Notes under the pieces: generated by a model
The model's input: only the letters and a program-made list of their open reading frames with translations
What the model was told of the DNA's origin: nothing
The model's database searches: none
Origin: a virus
Taxonomy: Duplodnaviria; Caudoviricetes
IMG/VR virus record: IMGVR_UViG_3300012912_000001
Coordinates: 1-58,892 of that record
Strand: one strand, 5' to 3'
Length of the DNA: 58,892 nucleotides
Part shown: in pieces, positions 1 to 58,892 of the stretch
How positions within the stretch are numbered: position 1 is the stretch's first letter
Layout: every line of letters starts with the position of its first letter
Translations under genes and position numbers: made by a program

Positions 1-123
1 CGCGTTCGGGTCGTCGAGGTCGACATGCGATACGAGCAGCCCATCCTGCAATCCAGGGTCGGCAGTGTCGCGCGCTTCATCGCCCAACTCCGCGGCCCCG
101 AGGCGCAGCCGTTTTTCGTTCAG
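1..123. repeat. Terminal direct repeat (copy 1), identical to 58770-58892; circular assembly overlap
   Basis: The first 123 nt match the last 123 nt; an ORF starting at 58740 reads through the junction to a TGA at 178-180. Confidence 0.95.
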
Positions 124-247
124 TTCGACGATGGTTTTCGCGCATGGGTCGCGGCTATCGCACGGGAGGTCGCGCCATGAACGACGTCATCGCCTTGGCC
201 ATCGTCTTCGCGTTCATGGCATTTCAGGCCTGGCTCAGGTGGCGCCG

Positions 248-484
248 ATGAGCGCGGTGCTCGTCGGTCTCATCGCGTTCGCGGTGTTCTGCGCCGCATC
301 GGTTCTCCTTGACCTCGCCTACGACCTGTTGCGCAAGCGCAGGGCGCGGCGGGAACTCGACGAGCTGACTCGCGAGCTCGAGCGCGAGAAAGCTGACCTG
401 CTCGTCCTGCAGGCAAGGCTGGCCGCTGAGACGAAGATGCGGGACCAGATGCGCAACCCGAACAGGCACAAGGAGTGGTCATGA
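248..484 (+). CDS. Small membrane protein with coiled-coil C-terminus
   Basis: Hydrophobic N-terminus MSAVLVGLIAFAVFCAASVLL; start/stop overlaps with neighbouring ORFs. Confidence 0.55.
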   Translation: MSAVLVGLIAFAVFCAASVLLDLAYDLLRKRRARRELDELTRELEREKADLLVLQARLAAETKMRDQMRNPNRHKEWS

Positions 485-690
485 GCGAATGGGCCAGGCA
501 GTACGCTCGCACCCTCAGCGACGATGAGCTCGACGTCGCGGTGGCTGACGCCGACAAGAGGCACCGCGACGCATGTCGTGCTGCTACCCGTGCGGCGAAA
601 GACTCGTGCGACGCTGACGATGCGCAGCATGAGGCGCTTCAGGAACTCGAGGCCATCCAAGCAGAGCAGAAGAACCGGAGGAAGCCATGA
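481..690 (+). CDS. Hypothetical protein
   Basis: RBS AGGAG upstream; ATGA coupling with the previous and next genes. Confidence 0.55.
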   Translation: MSEWARQYARTLSDDELDVAVADADKRHRDACRAATRAAKDSCDADDAQHEALQELEAIQAEQKNRRKP

Positions 691-929
691 GTAACATCAA
701 CATCATCGCGCTCTGCATCGGGGCCGCGCTCGCGTGCCTCGGCTCCCTCGTGTTCGGCCTTGGCGTCGAGGGATGGGCCAGTGCCGCGCGAGAACGGAGG
801 CGGCTCCTGGTAGGCAGCTTCTACTCCTGGGGCAACGTCGAGGACATCCGCCGGGCCAGGGGACAGACCGCGGGCGGTCTCATCGCCACCGCCGCCGGCG
901 CGGCGCTCGTGGTGGTGGCGCTCACGTGA
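687..929 (+). CDS. Two-TM membrane protein
   Basis: Two hydrophobic segments; RBS GGAGG. Confidence 0.55.
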   Translation: MSNINIIALCIGAALACLGSLVFGLGVEGWASAARERRRLLVGSFYSWGNVEDIRRARGQTAGGLIATAAGAALVVVALT

Positions 930-1160
930 GGAGCCTCGGTGACCAACTCGACTCGCGCCGGTACAGATGCCGCGGCGACGTCCTGTCGTTTTTGATCGGC
1001 CTGCACGCTGCATCGCTCGGCCACGCCGCCGGTGCCATCATGCGCTGGCACCCGGCATTCGATGAGTTGGTCGGACTGCTTCCGTGTTCGGACTGGAGCG
1101 AGGCCTAGATTCACGCAGGGCGCCGGTGTGAGCGCATGTGACCGGTGGTAGCGTGCGCCG

Positions 1161-1958
1161 ATGCACACCACGCGCACGCTCCTCCTATCCATGGCGCTCT
1201 GCGCCGCCGTCGCATCACACGCATCGGCGTCGTGCGTCATCGGCCAGCCGGTAATCTACCGGCTGGATTCTACGCATAGTTACGCTGGTTACATCGTGAG
1301 CGAGGGCTCGGACGACTCGTGCAACCTGGTGATTTTAAGCAAGGTTTCTGAGTACTGGCCCGGATCAAGTCCGGGGACCAACGAGCCGTACGCCAAGGGT
1401 ATCCCCGGTGTCGTGCTGGGGACGAGCGACAACAGGTACCAGCTGAATCCGGCCGGTACGGGCCCCCAAGGCGCGACGGGGTCGACCGGGGCCATCGGGT
1501 CGACCGGGCCCACCGGCGCGACTGGAGCGACCGGCGCGCAGGGAATCCAGGGCATCCAGGGGACCCAGGGCACGACCGGCCCCGGGTCGAACATCTCGAG
1601 CACGAGCACGCCGACGCTCGCGCTGAACGGTTCGGCGGTCCAGTTCTCGACCACGAACGACGTCGAGTACAGCGTGGCCATCGACATCTCGGGCTCGGTT
1701 TCCATCAGCGGCGGCTATGACGGCGACGTCACGCTGCTCTGCGACGCTAACACGAACCCGTCGACCGTCGTGCAGGGCCCGCTCGGCAACCGTCAGACCG
1801 GAACCGTCGTGGTCGGCGTCGCGCTCACCGTCGGCGGCACGGTCCAGATTCGGCACCGGGTCCCCGTGGGACAGCGATGCAAGTTGACGACGACGAACAA
1901 CACCGGGACGCCAACGTACAGCATCCGGCGTCAGCTTGCGCAGGTGCTCGGGCCGTGA
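1161..1958 (+). CDS. Secreted collagen-like repeat protein
   Basis: Sec-type signal peptide (MHTTRTLLLSMALCAAVASHASA); 13 consecutive Gly-X-Y triplets (GPQ GAT GST...GTT); beta-rich C-terminal domain. Confidence 0.8.
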   Translation: MHTTRTLLLSMALCAAVASHASASCVIGQPVIYRLDSTHSYAGYIVSEGSDDSCNLVILSKVSEYWPGSSPGTNEPYAKGIPGVVLGTSDNRYQLNPAGTGPQGATGSTGAIGSTGPTGATGATGAQGIQGIQGTQGTTGPGSNISSTSTPTLALNGSAVQFSTTNDVEYSVAIDISGSVSISGGYDGDVTLLCDANTNPSTVVQGPLGNRQTGTVVVGVALTVGGTVQIRHRVPVGQRCKLTTTNNTGTPTYSIRRQLAQVLGP

Positions 1959-2089
1959 CATAGCTCGAGCATCGCCACCGCTCGACCGGAGCCGCAACGG
2001 GCCCATAACCCAACTTGCCGTCTTGTCAGACCCGGACCCGAGCGACAACGGAGACGAGTAGCGGAGACGAGTAGCGAGCGGGAACTCGC

Positions 2090-2133
2090 AGCCCCGGCAG
2101 GGCGTTCCGACTCTGCCGGGGCTTGTTGTTCTT
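2090..2133 (+). terminator. Intrinsic terminator-like hairpin
   Basis: AGCCCCGGCAGGG / CTCTGCCGGGGCT stem followed by TGTTGTTCTT. Confidence 0.7.
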
Positions 2134-2160
2134 GCGCTCGACGGATGACGCTGTCATCAT
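2132..2160 (+). promoter_or_regulatory. Sigma70-like promoter with palindromic operator in the spacer
   Basis: TTGCGC-N17-CATCAT; GATGAC-GCT-GTCATC at 2144-2158; GTG start 6 nt after the -10. Confidence 0.6.
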
Positions 2161-2166
2161 CGTGGC

Positions 2167-3270
2167 GTGAAGAATCTCGTAGCCGAACTCATGGAGCGCG
2201 AGCCGGAGAAGTGGCTCGACATCCTAGCCGATACCTACAAGGTTTCGGCTACGCGAGACGGGGACCTCGTCTCGCTCAAGTACGACCAACTGGAGTCGCC
2301 CATGCACGAGCCAATCGTGCAGCAGTGCCGTGGCATGGTCGTGCACACGGCGGTGCGCCGTGTGCTGGCATGGCCTTACAACAAGTTCTTCAATCACGGC
2401 GAGGCTGGCGCTGCAGACATCGACTGGTCGAGCGCTCGCGTACAGGAGAAGCTCGACGGTTCGCTCATGATTCTCTACGCCGAGGGTACGGATGACGGCC
2501 TGATGTGGCGCGTTGCGTCAAGCGGGACGCCCCGAGCCGGCGGTTCGTATGGTAGCGACAGTCGCACCTTCAGCGAAGCGTTTTGGGAGACTTGGTTTGG
2601 GCTTGGCCTCGACATCGAGGCCGCCAACTTCGAGGCGACCTACATGTTCGAGCTGTGCGATTCGCCGAATCGCGTCGTCGTGCGACACAATAAGCCGCGC
2701 CTCGTGCTCCATGGAGGGCGCTGGCTGGAGTCCGGCGTCGAGCTCACGCGGGACGAGCTAGTGGAGGCGGCGTACGGCATGGGCTGCGAGCTCGTCAAGG
2801 AGTTCCCCATCCACGGCATCGCCGATGTCATCGCTGCGGCTGATGCGCTTGACCCCATCCAGCAAGAGGGGTTCGTGGTCGTCGACGACCGTGGCCATCG
2901 GGTCAAGGTCAAGTCGCCACGCTACGTCATCCTGCACCACCTCAAGGGCGAAGCGACCCCACGTCGCGCCATCGAGCTGTGGCAGACCGGAGAGACTGGC
3001 GAGCTCCTGGCCCACTTCCCGGAGTTCCTGACGGTCATCGGTCCAGTCCAGGAGCGATTGGATGCCATCGCCGTGCAGTCGGTGCGCGACTTCCATGAGG
3101 AGTTCCCGCGTCCATCGCGCAAGGAGTTCGCCCTGGCGGTCAAGGACCGCCCGCACGCCACCGTGCTGTTCCGTCTCATCGACCATGGCTCCGAGGCCAG
3201 CCTCGACCACGCCAAGGCCATCATGCGACGCCAGACGCCGGCATCGCTGGAAAGGATGCTGGGGCTATGA
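2167..3270 (+). CDS. RNA ligase, T4 Rnl1-like nucleotidyltransferase
   Basis: QCRG...PYNKFFN, motif I EKLDGS, FEL, EGFVV and RVKVKS motifs. Confidence 0.88.
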   Translation: MKNLVAELMEREPEKWLDILADTYKVSATRDGDLVSLKYDQLESPMHEPIVQQCRGMVVHTAVRRVLAWPYNKFFNHGEAGAADIDWSSARVQEKLDGSLMILYAEGTDDGLMWRVASSGTPRAGGSYGSDSRTFSEAFWETWFGLGLDIEAANFEATYMFELCDSPNRVVVRHNKPRLVLHGGRWLESGVELTRDELVEAAYGMGCELVKEFPIHGIADVIAAADALDPIQQEGFVVVDDRGHRVKVKSPRYVILHHLKGEATPRRAIELWQTGETGELLAHFPEFLTVIGPVQERLDAIAVQSVRDFHEEFPRPSRKEFALAVKDRPHATVLFRLIDHGSEASLDHAKAIMRRQTPASLERMLGL

Positions 3271-3487
3271 CCATCGGCATCGACTGGGCGAGAACGCATG
3301 CCTTCCACTGCCGCAACTGCGGCGTGAAGTGGACGGCCAACCCGGGCCAGTGCCCGAAGCCGTCTCCTGGCCGCGAGCTCGTCGACACCGGAGTTGGAGG
3401 CCACATGTTCAGCCTCACAGAGGATGACGTCATCCAGCGCGAGCGCGCCGAGTGGGAAGAGACCTGGCGCCCAGAGATGGGCGTGCC

Positions 3488-3745
3488 GTGAGCAACGAGC
3501 GCGAGTTCATCGTCAAGCGCCCGAAGAAGAATGGCGAGCCGGGCGTTCGCCTCGCCGACATGCGCACGGTCGTGGCGACCATTCGCCATGACCTCAAGGT
3601 CGGCAACCTCGAGCACGCGCGCACCATCGCCAGGCTGGCGTTCGCCACGTCCGAGGACTTCGACCCGAACTTCGCGACGCCGAGGTCGCTGCGCTGGGTC
3701 TGCGATACCGTGAGCGCAAAGCTCGACGAGATGGAGCATGGGTGA
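3488..3745 (+). CDS. Hypothetical protein
   Basis: GTGA-coupled ORF in the operon after the ligase. Confidence 0.5.
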   Translation: MSNEREFIVKRPKKNGEPGVRLADMRTVVATIRHDLKVGNLEHARTIARLAFATSEDFDPNFATPRSLRWVCDTVSAKLDEMEHG

Positions 3746-3941
3746 TGAGCATCAGCGCCCTGCGTGAGCTCGAGACAGTCGTTGGCAGCATCGCTCGCGT
3801 TGTCAACAAGCCTCATTGCGAGGACTACATGCACTGCCTCGGTGAGCTCGTCATCGAGGCCTTCGCCAAGCTCAAGGCCGAGCTCGCGGAACAGGAAGCG
3901 GACGAGCAAGGCGATACCTGGGACCGAGACACGAGGGACCC

Positions 3942-4406
3942 ATGACCACATCCCGCCGTGAGCGCAACAAGGCCGCCTCCGTGCGCGAGTGGCTGGCGCG
4001 CGAGACGCCGGAGAACCTCGACTTGCTGACGCGACTACGTGAGCGCCTGGACCAGACCCTCGACGAGCGGCCCGACTTCGAGCTCGACGGCTCGCCGCGC
4101 ATCAACGCCGCCGGTCGGCAGATGATGCTGCCCGCCGACGTCAACGACTACGGCACACCGTCGCGCGACTGGTGTCGCGCCTACCAGCGCTACCAGGCCG
4201 GCTACCAGGTCGTGCTCGAGGGCGAGATGAAGACCGCCCAGCTCACCCCGGACGCCCAACGCATCAGCGCCGAGGAGTTCGACTCCGAGCTCCGCAAGCT
4301 CGCCCTGGAGGCCCTGCGCCAGCTCCCCGACGGCGAGATTCAAGCCGAACTCGCGCGACGCAACAAGACCGCGGTCATCGACATGACGGAGGATTTTGAC
4401 GCATGA
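3942..4406 (+). CDS. Hypothetical protein, possible terminase small subunit
   Basis: Helical; C-terminal LPDGEIQAELARR resembles TerS tails; weak support. Confidence 0.35.
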   Translation: MTTSRRERNKAASVREWLARETPENLDLLTRLRERLDQTLDERPDFELDGSPRINAAGRQMMLPADVNDYGTPSRDWCRAYQRYQAGYQVVLEGEMKTAQLTPDAQRISAEEFDSELRKLALEALRQLPDGEIQAELARRNKTAVIDMTEDFDA

Positions 4407-4539
4407 CACACGAGGAGTTCGACGTGTTCGTTGCTCACTATGCGGAGTTCAGACGGTCGCTAGTCGAAGCACTGATTGTCCTCTGCCGACTGCCGGACGA
4501 CATCGACCTTGACCGCTGGGCCGACGACGGAGGACGAGC

Positions 4540-4812
4540 GTGAGCGAAGAAATGACCGAGTTGAATCGATGGCTGACCGTCATCCGCTCCATGCCGAGCG
4601 GCGTCGTGGGCCTGAAGGCCACTGTCGACGACCTTACGGACGGCTATCGCCTGCGCGCCCATATGAGCGTCAATGGAACCATGTACGTCGCGTCCCTGGT
4701 CGTCTCGCACCACGCGACCGTCGCGATGAACGCGGCTGAGATGCGCAGCAGACTCGCTCATCTCGCCGGTGAGGTCGTCACCGGCTACAAGCTAGGGCTG
4801 GCTCAACCGTGA
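4540..4812 (+). CDS. Hypothetical protein
   Basis: RBS GGAGGA; coupled to the next ORF. Confidence 0.5.
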   Translation: MSEEMTELNRWLTVIRSMPSGVVGLKATVDDLTDGYRLRAHMSVNGTMYVASLVVSHHATVAMNAAEMRSRLAHLAGEVVTGYKLGLAQP

Positions 4813-5081
4813 ACATTCGCGGTCCCCTCCGCGTCTACTTCAACGTCCCGGGCGACAAGCCCTGGTGCGTGGCGCCAACCTCAGGCCTGTTCGAGGTCTG
4901 CGTCCGGTCCGTGACCCTCGTCGGCGTGCGCTGCGAAACGACGTACGCGCCGCAGACCACGGCCGAGTTCGAATCGAATCGCGAGTCGGGGACGCCCAGC
5001 GCATGGCTCGTGGTCTACGGCGACGCGCTGGTCGGCGACGGCGGTCATGCCGTCATCAAACCGTCAAGCGCCGTCAGTTAG
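4809..5081 (+). CDS. Hypothetical protein
   Basis: GTGA-coupled ORF. Confidence 0.5.
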   Translation: MNIRGPLRVYFNVPGDKPWCVAPTSGLFEVCVRSVTLVGVRCETTYAPQTTAEFESNRESGTPSAWLVVYGDALVGDGGHAVIKPSSAVS

Positions 5082-5385
5082 ACGGCGGTATCGGCGCCTG
5101 CTCCGGCGCACCGACAAGTCCGTCAAGCAGGGCGTCGAACTCGCTCATCGCGCGAGCCACCGTAGCCTCGTCGAGGTCGATGAATTCGAAGATGAAGCAC
5201 TCGATGAGCTCGGGTGGGATTGACGGGTTGGTGCTGAGCCAGACGCAAAGCCGCTCCGCATCTACCACGCCGGTCGACTCGAGCTTGCACTGCACCATCA
5301 CGTCATGCCGTGAGATGCGCGAGAACGCGCGGGTCATGAGGAACCCGAACAGCATGGCGCCGGGCGATGCGAGCGTCGTGGTCAT
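5074..5385 (-). CDS. Hypothetical protein
   Basis: RBS AAGGA; lies downstream of the RHH gene. Confidence 0.55.
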   Translation of the reverse strand: MTTTLASPGAMLFGFLMTRAFSRISRHDVMVQCKLESTGVVDAERLCVWLSTNPSIPPELIECFIFEFIDLDEATVARAMSEFDALLDGLVGAPEQAPIPPSN

Positions 5386-5403
5386 TTCTTCCTTGTCGGC
5401 CGC

Positions 5404-5628
5404 TCACGCGTCCGCCGCGAGGTACTTACCGCGCGCGATGCGCAGGCAGTTCCTGATGTAGTCCGACATGTTCATCCTCGGCTGCGGCGAGGTGAGCGTA
5501 GCGATGCGCTCGATGTCCTCGACCACCGCTCGCTCCTCTTCCGGAGGAAGCCGCACCATGACGCGGCGGTCCATGACCGTGCTGTCGGGCGCGACCGGCT
5601 TGCGTCGTTTCACGGGTTTCTTTGCCAT
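5404..5628 (-). CDS. Ribbon-helix-helix DNA-binding protein (candidate repressor)
   Basis: Basic N-terminus, beta strand RVMVRL, helix, then NMSDYIR second-helix signature. Confidence 0.65.
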   Translation of the reverse strand: MAKKPVKRRKPVAPDSTVMDRRVMVRLPPEEERAVVEDIERIATLTSPQPRMNMSDYIRNCLRIARGKYLAADA

Positions 5629-5634
5629 GTCGGC

Positions 5635-5664
5635 AGATTAGCGCCGACAGTGGACGCCGTCAAC
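5635..5664 (-). promoter_or_regulatory. Promoter/operator for the RHH gene
   Basis: Minus strand TTGACG-N17-TAATCT; GTTGAC-GGC-GTCCAC; ATG 6 nt after the -10. Confidence 0.7.
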
Positions 5665-5695
5665 CGGAGATCCGTGACGCCGCAGACGAGCACCA

Positions 5696-6901
5696 TCACG
5701 TCTCCACCCGCGGCATGTACTCGTGCCCGTAGTACCCGTACGTCGATGCAATGGCGTTATGACAGGTCATCTCCTGCGGCTGCGGAGAGAGGTGTCGAGC
5801 GCCCATACCGGGTAGAGGGCGCAGCTCCGGGTGCGTCCGGAACGTGTAGAGCTTGCGCGTACCGTCCGGCTCCGGGGTGCTGTTCGTCACCTCGATGGCG
5901 ACGTACGGCTCGTCATCAGGCTGCTCGATGCGGAGCAGCCGGCGCGGCTGTCCCAGTTGATCCACGTCTGAGTGAATTACCGTGGCGCCGATGTCGCGCA
6001 GGTAGCGGCCTGAGTCGCCCTTGTTGTAGGCGCCGACCAAGACACGCCTGACCTCGGCGTTGGGATCGTCTCGGATATCCGAAGCGGTCAGCGCGCCGCT
6101 CGCCATAGCCGCGCCTCGCTCAGGCGTTAGGCGGATGCCGTGCACTGCGTAGACCGCATACCCATCGGGCCAAGCCAATGCCGGCCCGTCGACGCGATGC
6201 AGTCGACGCTGCGAGTCGAACCGAGCTACCGATGGATGCTGGACCAGAATCGTCACTCCAGACCATGAGAACGCCATGAACGCAGCGCGCGCCATACGCT
6301 CCATCAACGCCAGCCGACGCTCCTGCTGCTCCGTGACTTTGACTCCGATATCAACGGCAAAGCGATAGTAAGCAAGCCAGTAGTTGTCGGCCTGACCCCA
6401 AGACCACCACTGTCCCCATGCTTCTTTGAGCTGGTCCCCGAGCTGGTCCCCGAGCTGGCCCCTGAGCTGGCCCCTGAGCTGGTCCCAGAGCTGGTCCCCG
6501 AGCTGGCCCCTGAGCTGGTCCCAGAGCTGGTCCCTGAGCTGGTCCCTGAGCTGGTCCCAGAGCTGGTCCCTGAGCTGGCCCCAGAGCTGGTCCCCGAGCT
6601 GGTCCCCGAGCTGGTCCCTGAGCTGGCCCCAGAGCTGGTCCCCGAGCTGGACCCCGAGCTGGACCCCGAGCACGTGCTTCAGCGCCCAATGCATAAGCAT
6701 TGCCTGAATCGGCGACTGCGCCCACAGCAAGAACCGTGGCGCATCGACACCTACTTCTGCGTACGCGTCCAGAACCGCCTGACGCCCGAGCGCAGCGCAC
6801 TCATCGTCATGACCAGTCCGAGTTCCGATGGCGCGAGCCTCCTCGCGCCACTCAACCAATCGACTCTCTTGTTCCGGCGTGAGCTTCGTAATTTTCTTCA
6901 C
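5696..6901 (-). CDS. DUF6745-like domain protein with tetrapeptide repeat tract
   Basis: N-terminal LTPEQ..L..W, QSP motif, RLHRVDGPALAWPDGYAVYAVHG, NAEVRR, VTNSTPEPDGT. Confidence 0.8.
   Translation of the reverse strand: MKKITKLTPEQESRLVEWREEARAIGTRTGHDDECAALGRQAVLDAYAEVGVDAPRFLLWAQSPIQAMLMHWALKHVLGVQLGVQLGDQLWGQLRDQLGDQLGDQLWGQLRDQLWDQLRDQLRDQLWDQLRGQLGDQLWDQLRGQLRGQLGDQLGDQLKEAWGQWWSWGQADNYWLAYYRFAVDIGVKVTEQQERRLALMERMARAAFMAFSWSGVTILVQHPSVARFDSQRRLHRVDGPALAWPDGYAVYAVHGIRLTPERGAAMASGALTASDIRDDPNAEVRRVLVGAYNKGDSGRYLRDIGATVIHSDVDQLGQPRRLLRIEQPDDEPYVAIEVTNSTPEPDGTRKLYTFRTHPELRPLPGMGARHLSPQPQEMTCHNAIASTYGYYGHEYMPRVET
6428..6667 (-). repeat. 20 tandem 12-nt units CAG CTC NGG GNC encoding Q-L-[G/R/W]-[D/G/V]
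   Basis: Direct reading: GAGCTGG[T/C/A]CCC[C/T/A] repeats on the plus strand. Confidence 0.95.
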
Positions 6902-6907
6902 CCGGAC

Positions 6908-6937
6908 ACCTTACCAATCTCGGTTGACGCTGTCAAC
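6908..6937 (-). promoter_or_regulatory. Promoter/operator for the DUF6745-like gene
   Basis: TTGACA-N17-TAAGGT on the minus strand; perfect GTTGAC-N3-GTCAAC at 6923-6937; GTG 6 nt after the -10. Confidence 0.75.
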
Positions 6938-7290
6938 TAGTCTGCGACCTGCCTCGGCAACTCGCCCGGCTGGTACTCAGCATGGATGGTTACCTGGTAC
7001 AGTCCCGGCGGCAGCGTCACGGTATGGTGCTCCTCGTGCTCGAGCTTGACCGGAGCCGGACCCATGACCCGCAGGAAACGCCGGTCGCTCTCGTCGCGAT
7101 ACAGCGAAGCGTGGCGCTGCGGGATGCGGTGAGCATGGCCGGTGACCTCGCCTTCCTGCAGCACGAGCCCGCGCTTGCTGCGCGGCAACTCGGTCTCGGT
7201 CGCGCTCGGCTCGTCCACGTCGCTGATACGCTCCAGTAGAACGTCGCCCTGTCGATAGATTTCACGCTTCATGTCGTTGTCCTTGTTCAT
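6937..7290 (-). CDS. His-rich partner protein of DUF6745-like proteins
   Basis: YRQGDVLL...LQEGEVTGHAHRI...LEHEEHH..LPPGLYQV motifs. Confidence 0.75.
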   Translation of the reverse strand: MNKDNDMKREIYRQGDVLLERISDVDEPSATETELPRSKRGLVLQEGEVTGHAHRIPQRHASLYRDESDRRFLRVMGPAPVKLEHEEHHTVTLPPGLYQVTIHAEYQPGELPRQVAD

Positions 7291-7844
7291 CGGTTGTCTC
7301 CAGATCCAGAAAGTACGCCACGTGCCTTGCGCGACGCCAGTTTCGCGATGTTGCCCTCCGCGCACTGCTCGAGGGTCAGGTCATTGTACTCGGCGATGCC
7401 ATGAAGCTCCTCGAGCACACTTCTGAGTCGAGCCCCAAGCTCGGCCCGGCTCAGCTCAACGCCATCGCCATCGCGCCAGGCCTTTTTGACCATCTCTGCC
7501 ACCTGAGCGCAGGCAACGGCGAGCTGCTCTCCGCCACCGAACGAGTGGACACCGGCACAGACATCGTCCCAGTCTCCGAGGTCAATTTTGGTGCATGTCG
7601 CAATCTCGGCGACATACCAAAGCACGTCGCCGATTTCCTTGGCGAGCCCGTCAATATCGTGGGCCCAGAAGCATGCGATGACCTCCCCGGCCTCGCCGCA
7701 CAGGCCGAGCGCCGGGTAGACTGGGATTTCCTTTCCGCCCGTCCAGATCGTTCCGGTCTGGCCATCGAATGCGACCTGTATGTGGACGCGCGGATAGACC
7801 GCGGTCTCCGCAGCCTTCCGCTGGTACTCGGCAAAGGTCATCAT
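7287..7844 (-). CDS. mazG: MazG-like nucleotide pyrophosphohydrolase
   Basis: MTFAEYQRKAAETAVYP, LGLCGEAGEV, KEIGDVLWYV, NIAKLASRKARGVLSGSGDNR. Confidence 0.85.
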   Translation of the reverse strand: MMTFAEYQRKAAETAVYPRVHIQVAFDGQTGTIWTGGKEIPVYPALGLCGEAGEVIACFWAHDIDGLAKEIGDVLWYVAEIATCTKIDLGDWDDVCAGVHSFGGGEQLAVACAQVAEMVKKAWRDGDGVELSRAELGARLRSVLEELHGIAEYNDLTLEQCAEGNIAKLASRKARGVLSGSGDNR

Positions 7845-8089
7845 CGTTCCACCGTGTTCGGCTTGATGGGGTCGTCGTGTTCGACGGAGTGGCACTCGAA
7901 CTCGAGGTGCCATCCCGTCGAGCCCCACGGGGTACAGTCGCTACCCGAGTCCGCCTGCGCTTTCCATGCGGCGTTCAGGCGCCCTTCGATGTCATCGGTC
8001 CACGTCTTCCACGCGCCCCCGAAGTGGGACGCAAGGTGCACGCGCTGGCCGCTCTCGTCATGGACGAGCCACATGCGATTGTTCGCCAT
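7841..8089 (-). CDS. Hypothetical protein (MANNRMWLVH...)
   Basis: RBS AAGGAG; ATGA-coupled to mazG. Confidence 0.5.
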   Translation of the reverse strand: MANNRMWLVHDESGQRVHLASHFGGAWKTWTDDIEGRLNAAWKAQADSGSDCTPWGSTGWHLEFECHSVEHDDPIKPNTVER

Positions 8090-8243
8090 CAGGCACTCCT
8101 TGAGAACGCCCCGATGACCGAGGCGACGACGAAGGCTCCGATGGCGACGCAGATGCCGAACCCGCGCAGGCCGAGGCTGAACGCCAGCGTGACCCAGCCA
8201 GCGGTTCCGCCGACGCACATGAGCGGCACGATCCAGCGCTCGC

Positions 8244-8438
8244 TCACCAGCGCACCAGGTATTCGTCGTGCGGGTGGACGACGTTGGCGTCGTGTGCCCC
8301 GCCGTGGTCACTGTAGCGAGCGCAGCGGTACTCGATTTCCACTTCCCCAGCAGGAAGACGGATGACGTACGCGCACCGGGACTCGGGTCCCTGTGCCACA
8401 TGGATGCGTATCTTTTCGGTTCGCTCGGTTCGAGGCAT
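8244..8438 (-). CDS. Hypothetical protein (MPRTERTEKIRIH...)
   Basis: Starts 7 nt after a predicted -10. Confidence 0.5.
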   Translation of the reverse strand: MPRTERTEKIRIHVAQGPESRCAYVIRLPAGEVEIEYRCARYSDHGGAHDANVVHPHDEYLVRW

Positions 8439-8445
8439 GAGACCG

Positions 8446-8556
8446 ACCATAACGCTCACGGATGACGCTGTCAACATCGATGGCCGGCATCGACGCTGCG
8501 CGTCACATGCCCCGTGTCGATTATCGGTTGACACCGTCAACATCGAGCCGCATGAT
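8446..8556. promoter_or_regulatory. Divergent promoter pair, each with a palindromic operator
   Basis: Minus: TTGACA-N17-TATGGT (operator 8461-8475). Plus: TTGACA-N17-CATGAT (operator GTTGAC-ACC-GTCAAC, 8527-8541). Confidence 0.75.
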
Positions 8557-8563
8557 GGGCGAC

Positions 8564-8728
8564 ATGAAGACGAAGATGACCAAGGCCAACGTGATGAAGA
8601 TGGTCGGATGCCGCGTCTCCTACCGAGGTGACGACCTGCTCATCGAAAAGACGGAGCACATGGGAGCCGGCGGGTGGATGCTCAAGCTTTCATCGGGCGC
8701 CATCCTCCGTCCGGAGGAGCTGAAGTGA
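8564..8728 (+). CDS. Small hypothetical protein, probably leaderless
   Basis: ATG 7 nt after the -10 CATGAT. Confidence 0.5.
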   Translation: MKTKMTKANVMKMVGCRVSYRGDDLLIEKTEHMGAGGWMLKLSSGAILRPEELK

Positions 8729-8782
8729 ACGTAATCCAGCCTCTCGCACAGTTGGCATCCCCCCCCCGCCACCTGACCGCTG

Positions 8783-8860
8783 GGCGAAACGCCGCATGCG
8801 TCACCCCTCTGCATGTGGCGTCCGCTGGACTCGGCCTACCAGCGCTGATGAAGCCAGGCC
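8783..8860 (+). ncRNA. Hammerhead ribozyme, type II topology
   Basis: GGC-GAAA-stem III (8790-8800/8810-8820)-UC cleavage site (GUC)-stem I CGCUGG/CCAGCG-CUGAUGA-(A)-GCC; loop I GGCCU can pseudoknot with 3' AGGCC. Confidence 0.85.
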
Positions 8861-8877
8861 TTAGAAAGGGAGAAACA

Positions 8878-9084
8878 ATGAAGAAACATAAGATTGGAAA
8901 GATGACACTTCGCAGCGAGGTTGTCAGGAATCTGGACCTTGCAATGATCAGAGGTGGAGACGGATTCACCTCTGCTATTGGCTGCCCATCGGCCTTCGCG
9001 TCCGACTGCTGCACCGTTCAGCCCTCGGCGCTGACCATGGCAGCGGCCCCAGATGGGGGCCGTAACCAGACCTGTTGCAACTGA
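8878..9084 (+). CDS. RiPP/lanthipeptide-precursor-like peptide 1
   Basis: MKKHKIGKMTLRSEVVRNLDLAMIRGG leader, then a Cys/Ser/Thr-rich core (5 Cys); RBS AAAGGGAG. Confidence 0.7.
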   Translation: MKKHKIGKMTLRSEVVRNLDLAMIRGGDGFTSAIGCPSAFASDCCTVQPSALTMAAAPDGGRNQTCCN

Positions 9085-9115
9085 GCCATACCCAAAGACT
9101 TAACGAGGAGTGCTT

Positions 9116-9478
9116 ATGGCGACACCGACATCAGTTACGATCCCTCCTGCCCTCATCGACTACGAGAGCATGGAGCTCGCCGAGATGACCGATGCCGGTG
9201 TCGGTATCCGGGCGCGCCCGCCGGCGCTCACCATTCGCTCGATGGTGCTGCGGGCTCTACGCGCCCAGCTCGAGTCAGGGCCGTTCCTCGCCGCCTTCGA
9301 CGCCGGGCTCCTCGACGCGCACGACGAGGAGCCGCGTAATTCGGACCGCATCTCCATCGTCTTCGGCGAGCGCCCACTCGGGCCTAGAGCGCTCACGGTA
9401 CCGGTTCCCTACACGACGCTGGCCCAGGACTGCATCTCGTGGCTGGCCCGCATGCGACAGGCGAGGGGCGAGCGATGA
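9116..9478 (+). CDS. Hypothetical protein
   Basis: RBS GAGGAG. Confidence 0.5.
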   Translation: MATPTSVTIPPALIDYESMELAEMTDAGVGIRARPPALTIRSMVLRALRAQLESGPFLAAFDAGLLDAHDEEPRNSDRISIVFGERPLGPRALTVPVPYTTLAQDCISWLARMRQARGER

Positions 9479-9665
9479 GATTCAAGTTCCTGATTGATCC
9501 TCCGTCACATCCGGACGATGTTGACGTCGACGTGTCGGAGTTCAGTGGCCCGGCCATCTGTCGGGCCAAGACCAGACCTATACCAGCGCAGCACATGCAG
9601 GCCATAGCGGAGCTGGCCGAGCTGGGGTTCGCCCCGGCGGCGATCGTCCGCAAGGAGAAACTGAA

Positions 9666-9923
9666 ATGACCGGTGTGGAAATCGACAATGAAATCGACGC
9701 GAGCATAGCTCGCATGAAGACCTCAGCGGAGCGCATGTTGTCGATGTGCGGAGGCGATGCCGAGGCTGCTATCACCGCCGGGCTCGGAGCCGTGCTCATC
9801 ATCGCGCATGGCGTCACACCCGCCGAGCGCACCATCGGTGACATTATCGCGTCGCTCCGCGAGTACCACTCGAGGCTCGCTCGACTCCCTGCTGTCGTGC
9901 AGGCAACCGGAGTCGCGTCGTGA
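9666..9923 (+). CDS. Hypothetical protein
   Basis: RBS AAGGAG; ATGA coupling. Confidence 0.5.
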   Translation: MTGVEIDNEIDASIARMKTSAERMLSMCGGDAEAAITAGLGAVLIIAHGVTPAERTIGDIIASLREYHSRLARLPAVVQATGVAS

Positions 9924-10333
9924 CCCCTGGCAGGCTCGAGCGCAGTCGCAAGACGACGCGTAACATCCGCGTCCCGACCGTCAAGTGCGACTGCCAGGAA
10001 TGCGTCGAGCTCAGAGCGAGGTCCGACGTGGACGAGCAATGCGCCAAGGCAGAGACCGTATGAGGCCGAGGCCGGTGCGCCTCATGGCCGGAGAGCACGT
10101 CGTGGCCGTCGCTCCTGAATTCGCTCAGGGTCCGGGATGGTCCAACCGGCCGCTCACCATCATCGTGAGCGACAGCGACGGAAAGCTGCGGAGCGAGTGC
10201 CTGCAGCCAGATGAGCAGGGCACAGAAATCGGCCTGCTCTTCGCAACGTGCGCCAGCGCCCACTCCGCGATGCGTGAGGCGGTGGAGAGGCGTATCGCCG
10301 GAGGTGGTGGAGGTCGAAAGAGAACCAGGCCAG

Positions 10334-10363
10334 GTTGACAACGTCAACAGCGGTGCCTATGGT
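10334..10363 (+). promoter_or_regulatory. Promoter/operator
   Basis: GTTGAC-AAC-GTCAAC; TTGACA-N17-TATGGT; ATG at 10370. Confidence 0.75.
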
Positions 10364-10369
10364 CTGGGC

Positions 10370-10768
10370 ATGCCCACACCAATCTCTCCCGCGGTTGCCT
10401 TCGCTGCCACTCATCAGCCTCGATTCGAGACGAGGGTCGAGGAGATTCTCGAGTACGTCAACCAGTGCATCGTCGACGCGATGGAGCGTCGAGACGACGG
10501 TCCCATCCAGGTCCCCACCACCCGCAGCGGGTGGAGCGTCCAGGATCTGGAGACCGCCGCGGACCATTTCCGTGCTGTTGGATGGCGCGTCACCTCCGGC
10601 GTTGGAGGTGTCACGTTCACCCTCGACTACCCGCCGCAGTTGGCAGCTGACGCTGCCCGCGCTGAGCAGGCCGCCATCTACGCTCCGCGTCCAGGCGAGC
10701 CGACGATGCTCGAGTACGAGCGCATGGCGCAAGACGATCGGATTCTCGACCGGTCCCGCCGCCGCTAG
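10370..10768 (+). CDS. Hypothetical protein, probably leaderless
   Basis: ATG 6 nt after the -10. Confidence 0.6.
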   Translation: MPTPISPAVAFAATHQPRFETRVEEILEYVNQCIVDAMERRDDGPIQVPTTRSGWSVQDLETAADHFRAVGWRVTSGVGGVTFTLDYPPQLAADAARAEQAAIYAPRPGEPTMLEYERMAQDDRILDRSRRR

Positions 10769-11088
10769 AACGGCACTTCAAGTGCGCGCAGCGCGTCCTC
10801 GACGCTGCGCACGATGACCGGTGGAATACCGGTCCACCTCTTCCACCACTGGACCTGCGCCGGGGTTAGCTCCCTGTAGCGCGGGTCCTCGTCGTCGTGC
10901 TTGCCCTTGATCGGTCGGGCGCGCGTACCGTTGATGTCCTTGACCTCGACGAGCAGCAGCCTGCCCTCGTACTCCACGACGAGGTCAGGCACCCCACTGC
11001 CTTCAAGCTGAGCCACAGCGGCGCCCTTTGCGCGCAAGGCATCGATGATGGCGCGCTCATTCACGTCGCGTCGTCTGGCGAATTTCAT
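10765..11088 (-). CDS. VRR-NUC-like / PD-(D/E)XK nuclease (possible resolvase)
   Basis: RRDVNE..IIDALR..G, GVPDLVV, LLVEVK, LTPAQ..W. Confidence 0.8.
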   Translation of the reverse strand: MKFARRRDVNERAIIDALRAKGAAVAQLEGSGVPDLVVEYEGRLLLVEVKDINGTRARPIKGKHDDEDPRYRELTPAQVQWWKRWTGIPPVIVRSVEDALRALEVPF

Positions 11089-12443
11089 CTCAGCGTCATG
11101 GTAGGCCCGTGCCATGACGCGTAGGCGATACCCGGCTCCCCGTTGGAGTTCAGGGAGACGTTTATCTGCGCTTGATTCTTCCATTCTTCATCGCTTGGGC
11201 AGCAACGGCAGTACGTGCTGCTCACGCAGCTGCAGTCGTAGTCGATGCCATTCACCGGCGTCTTGTTGTACTCCACTCCGCGGTAGAGAAACATCACGAG
11301 CCGGGCCACTTCCTCGATGGATCCAGATCCGCGTAAGTCCGAGGGATTCGGCCGCTTGTCCTCGCGATTCTCTACGTTTCGGTTTAGCTGGCTTAGCACC
11401 AAGCAGGCGATGTCAAGCTCCTTGGCGATGGCGAACAACTCGGCGAGGATTTCGCGCAGGGCCTGCTCCTCGTTGAGGGCAGGGTTGCGCTTGACGATCT
11501 GGAGGTAGTCGATGATGGCGAGGGATAGCGTCGGCTCCATCGCCTTGGCGCGGCGGAGTTCTCGCGCGATTTCGGACGCGGTCATCAGCCGGTCGTAGAC
11601 GAGCCAGTTGGTGCGCTCCCGGAACTTCGCCGCCGCCTGTGTCAGACGGCCGATGTCTCCGTTGTTGACCGTGCCCTTGCGTAGGGCGTCGATCGGCACA
11701 CCGCTGAATCTCGTGATCCCGCGGTCGGCGTACACGCTCTCGGAATCCTCGAGAGTGAACACCGCGACGCCGAGTCCGGCGACGCTCGCGGTCCCGGCGA
11801 TGGTCAGCGCCGCGGAGCTCTTACCCATCTTCGGTCGTGCGGCGATAACGCTGATGACTCCACGGGGCAGGCCGCCGATTTTCACGTCCAGCGCGACGAT
11901 GCCGGTGGGGACGAGCACGGACTTCCCGGCCTGCTCCCCGAGCTGCTTCCAGCGCGCCGCTACAGCCTGTGCCATCGTGCGCGGCTTGGCCGCGTGCCCG
12001 CGCCGCGCGACCTTCAAGATGCGCTGCTCCGCGTCGGCGAGGTACTCCTTGGGGTCAAGGTCCTCGGCGTAACCCATCTCGGCTACCTCGCCAGCCTCGA
12101 GCATCATGGCTCGCGCCATCGAGTAGCCGCGCACGATGACCGTGTACGCGACCACGTTCGAAGCCGTTGGGCATTGGAGTGTGAGTTCACCAAGAAACGC
12201 CGGACCGCCGACGGCGTCTAGCTTTCCACGGCGCGCGAGCTCAGCCTCGATGGTCACTACATCGATGGGCATCGATGCAGCCTCGAGTATCCGCATCGCC
12301 TCGAAGACGTGTCGGTGCTTCAGGTCGAAGAAGTCGCCTGGCTCCAGGTCTGGGAGCTCTGCAAGTACCTCCTGGCGGAGCAAGATTCCGCCGATGATGG
12401 ACGCTTCTGTTTCGATGGAATGAGGAAGCCTGCGCGCCTTCAC
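11085..12443 (-). CDS. dnaB: Replicative DNA helicase, DnaB-like
   Basis: PHSIETEASIIG N-terminus, AARPKMGKS Walker A, IIDYLQ, LSQLNR, DLRGSGSIE; GTG start coupled to the upstream stop. Confidence 0.93.
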   Translation of the reverse strand: MKARRLPHSIETEASIIGGILLRQEVLAELPDLEPGDFFDLKHRHVFEAMRILEAASMPIDVVTIEAELARRGKLDAVGGPAFLGELTLQCPTASNVVAYTVIVRGYSMARAMMLEAGEVAEMGYAEDLDPKEYLADAEQRILKVARRGHAAKPRTMAQAVAARWKQLGEQAGKSVLVPTGIVALDVKIGGLPRGVISVIAARPKMGKSSAALTIAGTASVAGLGVAVFTLEDSESVYADRGITRFSGVPIDALRKGTVNNGDIGRLTQAAAKFRERTNWLVYDRLMTASEIARELRRAKAMEPTLSLAIIDYLQIVKRNPALNEEQALREILAELFAIAKELDIACLVLSQLNRNVENREDKRPNPSDLRGSGSIEEVARLVMFLYRGVEYNKTPVNGIDYDCSCVSSTYCRCCPSDEEWKNQAQINVSLNSNGEPGIAYASWHGPTMTLR

Positions 12444-12838
12444 CCGCGCCGCTCTGCGCGCTCTGCGGTGACCCCAAGCCACGCCAGCCGTCGCTCGAAC
12501 AGCCTCGTCTTGGCCTCCGGCGACAGCCCTTCCATGCAAGGACCGCCAGCCTTCATCCCCGGGAAGAAGTTCGTCTCGAGCTCGTCCCAGAGCTGGCCGT
12601 AAAGCCAGCCGTCGCACTGGAAGTGCATGCGAATCTCGACGCACGACAAGCAGGTCGTGTACTCCGACCAGACAGAAGAGTCGTACCCCATCATCGTCAC
12701 GTACTCGTACGTCGAGCCCGGTGCGATGAGTTCGCGGCACTCATCGCACCGGTGCTCCTTCCGTGCCTTTCGGCGCAGGGTCCTCGATACCCTGGCGGTC
12801 TCGTCGCAGCCAGACAAAGGGCAGCACGTCATCGCCAT
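12440..12838 (-). CDS. Zinc-finger hypothetical protein
   Basis: RKARKEHRCDEC...TCLSC. Confidence 0.65.
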   Translation of the reverse strand: MAMTCCPLSGCDETARVSRTLRRKARKEHRCDECRELIAPGSTYEYVTMMGYDSSVWSEYTTCLSCVEIRMHFQCDGWLYGQLWDELETNFFPGMKAGGPCMEGLSPEAKTRLFERRLAWLGVTAERAERRG

Positions 12839-12964
12839 GTGACACCTCCGGTGAGTGCGAGCGCCGCCGCCGTCCTCGCGATGACCCGACGTGCGCTCGC
12901 CGAGAGGGCCGACTTGTCGCCCTTCCGCTTGGCCTTCGGATTCGGAGGCATATCAGGGAGCGCT

Positions 12965-14071
12965 CTAGTTCTCATGGGACGGCTCCTCTTCCCAAATCCG
13001 CTTGCCCTCGGTGGCCATCCACTCCTTGACCTCATCGGGCGTCATGATGCGCTTCGACGGGTCAGTGAGCGCTTCCTCGGCCTGCTTCGCCTCTCGCTCC
13101 AGCCTGCGCCGCTCGTTCTCCCGGCCAGTTGACCACTGGTGGGCGATCGACGCCTCCAGGCGTCGCTGCTCCTCTGACCTCGCATCCGCCGCGCTCTTGG
13201 GCTTTGGCCCACGTCTGGCTTCATCCTCCGACATCGCCGCATATTTCGCGAAATTTCCACCCGTGAACACAGCGCCAGTGAACCACCTGTAGTCCTCTTG
13301 CCCACTAACGACGCTAAGCTCACACATGTAGACGGCGTGCAGGGCTTGGATTTCGAGCTGAGCCAAATCATCGCTGGTTTGCGTTATGGCGACGTGTTGT
13401 TCGAGGTCCGATATCAGGCCGCGGTCGAAGGCCAAAAGTGGAATGTAGCGCTTCCTGAGGGCCTTCGCGGCCCTTTGGCGTCCTTCCTCAAGGGCCTGCC
13501 TGATGGTCTTCCTGAATTGAGAGCGCTTCCCCCGGAGGTCGGAGGTCGTCGAGTCTATTGGACTGACCGATTTATCCGGAGAGAGTGCGGGCGGACCATC
13601 TCGGAGCTCCCTCTCGGGGTCTTGATCGGAGGTCGGAGGTCGGAGGTCAGTCGCGTGGGTCTCGCGAATATTCTCGTGGGTCTCGCGTGGGTCTCGCGAA
13701 TCTGTCTCAACTAAAGGTTTTTGTTCGCAATCAGCCTCATCTCGGCCGGGCATCCTAGCCTTTCCTGGTCTGTCCACCTTCTGGTGCTTGTCCCAACCCG
13801 CGATATGTAGGTATGGCTGCCCCCGAACAGCATACGGAACCAGGAGCGTGACACCCGCGAGAGTCTCGAGAGCTTTCGCGACAGTCTCGCGTGACTCACT
13901 CGCACCCCACACTATCTGTCCGCGTATGTAGTCAGGATCCCCACGTAGGTTCCCGTAGTCGTCCGCGATCAGCCAGCTCCCCACGAACAGCCTGAACTCG
14001 AGGTGCGTCAGCGCCGCGCACTTTGAGTCGTCAAGGATCTCCGGCTTGATGCTGCGGATCCTGCCGGCCAT
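12965..14071 (-). CDS. Phage replication initiator
   Basis: N-terminal RIRSIKPE..D, ADDYG, WDKHQKVDRP; upstream of dnaB; internal repeats. Confidence 0.75.
   Translation of the reverse strand: MAGRIRSIKPEILDDSKCAALTHLEFRLFVGSWLIADDYGNLRGDPDYIRGQIVWGASESRETVAKALETLAGVTLLVPYAVRGQPYLHIAGWDKHQKVDRPGKARMPGRDEADCEQKPLVETDSRDPRETHENIRETHATDLRPPTSDQDPERELRDGPPALSPDKSVSPIDSTTSDLRGKRSQFRKTIRQALEEGRQRAAKALRKRYIPLLAFDRGLISDLEQHVAITQTSDDLAQLEIQALHAVYMCELSVVSGQEDYRWFTGAVFTGGNFAKYAAMSEDEARRGPKPKSAADARSEEQRRLEASIAHQWSTGRENERRRLEREAKQAEEALTDPSKRIMTPDEVKEWMATEGKRIWEEEPSHEN
13626..13725. repeat. Iteron-like repeats within the initiator gene (putative origin)
   Basis: TCGGAGG x3; TCGCGTGGGTCTCGCGAAT at 13651 and 13683 plus a partial copy; short AT-rich stretch beside them. 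Confidence 0.55.
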
Positions 14072-14250
14072 TACGCCACCTCATGCTTGGCGACAGCCGA
14101 TGTCACGAGCTCGGCGTGACGCATCGTGCTGCGGATGACCTCGCTCACCGATGTCGCGTGCCGCGTCGCGCGGCTCGTCCAATCGGCGAACTCATTTTGA
14201 GTGACGAGCACTACGACTCGCCGGGATTTGGTAGCTCTCTTTCGTGGCAT
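14071..14250 (-). CDS. Ribbon-helix-helix protein, 59 aa (absent from the ORF track)
   Basis: MPRKRATKSRRVVVLVTQNEFADWTSRATRHATSVSEVIRSTMRHAELVTSAVAKHEVA; TAATG-coupled to the initiator. Confidence 0.65.
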   Translation of the reverse strand: MPRKRATKSRRVVVLVTQNEFADWTSRATRHATSVSEVIRSTMRHAELVTSAVAKHEVA

Positions 14251-14320
14251 GTCACTATTGTTGCCATACCATGTGCGCCTGTGTCAATCACCCACCGAGC
14301 GATGCGGCACACGGTCTTCG

Positions 14321-14350
14321 CTTGACAACGTCAACAGCGCGATGCACGAT
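14321..14350 (+). promoter_or_regulatory. Promoter/operator for precursor peptide 2
   Basis: CTTGAC-AAC-GTCAAC; TTGACA-N17-CACGAT. Confidence 0.7.
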
Positions 14351-14358
14351 GGCCTGAC

Positions 14359-14529
14359 ATGAAGCACCACAAGCGAAGGCTGCAGCTGAATCGAGACACG
14401 GTCGCTGTGCTCACCGGAGACCAGACGCGCCGCGTGCTGGGCGGACGCGACAAGCCGGTAACGACGTCGACCATCACCATCATCACGTGGGACTGTCCGG
14501 GCGTTACGGACACGACCTGCTTCCACTAG
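14359..14529 (+). CDS. RiPP/lanthipeptide-precursor-like peptide 2, 56 aa (absent from the ORF track)
   Basis: MKHHKRRLQLNRDTVAVLTGDQTRRVLGG-RDKPVTTSTITIITWDCPGVTDTTCFH. Confidence 0.75.
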   Translation: MKHHKRRLQLNRDTVAVLTGDQTRRVLGGRDKPVTTSTITIITWDCPGVTDTTCFH

Positions 14530-14728
14530 AAGTGCCGAGCAAGCGCATCCCTCGACCGAAACGCACGTCGTGGAAGACCCACGGGTGGCGACGGATGCGG
14601 TCGAAGACCACGAGGGACATCAACCGTTCGAACGGATTTTGCGTGAACGACAACATGAAGCGCTCACACGGACCAGCGACGCACGGCGTGCGCTGTGAGC
14701 GTTGCCACCTGGTCCACAGGAGGTCAGC

Positions 14729-14935
14729 GTGAAGGCTACGTTTATGGACCACAACAAGCTAAACGCGCCCCGGACCCTGCCATCCCCGGTGGGGCGCAGC
14801 CGCGGTACCGACGAGCAAATCACGGCGGTGCGCGATCTGCTCGTCAAGCTCGGGCTCGGAGCGGCGGCCGTGTCGAGCCTTCGCGACGTCGACATGATCG
14901 ACATCATCCTCACGGCGCGCGAGGGCGCTTCGTGA
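14729..14935 (+). CDS. Hypothetical protein
   Basis: RBS CAGGAGG before a GTG. Confidence 0.5.
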   Translation: MKATFMDHNKLNAPRTLPSPVGRSRGTDEQITAVRDLLVKLGLGAAAVSSLRDVDMIDIILTAREGAS

Positions 14936-15272
14936 AGCTCCCGACCGAAGCCGAGGGGGTGGCTCCCTTCGTGGGGCACGTGGGGCACGTGTCGGTTCTG
15001 CAAGGCATCGTGCCTGCACGGCGAGATGGTGAGGTACGGGGTCAGGCACTGGGCCCACGGTCCGTGCCTGTTCAAAGCGCGAGACATCGACGGCATCAAT
15101 GCGCCTCACACGTGGCAGCTGGGGCGGCTTTCCGTGGTCGCGATGTTGGAGGCTGGAGTGACCCTCGAACAGGTCTGGGAGTGGGGCGCCCGAATCGATG
15201 CGGAGCGCCAGCGCGACCAGGCCAGTTCGAGGCCGAGAAGGTAGGTGCCATGAAGTTCAAGGTAGTGAAGCA

Positions 15273-16160
15273 GTGACCGCGCGCATCATCGACGTCTCGC
15301 CGGACGATTACCACCGCTTGCCGGGGTTCAGTGCGAGCCTCGCTAAGGTCCTAATCTCGCGCAGCCCTCTCCACGCCAGGGACGCGATGGACCGAGGTCT
15401 CGAGGAGGAGGCCGCGGAAGAAGATGAGGAGGACGACGAGGCCAAGCAGAAGCGACTCGATACCGGATCGATCTTGCACACCTTGCTCCTCGGCAAGGGC
15501 AAGCGCTTCAAGGTGCTGCCGTACGACGCGTGGCGCACCAAGGCAGCGAAGGATGACCGTGACGCTGCGCGTGCGGCCGGCCTCATCCCCATCAAAGAGA
15601 AGGAGATGGAGGTCTACCAGCGCATGGCCGCCGCGATGCGCTCTCGCATCGAGCTCGCGGGCCACACGCTGGATGGCGAGAGCGAGGTTGCCATCGGATG
15701 GACGGAGCCGACTCCGAGCGGGCCCGTGGAGTGCCGCTGTATGCTGGACCACCTCGTGGCATGGGGGCTGGACGGGTCGTGTCAGCCCGGCGCCATCATC
15801 TTCGAGCTCAAGCCGGTCGCCGACGCGAGCCCGGCGCGGTGCGAGCGCACGGCAGAGAACCTCGGCTACGGCATCGCCACGGCGGCGTACACTCGCGCGT
15901 TGACCGCGCTCTACCCGCAGCTCGCCGGTCGCATCGAGTTCCGGTTCCTGTGGCCGGAGTTCAAGCGGCCGTATGCGTTGCACGACCCGGTGCCGGACGG
16001 GATGTTTCGTGAGCTCGGCGAGCAACGCTGGCTGCGCGCGGTACACACGTGGGGCGCCTGCCTCGCGCGTGGCGAGTACCCTGGCTACAAGGCGCACAAG
16101 GAAATCAGCGCCCCGATGTGGGCGCTCAAGCAGGAAGGGTTCACCCAGGAGGACGTGTGA
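15273..16160 (+). CDS. PD-(D/E)XK exonuclease (RecE/ExoVIII-like)
   Basis: DYH...SAS..K...SP.H, GS..H..LL, ESEV, CRCMLD, IFELK, GY..A.AY. Confidence 0.8.
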   Translation: MTARIIDVSPDDYHRLPGFSASLAKVLISRSPLHARDAMDRGLEEEAAEEDEEDDEAKQKRLDTGSILHTLLLGKGKRFKVLPYDAWRTKAAKDDRDAARAAGLIPIKEKEMEVYQRMAAAMRSRIELAGHTLDGESEVAIGWTEPTPSGPVECRCMLDHLVAWGLDGSCQPGAIIFELKPVADASPARCERTAENLGYGIATAAYTRALTALYPQLAGRIEFRFLWPEFKRPYALHDPVPDGMFRELGEQRWLRAVHTWGACLARGEYPGYKAHKEISAPMWALKQEGFTQEDV

Positions 16161-16381
16161 TGGAAGACAAGCCGAAGAAGAAGCGCAACCCGAGCCGCAA
16201 GAGCATCAGCCTCTCGCAGCTCTGCTACGCGCGCCTGACCGCCGCGGCGAACGAGCGCGGAGTTCCGAGGTCAGAACTCGTCGAGGACGCGCTAGCCGCT
16301 GTGTTCAGCGGGGCGCCAGTTCGCGATTCGGAAGGAAACGAATACCGCTTGCCGTACAGGGAGACAGGCGATGCCTCGTAA
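16160..16381 (+). CDS. Ribbon-helix-helix (CopG-like) protein
   Basis: RKSISLS strand, helix, ERGVPRSELVEDAL. Confidence 0.65.
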   Translation: MEDKPKKKRNPSRKSISLSQLCYARLTAAANERGVPRSELVEDALAAVFSGAPVRDSEGNEYRLPYRETGDAS

Positions 16382-17414
16382 GTTCGAGGTATCGCCTGTC
16401 AAGCGCGAGCCGACGCCGCTCCTCGTCGGAATTATCGCTCCTTCGGGGGCCGGTAAGACCAAGTCGGCCCTCCGGCTCGCGGACGGAATGCGCCGAGTCA
16501 CCGGCGGCGACGTCGTGGTCATCGACACCGAGAATGGGCGTGCGTCGCAGCATGCCCGGGAACATCGGTTCGGCCACCTCAAGTTCTCGGCTCCGTTCGG
16601 GCCGCTGGACTATATAGAGGCGCTTCGCTCTGCAGTTGAGGCTGGCGCCAAAACCATCATCATCGACTCCATGAGCCATGAGTGGGAGGGAGAGGGCGGC
16701 GTCCTGGAGCTGCATGAGGCAGAGCTGGACAGGATGGCCGGGCAGGACTGGAAGAAGCGCGAGGCCTGCAACGCGGCGGCGTGGATTCGCCCGAAGGCAG
16801 CGCACCTGAAGTTCAAGCACTACCTGTTGCAGGTACCAGCCAACGTCATCCTGTGCTTCCGAGCCAAGGAGAAAATCAAGCCGGAGCGCGGCAAGGGGAT
16901 GGTCGACCTCGGATGGCAAGCCCTCGGTGCCGCCGACCTCACGTACGAGATGCTTGTGAGGTTCCTCCTCGCCCCCGGGTCAGACGGAGTCCCAACCCCG
17001 ATGGGAGCCGCCGGGCTAACAGACGCCGAGCGCGCCATGGTCAAGGTGCCTGCATGGTTTCGACAGGTGCTCGCACAGCCGAAGCAGCTCGACGAGGATT
17101 TTGGTGAGTTGCTTGCACGGTTCGCAAGCGGTGATGACATCGGTCAGGCAGTCCAGGGTGTTCCGGCAGTGACCCCATCTTCCAGGGCAGTGAGGCTCAT
17201 CGAGAGGCTGCAGCTCGCCACGCCGGCTACGCTTCCCGAGATGGAGACCGAGGCGCGCGGGCTGTTCCGCGGGCTTGACCAGTCCGGCAAGGATGCTCTC
17301 AGGGTGGCCATCGAGTCGGCGCGTGCTCGCGTTGCGGCCATCATTGAGGGTGAGGTAGCGCCGATGTCCGAAGAAGAGATGGCAGAAATCGCTCGCATGG
17401 AAGCAGGTAAGTGA
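16371..17414 (+). CDS. Sak4-like AAA ATPase recombinase
   Basis: APSGAGKT Walker A, IDTENG, IIIDSMSHEWEGEGG; next to the exonuclease. Confidence 0.8.
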   Translation: MPRKFEVSPVKREPTPLLVGIIAPSGAGKTKSALRLADGMRRVTGGDVVVIDTENGRASQHAREHRFGHLKFSAPFGPLDYIEALRSAVEAGAKTIIIDSMSHEWEGEGGVLELHEAELDRMAGQDWKKREACNAAAWIRPKAAHLKFKHYLLQVPANVILCFRAKEKIKPERGKGMVDLGWQALGAADLTYEMLVRFLLAPGSDGVPTPMGAAGLTDAERAMVKVPAWFRQVLAQPKQLDEDFGELLARFASGDDIGQAVQGVPAVTPSSRAVRLIERLQLATPATLPEMETEARGLFRGLDQSGKDALRVAIESARARVAAIIEGEVAPMSEEEMAEIARMEAGK

Positions 17415-17598
17415 TGCGGTTATACGTGGTATTCGATGGTCCATCCGCGGTAGGAACCGAGGCCTCTCTGGTCAGCGCATATGCTTCGGCGCGCTGGCTC
17501 GCAACGGAGCAGCCCGGAAGGAAGCTCTCCGTGGAGAGAGATGGAGAAGTCGTCGTGACCTGTGAGGTCTCAAACGGCAAAATGAAAGCATGGGTGCG

Positions 17599-17832
17599 AT
17601 GAAGGACTTCGTGCGCATTCTCCCCCTCAAGGAGGGCGAGCCTGGACAGCGACTTCGCGTCGAACGAGAGGAGTCGGAGGAGCTTCTCCTCCTCATCGAG
17701 GAGAAGTCTCTGCCGGAGAAGGTCAACGACGCGAAGGCGAGGAACCTGCGCCTGATTGGGCGATTCGTCCTGGACGACGACGAGGGTCGTTGGCTGCGCG
17801 ATACGCTTATCGAGCTCTACGGTGCACCATGA
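17599..17832 (+). CDS. Hypothetical protein
   Basis: ATGA-coupled ORF. Confidence 0.45.
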   Translation: MKDFVRILPLKEGEPGQRLRVEREESEELLLLIEEKSLPEKVNDAKARNLRLIGRFVLDDDEGRWLRDTLIELYGAP

Positions 17833-18464
17833 GGTGGCTCATCGTCCTCGCCCTGGTCGCTTGCGGTGACAACCTGGACGCGACGAGGCTGGCGCCGCCA
17901 GCTCAGCTCCTGTGCGATGCCTACGTCTGGTCCGGCGAGCACACGGTGTCGGCCGTCGCGCAGTTCCGATGCGTCGGCGGCACGGTTGCGCCGCGCGCGG
18001 CGTTCGTGTCGCTTGTGGTCAAGGGCGAGGAGGTCGGATGGCGCCCGCATCTTGTCGACTGCGACTCTCTCATCATCGACACGTACGAGAAGCCGTACGC
18101 CATCGCGACGGTGCTCGTCGATCTCAGCGATGAGCCCGGATGCTGGGCCTCAACCGCGACGTCAGGGCAGCACGTACGGGCAGCTGACGCTGCCCAGCTG
18201 GTTCAGCGTGTACTCGACGCTCGTGACGGCGTTGCCGAGGCATCTAAGCCCAGCGACGTTGCCTCGAGCCCGGTTGTCGATGACGTGCGCGATGCCGATT
18301 CCGCCTGGCGTCGAGGACAGCGTCACGGCGGTCCCGACCGGGCCGGCCATCCACGAGTCATGAACGGTCATGGAGTTGATCCGGACCGTCGTTGCGCGGT
18401 GCCAGACGCCGGCATGGTCAGGAGCAGGAACGCCCCAGACCATGGTCACCCGCTCGACCTGTAG
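17829..18464 (+). CDS. Predicted lipoprotein (3' end uncertain; overlaps the antisense gene)
   Basis: MRWLIVLALVAC-GDN signal peptide II / lipobox. Confidence 0.55.
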   Translation: MRWLIVLALVACGDNLDATRLAPPAQLLCDAYVWSGEHTVSAVAQFRCVGGTVAPRAAFVSLVVKGEEVGWRPHLVDCDSLIIDTYEKPYAIATVLVDLSDEPGCWASTATSGQHVRAADAAQLVQRVLDARDGVAEASKPSDVASSPVVDDVRDADSAWRRGQRHGGPDRAGHPRVMNGHGVDPDRRCAVPDAGMVRSRNAPDHGHPLDL

Positions 18465-19661
18465 ACCGTCGACGGACTCGGCATGTATGCCATGCCCCTG
18501 CGTGTTCTGAACGAGGACCGAGTCAGCAACGCGGGCATTGCTGCATGCGCTCGCATCTCGCGTGGTGAGCCGGATGAGGGGGCCGGCCACGCCGCTGCGC
18601 TGAAGCGTGACGCCATGGATGCTCGTTGAGTCGCATCGGTTGCCGACTTCGATGACGCCGCCAGGCGTGTGCATGTTGACTGAGATGAACGTGTCGTAGA
18701 TTTCGAGGTTGCTCGTTCGGTACAGGTAGTAGCCGCGCGAGCCCACGTTGCTGTGGATGCGAATGCGGTCGTACGGGCCCGAGCCGGGCGGTCCGCTGAG
18801 CGCGATGTCGTAGTCGGTCGGCAGCGGCGCTCCGTCGAGCTCGGTCGTGTGAAACGTGTTGCTGTAGATGTCGGCATCCTCGTCCTCGAGTGGCACAGAG
18901 CCGCCGCTGGATTCGCCGTGGATGGGCTGCTGCGCCCAGAACTCAGAATCGCGGATGACCAGACCGTGCACGCCGCGCTGGGGCTGGATGCACGAGCGGG
19001 CGCACGACGTGAACGCCACGTTCGCGATGACGACGCCGTGGATGGCCACCGCGGGTGAGTCGCCGAGCAGACGGATGCCATCGCCCTTGCGCCTGCCGTC
19101 GGCTGGTCGAGGATGGTGGATGACGAGGCGCTGGTAGAGCAGCGGACCGATGGGCTTGCAGTTGCCTGGCGAGCAGAGACCGGTTGTGCCCATGGCGTGG
19201 GTCTGCTCGCTCGTGTTCGTCGCGTCGCTGGTCTCGAACGTCATGTCTTGCACGCCGCCGGCGCTGCCCGGGTCATGGCTGACCATGACGATGTCCGCGT
19301 TGCCTTGGTCGCCGGCGAGCCGCATCGTCGTGAAGGCGGTCCCCGCGCCAGCGAATGTGATGGTGCCGCTGTGCACGCTCACGCACGCTGCGCGGTTGTA
19401 GCTGCCGAGAGGGGCCTTGCTGCAGTCCCAGATGCCCGGGCCGAGGCAGACGGTCTGCGCTCCGCCGGCGGCCATCGCTGCGTCCGCCGCGGCCTGGAGC
19501 GCGGGCCGATCGGAGATGCCGTCGCTGGGGATAGCGCCGTAGGCGGCAGGGTCGAAGCACCCGGTGCCGATGGCCTGCGAGGTCGTCGAGGACTCGACGG
19601 TCGCGTACGACTTGGCAGGCTCGCACGCCAGGCAGCAAAGCACCCAAACTAGTGATTTCAT
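18162..19661 (-). CDS. Exported pectin-lyase-fold beta-helix protein (polysaccharide depolymerase-like)
   Basis: Lipoprotein-like signal MKSLVWVLCCLAC; YGAIPSDGISDRPALQAAAD...LGPG pectate_lyase_3 start; beta-helix repeats. Confidence 0.75.
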   Translation of the reverse strand: MKSLVWVLCCLACEPAKSYATVESSTTSQAIGTGCFDPAAYGAIPSDGISDRPALQAAADAAMAAGGAQTVCLGPGIWDCSKAPLGSYNRAACVSVHSGTITFAGAGTAFTTMRLAGDQGNADIVMVSHDPGSAGGVQDMTFETSDATNTSEQTHAMGTTGLCSPGNCKPIGPLLYQRLVIHHPRPADGRRKGDGIRLLGDSPAVAIHGVVIANVAFTSCARSCIQPQRGVHGLVIRDSEFWAQQPIHGESSGGSVPLEDEDADIYSNTFHTTELDGAPLPTDYDIALSGPPGSGPYDRIRIHSNVGSRGYYLYRTSNLEIYDTFISVNMHTPGGVIEVGNRCDSTSIHGVTLQRSGVAGPLIRLTTRDASACSNARVADSVLVQNTQGHGIHAESVDGLQVERVTMVWGVPAPDHAGVWHRATTVRINSMTVHDSWMAGPVGTAVTLSSTPGGIGIAHVIDNRARGNVAGLRCLGNAVTSVEYTLNQLGSVSCPYVLP

Positions 19662-20461
19662 GTGACATCCCTCCATCGAGCGAATCCTTGGCGTTTCATT
19701 GCTGCGATGCTCGCCGGGCCACAAACGCCGTCCACGGCCAGTCGCTCGCCGTGCCGCACAAGCGCGGTCTGCCGAGCCTTCCCGACGAGCAGGTCCTCGT
19801 TGGCCTCGAAGTCGATGCGCTCGCACCCGAGCGCGGCCAACTCCTCGAAGATAGCGTCACCGGGGTCACCGCGTCCGCGGCGCTCCGTGTTGTCTCGATG
19901 ACCGAAGATACCGCACAGGTCAGCGCCGCCGGTCTGGCGCCGCGTGGCGCCGGTTCCGGTCTCCATGCGCGCGATGGGGTGGTTACGGTACGGGCCGGCA
20001 GGGATTGACTCCGGGATGCCGGCCAAGTGGCACAGGGCCAAGGCGAGCAACGCAGCGGCCTCGATGGTCGCCTGGAAGAGCGAGCCATCGGCCTGCTGAT
20101 ACATCTCGATTCCGATGCTCCAGTCGTTGCTCGCCTCAGCGTGGTACGGCGCCGTGCGCTTGAGGTCGGCGAGGCATGCAACGGAGCCGTCGAGGTCGAC
20201 GACGAGCGGCGCGGAGCTGTGCGTGGGGTCGCTGCGCCAGAAGTCGGCGACGCTCTGCGCTCGGCCCGGGTCCCCGGCGCCAGGCAGCACGCTCTGCGGC
20301 CAGAGCCCCTTGGTGGTATGGAGCATGACCTGTCGAATCCACGGCGTACGGCGCACGGCGTAGTCGCCAGCGTTCAGCGTCGCCCACGAAGGGCCGCCAT
20401 GGCTCGCAGGAGGGGTGACACTTACGCCATCAATCGAGACCAGCCGACCATCCCAAAGCAC
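19658..20461 (-). CDS. Endolysin, N-acetylmuramoyl-L-alanine amidase with C-terminal peptidoglycan-binding motif
   Basis: MLHTT, YHA..SN..SIGIEM, GHRD...DPG zinc ligands; VDGVCGP.S. Confidence 0.85.
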   Translation of the reverse strand: MLWDGRLVSIDGVSVTPPASHGGPSWATLNAGDYAVRRTPWIRQVMLHTTKGLWPQSVLPGAGDPGRAQSVADFWRSDPTHSSAPLVVDLDGSVACLADLKRTAPYHAEASNDWSIGIEMYQQADGSLFQATIEAAALLALALCHLAGIPESIPAGPYRNHPIARMETGTGATRRQTGGADLCGIFGHRDNTERRGRGDPGDAIFEELAALGCERIDFEANEDLLVGKARQTALVRHGERLAVDGVCGPASIAAMKRQGFARWRDVT

Positions 20462-20469
20462 GCCCTCGC

Positions 20470-21078
20470 TCAAAGAACCCCGTGCGAGGTCTGAATCGCG
20501 CCGACGCCCCAACTCGCGCGAGCTCGTGCGAAGGTAGCGCGGAGCTCGTACGTGTTCACGACGAGGCCTGCCGATTGAGGCGCCCCGTCCTTGGCGTCGG
20601 GCGTGACCACCATGGCGATAGCCGTCGAGAGCACGCAGCGCGCGAGGTTCGTCTTCGCAGCCCTGGCGGTCGACTCGAGCTGGCCGTAGTCGACGTGCCC
20701 GTCGCCGGTGATAGCGGCTGTAACGGCGGGCTTGGCGATGCCCACAAGCTCGGCCACGAGCGCCATGATGTCCGGCGTCTCGCAGTCGAGCAGCGCGCTC
20801 GCTCCGTTCGCGAGGCGAGGCTTCATCTCGGCGCAGGACGTCTGCGATGAGCCGAGCGCGAAGACGACGAGCATTGCGCCAGCCGTCTTGACCAGCGTGC
20901 GCGTCACCTTGTAGCCGAGCGCCGTGAGCAGCGTCGCTCCGATGCCGGCCAGGGTGAGCGCGACGTCGTTGGTGAGCGCTCCGCTCGCGAACAGCGTCGA
21001 CAGCAGCATCGCGGCGATTGACAGCCAGAATTCGGTGGTCTTGTAGCCTGGCTTCACAGGAGTAGGTTCATCAGCCAT
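20470..21078 (-). CDS. Holin-like membrane protein
   Basis: KPGYKTTEFW motif plus 2-3 TM segments; immediately upstream of the endolysin. Confidence 0.65.
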   Translation of the reverse strand: MADEPTPVKPGYKTTEFWLSIAAMLLSTLFASGALTNDVALTLAGIGATLLTALGYKVTRTLVKTAGAMLVVFALGSSQTSCAEMKPRLANGASALLDCETPDIMALVAELVGIAKPAVTAAITGDGHVDYGQLESTARAAKTNLARCVLSTAIAMVVTPDAKDGAPQSAGLVVNTYELRATFARARASWGVGAIQTSHGVL

Positions 21079-21085
21079 GTGTTCC

Positions 21086-21193
21086 TCATTGGTGCAAGTA
21101 TGTTGCAATGGAGGCGAAGGCGGTAAGTGCGACGCCGATTAAGACGGCGCCAGCGAGGATAAGTGCGTACGGGGTCAGCTTGTGGCGAATCAT
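21086..21193 (-). CDS. Small single-TM protein in the lysis region
   Basis: MIRHKLTPYALILAGAVLIGVALTAFASIATYLHQ. Confidence 0.45.
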   Translation of the reverse strand: MIRHKLTPYALILAGAVLIGVALTAFASIATYLHQ

Positions 21194-21738
21194 GGAGTGT
21201 TTCTCGTTGGTCGGTCTTGGAGGCGCTCGATAGCGCTCTCGATATGCTTGAGGCGGATGGTCGTCTCGCCCTCGCGCTCGGCACGGTCCCAGATACGTGC
21301 TGCGACGCTCGCGAGTGAGCCGAGGGCGGCCGCGACGGCCGCCCCTGCTGCCCACTTCACGAGCCGCATGTCGCGCGTGAGGTCGCGAACCTCTTCGCGA
21401 ACCTTTCCGCCCGGCGCCTCGGAAAGCAGCTGAACGAGCTGCTCTCCGCGCTCGCGATTGTTGCTTCGCTCGTCGAGCTGGAGCTTCTGGATGCGCTTGA
21501 GCACCTTCGCGAAGTCGCGCATCGAGACGGGGTCTCCGGCCTCGTACTGCGAGCGTGCGATGAGGTCCATCTCGTCGGCGTCCGGCTCGCGAGACAGGAG
21601 GTCGATGGGTGATGTGACGTCGACGACGAGCTCATCAACCGGCGCGGCTCGCGATGCGAGCCGGCGACGCTCGGCGCTGCTAAGCCCTCGATCGTCCGGC
21701 TTGCGTCGCCGCTCGGTTGGGGTGTCGTCGTCGGACAT
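21190..21738 (-). CDS. Membrane-anchored coiled-coil protein (lysis region)
   Basis: One TM segment flanked by coiled coils. Confidence 0.55.
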   Translation of the reverse strand: MSDDDTPTERRRKPDDRGLSSAERRRLASRAAPVDELVVDVTSPIDLLSREPDADEMDLIARSQYEAGDPVSMRDFAKVLKRIQKLQLDERSNNRERGEQLVQLLSEAPGGKVREEVRDLTRDMRLVKWAAGAAVAAALGSLASVAARIWDRAEREGETTIRLKHIESAIERLQDRPTRNTP

Positions 21739-21741
21739 GCT

Positions 21742-21975
21742 TCAGCTGATGGTCACGATTTTGTTGGCCGCGTCGTTGTTGACCGTCCATCCCGCCGCAG
21801 TGAGCTCTGCCGCGACCGCGACCGCGACCGCGTTCGTGACGTTGCCGTACGGGATGCTTACGCTCGTCAGTCCGGAGCTCGCCGCAGAGCGAATGAGCGC
21901 GTCCACACGACTCGAGAACGAGGCGTTGAAGTTATTGAACAGCACGACGGCTTCTGTCTTCGTAATCATAGGCAT
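21742..21975 (-). CDS. Hypothetical protein (MPMITKTEAVV...)
   Basis: RBS GAGGA. Confidence 0.5.
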   Translation of the reverse strand: MPMITKTEAVVLFNNFNASFSSRVDALIRSAASSGLTSVSIPYGNVTNAVAVAVAAELTAAGWTVNNDAANKIVTIS

Positions 21976-21985
21976 GTCGATATCC

Positions 21986-22801
21986 TCACCATGGAATGGT
22001 CCAGCCGAGCGTTTGATAGAGCGTGCGAACCTGTCCGGTCGTGAATCGCGCAGCAGCGCCGCCGAACTCCGCTCCGTAGAGGTAACCGATGTTCCCGGCG
22101 TTCGTGGTTTGCCCACCGAACGCGGTCATGACGGACGACGCCGGCAGCGTGTACGTGCCGATGAACGCGTCCTGGTCGGTGAAGATGGCTGACACCGAGC
22201 CGGTGTTGTTGACCTGGATGCCGACGGGCATCCGACGACCGCGCGGGTCTGTCGCGAGGTCGGCGGACGCCCCGAACACGGCCCGCAGCTTCCCAGTCGT
22301 GTTGAACCTGCAGTCCGCCTGAGCGGACTTGGTCATGACGTCACGAACGCTAGCCGGTGACCCGACGGGGATGTCGAGGTAGCCGAGGAGGAAGACATCC
22401 GTCGTGTTCGGGTTGTTTGCCGTGGTCGTGTTGACCCACTTTTGGTTCGCCGTGCCGTCGACGCACTTCAGACAGAAGCGAGACCAGCCAGTTGCTGCCT
22501 GCCGATAGAGATGACCGGTGCCCGTCATCGTCAGCGTGACGGTCCCGATGCTGTCGGCGAGGTTGCCGCTCGCCTCTTGCATGTTCCACGTGGAACCCGG
22601 GTTGCCGGTGGCGAGCCCGGCTGCCGCCATGAGCGCCGTCCACTCCGCCGCGTTCGCGGGGCAGTAGATACCGCTCGTGCCGTCGCGGGTGACGCCGGGG
22701 ATGCCGCCACCGCTCACGGGCGCAGCCAGCTCGTCAGCGTCAACCCCGACGCCGATACCGACGCGTGGCCCGACGCGCGGCCCCACGCGTGGTCCTATCA
22801 C
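21986..22801 (-). CDS. Putative virion protein, LamG/concanavalin-like fold
   Basis: W.MQEASGNLADSIG motif; N-terminal (GPRV)3. Confidence 0.55.
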   Translation of the reverse strand: MIGPRVGPRVGPRVGIGVGVDADELAAPVSGGGIPGVTRDGTSGIYCPANAAEWTALMAAAGLATGNPGSTWNMQEASGNLADSIGTVTLTMTGTGHLYRQAATGWSRFCLKCVDGTANQKWVNTTTANNPNTTDVFLLGYLDIPVGSPASVRDVMTKSAQADCRFNTTGKLRAVFGASADLATDPRGRRMPVGIQVNNTGSVSAIFTDQDAFIGTYTLPASSVMTAFGGQTTNAGNIGYLYGAEFGGAAARFTTGQVRTLYQTLGWTIPW

Positions 22802-23211
22802 TCCTTGCCTCCGGCCTGGATGCGCATGACCCCCTGCGTGGTGCAGACGACCTGTGCGCGCAGCATCAGGCTCCCCAGATTACCGAGGTGCACGGAGCAT
22901 CCACCGGCGGTTCCGCCTGGAATGTTGATTTGGAGGTTGGTGTTCGTGCCGGCGCCGGCGGGGGAGAACGCGACGTAGACGCCGCTCGTTGGGTTCTCCT
23001 GAATCCAGTCGCCGGCCGTCGTTGACGAGATGGCCACCTCGGGGAACTCGGAGCTCCAGAACGTCACCGTTCCGACGAGCGCGGCATCCCATTGGATGTG
23101 GACGTGCTGGATGAGCGACGCATCGCCACCGAGCCCATAGTTGGCGGGGGTTCCGCCGGTAACGGTCTGGAGACCCTGCTTCGCGGGATTCGGCTGTCGG
23201 ATTTGCGTCAT
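22798..23211 (-). CDS. Putative virion protein
   Basis: Beta-rich; lies in the late operon. Confidence 0.5.
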   Translation of the reverse strand: MTQIRQPNPAKQGLQTVTGGTPANYGLGGDASLIQHVHIQWDAALVGTVTFWSSEFPEVAISSTTAGDWIQENPTSGVYVAFSPAGAGTNTNLQINIPGGTAGGCSVHLGNLGSLMLRAQVVCTTQGVMRIQAGGKE

Positions 23212-26200
23212 CTATTTGCCCTCATGTCAAGGGAGGTCATGGCTTGCTGGCCGAGTTGGATGGGCCCGGTCAATCCGGGGGCTCCCTGCGGAGGGGGCTG
23301 GCCTGGAGCTCCGGGCTGCGCGCCGGAAGCGCCTGCGGCCGGGGCGGCGAGGTAGGCGAGGCTCTGCGGCTGCATCGATGGATGCACCGGGATGCGGTAC
23401 ATGATGCTGATGGCGATCTGCCGCGCGTATGGGAGCTTCGCCTGCATCTGCGGCGCGGTCTTGATGAGCATCATCTGCGCGAGCTTGAACAGCTCGGGGT
23501 AGACGTATTGGAGCGTCTGCGCGCCCTCGCGCGAGAAGTGCCCCTTGGCTAGGTCTTCGAGCACCGACACCGGATCTGACACGGCGTGGATGTACCTGCC
23601 CCACTCCTCGAGCGCTGCCTTCGATGGGCGCCACTTTCCGTCGCCGGGAAGCATCCCTGGGGGGAGGACCGGCTTGGGCGCCTTGCTCGCGATGAAGTCG
23701 ATGCCGCGCTTCACCTGCGCGGCGATAGCACTCTGCAGCTCGGCGTCTGCGGTCTGGTACCGGTCGCCGATGGCGTGCTCGATGGCGCCCGGCTGCTGCG
23801 CGCGTGCAATCTCGTCCATGCGCGCGTGATAGAGCGCGGCGAGGTCTTTCGTCTTCTTCGCGTCCCCGCCAGGGAACAGCGAGTACCCGAGCGTGACGGC
23901 GGGTCCGGCGGAGACCTCGGAGACCTTACGAGCGCCGCGTCCGGCCTTGGAGAGGAGGGCCTGCGTGGCGCCGTTGATGCGGTCCTGCGTCTCCGACATG
24001 CGCTGTGCGATGAGCGCTTCGGTGGAGCGACCGACGGAGCCGCCCTTGCGCCCTAGGATGCCGAGCACGGCGCGCGCCTTGAGCACGGCCCCGAGCACGG
24101 GGCCTATGAGGGGAATCCGGCTGAGCATCGGCGTGTGCACGCCCATGGCCCCCAGTAGCTCGAGTGCGGTGCCGGCGTCGGCGGCAGCACCAAGCACCCC
24201 GCCGCCACCCGGCGCGGCCTTGGCCGCCTTCTTGGCGCCACGCGCCTGCGCCTGCGCGTGATCGCGCGCAAGCGCCATGTTGACTTCCGCGTCCGGCTCG
24301 ACGACGGTCGCGTCCGGTCCACCGAATGCCGCTCTGACCTTGGGCGTCTTTCCTCTCGGCTCGACGATGGTCGTGTCGGGCAAGGCCGGTCTGCTCGCTA
24401 GCCCGTCCGCCAAGACGCGAGCGCGGATGCCGGGGTCAACCGCCGTGCGCTCTAGGTCGTCCGCCGCCCGTGCCGCGCTGGCCGCCATGCGGTCTGCTTG
24501 TCGCTGGCTCGCAGTCCGAAGCTTCGACGCCCGGTCGACGGCGGTCCGCGGGGCGTTCGCGCCGAGCAAGTCGGCGACGTCAGCGCTGGCCTGCTCGTGG
24601 TCGCCGATGATTTTCGCTGCGCGCTCCAGCGACGGCCCCATGTCGACGTTCTTGCCGGTTCGCTTCTTCAGCAGGCGCTCGATGGCGGCGTCGTCGGCCA
24701 CGCGCTGCATGTCCTCGGGCATGAGGCTGGACACCTTGGTCTTCGCCTCGTACGTCGCGAGCGCGTCCATATCGGGCTCGCCCAAGATGCGAGACAGGCC
24801 CTCGTATGAGGTCACCGTCCCCTTCTTGCCTGTGCTCGCGTCCGGCGTTGGGCTCTGATTCGGCACCGCGTTGCGCAGGGCCTCTTCGAGGTCGATGCGC
24901 TTGGGGTTCGCCGCCTGCTCCGCTGCGCCCATGTCCGATGCCGCGAAGTTCTTCGCGTTCGCCTTGCCTCGGAAGTGCTCGGCAGCAGCCTCGGTCTTCG
25001 CGGCCTTCTCCGCGACGTACTTCTCTTCAGCGGGCTTCGAGATGGACTTGAAGCTCTTGCCTTCGTCGAGCGCGCTCTTTGTGCCCGAGAGCAGCGCCAT
25101 CAGGTCGTCGTCAGTCGTGACGGCGGCGGTCTTCGCCGATGGGCCAGCGTCGGCTGCGAACTGCGTCGGTCGGCCACCGAGGGCGCGGAGGTCTGGCTCG
25201 GCGACCGGAGCTGTGGGCGTCGATAACTCGGCGGCGATGGATTCGGGCATCGCCTTGCCAGCAAGGGCGGATAGGTCTGCTGCCGGCTCCAGCGCCGCGC
25301 CCTTCGGAGCTTGAGCCTTGAGCCACTCGGCGCGCTCATGAAGCCCCTGCTTGACTTCCTTCTTCGCCGCCGCGCTGAGCCCGGAATCGTCGACCATCCG
25401 GTCAATCGTCGGTCGAAGCTGCTCATACTTCCGGGCGAAGTCTACGAGCTGGCGGTCGATGTCCTTCTCCGATAGGGAGCCGAAGACCTCGCCGGATGGC
25501 TGGCTCGGGTTGCGCATGGTCTCGAGTTCGCGGACCGGTGCTGCGAAGTCCTTCCGGCCGCCCTGAGCGCGGTAGATGAGCGAGCCGCCGTTGTCGATGC
25601 GGTGCACCACCCCGTCGGCATCCAGAAGCATGTTGTCGTACCCGGTGCCTACGGCATCCCAGTTCGCGAGCCATGCATCGACGACGAACCCGTCTCCGGC
25701 GTTGGCCGTCGCGAGCGCCTGCGGCGAGGAGGTCTTGCCGGGAAGCTCCCTCGACATCATCGTCCGCTTGCCGGCCTGCTCGACGACTTCCGTTTCCGGG
25801 GCGGACACGCCGAACTCGCGATAGATGCGGTTCGCCAGGTGCTCCACCTCGACACGGTCAGAGCTGCCGCGATAGCTCTTCCCGAACCAGTTGGTTCCGT
25901 TCTCGTCGGTGTACCAGCGGCCGCCCCGCGTTCCGCCGGCGGCGCGTTCGGATGGGGTGAACGCGTGCCGCGGCTGTTCCGCGGCGTCGACGGGCGTGAC
26001 GTCTGCGGGTCCGAACTTGCGCAGCAATTCGTCGGCATCAACGAGTTCAGCCTTCGGCCGCGCTGTCGCCGGGTAGAACTGGATGGCTACCGGTCGATCG
26101 GAGGCGATGGCGGACATGAAGCGGTCAGCGCCGCTGTCGAACTTATAGCCGAACGTGCTGCGTCGGCTGGTCCCGGGGATCGGGTCTCCCAGGACAGCCC

Positions 26201-28976
26201 TCATCTCGATGGCTGGGGTGCTCTCGTCGGACCACGATGGCAAGCTGTCGACGGGCTCGACGTGGAGCTTCTTTCCGATGAACTGGCTCGGCCGCAGGAC
26301 GAAAACGTGCTCGCGCGGGTTCAGCCCATCGCTTCCGCCGACTTCCGCGGCCTCGGGGACCTGGGTTATCGGGCGAGGCTCGGAGGCGAACTGCTTTTTG
26401 GGTCCGAATTCGATGTTGAAGCCATCCGGGATGGCAGTCGCCTCCGGCGCGGCATCCGGCATGCTCAGCGCGAGCCGAATTGTCTTGGGGCCGGAGGCAG
26501 ACGCCTCTTCGATGCCGGTTACCGTGAACTTCCCGCCGCGTCCGAGAAGAAGCTCGCGCTCCTTCGGGAACTCACTTGGAATGGCGAGCGTCGGGTAGCC
26601 TTCAGGTACGGAGATGTCGAGCTTGATGCCGTTGCTCTGCTCACCGAGGAGCCAGCTGGCGTAGTCGCGGGCTATCTGGTCATCGTATGACGTGGAGACG
26701 AAGCCGGGGTCGACGAAGGAGTCGCCGACTTTCAGATTACCGACGGCCTTGACGGCCGCGGGGTCATGGATTCCTCTGGCCAAGACCATCGGGCGCGGCG
26801 CGGGGGAGCGCGCGAGAGCGTTGTCGAGAGTGACCGCCAAGTCGCGGATGTCGGCGTCTACGGCCTTGAGCGACGCGCCTCCGATGTTGCCGTGAGCGCG
26901 GCGCAGTGCACCGTTGATTCGGGCGTACAACCCGTTGTTGCTATACGACTTGGCGACATCTTGTTCTGCAGGGGAGAGAGACCGCCGAGCTCGCTCGGCC
27001 AGCTCGAGAAACTCGTCCTCTGTGACTCTGCCGCCGCCGGTTGACGAGGGTGGGCCCGAAGAGGGGGCAGAGGGGGCGGCCTCCCCGTTCATGATGGCGG
27101 TCCGACGCTCGCTGATGCGATCCCGGAGCTCGCCTAGGCTCTTCTGCTCCGGCGCATCGGCCGGGTGTGCCTCCATCGCGTTCTCGATGTCGGCGCTCAA
27201 CCTGCCGAGGTCGTCCTCGGACATCCCGCTGATGTCCATGGCGTGGTCGAACTTGGGAGCCGGCGGGGGCTCGACAATCTTCGCCGCCTCGGCTTGGTCC
27301 CAGATGTCGCTGAGCTTGGGGTTCTGCTTGGCCGCGGCGGCCCGCTTGCCGTACGTGTCGCCGAGCTCGAGAGGCGGCGACTCGTGGGCGGGAGGCGTCT
27401 CGACCTTCGGCGTAGCCCGGCGAGCCTTGGGGCCGGCGACTCCGGTCGCGTCGAGCGAGCTCGGCGTGACCCGTCCGCCGCCCAGCGCCGAGAGGTCGGG
27501 CTCTGCAGCGACCGCCGCACGGGCCAGCTCCTCCGGCGTCTTGATACCTCCGACACCGGGCGCGCTGAACTCCCCGACTGGAACACCTTGACGCGTCCCC
27601 ATGCCGCCGCCGAGAGCTGCTTCGAAGTCAGCGAGCGACTGTGGGTCGTCGAGGGCCCCGCCGCCTGCGGCGAGCCAGTCCCCAGATTTGCCGAGGCGAT
27701 TCTCGAGGCCCGCGACCGCTTCTTCCGTCCGGCCTACCCCGCCGCCCCCCGACATCGACTTCTGCGCTTGGTTCGCCGCCGCGGCGAGCTTCTCGCGTGC
27801 CTGGTCATCCTCGAGAGCAGCGAGAGCGAGCTCCCTCGGGGACATGAAGCCATCGCCCTGCCCGGCCGGGGAGAATTCGTCGACTGGAACCCCCGCCTTT
27901 CGCAGGCTCAGCTCGGAGCTTGGCGCCATTCCAGCGAGCTCATCCTCGACGGTGATGAGCTTCCCGATGTCGTCGAGTTGGTCGCCGCCATCGGCTATCC
28001 AGGCCTTGAGCTTGGCCTGGCTCGATTCCAGCCGCTGCGTCGCCTCTGCAAGCGCGGCGGTGTCAGCCGTCGTCGAGGCCTGCTCGACGATAACGTCGGG
28101 CGCGACGCCGCCGAACGCGGTGCGCGTGATGTGCTCGTTGCCCGCTGCAACGCCGGCCTTGGCCTCGTTTTCGGCCAGCTGCTGCCTCGCAGCAGCGAGC
28201 ATCTGATCGCCGTCCGCAACGCTGTCCTTGAGCGCGGTCGTTGCTTCCTGCTGGACGACCTTGCCCGCTTCCTTGGAGATTTCGCTCCGAGGGAAGAGAG
28301 ACCGCGCGCGGACCAACGCAGAGCCGGCGAGGGAAAACGTACCGCCAATTGGGGCGGCGAACAGCGCGCCCTTGCCCATGCCGCCAACGAACCCCTCTGC
28401 CGAGAGCGGCTTGTTCTGGAGCGCGGTCTCGCTGAGGTAGGCGCCGCCGCCGTACAGCGCGCCTTCCGCTGCCGCGCCGGCAGTGGCCGCCCCAGCACGC
28501 GCGAGCGCGCCGGCGCCCTCTCCGGCGAGGCCCGATGAGACGGCGTGGCCGAGCTTCGAGATGGCGCCCGCCGGAGTCGACGCGAGCCCCTTGGCAATGA
28601 GCCCGGCTTCGGCGCCAGCGGAGGCGCCGCCGGTGAACAACGCCGGAGCGAGCGAGCCGCCGAAGTTCCCGACGAACGAGGAAACTGGGTTCTCTTCCTT
28701 GTAGCCCTCGACGGCCTCGCGGCCGCCAAGGCCGCTGATAGCGACGTCGCTGAGACCGGCCGTGAGGCCGCTCAGCGCGCCGAGGCCAGTCGCCTTGACG
28801 GCGCCGCCAACGCCGCCGTAGGTCTCCGCGCGGACGTCCTTGTAGGCGCGCTGGGCCTCCTCCTCGGAGCCTTCCGGCGCGAACCCCTGGGATAGATACG
28901 CGGAGAGGTGCTCCTCGGGGACGCCGTAGGTCCTCCCCTCGGGGCTGACGACGTTGATGGTGCGCGGTTCGGGCAT
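23208..28976 (-). CDS. Giant internal virion/DNA ejection-like protein with ADP-ribosyltransferase and kinase-like domains
   Basis: Gly/Ala-rich hydrophobic N-terminus; ART motifs Y..IN..LR, LARG, FVSTS, ERELLL; kinase-like G..GG, FGK, E.LA..IY, DAWLANWD, DN, RIDNG. Confidence 0.8.
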   Translation of the reverse strand: MPEPRTINVVSPEGRTYGVPEEHLSAYLSQGFAPEGSEEEAQRAYKDVRAETYGGVGGAVKATGLGALSGLTAGLSDVAISGLGGREAVEGYKEENPVSSFVGNFGGSLAPALFTGGASAGAEAGLIAKGLASTPAGAISKLGHAVSSGLAGEGAGALARAGAATAGAAAEGALYGGGAYLSETALQNKPLSAEGFVGGMGKGALFAAPIGGTFSLAGSALVRARSLFPRSEISKEAGKVVQQEATTALKDSVADGDQMLAAARQQLAENEAKAGVAAGNEHITRTAFGGVAPDVIVEQASTTADTAALAEATQRLESSQAKLKAWIADGGDQLDDIGKLITVEDELAGMAPSSELSLRKAGVPVDEFSPAGQGDGFMSPRELALAALEDDQAREKLAAAANQAQKSMSGGGGVGRTEEAVAGLENRLGKSGDWLAAGGGALDDPQSLADFEAALGGGMGTRQGVPVGEFSAPGVGGIKTPEELARAAVAAEPDLSALGGGRVTPSSLDATGVAGPKARRATPKVETPPAHESPPLELGDTYGKRAAAAKQNPKLSDIWDQAEAAKIVEPPPAPKFDHAMDISGMSEDDLGRLSADIENAMEAHPADAPEQKSLGELRDRISERRTAIMNGEAAPSAPSSGPPSSTGGGRVTEDEFLELAERARRSLSPAEQDVAKSYSNNGLYARINGALRRAHGNIGGASLKAVDADIRDLAVTLDNALARSPAPRPMVLARGIHDPAAVKAVGNLKVGDSFVDPGFVSTSYDDQIARDYASWLLGEQSNGIKLDISVPEGYPTLAIPSEFPKERELLLGRGGKFTVTGIEEASASGPKTIRLALSMPDAAPEATAIPDGFNIEFGPKKQFASEPRPITQVPEAAEVGGSDGLNPREHVFVLRPSQFIGKKLHVEPVDSLPSWSDESTPAIEMRAVLGDPIPGTSRRSTFGYKFDSGADRFMSAIASDRPVAIQFYPATARPKAELVDADELLRKFGPADVTPVDAAEQPRHAFTPSERAAGGTRGGRWYTDENGTNWFGKSYRGSSDRVEVEHLANRIYREFGVSAPETEVVEQAGKRTMMSRELPGKTSSPQALATANAGDGFVVDAWLANWDAVGTGYDNMLLDADGVVHRIDNGGSLIYRAQGGRKDFAAPVRELETMRNPSQPSGEVFGSLSEKDIDRQLVDFARKYEQLRPTIDRMVDDSGLSAAAKKEVKQGLHERAEWLKAQAPKGAALEPAADLSALAGKAMPESIAAELSTPTAPVAEPDLRALGGRPTQFAADAGPSAKTAAVTTDDDLMALLSGTKSALDEGKSFKSISKPAEEKYVAEKAAKTEAAAEHFRGKANAKNFAASDMGAAEQAANPKRIDLEEALRNAVPNQSPTPDASTGKKGTVTSYEGLSRILGEPDMDALATYEAKTKVSSLMPEDMQRVADDAAIERLLKKRTGKNVDMGPSLERAAKIIGDHEQASADVADLLGANAPRTAVDRASKLRTASQRQADRMAASAARAADDLERTAVDPGIRARVLADGLASRPALPDTTIVEPRGKTPKVRAAFGGPDATVVEPDAEVNMALARDHAQAQARGAKKAAKAAPGGGGVLGAAADAGTALELLGAMGVHTPMLSRIPLIGPVLGAVLKARAVLGILGRKGGSVGRSTEALIAQRMSETQDRINGATQALLSKAGRGARKVSEVSAGPAVTLGYSLFPGGDAKKTKDLAALYHARMDEIARAQQPGAIEHAIGDRYQTADAELQSAIAAQVKRGIDFIASKAPKPVLPPGMLPGDGKWRPSKAALEEWGRYIHAVSDPVSVLEDLAKGHFSREGAQTLQYVYPELFKLAQMMLIKTAPQMQAKLPYARQIAISIMYRIPVHPSMQPQSLAYLAAPAAGASGAQPGAPGQPPPQGAPGLTGPIQLGQQAMTSLDMRANR

Positions 28977-30973
28977 TACTTGGCCGGGGGCTGAATCCTC
29001 GCTCCGACCCGGACCGGGAGCTCGTCGGCTGGCTGCGTCGACTTGATGACCTGATTCGTCATGTTGTCGGACAACAGCTTGGATGCGTACGCCTTCACGG
29101 CGTCGACCTGCGCCGTTTTGGAAATCTGACCGAGGTAGTCAGCGGCCTTCTTGGCCTGCGCCTCGTCTCCGCCGGAGAGCATCGCGCCCCAAGTGTCGAG
29201 GTTCTGTTTGACGCTCGAAGCGATTGGGCTGACGTTCTCTCCGGTGCCGCCCTGGACAAGGCCAGCAACCCGCCCCCCCAATCGCTGGGGCTGGATATCC
29301 GCCCCCGGGCCGAGTGCCTCTTTGAGGGATTCGTCGGTAGGCTTTGGAGGACCAGGGGGGTTAGGGTCCAAATCGTCAATCTTGAACTTGGTGCCGTCGC
29401 GGTTGTAGGCGCCAAGCGTGTCGTTTACGTCGCGGAGCACAGTCTGACGCGCCTGCAGAATTCCGGCGGTCGGATCGCGGTACGTCGTTGGGTCATCGGC
29501 TCCCAGGTACTCGTCGAGTAGCTTGAAGTCGGACTCACTCAACGCCCCGAGGCCTAGCGCATCTTTCCCCTTGGCCTTGGCTGCGCCCCAGAGCTGCTTC
29601 AACCGTTGCCACTCCTCACGAGAGGCGACGTTGTTATTGCTATACCCCGTTCGGACATCGCGCGCTTGGTCGAGGAGCCCGACGATGGTCTTCGCCGCGG
29701 CGACCTTATTGCGAACCTTGTCGATGCCCTCCGCTGAGCCTGTGGCAACGAAAGGCGTGCCGTCATCGTGAGTCACCCCAGGGACGCCGAACTTCTGGTA
29801 GACCTCGGACCCCTTGATGTCGCCCTTCTGCGCGAGGGCCTTGGCCTTGAGGTCGAGCTCTTGTAGGTCCTTGTAGACCTGGTGCTGGAACTGGTCACGG
29901 CCGAGTTGGAGATGACCGGCGGAGATTCCGAGCTGCTTGTTCTGGATGTCGTGGTTCACCGCTCGCTCGACGGCCTGCGCCTTCTTGTCGGCGGAGGACT
30001 GGATGAGCTTTGCGCTCTCGGCTGCTCCATTGGCGCGGATGTTCGCGTCGGCGCTCTTTGCGGAGGCGAGGCCAATGGACGTCGCGAGCTGCTTGTCGAC
30101 CTGACTTTCCTTGAGCAGGAGGTCGCTCTCTTGGTCGCCGAAGAACTTGCGGTTGCGGTCGACGCGCTGGAGCGCGCGCTCGGCCTGTTGTCCGAGTTGG
30201 TTGCGCTCATCTTGCTGGGCGAGAATGTTATCGCGCGCCCTCTGCTGAATCATCTGGATGACCGGGTTGGGCTCGCTGCCCTTGCCCTGGAGCGCGTTGC
30301 CCACGCCGGACAGCGCCATCGCGATGTAGAGCCCGATGTGGTTGCCGAGGCCGAGATTGTTCCAGTACTGGCCCGGGTCGACCTTGTAGTTGTCGAGCCT
30401 CTTCTCCGCGGCGTCGGCCGCTGACTGCATCACGATGGTCGACTTCTTCTTCTCGTCGGCGAGCCTGGCGCGCTCGGTGCCGATGTCGTCCAGCCGCTTC
30501 TGATGGTCAGCCTGAGCCTGAAGAACCTGCTCAGCCTCCCCAAGCTTCGCGTTGACCTGCTGTCCGAGCGCTGACTGCGCCGCGTAGTCAGCGCGATTCT
30601 GCGTGTTGGTCGCGTCGCCCTGCTGCTGTGCGAGCGTTGGCGGCTTCTGTGGCGCACCGCCAGCGCCACCGCGAGCCACGGGCGGCGGCCCTGCAACGGG
30701 GCCGGGCGCAACTATTGGCGCGGGCGCAGTCGGAGCGGGGCCCGGCATCGGCTCTGGGCCACCGAGTGGCGGCGGCGCTCCGGCTAGCGAGCTATCCACC
30801 GGCGGCACCGGAGACGGCATCTGCGCCGGCAGAGGAGCCGGAACTGGAGCTGGCGCCGGCGCGCTAGGCACCGGCATGGGCGGCATGATGCCAACGGGGG
30901 CCCCGACGAGCGAGTCGTCAATGGGCGGCGGCCCCCAACCCATGCCCTGGATGACGGCGTCCGGCAGCGGCAT
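28976..30973 (-). CDS. Internal virion / DNA transfer-like protein
   Basis: Pro-rich N-terminus, Gln/Ala coiled coil, one hydrophobic segment; podoviral gene position. Confidence 0.6.
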   Translation of the reverse strand: MPLPDAVIQGMGWGPPPIDDSLVGAPVGIMPPMPVPSAPAPAPVPAPLPAQMPSPVPPVDSSLAGAPPPLGGPEPMPGPAPTAPAPIVAPGPVAGPPPVARGGAGGAPQKPPTLAQQQGDATNTQNRADYAAQSALGQQVNAKLGEAEQVLQAQADHQKRLDDIGTERARLADEKKKSTIVMQSAADAAEKRLDNYKVDPGQYWNNLGLGNHIGLYIAMALSGVGNALQGKGSEPNPVIQMIQQRARDNILAQQDERNQLGQQAERALQRVDRNRKFFGDQESDLLLKESQVDKQLATSIGLASAKSADANIRANGAAESAKLIQSSADKKAQAVERAVNHDIQNKQLGISAGHLQLGRDQFQHQVYKDLQELDLKAKALAQKGDIKGSEVYQKFGVPGVTHDDGTPFVATGSAEGIDKVRNKVAAAKTIVGLLDQARDVRTGYSNNNVASREEWQRLKQLWGAAKAKGKDALGLGALSESDFKLLDEYLGADDPTTYRDPTAGILQARQTVLRDVNDTLGAYNRDGTKFKIDDLDPNPPGPPKPTDESLKEALGPGADIQPQRLGGRVAGLVQGGTGENVSPIASSVKQNLDTWGAMLSGGDEAQAKKAADYLGQISKTAQVDAVKAYASKLLSDNMTNQVIKSTQPADELPVRVGARIQPPAK

Positions 30974-30975
30974 GG

Positions 30976-32055
30976 TCAGTCTCCACCCTCCAGCTTACGG
31001 AGGCGCTCGTTGAGCCTGGCGCTCGACGCGAGCAGGGCACCGAGCGACTTGTTGACGTCGAGCATCTTGTTGCCCTCGTCGGATTCGAACACGATGTCCT
31101 TACCGGCGCGGGTTCTCTCCATGTCCTGAGCGATGATGCCGCTGAATCGGCCCCTGCCGAACTTCTCGTCCTTGTACTTCCAGTTGACCGGGCGCAGACC
31201 ATCTAGAAGCTCATCGATGTCCGCGCGCGCGTCGGTGATGTCGTCCTTGAGTCGCTCGTCGGAGGCCATCGCCGCTGCCGGCGCGGCCGCCCCTGCGGCT
31301 CCACCGGCGCCGCCCGCTGCTCCGCCAGCCATGCCGGGGTTGCTGGCCATGGCCCCGCCGATTCCGCCGAAGGTGCTCATGATTCCGCCGAGGACGCCGC
31401 CACCGCTGTTCTTTTGGGTGGCGTACTGCTGCATCTGGGCAGCAAGCAGGTTCGCATCCATGCCGGTCAGCTGGGCGAGATATTGAAGCCTCGCTTGGTC
31501 GTTCATGCCGGTCTGGCGCAGCTGAGCGTCAATGTTCGCGAGCCGCGCTTGCTGCTCCATCTGGGCCATGGCCTGGTCGCCGGAGCGTCCTTGGCCGAGC
31601 GCGCCCGCGAGCTGAGCGTTCGCGGCCTGCTGATCCTGGAGCGCAGCCTGCTGAGCCTGGCCGGCTGCCGCGCCGCCGATGTTGACCATGTTGCGAGCGG
31701 CCGCGAGCCCCGCGCCCGGAGCCGCGCCGCCGCGCTGCATGTTCGCCATCCCCACTTGCTGGGCCGTCGCAGCCTGAGCGGCGCGGCGCGCAGCGAGCTC
31801 GCCCGCACCTTGCTGCTGCCCCGAGGCGATGCCCTGGAGCTGCTGAGCCTGGCCCATCTGCATGGCGCGCCACTGGTCCTGAGGTCCAGTGGTGGGCCCG
31901 GCGGCCTGCGGCGCCGCCCGGTTCTGCGTGTTGGCCAGGCCCTGCGTGATGGTGTCCTCGATTTGGCCCTGGTGCCCATACTTGACGTCGGGCGCCTTGG
32001 CCGTGTTGCCGCCGAGCCAGTCGACGCCCCATGAGGTTGGATCATACCAAGACAT
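30976..32055 (-). CDS. Internal virion / pilot-like protein with C-terminal peptidase S74 chaperone domain
   Basis: Q/A/G-rich body; SDERLKDDI...LRPVNWKYK...GIIAQD. Confidence 0.75.
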   Translation of the reverse strand: MSWYDPTSWGVDWLGGNTAKAPDVKYGHQGQIEDTITQGLANTQNRAAPQAAGPTTGPQDQWRAMQMGQAQQLQGIASGQQQGAGELAARRAAQAATAQQVGMANMQRGGAAPGAGLAAARNMVNIGGAAAGQAQQAALQDQQAANAQLAGALGQGRSGDQAMAQMEQQARLANIDAQLRQTGMNDQARLQYLAQLTGMDANLLAAQMQQYATQKNSGGGVLGGIMSTFGGIGGAMASNPGMAGGAAGGAGGAAGAAAPAAAMASDERLKDDITDARADIDELLDGLRPVNWKYKDEKFGRGRFSGIIAQDMERTRAGKDIVFESDEGNKMLDVNKSLGALLASSARLNERLRKLEGGD

Positions 32056-35000
32056 CAGCTGCTCCTTGTGGCTCCGAGCTTGAACAACGGACCCTTCATA
32101 CCACCGGTGAGGACCAATTCGGAGAGCTCAAATGAGGCCCCGTAGTCGTCGGTGGCCTCGATGTCCTCCACCCTGAACTGGATGGCCTGACACGGCTTCC
32201 CGATGTGGATACGGTGCTGGTACACCGACGAGCCGCTCGCTCCGTACGGACCATCGCCATACGGACCATCGCCGTACGGGGTGATGGTGTAGTTCGAGTT
32301 CACGTCGAGATCGAACGGCGCCGACCACTGCCGCTCGTAGTCGAGCCGGTAGCGGACGCGCAGCGTGTGGCGAGAGCGCCAGGCGCCAAGAAACTGCGCG
32401 TACCAGATGCGCTGCCAGCCCTGGAGGTAGCCGGCCATCTTGAGCCACGCGAGCTCAAGCACCATCGAGATGTGCGAGTTGTCGTCGCGGTACGCGTTCG
32501 GGGTCTCCTGAAACACGCGGCCGTCGATGCGCAGGTAGTGGTAGAGGTCGTTGACGATGAGCGCGTCGAGCCCGGCGTGGTTCGTGTACCGGGACCACTG
32601 GTTGCGCTGGTAGTCCCACATCAGCGTAGAGCCTTCCGACGTGAGAAACATGATGCGTTGGGCCTTGGGGACGAGCGTCGCTGCCGTGACGTCTTGCTCG
32701 TCGAAGTTCGTCACCTCGGCGCCGATATCGATGACCTTTCGGTCGCGTCCGAGGAGCCTGATGCCCTTCTTCGACTTGAAGACGATACCGACCGGCGTGG
32801 CTGCGATGGAGCGCGGCTCGATGCAACCGACATCGCTCGTCACGAGGTCGCCTGGCGTGAACGCGAACGTTTCAGCGCTCACCGCGGGGTTCGCCAGTGG
32901 GCCGGGACCACCGACGACGAACACCGCGGTCTCCCGGAACGGGTAGACCGCGCCGTCCATGATTCCGATGGACGAAATGGCGCCACCTGCGGGGTCGAGG
33001 CGCTGCTTGAGGAGCTCGGCGAAGTCGACGGCGAACCCCTCTTGAATCTGCTGCGTGTACCGCAGCATCGTCGGGTCGGCGGGGTCCGTGAAGAACAGAC
33101 GCCCCTTGCCGACCGCGAGGACATCGCCAGCCATCGGCGCCGGGTCGTTCGAGAGGATGCCGCCTTCGGTGTACGTCGGGTTTCGCGAGAGGAGCGAGAC
33201 GTCGCCGAGGCGGTCGATGATGGACCACGTATCGACGGTCGGGTCGTTCAAGATGAACCCATTGACGCCGCCGGCGGTCGTGACATCACGCGAGGTGACC
33301 TCGAAGAACTCCGACGTGTCGTTGACCGGGGAGCGCGCAACGCAAACGCGCACGCGCGACCGACTCGTGATGCGATACATCGGACCAACGAGCGTGACCT
33401 GGTTCTGCCCGCCGGTCAGCGTCACCGCGGTGCCTACGCTCAACGGACCGCGATGCACCTCGCCCTGTGCGTCGGTTTCCTCGTACCAGATGCGATAGGT
33501 GTACACGCCGACGGTGAGCGCGCCGGTGCCCACCGCTGGCGTACCCGTGATAGTGCCGTCGGGCGCGTAGTGGAAGCCGGCCTCTGCCCAGCGGTTGCCG
33601 TCGTAGTGGAGGGGGCATGCGCCGGCGAGGTAGAGACCGGCGCCGAGCTGCTCGCTCTGCCACGCGTTGGCGTCGCTGAAATCGTTGGTCACCCAGCGCA
33701 TGCCGGTCTCGGAGAACTGCCCGGCGAGCGCCTTGAGTTGCTCGTTGTAGAGCAGCGGCGTTCGCCAGCGTCGCGCGTCCGTCGGGTCGACGCTCACCGA
33801 GGAGCGCCACGTGCCGGACCCGTTCACCTGCGTCCCGTGCGCGATGGTCGGCATCGAGCGGGCGACCGCAGCGCCGTCGGCGATGCGGATGAGCAAGTAG
33901 ATGCTGAAGAACGGGACATCGTGCGTCGCCCACACGTACGCGACGCCGTTGTCGACGAACGCGTTCGAGGCGAGCGACAGCCCTCGCAGAGGCCACGGAG
34001 ACGTCAGCAGCGTCGGCCCGATGAGCGAGTCGTAGTAGAAGGCACGGATGCGCGTGTCGCGCTCTGACGCCGCGCCTGAGGTGTCGTCGAGTAGCACGTA
34101 CAGCCGGTTCCCGGCCCATGCGAGCGTGTGCGACCGCGGCGTGCTCGCGGCGAACACCACGCTCGTGCTGTTCAAGAGCTGAACTGTGAGCGTCGGATCA
34201 AATACGGCGACGCTCGTCGTGGACGTCCCAGGGTTGGACGCCACCGCGGCAACTCCAAGTGAACTCCAAGCGACGCCCATGCTCGACGTCGCCGCTGGCG
34301 CGAATGCATGAGTGACCGCCGGCGGCAGGCTCGTGCCCCCCGAGCCAATCACGCCGGACGCGTCGACGTAACCGACGCGCACCGAGCTCGTCGACGTAGG
34401 CCAAGCGATGGCCGCCGGCGCGGCCGGAGTCGGACCGCCAAGCACCACGTCGAGGTTCGTCGGGCAGACGTCGTATCCGATGGCCGCCGTCGAGAGGTCG
34501 GAGACGAGAATGGCGGGCGCGACCGCGAGCGTCGGATTGAAGGTGTCGACCACCGCGACCCAGATGCGCGAGAGCGAGTGGTCCGCGTAGTAGATGTGAA
34601 CCGTACCGGTGCCGACCGATACCACCCGAGGCTCGGTGCCAACGGCGGCGAGTTGCGCGGGCGCGCGGAGCAGCCGCTTCGTGCTCTCCTCGAGCACGGA
34701 CCACCAGATACCGCCGCGCGAGTCGACCCACGCCACCGCCGTGACGTTGTTGTTCGTGGCCGCGTCGCCCTGGCTCTGTTCGGTGGAGGTCTTCGCGAGC
34801 GGGTACTCGCGGCTCGTGATGCTGACCGGATTGCCGGTGAGCGCCATCGTGTCCGAGCCCGGGCGGTAGCTGTACGTGCCGGCCGACGTGTAGACGAGGA
34901 GCTCGTTGTCACGCCGTCCGAGGCCGAGCGCGCCGGAGTAGGTAGCGCCGCCGGCTTCGATTTGCTGGCCGAGCGCGCGGTACCCGGTCCGCTTCTGCAG

Positions 35001-35129
35001 CGTCGTGTCCTTGGTGAACACGGCGTTTTGCAAGTCCACGAGCTTAGTTGCAGGAACCTGCTTGGGGTCTTGGTCGGTCGTAAGTCCGCCTGCGAACTGG
35101 ACTGTTACCGTGGCCTCGCGGAGCGCCAT
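32055..35129 (-). CDS. Tail tubular B / packaged-DNA stabilization-like protein
   Basis: About 1020 aa, beta-propeller-like; F.GGL..., L.N......L.KR.G N-terminus; GC...SI motif. Confidence 0.7.
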   Translation of the reverse strand: MALREATVTVQFAGGLTTDQDPKQVPATKLVDLQNAVFTKDTTLQKRTGYRALGQQIEAGGATYSGALGLGRRDNELLVYTSAGTYSYRPGSDTMALTGNPVSITSREYPLAKTSTEQSQGDAATNNNVTAVAWVDSRGGIWWSVLEESTKRLLRAPAQLAAVGTEPRVVSVGTGTVHIYYADHSLSRIWVAVVDTFNPTLAVAPAILVSDLSTAAIGYDVCPTNLDVVLGGPTPAAPAAIAWPTSTSSVRVGYVDASGVIGSGGTSLPPAVTHAFAPAATSSMGVAWSSLGVAAVASNPGTSTTSVAVFDPTLTVQLLNSTSVVFAASTPRSHTLAWAGNRLYVLLDDTSGAASERDTRIRAFYYDSLIGPTLLTSPWPLRGLSLASNAFVDNGVAYVWATHDVPFFSIYLLIRIADGAAVARSMPTIAHGTQVNGSGTWRSSVSVDPTDARRWRTPLLYNEQLKALAGQFSETGMRWVTNDFSDANAWQSEQLGAGLYLAGACPLHYDGNRWAEAGFHYAPDGTITGTPAVGTGALTVGVYTYRIWYEETDAQGEVHRGPLSVGTAVTLTGGQNQVTLVGPMYRITSRSRVRVCVARSPVNDTSEFFEVTSRDVTTAGGVNGFILNDPTVDTWSIIDRLGDVSLLSRNPTYTEGGILSNDPAPMAGDVLAVGKGRLFFTDPADPTMLRYTQQIQEGFAVDFAELLKQRLDPAGGAISSIGIMDGAVYPFRETAVFVVGGPGPLANPAVSAETFAFTPGDLVTSDVGCIEPRSIAATPVGIVFKSKKGIRLLGRDRKVIDIGAEVTNFDEQDVTAATLVPKAQRIMFLTSEGSTLMWDYQRNQWSRYTNHAGLDALIVNDLYHYLRIDGRVFQETPNAYRDDNSHISMVLELAWLKMAGYLQGWQRIWYAQFLGAWRSRHTLRVRYRLDYERQWSAPFDLDVNSNYTITPYGDGPYGDGPYGASGSSVYQHRIHIGKPCQAIQFRVEDIEATDDYGASFELSELVLTGGMKGPLFKLGATRSS

Positions 35130-35141
35130 CAGCCCGTCCCC

Positions 35142-35170
35142 TTGCGCGCGCAGTTGACGCTGTCTACACT
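35142..35170 (+). promoter_or_regulatory. Promoter/operator for the antisense lipoprotein gene
   Basis: TTGCGC-N17-TACACT; GTTGAC-GCT-GTCTAC at 35153-35167; ATG 6 nt after the -10. Confidence 0.65.
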
Positions 35171-35176
35171 GACCAC

Positions 35177-35446
35177 ATGAAGGCGATTGCGGTTGCGACA
35201 CTCATTCTTGCTGGATGTTACGACCACCCCCCCACCACCTATGACCCGATCGTTTTTGGTCATGCACCCGACGCCGATCTGACGCCGACGCGCAGGACGT
35301 GCGGAGAGCTCCCGCAGCGCCCGGCCTGGACGGTAAGCATCAACGTTGCCACCGCATTGGCGTCCGTCGACGAGGCAGAGATGTTCGCTCACCTCCAGTG
35401 GACTGAGGAGATTGAGGCCTGGTCCGCGTGCATGGCCGCGCGCTGA
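35177..35446 (+). CDS. Small lipoprotein (moron-like)
   Basis: MKAIAVATLILAG-C lipobox; fills the gap between two tail genes on the opposite strand. Confidence 0.75.
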   Translation: MKAIAVATLILAGCYDHPPTTYDPIVFGHAPDADLTPTRRTCGELPQRPAWTVSINVATALASVDEAEMFAHLQWTEEIEAWSACMAAR

Positions 35447-35447
35447 C

Positions 35448-36542
35448 TCAAGGGAGGTCATAGTCGACCTCACAGAACCGGACAAAATTTGTTGCCCCGC
35501 TAAGATTTGCCACGGCACGGATTGAATATCCGTTGCTAGCCGCAGTCACTGTTGTTAGCCCGGTCATGGTGAGAGTTTGCGACGTCCCAGCTCCGGTTGA
35601 TGTCGCCGAGGAGGCGATGGTAACGCCGGCGCCGGTGGCGTCGTTTCGGCTGAAATCAGCGAAGATAGTTGCACCGGCCGTATCTTGAATGAACACACGT
35701 ATGGCCAGAATCCGCACTCCAACCCGAAGTACAGGAATAGATAGTATTGCCTGAAGCGTGGGAGTTTGCAGGGCGAAGCCGTTGCCCGTGGACCTCAGCG
35801 CTGAACTGTTTGCGATCTCCTGGAATGCTGTTCCATGGAAGATCATCGTTCGCGTCCCGTGAGAGTCACTCGCGGATATGACGCCAGAGGCGCTCATCTG
35901 CAGGAACGCTGCAGCCGCGGGCAGCGCGGCCGGGAGCGTTGCATCGTAGCTCGCGGCAAGAGAGGTCGGGCTCTTGAGCCTGACGCGATTCGCGGGCACT
36001 CCTGCAGCCGGCTGGGCCTTGAATTCGTAGAAATCAACGTCGCCGGTCTGCAGGCGCGCGAACTGGCGCACGCCGGTACCGATTTGCTGGCGCAGCGCGT
36101 ACGTGTCCGTCGTGTCCGTGAAGTCGATGAGCGCACCGACGCTGGCGTAGTCGCCGCCGATGGTCCCCGTCAGCGATACGTTGAGCGTCGTGCCGTTCGT
36201 GATGCGGACGTTGGCGCCGCCGGTGGTTCGCCAGTTGAGCTCGTTTGTCGCGCTGTCCACGAACAGGGCCCCCGCGTACGCGGTCATCGCTGACGTCGGC
36301 AGCGGCTGGAAGTCGATGGCCTTGAGCCCGGTGATGGCGAAGAAGTTCCCGCCGCTCGCCCACGGGACGTCAGCGGTGACCGTCGCGCCGGTCGCGAGGG
36401 GAACCTTGACGCCCTTGCCGCCGCTGTGGTCGTGCTGGTCGATGAGATCCGCCTGCGCATCGAGCAGGAGGTCCCAGACATCGTCGTCGCCGTTCTCCGT
36501 CGGCTTGATGAGACCCATGTTCGGGGTAGGTGTCTGTGGCAT
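35448..36542 (-). CDS. Tail fibre-like protein
   Basis: TPNMGLIKP..., IDQHDH anchor; beta-rich; lower-GC 3' part. Confidence 0.65.
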   Translation of the reverse strand: MPQTPTPNMGLIKPTENGDDDVWDLLLDAQADLIDQHDHSGGKGVKVPLATGATVTADVPWASGGNFFAITGLKAIDFQPLPTSAMTAYAGALFVDSATNELNWRTTGGANVRITNGTTLNVSLTGTIGGDYASVGALIDFTDTTDTYALRQQIGTGVRQFARLQTGDVDFYEFKAQPAAGVPANRVRLKSPTSLAASYDATLPAALPAAAAFLQMSASGVISASDSHGTRTMIFHGTAFQEIANSSALRSTGNGFALQTPTLQAILSIPVLRVGVRILAIRVFIQDTAGATIFADFSRNDATGAGVTIASSATSTGAGTSQTLTMTGLTTVTAASNGYSIRAVANLSGATNFVRFCEVDYDLP

Positions 36543-36553
36543 ATGACCTCAGC

Positions 36554-37348
36554 TCAGCTGTACTCGTCGATAACGAAGGCCGCAGCACCCCCGGCTCCGC
36601 CCGCTCGGTTGACCGTCTGCGCGGCGCCGCCGCCACCTCCACCGCCATAGCTCGAGCCTGCAAGGCCGGGGGTGCTGCCGCCGACGCCGAGTCCGCCGGG
36701 CCCGAGCTCCGTACTGCCGCCGCTGCCCGAGCTCCACGCAGCGCCGCCCACGACAAGGCCGTTGGCGCCGGGCCCGAACGTGACGACGCCTCCGCCTGAT
36801 GTCCCCGCGGCAGGCGTGTTGGCCATCGCGATAGCGTCGGTGAGGGTGCTGGCTCCGAGCGCTCCGCCAGCGCCGCCCTTGGCCACGTACGTGACCCCGT
36901 TGACGACGATGGTGCTATCGCCGCCGGCGCCGCCCGGTCCACCGCTGACTGGCGTGCCGCCGGCGCCGCATGCGTAAGCGCCGCCCGTTAGCGGTACCCC
37001 CCGGGTGCCGAGCACGAGGTCGAACATCACGCCGGAACTGCCGCCGGCGCCGGCGCCGACCCCAACGCCCACCGCTGTCGCCCCGCCTCCAGCACCTCCG
37101 CCACCGATGCCACGCACGCGCGCCATCGTTGCCCCGGGGGCGGGGGTGTACGTGCCGGACAGCGTGATGATTTGGCGCCCCAGGTAGCGACCGGTCAGCG
37201 TCGCGAGGCGTCCGGCCTGCGACTCGAGCCTGGCGATAGCCTCGGCGTGCGACGTGGACTCGCGCGCGAGCACCGCCTCGTCGGCGTTGACCAGCGATGG
37301 AATCAGCCTAGGCGAAGGCTGTGGGGCATCGACCTTGGAGATACCCAT
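36554..37348 (-). CDS. Glycine-rich tail-associated protein
   Basis: SGTYTP, GGGGAGGG, YGGGGGGG, GAGG...IDEY. Confidence 0.7.
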   Translation of the reverse strand: MGISKVDAPQPSPRLIPSLVNADEAVLARESTSHAEAIARLESQAGRLATLTGRYLGRQIITLSGTYTPAPGATMARVRGIGGGGAGGGATAVGVGVGAGAGGSSGVMFDLVLGTRGVPLTGGAYACGAGGTPVSGGPGGAGGDSTIVVNGVTYVAKGGAGGALGASTLTDAIAMANTPAAGTSGGGVVTFGPGANGLVVGGAAWSSGSGGSTELGPGGLGVGGSTPGLAGSSYGGGGGGGAAQTVNRAGGAGGAAAFVIDEYS

Positions 37349-38073
37349 CAGCTCGTCCAGTAGGCCTCATCGTCGTCATCGCACGCGCCGCCAGTGGCAC
37401 CGTATGGGTTGAGGTAGAAGGGTTCGACGTCGCGCCCATCGCTCGCCGCCGAGATGTTCGCGGTCAGGCGCTGAATCTCGCGCACCTGCACGCTGACGTC
37501 TTGCTCCTGGCGGTCGCGGCATCGCATCACGACGATTTGGAACACGAGCTCCTCGTAGCCGTTGATACCGTCGAAGGTGTCCGCGTCGTCGGCCATGCGC
37601 GGAGCAACCGGGATGTAGAACATCCGAAGCTGCTCCGCGGCCTGTGGCGTGGGATGCAGGACGAGCGTGTTCCCCTGCAGCCGGTACCGGTAGTTCTTCC
37701 CCTGCAGGTTCGCGATGTGGTGCGAGACGTCGAGGTCGACCTTGCGGATGCGTCGCCATCCAGACCTCGACGACGGGTCGGCGATTTCCAGCTTGCGCAG
37801 CTGGTAGAACCCATCTGGCAGCGGCGATTTCTCGAACCCAGGGCTCGTCGTGATGTTGATGCTCGCGACGAGGAGGTCGTCACGCTTGCTCTTGAGCAGG
37901 TCCCAGACCTCGCGGACGCCTCGATTGATGAAGTTGTTGAGCAGCGCGTCGGTGATGTCCGAGCTGTTCTCCCATGAGCCCTCGAGCCTGATGGCTTCGC
38001 GCATCCGGGCCAGCGTGACCGTCGCTCCGGCAGGCCCACCGAGGAGGAATGACAGGTAGGCGGCAAGCGTCAT
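37348..38073 (-). CDS. Head-tail adaptor / tail tubular A-like protein
   Basis: TL..MR..IR...ITD..L..FIN, LPDGF, LVLHPTP, YIP motifs; start coupled to the tailspike stop. Confidence 0.65.
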   Translation of the reverse strand: MTLAAYLSFLLGGPAGATVTLARMREAIRLEGSWENSSDITDALLNNFINRGVREVWDLLKSKRDDLLVASINITTSPGFEKSPLPDGFYQLRKLEIADPSSRSGWRRIRKVDLDVSHHIANLQGKNYRYRLQGNTLVLHPTPQAAEQLRMFYIPVAPRMADDADTFDGINGYEELVFQIVVMRCRDRQEQDVSVQVREIQRLTANISAASDGRDVEPFYLNPYGATGGACDDDDEAYWTS

Positions 38074-39833
38074 AGGTTGTCCAGGATGACCAGCCACTTC
38101 AAGATGGATGGGCTGTAGAAGAGGACCGCGCCTCGGTTGAGACCGAGCACGACGTTCGCGGCGCCGGTGCCGACGATTTGGTTCGAGGTCGTCGAAGAGC
38201 CAGAGACGTGAACGAGCGTGATGTTGTTCGCGCTGTTGTTGTAGACGACGAGGACGCGCCCTGCCGCGCCGGTCGCGAACCCGGTGATGTTGACCGGCGT
38301 GCTCGCCGTCAAGAGCAGCACGTTGGCGAGCGCCATGTTCGTCGGCGAGTAGTTGTCTTGGCTCGCACCGAGAATGGTCGGCGCAATCTCGGCGTTGAAC
38401 CGGACCTGGCTTAGGAACTGGAACGAGTTGTAGATGGTGCCGACGCCCGAGTTGTCGAAGTTCAGGAGGTCGACGCCGCCGGACCGATTCCGAACCCGCC
38501 AGTTCGATGAGTCCGGAAAAATCAGTTCGAACACGCCGCCACCCGTGGCGACGTTGCGCTGCATCGTGATAGCGCGGTTGTTCGCGGCGTCTGCCACGAC
38601 GTCGATACCGGCACCGTTCACGCTGTTGCCGGTGAGCCGACCGTTGAGGTCGAACCACGCGCGGTCGGTGCCGCCGGAATCCTGGAACGCGATGCTCTTG
38701 GCGTTCACGCCGGCGTCGGGAATGAACCGCAGGCCGCCGCGCATGAGCACGTCCGGCGTGACGTAGCGCGAGACGTTCACCGCGCCCACGTTCACGCCGT
38801 TCTTCTGGTCCCGGATGATGGTCGCGATGAGGTTCGGGTTGTAGATGGGCCCGATTTCGATGCCGACGTTCTGCGCGACGTTGGTTATTTTCACGCCCTC
38901 GGACACCGTTGCAGGGTCAGCGAGGAGTTGCACGCCGTCAACCTTGGCGTACGCCACCCCGTCGAAGGTGATGCCGGTGCGTCCGGTTGGAGCGTCCCCG
39001 AGCTCGATGTGCACGTTGTGTAGGTTGAACTGAGCGCAGCGCCCCAGTCCTTGCAGGTACACGGCACTGCATCCAGTGCCAGGGCGCTCGGCCGTTAGGT
39101 TGTACACGTCGATTCCGGTCGCCGCTCCGGTGTTGGTTACGTCCTCTCCGAGGTAGACACAGTGCCCGCCGTGCCCGACGACAAACGTGTTATCGACCAG
39201 CACCGGGCCCATGCCCCCTGGGCTACCGGATGCCAGTAGGCGAAGCCCGATGTTGCTCCCCTCGACGATGACCACATCGCGGATGAAGGTGTTGATGAAC
39301 AGGCTGACACCATCCACCACAGCCGAACTGCAGATAGCACCACCGCCGCGGTTCCCTTGGACTTGGATGCCTTCCAGGAAGAAGAACTCTTGGTTGCCAT
39401 CCTTGAGCGCGTTCGTGATGAGCGATGTCGAATTGAACGCGTTGCCAGCTCGGATGATGGTGGCCGTCGGGCCGCGCCCGCCGGCCCCACGGATGCCCAC
39501 GCCATTGGGGACTACCAGCGGCGTGTTGCATACGTAGAGACCCTTGGGGAGGTCAACGAACCCGCCGTAGGTCCCTGGCGCCCCGGCCGCTGCGGCGGCT
39601 GCGATGGCCGCCTGGATGGCCGGAGCATCGTCCGCGGAGCCATCGCCGACCGCGCCGTACGCCATGACGTTGTACGACTGGTTGCGGAGGAGCTTGCGGA
39701 TGTCCTCCAGCGCAACAAAGACGGCGTTGCCGTCGATGCTGCGCCAGAGGATGGTGGGGTCAACCCCGTCGTATGTGACGCCGTCCGACTTCGCAGCCGG
39801 CAACGGGGTGTTGTCGTAGACGAAGTTGGACAT
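38070..39833 (-). CDS. Tailspike with pectate_lyase_3 beta-helix
   Basis: YNVMAYGAVGDGSADDAPAIQAAI...LPKGLY. Confidence 0.85.
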   Translation of the reverse strand: MSNFVYDNTPLPAAKSDGVTYDGVDPTILWRSIDGNAVFVALEDIRKLLRNQSYNVMAYGAVGDGSADDAPAIQAAIAAAAAAGAPGTYGGFVDLPKGLYVCNTPLVVPNGVGIRGAGGRGPTATIIRAGNAFNSTSLITNALKDGNQEFFFLEGIQVQGNRGGGAICSSAVVDGVSLFINTFIRDVVIVEGSNIGLRLLASGSPGGMGPVLVDNTFVVGHGGHCVYLGEDVTNTGAATGIDVYNLTAERPGTGCSAVYLQGLGRCAQFNLHNVHIELGDAPTGRTGITFDGVAYAKVDGVQLLADPATVSEGVKITNVAQNVGIEIGPIYNPNLIATIIRDQKNGVNVGAVNVSRYVTPDVLMRGGLRFIPDAGVNAKSIAFQDSGGTDRAWFDLNGRLTGNSVNGAGIDVVADAANNRAITMQRNVATGGGVFELIFPDSSNWRVRNRSGGVDLLNFDNSGVGTIYNSFQFLSQVRFNAEIAPTILGASQDNYSPTNMALANVLLLTASTPVNITGFATGAAGRVLVVYNNSANNITLVHVSGSSTTSNQIVGTGAANVVLGLNRGAVLFYSPSILKWLVILDNL

Positions 39834-39839
39834 GGCGGC

Positions 39840-40259
39840 TCAGTAGTCCGGGAAGTTCTTCTGTCCCAAGATGGTGAAGCGACAGAAGTCGGTGGTTGCG
39901 AGGTCCGTGGCCGTCCCAGCGGCGTTGTAGCTCGAGAACGAGATGACCCTCGTGACCGGGTTGTATCCGGTCACCTGGACTCGCTTCCCGTCAGTGCCGA
40001 CGACGTTCGGGATGATGTCGAGAATCGTCGGGAACCCGTCACGCAGCTTGGCCGTGTACACGCCGGCACCGGAACGCGCGATGTCACCCGCGGTTCGACT
40101 GACCCAGTTGTTGCTCCGATGCATGAACACGAGCGAGTTCGTCGTGCTCGGCGTGATAGTCGGGACGGTCGGCGCTGCGGCACCAGCCCCCTGCACTGCC
40201 GCCCACTGCGTGATTTGTTCACGCGGCATGGCGAAGCACTGGTTCTCTGATTCGTTCAT
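39840..40259 (-). CDS. Putative virion protein after the capsid gene
   Basis: Position and RBS GAGGTG. Confidence 0.55.
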   Translation of the reverse strand: MNESENQCFAMPREQITQWAAVQGAGAAAPTVPTITPSTTNSLVFMHRSNNWVSRTAGDIARSGAGVYTAKLRDGFPTILDIIPNVVGTDGKRVQVTGYNPVTRVISFSSYNAAGTATDLATTDFCRFTILGQKNFPDY

Positions 40260-40268
40260 CGCATCACC

Positions 40269-41531
40269 TCAGGGCAGCACAATGACGACGTTGTAGCCCG
40301 GCGCCTTGCAGCTGAAGTTGTAGTACTCGCCGATGCGGGCCTCGTAGCCGTCGTTCGCCTCGGAGACCTTGATGATGCTGCCAGCGCGCTTCTGGAGGAA
40401 GTTCGGCGCGGGGCCAGCCGAGAACATGCAGAAGGTCGCCCAGGTCACCACGTACACGCGCTTCACGGGGCAGCAGCGGTCCGTGTAGAGCGTGATGTCG
40501 TGGCCGTTGAGGTTGACCTTGAAGCCGGCGTAACCGATGCCAGCGACCTTCTTTCCGTCGTAGCCGACGGCGCTGGTGATAACCCACTTGCCCTCGAGCT
40601 GCTTCGCGAGCGTCCCGAAGGTAAACGGATTGAACCACCCAACGTCCGGGTCACCGCCGATGTTGTCGCCCGCGGCGACCGCATCGACGAGGAGGTTCGC
40701 GAGCGACGCACCAGACGAGCCGTCGATACGCAGGCCGCCGAGGTAGTCCGATTCGGTGGTGCGGTCGACGTTGTAGAACAGCGTCGCGCTCGGCGCTGTA
40801 TCGGGCACCCAGTCGGCGAGGCCGGACGCGGCCAGGAATCCGCCAGCCGCCGGGATGTCGCCATTGAGGTAAATGAAGTCCGTGTTGACGAGTGCCGCGA
40901 TGCCGGTGGTGCCAGCAACGGTCGTCGTGAACGCGCCCGTCGTGCGCGTGACCGTGGCGATAGTCAGCGTCGCACCGGCGGAGCGCAGCGCGCCGCCGAG
41001 GGTAGCCGAGGCGACAATCTGCTCGCCCTGGCGGACGCCCCACATCGACGAGCGGTCCGCGAACGCGAGGCTCGTGGTCGCAACGTTGACGACACCATCA
41101 AGCGCGCCAACCTCGCCCGCCTGCGTGCGGAAGAAGCGGAAGTTGATGTAGTTGCCCTCGGCCTCGAGTCCGTTATCGAACTCGTCGAACGCGCTCTCGA
41201 ACGCGTCTTCGTCGCCGGTGATGGTCGCCTCGATGGCCTGGTTGTCGACCTTGGCGATGCGGTAGTGCGACTTGCGGGTGACGTTGAAGTTCTTGTAGGC
41301 CGAGACGTTGTTCTGTGCGTTCGTGACCGCGACGCTGAACGTGCTCGCGCCGCCGCCGGGCAGCGCCGTCATGATGGGCTGCACCCACTCACGGCCGCCG
41401 ACCATCTTCTTCTGCGACTTGTTCAGCATGCCGGTTGCGCGGTTGCGCTGCATCGCCATGCGTGCGACTTCGAACGGTGAGTAGTGCTCCTTGACCATCG
41501 GGTCAAAGGCGGCGAGGTCCAAAACTGCCAT
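40269..41531 (-). CDS. Major capsid protein
   Basis: 420 aa, directly after the scaffold; K..Y N-terminus, GL..W, LFYNVDR patterns. Confidence 0.75.
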   Translation of the reverse strand: MAVLDLAAFDPMVKEHYSPFEVARMAMQRNRATGMLNKSQKKMVGGREWVQPIMTALPGGGASTFSVAVTNAQNNVSAYKNFNVTRKSHYRIAKVDNQAIEATITGDEDAFESAFDEFDNGLEAEGNYINFRFFRTQAGEVGALDGVVNVATTSLAFADRSSMWGVRQGEQIVASATLGGALRSAGATLTIATVTRTTGAFTTTVAGTTGIAALVNTDFIYLNGDIPAAGGFLAASGLADWVPDTAPSATLFYNVDRTTESDYLGGLRIDGSSGASLANLLVDAVAAGDNIGGDPDVGWFNPFTFGTLAKQLEGKWVITSAVGYDGKKVAGIGYAGFKVNLNGHDITLYTDRCCPVKRVYVVTWATFCMFSAGPAPNFLQKRAGSIIKVSEANDGYEARIGEYYNFSCKAPGYNVVIVLP

Positions 41532-41566
41532 GTGCGTGGTTCCTTAGGGTGTGATGTGTTGCTGCA

Positions 41567-42895
41567 TCACTGCTCGACGAATCGCGACCGGTGCCTCTGG
41601 AAGCTCGCGCGGAGCAGTCCATGGCGACGGTCGCGATGGTCCTCGAACTCGGGCCCGTCTGTGTCTGTGGTCGGGGCGGCGGTCGGAGCAGCAGTCAGCG
41701 TCTGAGGGCGAGGAACCTGACCGCCCGGGACCTGAGAGACGACTGGCGCTGGCTTGGCCGCCGCGACGGCCGGAGCCGGAGCAGCAGTGCTGGGATTGAA
41801 TCGAGCGCGAAGCGACTCGGCCTCTTTGAGGGCCTTCTCGACGCGCGGCTTGTAGTGGTTGTTGGCCATCAGGGCCGCAGCCTTCCAGTCGGCCGGTTGC
41901 CCCTTCTTCAGTTGCTCGCGGATGATTTCGACGACGATGCCGGCCGGGTTGTCGGTCACCCCGAGCGCAGCGAGCGCATGAAGGTGCGGATAGCTGCCCT
42001 TGCTGTCTTCGGAGTTCACGAGCCGCGTGACCGTCTCTACGGCCTGGCGCTCGCGCTGCTGTTGGTCGAGCTTCGCCCTCTCGTCCTGCGCGGCCTTATC
42101 CGCGGCCTCGCGCTCTTCCTTGAGCGCGCGCTCACGACGCTCGACGTCCGCCTTGTAGGCGCGGACCGTGCGCACCGCCTTGCGGCTGTCCAGCCCGCTC
42201 TTGACCGTGTCGGGCATCTTGATGCCGAGCACGTTCTCCGAGATGTCGGTGACGACGTCCGAGAGGACCTCCTTGAGTTCCTCGTCGGAGGTGACGCCGT
42301 AGACCTCCTTGAGGTACGCCGAGAGCACAGCGGCCGGGCGCTCGACGATTTCCGTACGGTCGGGCCACTGCTTCTCGCGGGCGGCGATAGCTTTCTCTCG
42401 GTCCTCCAGCTGCTTCGCGCGCTCCTCGAGCGCCTTCACACGAAGCTCGTGCGCGACGCGGCGCTGCTCTTCCTCGGCGCGCGCCATGATGTCTGCCGCA
42501 GCGGACTGAGCGGACGCCTGTGGGTCAGGTTGCGGCGCGGCCGGGGCTTCGCGCAGTATGGTAGGCTCTGGCTTCGTCGCCGCGCGCGCTTGTGCCTCTG
42601 CCGCGCGCGAGGGCGACGCGGGGGTCGTGGTCAGGGCCGGCTCGTGCTCCATCGGCTCGAGGTCAGCCGCCTCATCGGCGATGGTGACCACGGTGTCAGC
42701 CTGAGCCGCGAGCTTGGCGATGCCACGAAGCGCATCGCGCGTCTTCTGCGAGACGTTGCGCGACTCGCGGATGGAGCTCGTGGAATCCGCCGGCGGACTG
42801 CCGAGGTCATCGCTGCCTCCATCCGTAGGAGATGAGACGACGACCGGCTTGGTCGTGGATTCCATCGAGATTGCAGGCATGAAATCGTCAGACAT
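41567..42895 (-). CDS. Scaffolding protein
   Basis: Highly charged coiled coil between the portal and capsid genes. Confidence 0.7.
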   Translation of the reverse strand: MSDDFMPAISMESTTKPVVVSSPTDGGSDDLGSPPADSTSSIRESRNVSQKTRDALRGIAKLAAQADTVVTIADEAADLEPMEHEPALTTTPASPSRAAEAQARAATKPEPTILREAPAAPQPDPQASAQSAAADIMARAEEEQRRVAHELRVKALEERAKQLEDREKAIAAREKQWPDRTEIVERPAAVLSAYLKEVYGVTSDEELKEVLSDVVTDISENVLGIKMPDTVKSGLDSRKAVRTVRAYKADVERRERALKEEREAADKAAQDERAKLDQQQRERQAVETVTRLVNSEDSKGSYPHLHALAALGVTDNPAGIVVEIIREQLKKGQPADWKAAALMANNHYKPRVEKALKEAESLRARFNPSTAAPAPAVAAAKPAPVVSQVPGGQVPRPQTLTAAPTAAPTTDTDGPEFEDHRDRRHGLLRASFQRHRSRFVEQ

Positions 42896-44959
42896 TCAGG
42901 CTCCGAATGGCAGCGGGATGTCCGCGCCGCCTTGAATGGGGAGGGGCATGCCGGCTGCGAGCTGTGATGTCGCGCCGGCCATGGGGTCAGGGAGGATTCC
43001 GCCGGCCAAGGGCGCCGGCGGTGCGCCAGGAGGAAGGCCAGGGAGACCTGGGCCACCGGCCCCCATCGGCCCACCAGGCGGCATCGCGTTGGGGTCAGGC
43101 ATCGGCGGCGCAGCCATGCTCGTAACGGCGGCCTTCTGCTGCTCTTCGACCTCGAGGAGCATCCCAAGAAACCAGCGATAGCGGCCGATAACCTCATCGC
43201 TCGCCTCTTCGGCGTACGCGTTGCCAAGCTCGCCCTCGCACATCTCCTTGGCGAGACCGGGAGGCGAGAGCATGTACGGGGTCGGCGTGCAGTCCTCTTC
43301 CGGGATGTCCTCGTCGCCGAGCATCTCCATGACCTTCTCGAGCATCCGGTAGGGCCCAAGGAGATGCCGGTTCGCGCGCGCGATGTCGGGCTCATCGAAC
43401 AGCGACGCCATCTGCATCGGGTTCGTGAACAGGCCGGGAATCTTCGCGAGGTCGTTGAGCGCCTCGAGCTTGCCGCCGCGCGAGTCGGGAAGGAACCCGA
43501 CGGGCTCAGGCGCGAGGTGATAGCCGCCGTCCTCGAAGTCGAAGCGCTTCCAGTCGATGCGCTTCACCCAAGGTGCGAGCTCGTCCTTCTCATCGGACTC
43601 GTCCGAGTCGTAGTCGAGCTTCATCTCCTTCGCCTCGTCAAGGATACAGAGCCCGAGGTCGACCGTCGCTTGAGCAACCTGCCCCTCGAACTGCGCGAAG
43701 CGGTCGCTCTCGATGTCATAGACGGTCTCGATAGCCTTGCCGCTCGCGGCTGGACCCATCGGGCTCTTGCTCGCCGCGCTCGCCTGCGAGATGCCGCTGA
43801 TTTCGTACATCTGCTGAATCGTCCAGCGGATGGACTCCATCGCCTGCACCGAGGCCGGATTCGGCGCGACGAACGTCGGCACCGGGCCGTCGGTCTCGAT
43901 AACCGCGGGATGCCGCGCGCGCATGTGGTTCTTGTCCACGTTCGCTTGGCGCTGCGTGAACACCTTCAGCGCCGACCCCCAGTACAGCGCCTCTTGGTGG
44001 TCCGCCCACAGCTCATTCACCTTGTTTTGCGAGCCCGCCAGCTGCTGCACGAGGCCGATGCCCAAGAACCCGCGCATCGGCGGCGTCCACTGGATGCGCC
44101 CGAATGGATGACGCGGCCGAGTCCACATCCGCTCGCACAGCGGCTCGCCGCCGTCGCGCACGGCGATGCAGTGGCGACCGTCTTCGGCACCAGGGATGCT
44201 CGGCAGGTGCCATCCCTCGCACACCTCGACGTGCGAGTTATCGATGGGCATGTCGTAGTCGTACGGCGACCATGCATCACGGCTCGCAGGCTGGAGCTTC
44301 ATGATGCGCTTCCGCGCCTCGGGAAACATCGCCGCGAGCTGGTCGCGGTCGATGCGCTTCACCTGTGCGAGCGTCTGCGGCCAGCCGTTCACGGCCTCGG
44401 CGTCATCGAACACAATCTCCGAGCGTGGAACGCGCTCAAGGTCCACGTCGTTGCCGTTGCGAAAGACCTTGATAAGCCCGTCGCCGCGCACCACGGCGTC
44501 GCGAATCTGCATCGGACGCATGCGCTCGATGTCGGGCGCCGTGAGCTTCTTCCGGAAGACGCGCGAGGCGCGCTTGGCGTACAGCTTCTCGCTGTACTCG
44601 GCATCGTCGCAGCCGATAACCACCTGGGGCCGACGCTTCGACTGCCTGGACACCACCGTGTCCACCATGGACTGCAAGATGTTCAGGTACGACGACGCGA
44701 ACTTCTGCTTGCGCAGGAAGTCGTTCGCGGCGCTCGTCAGTCGCCGCCCAACCGGGCGCCCCTCGTAGATGGCCTCGTGGATGAGGTCGAGCGCGTTGTA
44801 GCCGCGAAGGTACGTGCGGCGCGCGTCGGTCCAGTTCCAGAACGCCAACGCCTGCTCTCGGCCCCTCGACTTCCACCACCGCGTCGTGGTGAACTCGGGC
44901 TCGTCGTCCGCAGGCCGCCCCGTGCGGCGGTCGGCGACGTCTTTGCTACGTCGCTTCAG
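42896..44959 (-). CDS. Portal protein (start probably CTG 44959; otherwise TTG 44848)
   Basis: About 650-690 aa; NI.QS.VD.VVS, G.G..KV, SG.AI motifs; Pro/Gly-rich tail; downstream of TerL. Confidence 0.8.
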   Translation of the reverse strand: MKRRSKDVADRRTGRPADDEPEFTTTRWWKSRGREQALAFWNWTDARRTYLRGYNALDLIHEAIYEGRPVGRRLTSAANDFLRKQKFASSYLNILQSMVDTVVSRQSKRRPQVVIGCDDAEYSEKLYAKRASRVFRKKLTAPDIERMRPMQIRDAVVRGDGLIKVFRNGNDVDLERVPRSEIVFDDAEAVNGWPQTLAQVKRIDRDQLAAMFPEARKRIMKLQPASRDAWSPYDYDMPIDNSHVEVCEGWHLPSIPGAEDGRHCIAVRDGGEPLCERMWTRPRHPFGRIQWTPPMRGFLGIGLVQQLAGSQNKVNELWADHQEALYWGSALKVFTQRQANVDKNHMRARHPAVIETDGPVPTFVAPNPASVQAMESIRWTIQQMYEISGISQASAASKSPMGPAASGKAIETVYDIESDRFAQFEGQVAQATVDLGLCILDEAKEMKLDYDSDESDEKDELAPWVKRIDWKRFDFEDGGYHLAPEPVGFLPDSRGGKLEALNDLAKIPGLFTNPMQMASLFDEPDIARANRHLLGPYRMLEKVMEMLGDEDIPEEDCTPTPYMLSPPGLAKEMCEGELGNAYAEEASDEVIGRYRWFLGMLLEVEEQQKAAVTSMAAPPMPDPNAMPPGGPMGAGGPGLPGLPPGAPPAPLAGGILPDPMAGATSQLAAGMPLPIQGGADIPLPFGA

Positions 44960-45985
44960 GTGTCATTGACACGGGCGATACCTGATTCCCTGCCAGAGGT
45001 TTCAGCGTCGAACATCTCGATGAAGCCGTTGCTCCAGTACCATCCGCAATGCTCGTCGCAAATCATCACACGATGAGTCCGCCGCGGCACAGATGCGTAG
45101 AACTTCCTCTCGCGCTCGTCTTCCGTCGGGTCGGTCACTCAGACCTCTGGTCTCGGGACCACCTGATGGCCTTGACGCACTCGCCGCATCGTCCGACCTC
45201 GACATCGCCGGCGTGCTCGCCGCAGAGCGGGCAGCGCACCACGCCGGCGACGCGATACGGCCCTCGGGCGTCGACCTTGAGAACAGCGCCCGGTCTGGCC
45301 CGCTTCGATAGCCCGACCACAAGCGCGGGCATATATATCCTGCGCAACTCCGCAGCGAATCGCGAGAAGTCCACGGCCTCGATGGCACGTCGCTTGATAT
45401 CGTGGAGTCGGCGCGCGCGAAACCGATACCACGGCGGACGCGGACCGAGCGCAGCAAGCCCGCGCTCGCGCTCGGCGAGGAGCTCGGGGTCAGCGGCGTC
45501 GAGCGCGCTCACTTGCCGCTCCAGACGCGTCGGTACTCGGCGTCCGCGAGTCGCCGCGCTGCCTCGTCCGCCTTGACGGGGGCCCATTCGTGACGCCAGC
45601 TGTTGTCTTCGGGGAGGACTTGCACGCGAGCAACAGGGACGTGCTCCACGCGACCGTCCGAGGTCACGCGCAGCCAGCCCTCGCCGAACATCTTGCGGTC
45701 TCGGTCCACCTTCGTGGCCGTGTCATCTGAAATCGTCGCCAGCATCTCTTTCACCTCGACCCTCCGTCGAGCGCGGTCATGTGTATCCACCTTGGCGCGA
45801 GCAGAATAACGCGTCGACGAACTGTGCAGCAGTGTAGCGCGACAGGAGGTCTTCGATGTGCTTCGGCTTATCAGCCGGATGCATGGATTCGATGTCGTCG
45901 ACCGCTGCCAGAATCTCGAATGCCGGGTCGCGTCCGAGCTGATGGGGGCCATACTCCGGCCGCGGGATGGCGTGGCTGAACGAAG

Positions 45986-46258
45986 TCATCGCCCGCCCCC
46001 ATCGAGCGCAGGCTCCAGGTCGCTGCCGCTGTCGGAGTCGCCGCCGGCCCCGCCGAGGCTCACCGCTTGCTTCCAGAGCTCACCGCCGTACTGCTCGTAG
46101 ATGGCCGGCAGCGGCGCACGCTCCTGGCGCTTCTGCTCGACCATGGGCACGGCCCCAAGCACGACGTGACATCCACCGACGGTGACCGCATCGAAGCGCA
46201 CGCCGCGCTCCAGCGCCCATTCAAGCAGGGCCGCAACCTGTGCAGCGTCACCCGTCAT
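45986..46258 (-). CDS. Hypothetical protein
   Basis: ORF immediately downstream of TerL. Confidence 0.45.
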   Translation of the reverse strand: MTGDAAQVAALLEWALERGVRFDAVTVGGCHVVLGAVPMVEQKRQERAPLPAIYEQYGGELWKQAVSLGGAGGDSDSGSDLEPALDGGGR

Positions 46259-47951
46259 AGTTGCCTTGGGCTCCATCAAGTAGCTCCGCTTCCTCACGTA
46301 TAGCCCATTCCGGACTTCCTGTCTTGACTTTTTCCACCGGCAGGCGCCACCGGAAGTGGTAGCTGTGCCGGTGGATGTAGAGCCCGCCGTCGCACACGTC
46401 GCGCAGCGAGCTCGGGTCCTCGATGAGCTTGCCCTCCGACGTCCGCAGCGGCGCCCAGCGGTGGGCCTTCATCTCGGCGAGGAGCGGCGAGCCCTCTCGG
46501 AACTGGAAGTGCCGCGCACGGATGTCCGCGTTCCACTGGCGAATCGCCATGATTTTATTAGGCTTTATGGCTTCGGTGATGGGGAGCTGGTAGCGCTGCA
46601 TCCACTCCTTGCTCCACCCCGCAACCGCCGGCTTGCCGCCGCCGCCGGCGTCCGCGACCCACAGACCAACCCTGGTCTGCGCCTGCACCGCGCGCAGCGC
46701 CGCCGCCATCTCGTTGTAGTCGAGCCCGGTCTTCTTCCACGAAGCCACCTCGTACAGGATAGGGTCGAGCTGAGACCAGGCGACGAGCACCCAAGAGAAC
46801 GCGCGCGTGGTGCCGAGGTCTGAGCCCACGCCAAGCAGGTACTCGCGGCGGTCCGCCCAACCCGGAAGGTCCATGAGCGCACGCGTGATGTCCGGGTAGC
46901 CATCAGGCGCCAGTCGCATCGGCGCGTAGACGAGCTCGTGGTCGGGCACCTTGTGGACGTCGTACACGAAGCGCGCGTCGCCCTTGACCCAGATGGCCTT
47001 CCAGTCGCGCAGGAAGTCCGGGTCTTCGTCGTCCCATCCGTTCTCGCGCTTCGCTTCGCCCGCGGTGCGCTCCCAGCGGACCTCGACGGACTTCGCCTCG
47101 GCCTCGGCCTCGGTCGCGAACGGCCCGTACTTGTGCGCCTCCCACTCTTCGGGCGTGAGCTTCGGCGCGCCGTACATGTTGTCGACGACGAACCACTTCC
47201 CGTCCTCCCACATCACGCGCCCGTAGAACGGGTTGTCCGTGACCGCGAAGTGGTGCACCTCCCAACCCTTCAGGCGCTCGTGCGCCTCTTCCTTGGTGAC
47301 CTCGTAGAAGAAGCCCTGCAGGTCTTGGCAGGGCGTCCCGGTCAACCACACCTCGCCCTCGAAGTCCGTCTGACCGGCGGTGATAGTCGCCTTGTAGAAC
47401 GCCTCGAGCCACGTGAAGTCTTGCGCCTCGTCAATCCAATAGACGGCGTAGGCCTCGCCCTTGAGCTTCGTCGTCGCCTGCTCGTGGTTCGCACCGAACA
47501 GCGTGATGCTCGAGCCGTTGTCGAAGATGAGCTGGAGGTCGCCCTCGCGCACCGTGACCACGACAGCGCCAAGCCGAAACCGCGGCGGTGTCGCCTCCGG
47601 GTTCAGCCTCTCACCGTGACGCTCGATGATATCGACGAAGCCGTTCTTGGTCTTCGAGCGCCACACGCGGCTCTTGGCCTCCGCGAGCGTCGTCGCCGCG
47701 TAGACCGCCGCGAAGTCGCGGATGGTGATGGAGCGCGCAAGCAGCTCATGACACCCGCCGGTGGTGGCGCCAGAGCGCCGCGTCTTCTTCGTCGCGCGGC
47801 GCCGGTGCTTCGAGCGGAAGAACGCAGCCTGCTTCGGGTAGAAGAAGCCTCTCAGCTTCGCTGCGCGGTCCTCGTTCGTTGCGCGGTCGAGCTCCGCGGC
47901 GCGCCGACGCTTGAGCTCAGCCAGGAGGAGCTCTGCGCGCGACCGGTCCAC
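46248..47951 (-). CDS. terL: Terminase large subunit
   Basis: PKQ adenine motif, KTRRSGAT Walker A variant, WIDEAQ Walker B, LTGTP, DNP, GSDLG nuclease Asp, D.CDG..Y. Confidence 0.9.
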   Translation of the reverse strand: MDRSRAELLLAELKRRRAAELDRATNEDRAAKLRGFFYPKQAAFFRSKHRRRATKKTRRSGATTGGCHELLARSITIRDFAAVYAATTLAEAKSRVWRSKTKNGFVDIIERHGERLNPEATPPRFRLGAVVVTVREGDLQLIFDNGSSITLFGANHEQATTKLKGEAYAVYWIDEAQDFTWLEAFYKATITAGQTDFEGEVWLTGTPCQDLQGFFYEVTKEEAHERLKGWEVHHFAVTDNPFYGRVMWEDGKWFVVDNMYGAPKLTPEEWEAHKYGPFATEAEAEAKSVEVRWERTAGEAKRENGWDDEDPDFLRDWKAIWVKGDARFVYDVHKVPDHELVYAPMRLAPDGYPDITRALMDLPGWADRREYLLGVGSDLGTTRAFSWVLVAWSQLDPILYEVASWKKTGLDYNEMAAALRAVQAQTRVGLWVADAGGGGKPAVAGWSKEWMQRYQLPITEAIKPNKIMAIRQWNADIRARHFQFREGSPLLAEMKAHRWAPLRTSEGKLIEDPSSLRDVCDGGLYIHRHSYHFRWRLPVEKVKTGSPEWAIREEAELLDGAQGNYDG

Positions 47952-48501
47952 TCAGCCCTGCTTGGTCGCCTCGCGGCTCAAACGCGCCAGCGCTGCGCGG
48001 TATGCGTCCTGCGCCACCGAGAGCTTGGCGGTAGCGTCGCCCTGCACACGCGCGAGCTCCGCCGCCGCAACACGAAACGCCTCATACGCATCGCGCTCAT
48101 CGCCGATGAGCAGCGTGTGCGGCGCAGACGAGACCACGTCAGGCGGGTCATCGACCACAGGTACGTCGACCGTCGTATGGCGCTCGAAGTGCCTGCGCAT
48201 CGCGTCTTCGGCCTGAGTCACTTCGGACCCTCCCCGGGCAGCGGCTCGGACGGACCTATGTTTCGTCCCAGCACATACCGCTCGTGCCAATTCGAACCCT
48301 TCAGGATGACATCCAGGGCTTCCAGCGCCTCGTCGACGCTTTTGGATGCAGATGCGGAGGCTTTCTTGTAAGCCTCGTTGGCTTCAGTTACGTCCCGGTC
48401 GGCCATGGCCTGACCGACGATAGCCGACTGCCTATCGGTGCAGGCTTGGTAAAGCCGCCGTAGCGCGCCCACGGTCGTGGTCACCACCTCGTCCTCGATA
48501 T

Positions 48502-48750
48502 TCACTTGGCCTTCGCTTTCTCGTCGGCGACCCTGAGCCACGTTGCATGCGCGATGTTCGACCACGGCACCACGATGACGCGCGAGATGGGACCCGCCTC
48601 GTACGTGAACTCGAGGCCCATGTCGCCGCGCTCCTTCACGGTCGTCTTGCCGCCGCCAGGGCCGTTGAGCCCGGTGTCGTAGCTCCACGACTCCTGCGCG
48701 AGCGAGCCGAGGGTGACGACCCTGTTGAAGCTGACGAAGTTCAGGCGCAT
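48502..48750 (-). CDS. Hypothetical protein
   Basis: Coupled to groES; VPWSNI motif. Confidence 0.5.
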   Translation of the reverse strand: MRLNFVSFNRVVTLGSLAQESWSYDTGLNGPGGGKTTVKERGDMGLEFTYEAGPISRVIVVPWSNIAHATWLRVADEKAKAK

Positions 48751-49115
48751 CACTGGAGCACCACGGCCTTCCCGTCGGCCCCAAGGATGGGCGTCACGGG
48801 TGACAGGTCGTGCAGGATAGCCAAGCAGGCTGTCTCGCGGATGACGAGTCCCTCCTCGCCATCGTCGAGGGGCACCACGAGCTGGTCGCCCGCCTGCATC
48901 GAGCGAAAGAACACGACCACGTCACCCTTCTTCACATGCAGCGGGACGAGCGCGCCCGTGGTCATGAGCCGACCGGTGCCAGCCTCAAGCACCTCGGCCT
49001 TAAGCCACGGAGTGCCGTCGGTCGCAATCTCCGGAATCCAGAGACCGCCGCGCGTGCGCTGGTTGGTCTCCATGACCTTGACGAGCAAGCGGTCCCCAAG
49101 GAGTTCATACCGCAT
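48750..49115 (-). CDS. groES: Co-chaperonin GroES
   Basis: LGDRLLVK, TRGGLWIP, EVLEAGTG, VKKGDVV, IRE...LAI. Confidence 0.88.
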   Translation of the reverse strand: MRYELLGDRLLVKVMETNQRTRGGLWIPEIATDGTPWLKAEVLEAGTGRLMTTGALVPLHVKKGDVVVFFRSMQAGDQLVVPLDDGEEGLVIRETACLAILHDLSPVTPILGADGKAVVLQ

Positions 49116-49301
49116 CGGTCACCTTGACGATGTAGAGATGGTTGTAGCCGGGCATGGTTAGCTCGCTCTTGGCCTCATCGATGACGTGCAAGGCGACGAG
49201 CCGGGCAGCGTCGTCCATGCTGTTGCGCACGGCAACCGGCCTGTCCTTCCTGGCGCCGTTGTCTTGCATGACCACGTACACGGTCCGCGTCTTGAGTTCG
49301 T

Positions 49302-49742
49302 TCATGACACCTTCACTGGTCGGAGGAACTCGGCGAGCGGCATGTACGTCGCCAAGGGGTAACGAGCACGAAGAAGTGCGCTGTCCGGCCCATCGCTCGT
49401 GCAGACGACGGGCTGGTCTTTCCTGACGCCGGCCTGGAACAGGAGAGCGGTCGCGATGCCGCCTTCCCTGTCGTCGGCTCTCGTGTAGACGTAGTGGACG
49501 ACCGGAATCCCTGCACCCTCGACGAACAGAACCCACCCCATGATGGCGTCCGGGTCATGCGGTCGAGCCCGCACGAGTACCTTCGTGTCCTTGCGGTCGA
49601 GCACAGCGTCGATAAGCGCCGTGAGCTGAGGGCCGCTACGCGCAGACCGATGCCGCTCGTGCGGGTACGTACCGCGCAGGATGCTCTTGTGCCACGTCGA
49701 GGCGACGTAGCTCTGGTCTGAGGCGCGCGGGGCCCGAATCAC
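49302..49742 (-). CDS. GNAT-like acetyltransferase
   Basis: VHYVYT...REGGIATALL acetyl-CoA-binding motif A. Confidence 0.65.
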   Translation of the reverse strand: MIRAPRASDQSYVASTWHKSILRGTYPHERHRSARSGPQLTALIDAVLDRKDTKVLVRARPHDPDAIMGWVLFVEGAGIPVVHYVYTRADDREGGIATALLFQAGVRKDQPVVCTSDGPDSALLRARYPLATYMPLAEFLRPVKVS

Positions 49743-50473
49743 AGGCCAATCCGATGCATGTGCTGAAGTGCCTCGCCTGCACGCCGCTCATGCCAAGCCG
49801 CGGTCTCCTTGGCGTCGAAGCGGTACACGAACTCCACCGGCTTGGGTTCCGGCGGATTCGGCACGAACTCGTACGGCTCCCACACCGTGTAGCGCGTGTA
49901 GATGCTGACGGGTCCACCCGCCATGTCCCATGCGATGAAGTGCCTCGCCTGTACACCGCGCACGACCTTACCGTCCATGGGGCCGCCGACGAAGCGCGCA
50001 GGGATACGGCCGCGCACGACGCTCATGACGAGCGACCCACCTTCGCCATCATCCGAGCGTTGGCGATGCGAGGGTGCACGCCCTCGGCGATGAGCGCGCC
50101 CCACTCAGCCTGCAGAGCATGAAACTCGGACATCGCGCGCTCGTAACACGCATCGCAGACATTCGAACTCGCAGAGCCGCCTCCAGTACGCTCGATGGTT
50201 ACCGGCCTCACATCAGGCCCATCGTGCTCGCAGCCCTGAGCCTGGCACTTCACTTGTCTTCCCCGGCGCAACGCAAGAGGAAGCGCGCGAGGGTCACCGC
50301 AGACATCGCCGGCAGAACGAGCGACACAACCGATGAGCCTGAATTACCATTGCGGCCGTCGCGCGCCATCTGCAGCCAGACGTAATCATCCTCCGCCATC
50401 ACTGCCGAAATCATGGCAGGGTCCACGCCTTCCAGCGTGGAAATGGATATACCCTCTCCTGGTGGTGGCCGGC

Positions 50474-51043
50474 TCATCGCTTCAACTCCAAGAGCGAGAA
50501 CCGCAGCTCCTGCTCCTCATCTTGGGTCATCTGCTTCGCGCCGGTCTTCGCTGCATCGTCGACCGGCCGCGGGTTCATGCTGTTGTAGATGGCGCCGTCG
50601 GGCATGACCTCGTTGCGCGCGAGCAATGAGGCCGCGCGCTTCTCGAGTCGGCCCTCGACGATACGCAGCTCGCGGTCTACCGCGCTGTTGTCGTAGAGCC
50701 CGATGGCACATGGGTGCGCGTCGTACTCGCGCAGCGCCTTCTCCGGGTCGTCGGCCCTGAGGCTGTGCCACTTGCACGCGCACGCCGCCCAGTAGAACTT
50801 GACCTCACCGTCGCTGCCGAATCGCAGCGCCCCAGCTCGGTTCATCTGCTTCGCCTCAGCCAGCTCCGCGCTGACCTCGCCGTCGATGCGGGCCCTGCGC
50901 TTCGCCTGGCGCCGCTTCGTGGAGATGGCGAACGACTTGCGGAGGTTGTCGGCGACCTGCTCTTGTGTCAGATCGGTGTCAAGCTCCACGAAGCGGCCAT
51001 TCTCGGGCTCCTCGACGAGCTCGAGCTTGGGGTCATCGCTCAC
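50474..51043 (-). CDS. Hypothetical protein with Cys/His cluster and C-terminal RFSLLEL
   Basis: GTG start after AAGGAG. Confidence 0.5.
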   Translation of the reverse strand: MSDDPKLELVEEPENGRFVELDTDLTQEQVADNLRKSFAISTKRRQAKRRARIDGEVSAELAEAKQMNRAGALRFGSDGEVKFYWAACACKWHSLRADDPEKALREYDAHPCAIGLYDNSAVDRELRIVEGRLEKRAASLLARNEVMPDGAIYNSMNPRPVDDAAKTGAKQMTQDEEQELRFSLLELKR

Positions 51044-51232
51044 TTGGACTCCTTGGGCAGCGGGTCGGTCACTTGACCTCATCCTCCACGAGCCGACGCT
51101 CGAGCCCCGCCTTGATGGCCACGTCGTCGAGGGCTGCGCCGTCCTCGTGCGGCGTGTAGCCGAGCTTGGCGCGCAGGCGAAGCCGCAGCTCCGGGTCACG
51201 CTCGAGGCGCCTGAACAGCAGACCGGCCTGCC

Positions 51233-51577
51233 TCACAGGCGCCACTCGTCATGTGGTCGAGGGCGCCCAGCGTAGGTCCCGAGACTGATGCGATTCGTCC
51301 GGCTCCAGTGCTTGCGTAGGCGCAGCGCGACGGCCGACTGGTGCGCGAACAGGTCGATGCGTTGCGACGGCGTAAGCTCTCTGAGCTCCTTGTCGTCGCG
51401 CGTCCAATCGGCCTGCGCGTTGAGGAGCGAGTCCAGGGTCACGCCCCAATCCCAGCGGTCTGGCATGCCGTGGCGCGTACCGGTGAGGCCCATCTTGCCG
51501 GCCTCGATGCAGAGCATCGCGTGCCAGGCGCCATCGCATACGGGTAACCTTCGTTCGAGCGTGTCCTGACCACTCAT
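51233..51577 (-). CDS. Hypothetical protein
   Basis: First gene after a minus-strand promoter. Confidence 0.5.
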   Translation of the reverse strand: MSGQDTLERRLPVCDGAWHAMLCIEAGKMGLTGTRHGMPDRWDWGVTLDSLLNAQADWTRDDKELRELTPSQRIDLFAHQSAVALRLRKHWSRTNRISLGTYAGRPRPHDEWRL

Positions 51578-51584
51578 ACGTGTC

Positions 51585-51681
51585 ATCGGAGCACACCTGG
51601 CGGACCGTGTCAACAGCAGGATTCGTGCCGTGGAGCGCAGCGACATGCGCCATGGACATTCCGGTTGACATCGTCTACAGA
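51585..51681. promoter_or_regulatory. Divergent promoter region with operator copies
   Basis: Minus: TTGACA (51613-51608)-N17-TCCGAT. Plus: TGGACA-N17-TACAGA with GTTGAC-ATC-GTCTAC at 51664-51678. Confidence 0.55.
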
Positions 51682-51690
51682 CATGACGAC

Positions 51691-51897
51691 ATGAAAAAAT
51701 CCATCAGCAAGTTGTCGCTCTCCTTGGAGAGCGTGAGGATTCTCAGCGCGCCTCAGCTTCGGCTCGCGGGCGGAGCCCAAGCCATAGAGACCTGGCTCAT
51801 CGAGTGCTACACGACCGGGTGCACCTGGACTGACTTCGAGGGTGGATGCATGCCCTCCTACCAGGACACCTGCTACTCAGTCAACGCTCAGTGTTGA
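51691..51897 (+). CDS. RiPP/lanthipeptide-precursor-like peptide 3
   Basis: MKKSISKLSLSLESVRILSAPQLRLAGG-AQAIETWLIECYTTGCTWTDFEGGCMPSYQDTCYSVNAQC. Confidence 0.75.
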   Translation: MKKSISKLSLSLESVRILSAPQLRLAGGAQAIETWLIECYTTGCTWTDFEGGCMPSYQDTCYSVNAQC

Positions 51898-51922
51898 CAA
51901 CGTCAGCTGCAGGCCCCACAGT
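51893..51922 (+). promoter_or_regulatory. Promoter/operator
   Basis: GTTGAC-AAC-GTCAGC; TTGACA-N17-CACAGT; ATG at 51929. Confidence 0.65.
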
Positions 51923-51928
51923 AGGCCA

Positions 51929-52174
51929 ATGATTCGACCCAGCGACCCCCGGCTCAGCAACCAGCCGACCCTCAACCTCCGCACGGTGGCCGCCATCATC
52001 CTCGAGCTCGAGTCGACCGTGCTCGAGGCGCGGGGCAACTACCCCGCCCACGCCGGGCCATGGCGCATGCTCGTCTCTGCTGCAGATAAGGCAGAGGTCA
52101 TCCGCCAAAGCGCGGAGGCGGGGTGGCACGTGACGGAACTGAACGGCAAGTTCAGCATCGAGCCTACCAAGTGA
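51929..52174 (+). CDS. Hypothetical protein, probably leaderless
   Basis: ATG 6 nt after the -10. Confidence 0.55.
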   Translation: MIRPSDPRLSNQPTLNLRTVAAIILELESTVLEARGNYPAHAGPWRMLVSAADKAEVIRQSAEAGWHVTELNGKFSIEPTK

Positions 52175-52272
52175 CCGCGGTCCTCCTCTGCGCTCTCGCC
52201 GGCTGGACCCTAGGGCTCGGTGAGGCGCCCGCAGGGGCCCTGTTTTCTGGCCTCGTCGTGTCGACGGTTTAC

Positions 52273-52299
52273 GTAGGTTCGACTCCTACCAGCGCCACC
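52273..52299 (+). other. tRNA 3'-end-like element (T-arm plus acceptor 3' strand); possible attP remnant or degenerate tRNA
   Basis: GTAGG-TTCGACT-CCTAC-CAGCGCC-A-CC; no convincing D or anticodon arms. Confidence 0.5.
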
Positions 52300-52569
52300 C
52301 CCTCCCCGTAGACGATTCAGGCCAGAGATCTACTAAGACCTTAGTACAAAACAGATAGACCGTTCTGTCTAAACAACCATCGACATGCGCCATGTTGGCA
52401 CGTGTCAACCATGACACAGGAGAATCATGAGAGATATCCAGAAGATGATAGAAGAGGCCATCGGGCGGCTGATCGGCGAGACGGGCGGCGGCTCGTGGTC
52501 GCGGCGCGAGCGCCCACGCGTCGACGAGCACCCGACGCAGACGAAGCTGCGATGGGAGCGCGCCGCGTG

Positions 52570-53451
52570 ATGCCGCCACAACTCACCATGGATTTCTCGC
52601 CGCGCGCTGCCGCGCTGCATCGGCTCGCCGGTCGGCGCGTCATCGCGTCGATCTCGGGTGGCAAGGACTCGGCCGCGATGTCGCTCTACCTCCGCGAGCT
52701 CGGCGTCGAGCACGAGCGCGTGTTCATGGACACCGGCTGGGAGCATCCCGCCACGTACGATTACCTGCGCGGGCCGCTCGCCGACAAGCTCGGACCGATC
52801 ACCGAGATCCGCGGCGAGCTCGACTTCGCCGCGCTCGTGATGAAGAAGGGCCTGTTTCCGTCGCGCGTGATGCGCTTCTGCACCGAGCTACTCAAAGTCG
52901 TTCCGGTGCAACGCTGGCTCGCAGCCCGCGCGGCGCATGGCGACGAACTTGTCAATGCCGTCGGGATCCGGCGCGCCGAGTCGCGCGCGCGATCGCAAAT
53001 GCCGGAGTGGGAGTGGTCGGACGGTTTCGACCTCGAAGTGTGGCGACCGCTCGTCACGTGGTCCACCGATGACGTCGCAGCGATCCATCGCCGGCACGGT
53101 CTCGAGATGAATCCCCTCTACGAGCTCGGCGCGAGCCGCGTCGGATGCTGGCCCTGCATCCACGCGCGCAAGAGCGAGATCGCGCTCGTCGCGCGCACGG
53201 ACCCGCAGCGCATCGATCGCATCCGCGAGATCGAACGTCAGCTCAACGAGGCAGGCGCGGCTCGCGACGCGGCAGCGGGACGATCTTTCATGGTGCGCTC
53301 GATGTTCAGCTTTCATGGCGGCGACAACCGCCATGTGCCGCTGCCGATCGATCAGGCGATCGAGTGGGCGAACAGCAAGCGCGGGGAGTGGCAGCCGCCA
53401 GGAGCTGGCGAGGGCTGCATGCGACACGGCCTCTGCGAGGCAGCAGCGTGA
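52570..53451 (+). CDS. PAPS reductase family protein
   Basis: SISGGKDS PP-loop, DTGWE, RFCT.LLK, GIRRAES, RVGCWPC. Confidence 0.88.
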   Translation: MPPQLTMDFSPRAAALHRLAGRRVIASISGGKDSAAMSLYLRELGVEHERVFMDTGWEHPATYDYLRGPLADKLGPITEIRGELDFAALVMKKGLFPSRVMRFCTELLKVVPVQRWLAARAAHGDELVNAVGIRRAESRARSQMPEWEWSDGFDLEVWRPLVTWSTDDVAAIHRRHGLEMNPLYELGASRVGCWPCIHARKSEIALVARTDPQRIDRIREIERQLNEAGAARDAAAGRSFMVRSMFSFHGGDNRHVPLPIDQAIEWANSKRGEWQPPGAGEGCMRHGLCEAAA

Positions 53452-53533
53452 CCGCGCGAGCTTCGACTCGAGGTGACGCCTTGAAGCTCGACAGCGAGCT
53501 CGGCACCGTCCGGACACCGGACATGGTGGGACG

Positions 53534-53887
53534 TTGACAGCAACCCGCGTCAACATCGAGGAGGGCGCGTGGACCGATCTGCGGTTCGCGACGCTCGCGC
53601 GTCTGCTCGGCCTAGCCGGCGGACACGATCACGCGCTGATCCTCTGCGCGAAGATCTGGTCATGGCAGACCGCGCACTACACGCCGGAGGCGCCCACGTA
53701 CGCGGTGGAGCACGCGCTCGTGGATGGCGTGCTCGGCACCGGTGGCGCGGCCGCGATGATCAAGGCCCGGCTCGCGGAGGATTGTTCCGGGTACTCGAGT
53801 CGAGTGGAGCAAGGGCGCGCCCGCCCGTCACATCTCGTGCCGCTCGGCCACGGCCGTTATCTCGACGGAGCGCGTCATCGTCGCTGA
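53534..53887 (+). pseudogene. Possible truncated second replication-initiator N-terminus
   Basis: RVNIEE.AW.D.RF..LARLLG...IW.WQ resembles phage initiator N-termini; sequence degrades after about 85 aa. Confidence 0.4.
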
Positions 53888-54021
53888 TATGCCTCGCCGC
53901 TCGTACGGCCGTGGCAAGTGGACAGGCTGCTCATGCGGCTCTCGGGAGGACCCTAACGGCGGGCTAGTTCCGAGCACCCGCAACTGCTCAAGTTGCGAGC
54001 ACGACGCGTAAGGACAACACC

Positions 54022-54366
54022 ATGAGCAACACCAGAACCATCACCCTCAGCAATCGGGCACCAGTACGCATCGCGGATGCGAGTTGGCCGGTCATCGCCG
54101 CCAGCTCGTGGTCAGACAACCCCACCATTCCGGCGCAGGCGAACCGCACCGCCTGGCTCAAGGTGCGGCAACACGTAGACGGGCGCACGCTCGTCTACGG
54201 GGGCAGCGACTCGAATTGGCAGGGCGAGCGCAGCCTGCGGAGCGGCCTGCTCTTGGATGTGGGGGACGACATCGTGCACGCCATCAACTCGGTGGCATCC
54301 GAACTGGACCGCCATGACGAGCTCGCAGCCGATGCCATCGGTGACCTACCAGCCGAGGATATCTGA
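54022..54366 (+). CDS. Hypothetical protein
   Basis: RBS AAGGA; VRQH.DGR.LVYG motif. Confidence 0.6.
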   Translation: MSNTRTITLSNRAPVRIADASWPVIAASSWSDNPTIPAQANRTAWLKVRQHVDGRTLVYGGSDSNWQGERSLRSGLLLDVGDDIVHAINSVASELDRHDELAADAIGDLPAEDI

Positions 54367-54645
54367 CATGGCCATCTACAGCGCCGTGTGGCGCGACGAC
54401 AGCGGAATCCGTCCGAGGGAGGTCATCGGACCGGTTGGCTCGCTGACCGAGTGCGCGAATTGGCTAGGGGCGCAGCCCCGGGTCTCCGGCCCGAATGGGC
54501 CGGCCACGAGCAAGGTCCTATACCGGGACGGCCGCGAGGTCGGAATCTGGGAGGAGCTTCGCGCCGCTGGGCTCACCGCGCTCGTGCGCCTCGACCCGTT
54601 CGGCCGCGAGGTGTTCGCTGGGGTTGCCAGCGCTGACGTCTGACT

Positions 54646-54674
54646 GTTGACAACGTCAACCGCAGTGCTATCAT
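54646..54674 (+). promoter_or_regulatory. Promoter/operator
   Basis: GTTGAC-AAC-GTCAAC; TTGACA-N16-TATCAT with extended TG; ATG at 54681. Confidence 0.75.
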
Positions 54675-54680
54675 GGTGAC

Positions 54681-54926
54681 ATGAAGCCGATGAACACCGA
54701 AGTGACCCGGGGCGACGTCGAGGAGTTCGAGACCTGCGCGGCGGCTGCGCGTGACTACGAGTCCGCCGCGGTATGCGCCATCGCTCTAGGCTCCTACATC
54801 GGCGACGTCTACGACAGCTATCCGCAGGCCGCCAGGAGCCGAATTGACGAGCTGGCGCCGGATGAGGAGACGGCTTGGTCGTCGGCGTCGTCCTGGGTCC
54901 TCGCGGCTCGCGCGATGGAGGATTGA
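54681..54926 (+). CDS. Acidic hypothetical protein, probably leaderless
   Basis: ATG 6 nt after the -10. Confidence 0.6.
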   Translation: MKPMNTEVTRGDVEEFETCAAAARDYESAAVCAIALGSYIGDVYDSYPQAARSRIDELAPDEETAWSSASSWVLAARAMED

Positions 54927-54927
54927 G

Positions 54928-55245
54928 ATGTCTGCTGCCGCCCTCATCAGGGGCCTGCCGCGCACGCCTGAGGACAACCTTCGCTCTGCTCTCGATATCC
55001 TTGACGCGTTGCACAAGGACCACGTCGACCGCGACATGGCAGCTAGTGCTCTTGTCGCGAGCTGGTACTCCGCCCGCGTCATCGAGCGTGAGATATCGCT
55101 GCACGATGACGCCGTGCAGCGCCTCGAGGCAGGCCAGACTCCAGACGGTGGAATCTGGAGCAGCTACCGGGGCGACGATTCGATGTGGAGCCCCACGCAG
55201 TCCACGGCATCGTGGGTGCGTGCCAGCAATCGACACGAGGACTGA
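54928..55245 (+). CDS. Hypothetical protein
   Basis: RBS GGAGG. Confidence 0.5.
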   Translation: MSAAALIRGLPRTPEDNLRSALDILDALHKDHVDRDMAASALVASWYSARVIEREISLHDDAVQRLEAGQTPDGGIWSSYRGDDSMWSPTQSTASWVRASNRHED

Positions 55246-55262
55246 GCGAGCGCACGCACAGT

Positions 55263-55292
55263 GTTGACGTCGTCAACATCCATGACTAAGGT
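55263..55292 (+). promoter_or_regulatory. Promoter/operator
   Basis: GTTGAC-GTC-GTCAAC; TTGACG-N17-TAAGGT; ATG at 55299. Confidence 0.75.
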
Positions 55293-55298
55293 AGGGAT

Positions 55299-55619
55299 AT
55301 GAACATCACCGACGAAATGCTCCGTGCACTCAAGGACGCGAGGGATGCCGCCATCGACATCGACATCGCAGCGAGCGCGGCGCTGTACAGCGTAGGCGCC
55401 GACGGGCGCTATATCGGTCCATCGGACGACCCTGCGCTGCGTGCAGCAGCTGACGCCGCGAGCGCTCGTCGGATTGCCGCGAGTGACGAGTATGACGCCG
55501 CGCGGCGCGAGCACTACGCCGAGCGGCGCACCCCCGAGGGGGACCGTCGACTCGACCGAGAGATGTACGACCGGATCCGCGCCGAGCATCGCTACGGCCG
55601 CGCGTGGAGGCTTGGATGA
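55299..55619 (+). CDS. Hypothetical protein, probably leaderless
   Basis: ATG 6 nt after the -10. Confidence 0.6.
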   Translation: MNITDEMLRALKDARDAAIDIDIAASAALYSVGADGRYIGPSDDPALRAAADAASARRIAASDEYDAARREHYAERRTPEGDRRLDREMYDRIRAEHRYGRAWRLG

Positions 55620-56042
55620 CCTCCTCCAAGATGGAGGAGCTCCTCGGCGCGAAGGAGGAGCTTGGCTTCTGGCGAGGCGTCCTGACGTATGGGTCACCAG
55701 GCCCAGACCTAACGCGCCAATGCAAGGACCGCTCCTCCGCATTGCGCCTCGAAATCGAGCAGCTCCGCAAGGAGCTCGGCCTGTGAGCAAGAGGGAGAAG
55801 TGCAAGCCGACGGAGAAGTCGGTCTTTTGGTGCCGAGAAGGACACGACGAACCGCTCCAGCTCATGGAGCGCCGGACGACCTTCGAGTACGAGGACATGA
55901 AGTGGGACGCCGAGGCCGATTGCTACACCGGCGTGCTGGCGTTCCCGTTTCCGACCATCAAGTGGCACATCATGGGATGGGAGTGCGGCGTCGCTGACCC
56001 GGTCTTCATCGGGCCGGAAGTTTTCCCGCCTACGGAGGAATC

Positions 56043-56252
56043 ATGACCGACTTCATAGCGCTCATCTCGAACGTGAGGCAGGCGATGGCCGTGGAGGGGC
56101 GTTGCCAGACGGCGTACAGCGACGCGGTGACCGCGGTGGACCGCGCCCGCAAGGCGATGGTGCGGGCGCACGAGGAGCTTAACGCGGCCACTCTGGCCAA
56201 GCAGACCGCCCAAGACGAACTCAACCTGGCTTTAGACGAGGCGCTGAAGTGA
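56043..56252 (+). CDS. Coiled-coil hypothetical protein
   Basis: RBS GGAGG. Confidence 0.5.
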   Translation: MTDFIALISNVRQAMAVEGRCQTAYSDAVTAVDRARKAMVRAHEELNAATLAKQTAQDELNLALDEALK

Positions 56253-56399
56253 CCGCACGCATCATGATTCCGGTCAAGGATATGACCGACGACGAGCTCC
56301 TTGCGGAGCTGAAGTACCTCATCCGGCTCGACGCACACGTGTCAAACCAGCTCGAGTTGGCAGAGGAGCTCCACGCCCGCCTCGTGGAGCTTCGCGCCA

Positions 56400-56659
56400 A
56401 CGATGGGAACGCTAGGTGCTGAGAGCCATGATTGACGCAGAACGCCGCGCCAAGGCAGCAAGGCTCCTCCGTGACACGGAGATCTCGTTCAACACGGCGC
56501 TCCATAGCATGGACGACGAGACTGAAGAGCTGGCCACGGCTGCGATGCGGGCCAGTTGGAGTCCTCCCGAGCGCACCGCGACGCAGGACGTTCGAATTGC
56601 CGCGGCACGTCTCATCGAGTCAGGCTGGAGCCCGACACGATGGGAACGCTAGGTGCTGA
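56400..56659 (+). repeat. 23-bp direct repeat ACGATGGGAACGCTAGGTGCTGA flanking one ORF (56428-56652)
   Basis: Copies at 56400-56422 and 56637-56659. Confidence 0.9.
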
Positions 56660-57432
56660 CATGACCGCGTCACAGCTCCTGGCGTCGTTTCTGCTCTCGG
56701 CGGCCGAGCTGCTCCGCTTCCGCGTAAGCAAGGCGTTCCCGGGCTCCGTTGTGCCGACGGTTCGCGTCATGAGCCAACTACGTCGCGCGTTGGACGCCGA
56801 GTGATTGCGACGGCATGCTCGTTCATGCTTGACACGGTTTTCTGAACCGTGCTCTCTGAGTGCTCGCTCTCCCCACCCTGCACTCCAGGTCGGGTCGCAG
56901 AGCGTCAGACCAGCCGGACGGCCCAGGGCCGGGAAGGAGCTGGCGGACTCTCTCTCTATCCCTTCACTTCGTTCGGGGCAGAGGCAGACGCACAGGCACC
57001 GGGGGGCGAGCAGACCAACGGCGCCGCAGCTGAGGGAGTTGGACGCGCGCGCCGAGGCTTATTGACTTTTGGTCAATAGCGCAGATGACGCCGTCATCCG
57101 TCTCGTCATCCGACGCTGCTTCGTCCCCCGTGGGGGTACTGGCGCTGCCTCGGAAACCAGGTGCCATCCTCCGCAGTAGGCGCATGCCTGGACGCGCGTG
57201 TTGACACGCCGGTCGTCCAGCGCTGCCTGCCTGGTGCCGTACCGCCACTTCCCGATGCAACCAGTCCGGGCGAAGGCGAGGGAGCGGGTCATTTCTGGTA
57301 CCGGTCCTCGCCCAGCGTGCCGAGCTCGTGGCGCTTTAGCCGCGGCTCCTGGAGCTCATGCGATGGAGCTGACATCTCCGAGAACAGCGCGTACAGCGCG
57401 CAGGCCAGCATGAAGAACTGGAGCATCATCTG

Positions 57433-57726
57433 TCACTCCTTGCCCGGCAGGGGTCGCCATCCGGCGTCCCACGCCGTCTTCTTCCACCCTCGAAGTACCG
57501 CCGGACGCGGCGGGAACACCCCCGACCATCCGCAGTGGTGACAGCGAGCGTCCGGGCACGGTGATTCGGCGGTACCGTGGTCATCGCCGCTCGAATCGTC
57601 CAGGCACTCGCAAATGAACCCCTGGCAGTCCCTGATGGACTGCCGCGAGCACGTGCGACACCCATCCTTCAGCTTGGCGCTCCCTTTGTTGGGGGTAGCG
57701 CTACATCGAGGACATGCCCAACTCAT
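57433..57726 (-). CDS. Cys-rich zinc-finger-like protein
   Basis: Multiple CxxC motifs. Confidence 0.5.
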   Translation of the reverse strand: MSWACPRCSATPNKGSAKLKDGCRTCSRQSIRDCQGFICECLDDSSGDDHGTAESPCPDARCHHCGWSGVFPPRPAVLRGWKKTAWDAGWRPLPGKE

Positions 57727-57932
57727 CCGATTGCCTCCTCTCCAGTTGCCAGGTTGACGATGCGCATCTCATACCCGTATCCGCCGATGCCAAGCGACGA
57801 CGACTCGAGCCGGCGCAGGGCATCCACGGCGCCATTCCAGCTTCCCGGCCCCGTGTGCAGGGCCGGCAGACCTGGGCCAAGCGTGACCATCACGCACCAC
57901 GCATTATTCTCGTCGATTTCAAACCTGCTCAT
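57723..57932 (-). CDS. Hypothetical protein
   Basis: RBS AAGGGG. Confidence 0.5.
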   Translation of the reverse strand: MSRFEIDENNAWCVMVTLGPGLPALHTGPGSWNGAVDALRRLESSSLGIGGYGYEMRIVNLATGEEAIG

Positions 57933-58077
57933 CGTCGCCCCTTGATTTCTCCGGACACTGACACCGGGGATTCATATGTCGGAATCCGACCCCACCATGG
58001 GGAACGTCGCATCGCATGCGCGACACGGCTAAACAGCCGGTCCTCAGGCGCACCGTCGAGATGGTCGAATATGCGAC

Positions 58078-58299
58078 TCACGACGCCATCTCCGCGATGA
58101 GGTTGCGGTGGACGCGCTTGAGCACCGCCTCCAAGTTGGAGCGCTGAGTGCGCGCCTCATACGAGAGCTGCCCGATACGCACGATGTACAGGCGCAGCAT
58201 ACCGGCCAGCAACGCCCACTGCGACGGGCGGCGCTGCGTGCCGAGCACCTTCCATGCCCCGGCCAGCAACCGCTCGACTTGTTCGGTGGTGATGTCCAT
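58078..58299 (-). CDS. Hypothetical protein, probably leaderless
   Basis: ATG 6 nt after the -10 TACCAT. Confidence 0.55.
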   Translation of the reverse strand: MDITTEQVERLLAGAWKVLGTQRRPSQWALLAGMLRLYIVRIGQLSYEARTQRSNLEAVLKRVHRNLIAEMAS

Positions 58300-58305
58300 G
58301 TTCTG

Positions 58306-58350
58306 ATGGTAGCAACGCCGGTTGACGTTGTCAACGTGAGATGCTAGGTT
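58306..58350. promoter_or_regulatory. Bidirectional promoter centred on one palindrome
   Basis: GTTGAC-GTT-GTCAAC (58321-58335). Plus: TTGACG-N17-TAGGTT. Minus: TTGACA-N17-TACCAT. Confidence 0.8.
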
Positions 58351-58356
58351 GAGGGC

Positions 58357-58743
58357 ATGGACATCATCATCCCGGACAGCCCCGACGAGGCCGGAGCGAT
58401 ATATGCCTTGCCGCCGGCCCTCATCTGCACGATCGAATCGGTCCTAAACGAGGAGGACGCCGAACAGGCGAGGCGCGACATCGCCGACTGGGACGCCCGC
58501 AGGGAGGCCTACGTCATCCTCCAGTGCATGGCGAATGACGTAGAGGTCGGGAGGGACACTGCCGCCTGTTGCGCGGCCGCGTATACGGAGTACTCCGAAG
58601 ATGCCGTTGACCTCGCCAGGGCCGCGGTGCGGTTCTGCATCGACCACGGGGTCCCGCCGGCCGAAGGACTGTGGGCAGACGACGAGCTGCGGGACATCTA
58701 CGCCGAGGCCTCGTCGCTCGTCATGACGGGGTGGCGCCCATGA
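58357..58743 (+). CDS. Acidic hypothetical protein, probably leaderless
   Basis: ATG 6 nt after the -10. Confidence 0.6.
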   Translation: MDIIIPDSPDEAGAIYALPPALICTIESVLNEEDAEQARRDIADWDARREAYVILQCMANDVEVGRDTAACCAAAYTEYSEDAVDLARAAVRFCIDHGVPPAEGLWADDELRDIYAEASSLVMTGWRP

Positions 58744-58769
58744 CGCCGGGCGAGTACAAGAGCGGCGAC

Positions 58770-58892
58770 CGCGTTCGGGTCGTCGAGGTCGACATGCGAT
58801 ACGAGCAGCCCATCCTGCAATCCAGGGTCGGCAGTGTCGCGCGCTTCATCGCCCAACTCCGCGGCCCCGAGGCGCAGCCGTTTTTCGTTCAG
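58770..58892. repeat. Terminal direct repeat (copy 2)
   Basis: Identical to 1-123. Confidence 0.95.

Follow-up and report, generated by a model that had tools for sequence, protein, structure and literature searches.

Does the intergenic region just ahead of a small peptide gene in the genome of an uncultured soil phage encode a self-cleaving RNA, or does it only resemble one? Here we report an analysis of the candidate type II hammerhead ribozyme at positions 8783-8860 of the plus strand of a complete IMG/VR virus record of 58,892 bp, which is referred to below, at its full length, as the window. According to the part of Perreault 2011 (PMC3088659) that was available, type II hammerheads are common in bacteria, and in most of them loop I pairs with the bases that immediately follow stem II, in a pseudoknot of 4 bp or more. 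The same part of that report describes hammerheads that flank prophage genes and proposes that they process long phage transcripts into gene-length mRNAs. In Desulfovibrio vulgaris, three type II hammerheads cleave in vivo, and one of these adjoins genes of phage origin, as described in the available portion of PMC8782182.

The window has direct terminal repeats and a G+C content of 65%. Its genes include those for a DnaB-like helicase, a replication initiator, an exonuclease VIII-like protein, and the large terminase subunit (TerL), as well as for a portal protein, tail proteins, an amidase, and an Rnl1-like RNA ligase, and this combination of structural and replication genes identifies it as the genome of a tailed bacteriophage. 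The sequencing runs that contain this phage are labelled as soil metagenomes, and no RNA run was listed among them. The RNA ligase is encoded at 2167-3270 on the plus strand (phrog_562, E 4e-44), and no polynucleotide kinase/phosphatase was recognised among the small ORFs that neighbour it; a link between this ligase and the ribozyme products would be pure speculation. The 401-aa product of 5696-6901 (minus strand) contains a DUF6745 domain (E 8e-35) and a long internal run of near-perfect (D/G)QL(R/W/G) repeats, and residues 667-824 of the 1922-aa virion-module protein encoded at 23208-28976 (minus strand) match a PHROGs family of ADP-ribosyltransferase exoenzyme toxins (E 8e-8). The 1922-aa protein is likely internal to the virion and ejected from it, and would carry an enzymatic domain.

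The initial annotation of this locus had described a full hammerhead core with its parts in order, and each of these parts was found at its place when the sequence was read again. The elements of the ribozyme are as follows.

8783-8785, plus strand: 5' strand of stem II, GGC, in which C8785 is C11.1 (read from the sequence; descriptor)
8786-8789, plus strand: core GAAA, positions G12, A13, A14, and A15.1 (sequence; Rfam alignment)
8789-8821, plus strand: stem III hairpin of 12 bp, consisting of A15.1-U16.1 (A8789-U8821) and 11 further pairs, with the 9-nt loop UCACCCCUC at 8801-8809 (sequence; minimum free energy (MFE) and centroid folds; descriptor)
8822/8823, plus strand: predicted cleavage site between C17 (C8822) and C8823, after G8820 U8821 C8822 (core position; family chemistry, from the available portion of PMC8782182)
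8823-8844, plus strand: stem I hairpin of 6 bp, CGCUGG at 8823-8828 with CCAGCG at 8839-8844, and the 10-nt loop ACUCGGCCUA at 8829-8838 (sequence; fold; descriptor)
8833-8837, plus strand: pseudoknot strand within loop I, GGCCU (sequence; descriptor; loop shuffles)
8845-8851, plus strand: core CUGAUGA, positions C3 to A9 (sequence; Rfam alignment)
8852, plus strand: extra A between A9 and G10.1 (sequence)
8853-8855, plus strand: 3' strand of stem II, GCC, in which G8853 is G10.1, pairing with GGC at 8783-8785 (sequence; descriptor)
8856-8860, plus strand: pseudoknot strand of the 3' tail, AGGCC, immediately after stem II (sequence; descriptor; loop shuffles)

No position of the catalytic core is changed: CUGAUGA, GAAA, and the A8789-U8821 pair are present, and H17 is C8822 rather than G. 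Stem III had been annotated with 11 bp; these run from C8790-G8820 to G8800-U8810, two of them being G-U, and the count becomes 12 with A8789-U8821. The 6-bp stem I was likewise found as annotated. Loops close off both stem I and stem III, and the 3-bp stem II is open, being made by the 5' and 3' ends, which is the type II permutation. G8853 and C8785 are able to form the G10.1-C11.1 pair, which A8852 separates from A9. The pseudoknot consists of five Watson-Crick pairs at offset 0 from stem II, one pair above the minimum of 4 bp, and a Watson-Crick pseudoknot of this length was attained by 2.2% of loop I shuffles.

In computed folds, stem III appeared in both the MFE and the centroid structure, and stem I in the MFE structure as well. 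The MFE was no better than that of shuffled sequences (z of -0.8, -0.9, +0.45, and +0.13), a comparison that is uninformative, as usual with such small motifs. Folding revealed no convincing alternative pairing that would mask the Shine-Dalgarno sequence of the next gene, and no U run follows the stem III hairpin, as a terminator would have.

The initial annotation had proposed a search against the Rfam hammerhead models, and its outcome was divided. A scan of the window at gathering thresholds returned no match. The best family at the region was nonetheless Hammerhead_II (RF02276), which aligned to 8782-8863 over its full model length (1-66); its 26.4 bits fall short of the gathering score of 37. 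The corresponding E value was 9.1e-5 when this family alone was run on this genome, 0.0026 when all families were run on 401 nt, and 0.38 for the whole window with all 4227 families. We also searched by structure, using a descriptor of our own that demands the exact core, minimum lengths of 5 bp for stem I, 4 bp for stem III, and 3 bp for stem II, a G10.1-C11.1 closing pair in stem II, and zero or one inserted base. In the window it matched the 8783-8860 element alone, and it had 0 matches on either strand of 600 first-order Markov genomes equal to the window in size and dinucleotide composition.

Additional support came from a covariance model, R1, built without the window from 17 natural hammerheads that carry the extra A, with stems I, II, and III as its structure. 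Its one match in the window, at 8781-8867, scored 58.5 bits, inside the range of the 17 training members (51.9-72.9). The comparators had been found by a 22-base pattern taken from the candidate, which makes the R1 score partly circular, and only about 21 bits of it, from stems and spacing, are independent. As a control for this circularity we scored 69 decoys, loci with the same 22 fixed bases that are not hammerheads; these reached 15.1-36.9 bits, the best of them 21.6 bits below the window site. The pseudoknot is scored by neither RF02276 nor R1. Judged from the sequence, the element at 8783-8860 is very probably a type II hammerhead and more than a chance resemblance.

An odd feature of the element is A8852, and the initial annotation had held that an extra A at this place is tolerated in natural active hammerheads. 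This is supported by the (+) hammerhead of CChMVd, in which, according to the available part of PMC1636495, an additional A10 stands between A9 and G10.1, with a moderate drop in trans-cleavage rate. The window has in common with it the single extra A at the A9/G10.1 junction. The CChMVd RNA differs in being a viroid replicon and not the mRNA of a DNA phage, and in that source its extra A is ascribed to the overall fold of the viroid.

Further cases were sought with the pattern GGCGAAAC-N15-45-GTC-N16-30-CTGATGA-A-GCC. In viral contigs it occurred at nine loci, six of which scored above the Rfam gathering score, at 40.7-47.1 bits (two of the six are identical); the other three comprised two that are hammerhead-like by eye and one AT-rich chance match. 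In metagenome contigs it occurred in at least 118 stretches, with 80 loci among the matches listed, and these were mostly coding sequences with the peptide motif LMKP, by eye from FabD-like and ABC ATPase-like genes. Taken together, the matches listed from both scans represent 89 loci, of which 70 gave no automatic parse, three were duplicates, and 16 were distinct parsed hammerheads. With the addition of L031, in which stem I is bulged, the 16 make up the working set of 17 distinct natural sequences among the matches listed, to all of which the extra A is common by design of the search pattern. The canonical pattern without the extra A (GGC..CUGAUGA-GCC) is far commoner, with at least 133 stretches in phage contigs. 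Canonical type II hammerheads from IMG/VR (L157-L236) often occur several to a contig, the contig of L209-L211 having three and those of L159, L160, and L166 two each.

In 15 of the 16 parsed comparators, loop I and the tail form a helix of 4 bp or more that starts 0-2 nt after GCC, in agreement with the earlier description of the GGCCU/AGGCC pairing as typical of type II hammerheads. The letters of these pseudoknots differ from case to case (UGGCA/UGCCA, UCGGCU/AGCCGA, GAGCA/UGCUC, UGACC/GGUCA); it is therefore the pairing that is kept and not the sequence. In the window, the pseudoknot begins right after GCC and a single nucleotide separates its end from the 3' strand of stem I, a geometry within 1-2 nt of the comparators. 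The window's stem I, at 6 bp, is shorter and its loop I, at 10 nt, longer than in most of them.

Among the matches listed, the nearest architectures are those of L065 and L105 from metagenome contigs, both of which have the extra A, a 3-bp GGC/GCC stem II, and a pseudoknot right after GCC as in the window: L065 combines a 13-bp stem III with a 6-bp stem I, a 10-nt loop, and a 5-bp pseudoknot, and L105 a 13-bp stem III with a 7-bp stem I, an 8-nt loop, and a 5-bp pseudoknot. Three loci from IMG/VR phage contigs (L037, L033, and L030) have the same GGC-GAAA...CUGAUGA-A-GCC frame with the pseudoknot right after GCC. All five have stem, loop, and pseudoknot sequences unrelated to those of the window, so that they count as family analogues for which homology with this locus cannot be demonstrated; their flanking genes differ as well.

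Compared with the type II family as a whole (RF02276, and the description in the available part of PMC3088659), the window element has the same core, the same short stem II, and a pseudoknot right after stem II. It has the same setting too, intergenic and on the sense strand between small phage genes. It departs from the family in its 26.4 bits against 37, its extra A, its 12-bp stem III, and its 6-bp stem I with a 10-nt loop, in having GGCCU/AGGCC where the consensus pseudoknot is UGG../AGCC, and in being the sole such element in its genome, whereas clusters are common. The assignment to type II made in the initial annotation is upheld by an architecture equal to that of natural phage and metagenome hammerheads above the Rfam cut-off and by an R1 score within the family range.

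Conservation of the locus itself is where the case is weakest. A blastn search with 8300-9500 against the phage collection gave no match. A TerL search identified 18 related loci, and in 11 records of these TerL relatives RF02276 had no credible match, the best score being 15.5 bits. The closest complete relative, G001, is a genome of 58,397 bp with a TerL 58% identical to that of the window and with structural and replication modules common to both; for the window genes that lie between 4407 and 10764, neither it nor a second complete relative, G002, has a single homologue, and G001 is without an RF02276 match. Near-identical phage DNA was found in a contig from a sequencing run of a second soil sample, which within 8300-9600 differs from the window only at 8732 and 8758 and has an identical ribozyme. 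Other contigs from the four runs compared are short, and none spans 8731-9185. Since the sole other copy found is identical in the ribozyme and the relatives are without the region, there is no compensatory change to count at the locus, and covariation is seen only across analogous members of the family.

The position of the element relative to the surrounding genes and signals was examined over the features below.

8528-8556, plus strand: promoter-like site TTGACA-17-CATGAT, the -35 of which overlaps the operator-like palindrome TTGAC-N3-GTCAA (motif count)
8564-8728, plus strand: upstream cistron of 54 aa, probably leaderless, with its ATG 7 nt past the -10 and in frame with the listed ORF 8462-8728 (sequence; GC3 of the frame 0.79)
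8866-8872, plus strand: Shine-Dalgarno sequence AAGGGAG, 5 nt ahead of the ATG (sequence)
8878-9084, plus strand: peptide ORF of 68 aa with a leader ending in GG and a Cys-rich C-terminal part (sequence; one homologue)

Codon-position G+C points to plus-strand coding on either side of the ribozyme. Within this rightward operon, it would lie 220 nt into the predicted transcript, intergenic and on the sense strand, after the 54-aa ORF, which has no family match, and before the 68-aa ORF. The site at 8528-8556 is the likely start of the ribozyme-carrying transcript. The window contains four copies of the motif TTGACA-N17-YAYGRT, where 0.02 would be expected, at 8446-8474 (minus strand) and at 8528-8556, 10335-10363, and 14322-14350 (plus strand). 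The three plus-strand copies carry the extended TTGACAnCGTCAACA together with the TTGAC-N3-GTCAA palindrome, and the minus-strand copy deviates. At the three copies read, an ATG stands 7-8 nt past the -10 (8564, 14359, and, on the minus strand, 8439), which suggests leaderless early transcripts and a common operator at these promoter-like motifs. A variant of the motif is present near 51894-51925 on the plus strand. No promoter-like site was predicted between 8729 and 8877, and no plus-strand terminator-like site before 11064.

The initial annotation placed the element just upstream of the ribosome-binding site, with 55 nt from the cut to the ATG, and the coordinates agree: with the ATG at 8878, the leader of the predicted 3' product measures 55 nt. 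Counted from the end of stem II, the distance to the start codon is 23 nt in the window, and a start preceded by a Shine-Dalgarno sequence stands 22-46 nt past stem II in seven of seven hammerhead-like viral comparators, the start of L032 having been read by eye from the downstream sequence, as its contig ends too early for the ORF filter. The same relation was sought in the canonical set, where 57 distinct hammerheads were parsed among 80 listed loci: a Shine-Dalgarno-led start was present at 20-29 nt in 34 of the 57 and at 10-39 nt in 43. For comparison, 4.1% of random positions in the phage genome under study have such a start at 20-29 nt. The test is a crude one: a Shine-Dalgarno-like tetramer had to lie 4-16 nt ahead of an ATG or GTG, and no filter on ORF length was applied because the flanks are 100 nt. 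The position just ahead of the ribosome-binding site is the usual one for phage type II hammerheads.

The downstream ORF had been annotated as a precursor peptide, a label that amounts to a guess. The ORF has a good Shine-Dalgarno sequence and a single homologue in 5.8 billion proteins, P0001, which is 91% identical, with all differences within the N-terminal 27 residues and an identical C-terminal part. Relatives of the peptide were found neither in the searched viral contigs nor in the metagenome contigs. Against the label stand the absence of any match in Pfam, PHROGs, and NCBIfam, a weak GC3 of 0.64 vs 0.79-0.80 for the neighbours, and the fact that no modification enzyme was found beside the ORF, the neighbours being without known family. 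Three small plus-strand ORFs (8878-9084, 14359-14529, and 51691-51897) are alike in their Lys-rich N-termini ending in GG and their Cys/Thr-rich C-terminal parts. The 14359-14529 ORF barely reaches the class I lanthipeptide leader model NF038153 (22.1 bits, with a cut-off of 22), and no modification or export gene was recognised in the scanned parts of the genome. With a curated-model match and a nearby modification or export gene taken as the marks of a class I lanthipeptide or GG-leader precursor, neither was found for 8878-9084.

A second hammerhead candidate at 14521-14575 on the plus strand was rejected, as it scored 21.9 bits with RF00163 against a gathering score of 34 and has an irregular stem II and the 5' core CUAGAAGU instead of CUGAUGA. 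Its 3' half, CGAAACGCACGUC, is perfect and its stem I has 7 bp, and it overlaps the stop codon of the GG-leader ORF 14359-14529. This RF00163-like element is probably a degenerate or chance match.

We consider it unlikely that the 8783-8860 element is a hammerhead descendant which has become slow or catalytically dead through its extra A, short stem I, and long loop I, a relic that would serve at most as an intercistronic hairpin, its 12-bp stem III protecting the upstream message. Such decay would agree with an Rfam score below the threshold and with the reduced activity of the CChMVd ribozyme that has the extra A (available part of PMC1636495). According to the accessible portion of PMC3088659, changes of stem length around the pseudoknot can lower cleavage rates by orders of magnitude, and the degenerate type I hammerhead-like element at 14521-14575 implies that decayed copies may occur in this very genome. 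A decaying ribozyme is, however, hard to reconcile with a core in which every position is intact and with a pseudoknot that keeps the geometry of the comparators to within 1-2 nt. Moreover, the extra A is found in 17 natural hammerheads in which stems and pseudoknots are kept by differing sequences, which argues that the form is under selection.

That a strong hairpin in a GC-rich intergenic region was joined by a fortuitous CUGAUGA and GAAA, with no ribozyme ancestry, appears very improbable. The E value of 0.38 for the whole window against all families would permit it, and in a survey of about 250,000 windows 26-bit matches are expected somewhere by chance; in addition, 70 of the 89 listed pattern loci were not parsed as hammerheads, the raw matches from bulk metagenomes being mostly coding sequence. 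These considerations are outweighed by the failure of the descriptor to find a single match in 600 random genomes, by the distance of the site from the best R1 decoy, and by the pseudoknot as additional evidence outside both models, and also by an intergenic, sense-strand position at a family-typical distance from a Shine-Dalgarno-led start. Least credible of all is a 6C-like small RNA or another structured element formed by two hairpins with C-rich loops at 8743-8826. There, RF01066 gives 25.3 bits (E 0.25 in the 401-nt scan), and both a C run at 8760-8768 and the stem III loop UCACCCCUC fit its pattern, yet its gathering score of 47 is far above this value and the family does not appear in the whole-window list at E up to 1, for which 6C RNA was rejected. 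It would, besides, leave the intact hammerhead core, stem I, and the pseudoknot unexplained.

We thus favour, with good confidence, the reading of 8783-8860 as a genuine pseudoknot-stabilised type II hammerhead, located in a rightward early operon of a 58.9-kb soil phage, that would cut its own RNA ahead of a peptide message. Transcription would probably begin from the promoter-like site at 8528-8556 and yield an RNA carrying, in order, the leaderless 54-aa ORF 8564-8728, the ribozyme, the Shine-Dalgarno-led 68-aa ORF 8878-9084, and other small ORFs beyond it. Formation of all three stems and of the loop I/tail pseudoknot would be followed by self-cutting between C8822 and C8823. Of the two products, the upstream one would have the 12-bp stem III hairpin at its end and a 2',3'-cyclic phosphate on 8822. 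The downstream one would carry a 5'-OH on 8823 and open with the hairpin of stem I at 55 nt from the ATG, so that the peptide message would gain a fixed, short, and context-free leader. What the sequence shows is the motif with its statistical support, its resemblance to accepted members of the family, and where it stands among the genes; from this we infer the transcription start, the cleavage, and any effect on stability or translation, including the stabilised or uncoupled peptide expression proposed in the initial annotation.

Engineered insulators of the RiboJ type are self-cleaving hammerheads placed just upstream of a ribosome-binding site, where they remove upstream RNA and leave a fixed 5' hairpin leader; these parts are synthetic and derived from a satellite-RNA hammerhead. 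The likeness of the predicted cut in the window to such insulators is a functional analogy only. A broader and rather doubtful proposal is that phage type II hammerheads, including that of the window, do more than cut long messages and act as fixed-distance translation-initiation modules, in which the tail and pseudoknot stand at a near-constant 20-30 nt from the start and the 5'-OH hairpin leader made by cleavage would set ribosome access. The module would then take the operon from its first, leaderless cistron to a lanthipeptide-like peptide with a GG leader that depends on the Shine-Dalgarno sequence. The phage has three ORFs of this sort and may use the peptide against competitors or the host.

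The family, its pseudoknot, and its placement between phage genes were already described in 2011, and the window is a further example. It opens no new question, because this arrangement has been in print since then, as the available part of PMC3088659 documents. What it adds is a divergent type II hammerhead whose score, being below the gathering threshold, lets it escape standard Rfam annotation, and whose extra A belongs to a recurring natural minority form in phages. The tight spacing of these ribozymes before start codons supports the view that they help to shape the 5' leaders of single phage genes.

Follow-up and report, generated by a model that had tools for sequence, protein, structure and literature searches.

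Can a phage have its own peptides modified and exported by enzymes that only its host possesses? The question is raised by three small ORFs, here called P1, P2 and P3, in a stretch of DNA of 58,892 nt (the window), for which the original prediction had proposed a common leader of the lanthipeptide-precursor kind, unrelated Cys-rich cores and a lack of maturation genes. The window represents the complete genome of a phage from soil. On balance, we lean towards the view that P1, P2 and P3 are phage genes for double-glycine precursors of the lanthipeptide type that would rely on trans-acting host machinery, the phage probably feeding its own peptides into the peptide-modifying machinery of its host.

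Three small phage genes with a common leader

All three ORFs (Table 1) start with MK and further basic residues, continue with L/M-x-L-x-[S/R/L]-x5-L and close the leader with a double Gly; the spacing of the LxLxKx5L motif is kept in the three of them, with its K replaced by S, R or L. These are hydrophilic double-glycine leaders, not Sec signals. Coordinates, motif and leader endings are as the original prediction had them, and the core counts likewise bear out its claim that the cores are unrelated and Cys-rich.

Table 1. Features of the window discussed in the text
Feature	Position	Strand	Description
Promoter-like site, TTGACA-17 nt-CATGAT	8528..8556	+	Within palindromic motif; heads a small ORF (ATG 8564, stop 8728)
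Shine-Dalgarno-like AAGGGAG	8866..8872	+	5 nt 5' of the P1 ATG
P1	8878..9084	+	68 aa; leader residues 1-27, ending MIRGG; core 41 aa, 5 Cys
Palindromic motif TTGACAACGTCA, -35-like	14322..14333	+	25 nt 5' of the P2 ATG
P2	14359..14529	+	56 aa; leader residues 1-29, ending RVLGG; core 27 aa, 8 Thr and 2 Cys
Two genes adjoining P3	50474..51646	-	blastp homologues in G001 adjoin peptide a of that phage
P3	51691..51897	+	68 aa; leader residues 1-28, ending RLAGG; core 40 aa, 5 Cys
Palindromic motif, exact	51894..51905	+	Overlaps P3 at its stop codon; position fits a promoter of the following gene (ATG 51929), not of P3

To place these leaders, an HMM built from 20 leaders, all of them from outside the window, was searched against 1217 six-frame segments of the window. 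P3 ranked first (E 1.6e-5), P2 second (1.1e-4) and P1 third (0.027), each match beginning at the proposed Met, and the fourth-ranked segment had an E of 1.6. With an HMM whose 11 leaders were all bacterial or from metagenomes, P2 (E 0.0018) and P3 (E 0.0082) were again found, the following segment reaching 0.56. Judged from their sequences, all three are genuine phage genes and not chance ORFs. GC3 is 0.84 in P2 and 0.78 in P3, ten long genes of the phage having 0.75-0.88; the weak leader score of P1 and its GC3 of only 0.64 both count against our main reading.

The palindromic motif TTGACNNCGTCA occurs at 10 sites in the phage, against 0.18 expected, and had been proposed as a promoter standing before each of the three ORFs. 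This holds directly for P2, where the motif has the same spacing as at other genes of this phage, and the layout from motif to ATG suggests a leaderless or near-leaderless mRNA; the -10 element of this promoter is weak (CACGAT) and was missed by the consensus scan. For P1 it holds indirectly, P1 being the second gene behind the promoter-like site at 8528, 150 nt past the small ORF (8564-8728). For P3 it fails: the one motif site before it (51665) carries a mismatch and cannot serve P3, since it is too close to the ATG. A 151-nt contig identical to positions 8818-8950 extends over the P1 start; the RNA-Seq label of its run is a guess and the contig is possibly DNA, and we do not count it as evidence. 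Contigs of four sequencing runs, none of which covers 14141-14674, were likewise left out of the evidence. P1, P2 and P3 are best read as putative moron-type genes in early (+ strand) regions of the phage.

The leader belongs to a kind used by class I lanthipeptide systems

Walker et al. 2020 (PMC7268733) describe the LxLxKx5L leader with GG for class I LanAs, often with a C39 protease in the cluster. The proposed match of P1, P2 and P3 to this leader stood in part: spacing and GG are found in all three, and P2 scores 22.1 bits against NCBIfam NF038153 (class I lanthipeptide leader L1a), whose curated cut-off is 22, whereas P1 and P3 fall below the model, with no match even at E 10. A second family, PF28317 (Lant_leader_dom), is precomputed on P0012, an orthologue of P2, and is carried by the Atlas clusters nearest to P2 (0.88) and P3 (0.86), scores that serve as leads only. 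Peptide c of the related phage G001 matches TIGR04149, a model of the radical SAM type (E 0.022), slightly better than NF038153 (E 0.12), by which the leader style is not lanthipeptide-specific.

The expectation that a leader search would lead to lan clusters was borne out. In Cystobacter fuscus, a peptide with the same leader has a C39-ABC exporter, HlyD, LanC and LanB as neighbours; on one metagenome contig (L040) such a peptide adjoins LanC and LanB, and on another (L041) LanC. Every enzyme cluster that this analysis found adjoining like leaders was of the LanC/LanB kind, the sole radical SAM gene found nearby (in L042) being of the CofH/MqnC type. As to the carrier phyla, for which Myxococcota and Bacteroidota had been named, the carriers recovered belong to Myxococcota and also to Acidobacteriota, the two phyla whose genomes were searched. 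L1a leaders are rare, occurring in 4/151 and 6/151 genomes of Myxococcota and Acidobacteriota, respectively, seed genomes included, and we count this against the main reading. When the phage terminase was searched against 401 genomes of each phylum, it gave one weak match in Myxococcota and none in Acidobacteriota.

Many such peptides lie away from enzymes in bacteria too. In one Thermoanaerobaculia genome, the leader was matched 40 times, and only two of the 22 matches above cut-off are within 10 kb of a LanC; for its best-scoring peptides, a tandem set of four among them, no Lan or PCAT gene was found among the 10 largest neighbours scanned. Most same-leader peptides of Thermoanaerobaculia genomes are far from any enzyme, and those of G009 mostly do not adjoin a LanC. 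Action of the enzymes in trans is, on this analysis, plausible.

The phage carries precursors without enzymes

That the phage lacks maturation enzymes and an exporter was confirmed at two levels: its 73 ORFs of at least 60 aa contain no LanB/C/M, radical SAM, YcaO, C39 or ABC family, and a six-frame search at E 1 of the window phage (G000), G001 and G002 found no LanC, LanB-N or C39. No tRNA gene was found in the phage. Neither the window phage nor G001 encodes an integrase, and the phage is apparently virulent, a point that we count against the main reading, since the gain from a secreted peptide is less evident for such a phage.

G001 is the closest complete relative, with a terminase 58% identical. 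It encodes three such peptides of its own, with the leader in common and other Cys-rich cores, and in this phage the expectation that relatives would keep the leader and vary the cores came true. A second complete relative, G002, has no peptides with this leader. Because the two genes adjoining P3 have homologues beside peptide a of G001, a common insertion slot for such peptides is suggested. No gene is common to the neighbourhoods of P1, P2 and P3, the ORFs neighbouring them belong to no Pfam family, and a paralogous gene upstream of two peptides occurs in G001 only. Among known phage records, megablast with 8 kb of the window gave no match and tblastn with a 587-aa tail protein gave four weak partial ones. 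IMG/VR scans found no relative with P1, P2 or P3, and nothing beyond G001 itself with core families B and C.

The cores are conserved and rich in Cys, Ser and Thr

Of the 108 core residues of P1, P2 and P3, 12 are Cys, whereas Cys makes up 1% of the phage proteome (p about 9e-10), and 25 are Ser or Thr (p about 1e-3). Each core has both types of ring partner (Cys/Ser+Thr 5/8 in P1, 2/9 in P2 and 5/8 in P3). Among the six cores from the two phages are three with 5 Cys and one with 3; such odd counts suit thioethers better than a disulfide-only structure. As a background figure, 6% of 334 small ORFs in GC-rich DNA reach the Cys fraction of P1. Most pore-forming lantibiotics are not anionic; the three cores are (net charge -2, -1 and -5), which we count against the main reading.

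Over 10 orthologue pairs from metagenomes, identity is 260/317 in the core versus 167/284 in the leader. P1 and its orthologue P0004 are identical at 41/41 core positions and at 21/27 in the leader, the P2 orthologues P0012 and P0014 have the core motif ITI[IV]TWDCP..TDTT in common, and core families B and C are nearly invariant. Selection acts on the cores. A second match of the exhaustive P2 search, P0015, was discarded as a low-complexity repeat protein. For the P3 core, an index of 5.8 billion proteins holds no homologue apart from the window's own call, which also counts against our reading.

A proposed route for the phage peptides

P1, P2 and P3 would be precursors whose double-glycine leader is of the L1a or LxLxKx5L kind, the one that class I lanthipeptide systems use in Myxococcota, Acidobacteriota and Bacteroidota. 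Since the phage has no processing proteins of its own, this leader could be read by host proteins only. Most likely, a trans-acting host LanB/LanC pair would dehydrate Ser and Thr and join them to Cys, and a host peptidase-containing ABC exporter with a C39 domain would cut past the GG and export the cores. The working products would be the Cys/Thr-rich cores, because it is these that selection preserves between phages, and during infection the mature peptides may act as a secreted effector or a signal. We infer each of these steps, from translation, cleavage, thioether formation and export to the host and the role of the mature peptide.

Among the alternatives, the one that survives best is that a host C39-ABC exporter cuts and exports P1, P2 and P3 but that they are not lanthipeptides at all, staying unmodified, being disulfide-bonded or being modified by another RiPP enzyme class such as radical SAM. 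The GG leader is common to several peptide classes, P1 and P3 miss NF038153, the TIGR04149 match of G001 peptide c, weak as it is, points the same way, and so does the distance from LanC of most same-leader peptides in G009. We nevertheless consider this rather unlikely: two curated class I leader models recognise P2 and P0012, the odd Cys counts (5, 5, 5 and 3) together with the Ser/Thr enrichment fit thioethers, the enzyme clusters found beside like leaders are all LanC/LanB, and the anionic cores are unlike typical class II bacteriocins, which do not have this charge.

More doubtful still is that the three are early leader decoys, occupying the host LanB or exporter and thereby blocking a host RiPP such as an anti-phage lanthipeptide. 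P1, P2 and P3 lie in early regions, P2 directly behind an early-type promoter, and two phages each carry three such leaders; moreover, bacteria use lanthipeptides against phages, as described for clusters of Actinobacteria in the preprint 10.1101/2024.06.26.600839. For a decoy, however, the leader alone would suffice, yet between orthologues it is the core that is better conserved, which makes the idea a poor fit; the three distinct conserved cores of each phage would also be left unexplained. Finally, that P1, P2 and P3 are non-functional, whether chance ORFs or decaying passenger fragments from a host, is very improbable: the lone P3 core, the low GC3 of P1 and the background frequency of its Cys fraction would fit, but the three are the top leader matches of the window, each from its Met, intact orthologues of P1 and P2 occur elsewhere, G001 has three more such peptides, and P1 has its own Shine-Dalgarno and P2 a promoter motif at the spacing usual in this phage.

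Similarities and differences with known systems

If P1, P2 and P3 are lanthipeptide-type precursors, they invite comparison with several known systems: (i) Class I LanAs (NF038153, PF28317, pinensin-type family) are alike in leader spacing, GG end and cores rich in Cys and Ser/Thr, but P1, P2 and P3 sit on a phage without LanB, LanC or a C39 exporter. (ii) In the prochlorosin type, a single lanthipeptide synthetase acts in trans on many dispersed precursors; this is a class II system (ProcM) of cyanobacteria with all its genes in one genome. One leader, unrelated cores and genes away from the enzyme are alike in both, and this is also the Thermoanaerobaculia pattern; here, by contrast, a virus carries the substrates, and the core families are each conserved, not hypervariable. 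(iii) Sublancin is encoded on SPbeta. Whole bacteriocin clusters are carried by phages (Dragos et al. 2021, as cited in PMC7616364). Like these, P1, P2 and P3 are phage genes for ribosomal peptide natural products, but the prophage clusters bring enzymes, exporter and immunity and belong to temperate phages, while here there are precursor genes only, with no integrase in either phage. (iv) AimP has a Sec signal and its cognate AimR receptor gene adjoins it. These arbitrium peptides, which the review PMC12360287 mentions in temperate Bacillus phages, are alike in being short phage peptides matured by host functions (here, by our inference) with a possible signalling role; they differ from P1, P2 and P3, whose leader is of the GG and not the Sec type. 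An arbitrium-like reading was rejected because no TPR or receptor-like family is among the 16 Pfam families of the 73 phage ORFs scanned. (v) The GG peptides of peptidase-ABC exporters (class II bacteriocins and pheromones) have the leader type that P1, P2 and P3 also have, usually with an immunity or receptor gene close by, but the phage carries no C39/ABC.

Beyond the precursors themselves, we tentatively propose that an apparently virulent phage and at least one relative may parasitise the lanthipeptide factory of the host by supplying substrate genes only. Each such gene would combine a host-type leader with a phage-specific conserved core, so that the infected cell would make and export phage-designed lanthipeptides, which could exclude rival phages, act on neighbouring cells or signal between infections. 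A full-text literature search returned no report of a phage with only precursor genes tuned to the leader-recognising machinery of its host. If true, RiPP pathways with trans-acting enzymes would be open to viral substrate hijacking, and genes for such substrate-only hijacking would make up a new viral auxiliary class. Short viral ORFs, often skipped by gene callers, would then be a source of new lanthipeptide cores, and the leader sequences could serve as markers in predicting the hosts of uncultured phages.

A leader shared by three phage peptides

The three small ORFs of the original prediction, here P1, P2 and P3, were confirmed on the window sequence in both position and translation. Aligned over their first 27-29 residues, the leaders are invariant at M1, K2, L11, V16, L19, R25 and G26-G27 (P1 numbering) and have the spacing L/M-x-L-x-x-x5-L. 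The likeness to the LxLxKx5L leader of class I lanthipeptides, noted in the original prediction, proved correct: a passage of Walker et al. 2020 (PMC7268733) describes this motif in class I LanAs of Bacteroidetes, many of them ending in Gly-Gly, and often with a C39 protease in the cluster. The cores that follow the leaders are mutually unrelated, and are rich both in Cys (12/108 residues versus 1% in phage proteins) and in Ser plus Thr (25/108 versus 12%). GC3 is 0.84 in P2, 0.78 in P3 and 0.64 in P1, the ten long window genes giving 0.75-0.88, and a Shine-Dalgarno-like AAGGGAG stands 5 nt ahead of the P1 ATG.

Coordinates of the peptide genes, the palindromic motif and other features in the window, in the related phage G001 and in bacterial loci
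Feature	Sequence	Position	Strand	Basis
P1	window	8878-9084	+	ORF
P2	window	14359-14529	+	ORF
P3	window	51691-51897	+	ORF
TTGACNNCGTCA copies	window	6925, 8463, 8528, 10335, 14322, 51894, 54647, 55264, 58323	both	motif search
1922-aa protein	window	23208-28976	-	
GroES (Cpn10) homologue	window	48750-49115	-	
Two genes flanking P3	window	50474-51646	-	
PAPS-reductase-domain gene	window	52402-53451	+	
Homologues of the P3-flanking genes	G001	56196-57268	-	
Paralogous gene (L023)	G001	22261-22902	+	
Paralogous gene (L022)	G001	3934-4401	-	
Four tandem leader peptides	L045 (G009, contig C92)	7358-8936		
Leader peptide	L029 (Haliangiales MAG)	10001-10216		

A profile made from the P1-P3 leaders themselves is circular inside the window; over 18 related phage loci, read in six frames, it found three further ORFs, all in the complete phage G001 (E 1.3e-4, 2.6e-3 and 9.9e-3; next best anywhere in these loci, E 2.6). 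When 1217 six-frame window segments were searched with 11 leaders taken from bacterial genomes and metagenome contigs, without phage sequence, the top two were P2 (E 0.0018) and P3 (E 0.0082), followed by a segment at E 0.56; P1 was absent from the first 12. Twenty leaders from outside the window, with the P1 and P2 orthologues left out, placed P3 (E 1.6e-5), P2 (1.1e-4) and P1 (0.027) at ranks 1-3, the next being at E 1.6, and each of the three alignments begins at the proposed Met. The NCBIfam model NF038153 (lant_leader_L1a, class I lanthipeptide) gives P2 22.1 bits against a curated cut-off of 22 and does not match P1 or P3, and Pfam finds no family in any of the three. PF28317, named Lant_leader_dom by the Atlas, is precomputed on P0012, an orthologue of P2, and is also found on the Atlas clusters closest to P2 (0.88) and P3 (0.86), scores that serve as leads only.

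The phage carries precursor-like genes without maturation enzymes

The window, 58,892 bp at about 65% GC, has 123-bp direct terminal repeats and a completeness rating of 100% in its IMG/VR record. Our own GC3-based gene call gave 73 ORFs of at least 60 aa, covering 87% of the sequence and containing 16 Pfam families, among them a P22-like portal, terminase, DnaB, PAPS reductase, RNA ligase, GroES, amidase and, within a 1922-aa protein, an ADP-ribosyltransferase domain; PHROGs annotation agrees. Since a six-frame search of the window revealed no tyrosine or serine integrase, the phage appears to be virulent or, failing that, non-integrating. The GenBank phage collection holds no close relative of it, and the sequencing runs in which it occurs are soil metagenomes.

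That the phage encodes neither a maturation enzyme nor an exporter for these peptides was borne out: LanB, LanC, LanM, radical SAM, YcaO, C39 and ABC are all missing from the 16 Pfam families, and six-frame searches of the window, G001 and the more distant complete phage G002 gave nothing at E 1 for LanC, LanB-N or C39. The ten ORFs flanking P1-P3 have no Pfam family, apart from a PAPS-reductase-domain gene (E 1.4e-24; PHROG 424) about 0.5 kb downstream of P3; this family is common in phages, and we found no link to the peptides. Two further genes are of separate interest: the 1922-aa protein, in the structural module, has an ADP-ribosyltransferase exoenzyme domain at residues 660-835 (Pfam E 3.7e-12) and may be an ejected virion protein modifying host targets, and the GroES homologue is kept in G001.

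Leader and core conservation among relatives

G001, of 58,397 bp with terminal repeats, has a terminase 58% identical to that of the window and is collinear with it from about 13.6 to 50.8 kb. As foreseen for a related phage, the leader is kept while the core varies: in its three peptides the leader is a canonical one of the P1-P3 type, ending in GG in two and in AG in the third, and the cores are rich in Cys (5, 4 and 3 residues). Their positions differ from those of P1-P3. Homologues of the two genes flanking P3 adjoin G001 peptide a, where their order is reversed and the peptide is encoded on the opposite strand; this suggests a shared insertion slot, which may be a hot spot for such peptide genes. 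In G001, two paralogous genes of unassigned function (58% identical over 90 aa) each lie 0.4-0.9 kb upstream of one peptide, for two of the three peptides, which suggests a duplicated gene-plus-peptide cassette; the window has no homologue of them. Profile searches found no leader-type peptide in G002 (terminase 37% identical).

Searching the six peptides against 5.8 billion proteins gave 13 matches among 180 candidates, all metagenomic, which include the window's own P0002 (P3) and P0006 (P2). By core, the others fall as follows: (i) P0004 with P1; (ii) P0012 with P2; (iii) P0005, P0008, P0010 and P0011 with G001a, P0008 being G001a's own record with a shorter start called; (iv) P0001 with G001b; (v) P0003, P0007 and P0009 with G001c; and (vi) P0013, which joins the same leader to a separate core. 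An exhaustive search with P2 over 1.84 billion representatives added P0014; searched alone, P1 returned only P0004 and P3 only the window's own call. Over 10 orthologue pairs, identity was 167/284 in the leader and 260/317 in the core, the core being conserved at least as well in 9 of the 10. Thus, the peptides of one phage have a common leader and different cores; from one phage to another, a given core changes less than its leader does.

The same leader in bacteria

The pattern [KR]L[SRH]LNR[EN]TI[RA], searched once across 185,579 species genomes, yielded 20 candidate stretches, six of them confirmed: one in a Haliangiales MAG, one in each of two Cystobacter fuscus genomes and one in each of three MAGs of Acidobacteriota/Thermoanaerobaculia. 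A metagenome scan added six further leader peptides. Similar leaders do occur beside lanBC clusters, as the original prediction proposed to check: in C. fuscus Cbf 10 the peptide adjoins a C39-ABC exporter, an HlyD protein, LanC and LanB, and on metagenome contig L040 it is directly followed by LanC and LanB. Another contig, L041, has it next to LanC, and the other C. fuscus strain has LanC pieces 3.7 kb away. Lan enzymes were near four of 15 leader loci and absent among the scanned neighbours in seven (11 of 15 examined).

Precursors distant from enzymes are common in bacteria. A single Thermoanaerobaculia genome yields 40 matches to NF038153 and 10 to LanC, and of its 22 above-cut-off leaders only 2 lie within 10 kb of a LanC. 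No Lan or exporter gene is among the 10 largest ORFs scanned around its best-scoring peptides, four of which stand in tandem. The L1a leader is rare overall, above cut-off in 4/151 Myxococcota and 6/151 Acidobacteriota genomes, seed genomes included.

The tandem array L045 comprises four L1a-leader peptides with Cys-rich cores and adjoins a SecA-like gene and a gene with an OmdA 'bacteriocin-protection' domain; no Lan enzyme was among the neighbours scanned. At L029 the same leader precedes a Cys-free, Ser/Thr/Gly-rich core with GTSVIS repeats, beside a 1879-aa M36 peptidase/PKD protein, so cargo other than lanthipeptides is evidently served by this leader too.

Expression signals

The motif TTGACNNCGTCA, part of the palindrome GTTGAC-N3-GTCAAC, has 10 copies in the window versus 0.18 expected. 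Most copies have a TAnnnT-like hexamer at a distance of 17 nt from their TTGACA and then, after another 6-8 nt, a start codon (ATG/GTG), an arrangement that looks like a promoter-operator of leaderless early genes. The original prediction put the motif ahead of the unit containing each ORF. This holds for P2, whose -10 element is weak, and indirectly for P1, which comes second in the unit headed by the site at 8528. It does not hold for P3, where no copy is usable: the exact one at 51894 overlaps the stop codon and serves the gene that follows. G001 has no exact copy. A wastewater run labelled metagenomic RNA-Seq, a label that is a guess since the run may hold DNA, contains a 151-nt contig identical to 8818-8950, the P1 start region, which is not counted here as evidence of expression; a contig from another soil run is exact to 9011-9097 and then diverges downstream of P1.

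Discussion

A shared leader needs a reader, and the phage encodes none; bacterial readers of the same leader would be LanB/LanC with a C39-ABC exporter, systems that seem already to serve precursor genes scattered over the genome. The simplest account, and one that we consider somewhat probable from the sequences compared, is that the phage genes would supply extra substrates to such a host system, the conserved cores being the active products. That the peptides are exported without gaining lanthionines, or are modified by enzymes of another class, is rather unlikely. A pure decoy role is improbable, and fits poorly with cores that are conserved more strongly than leaders; that the ORFs are non-functional we find very hard to credit.

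Prophages are known to carry whole bacteriocin clusters (Dragos 2021, as cited in PMC7616364), and a preprint (10.1101/2024.06.26.600839) describes bacterial anti-phage lanthipeptide clusters. A full-text literature search brought up no phage described as carrying precursor genes alone. Such genes, as inferred here from the genome of an uncultured phage, are worth following up.
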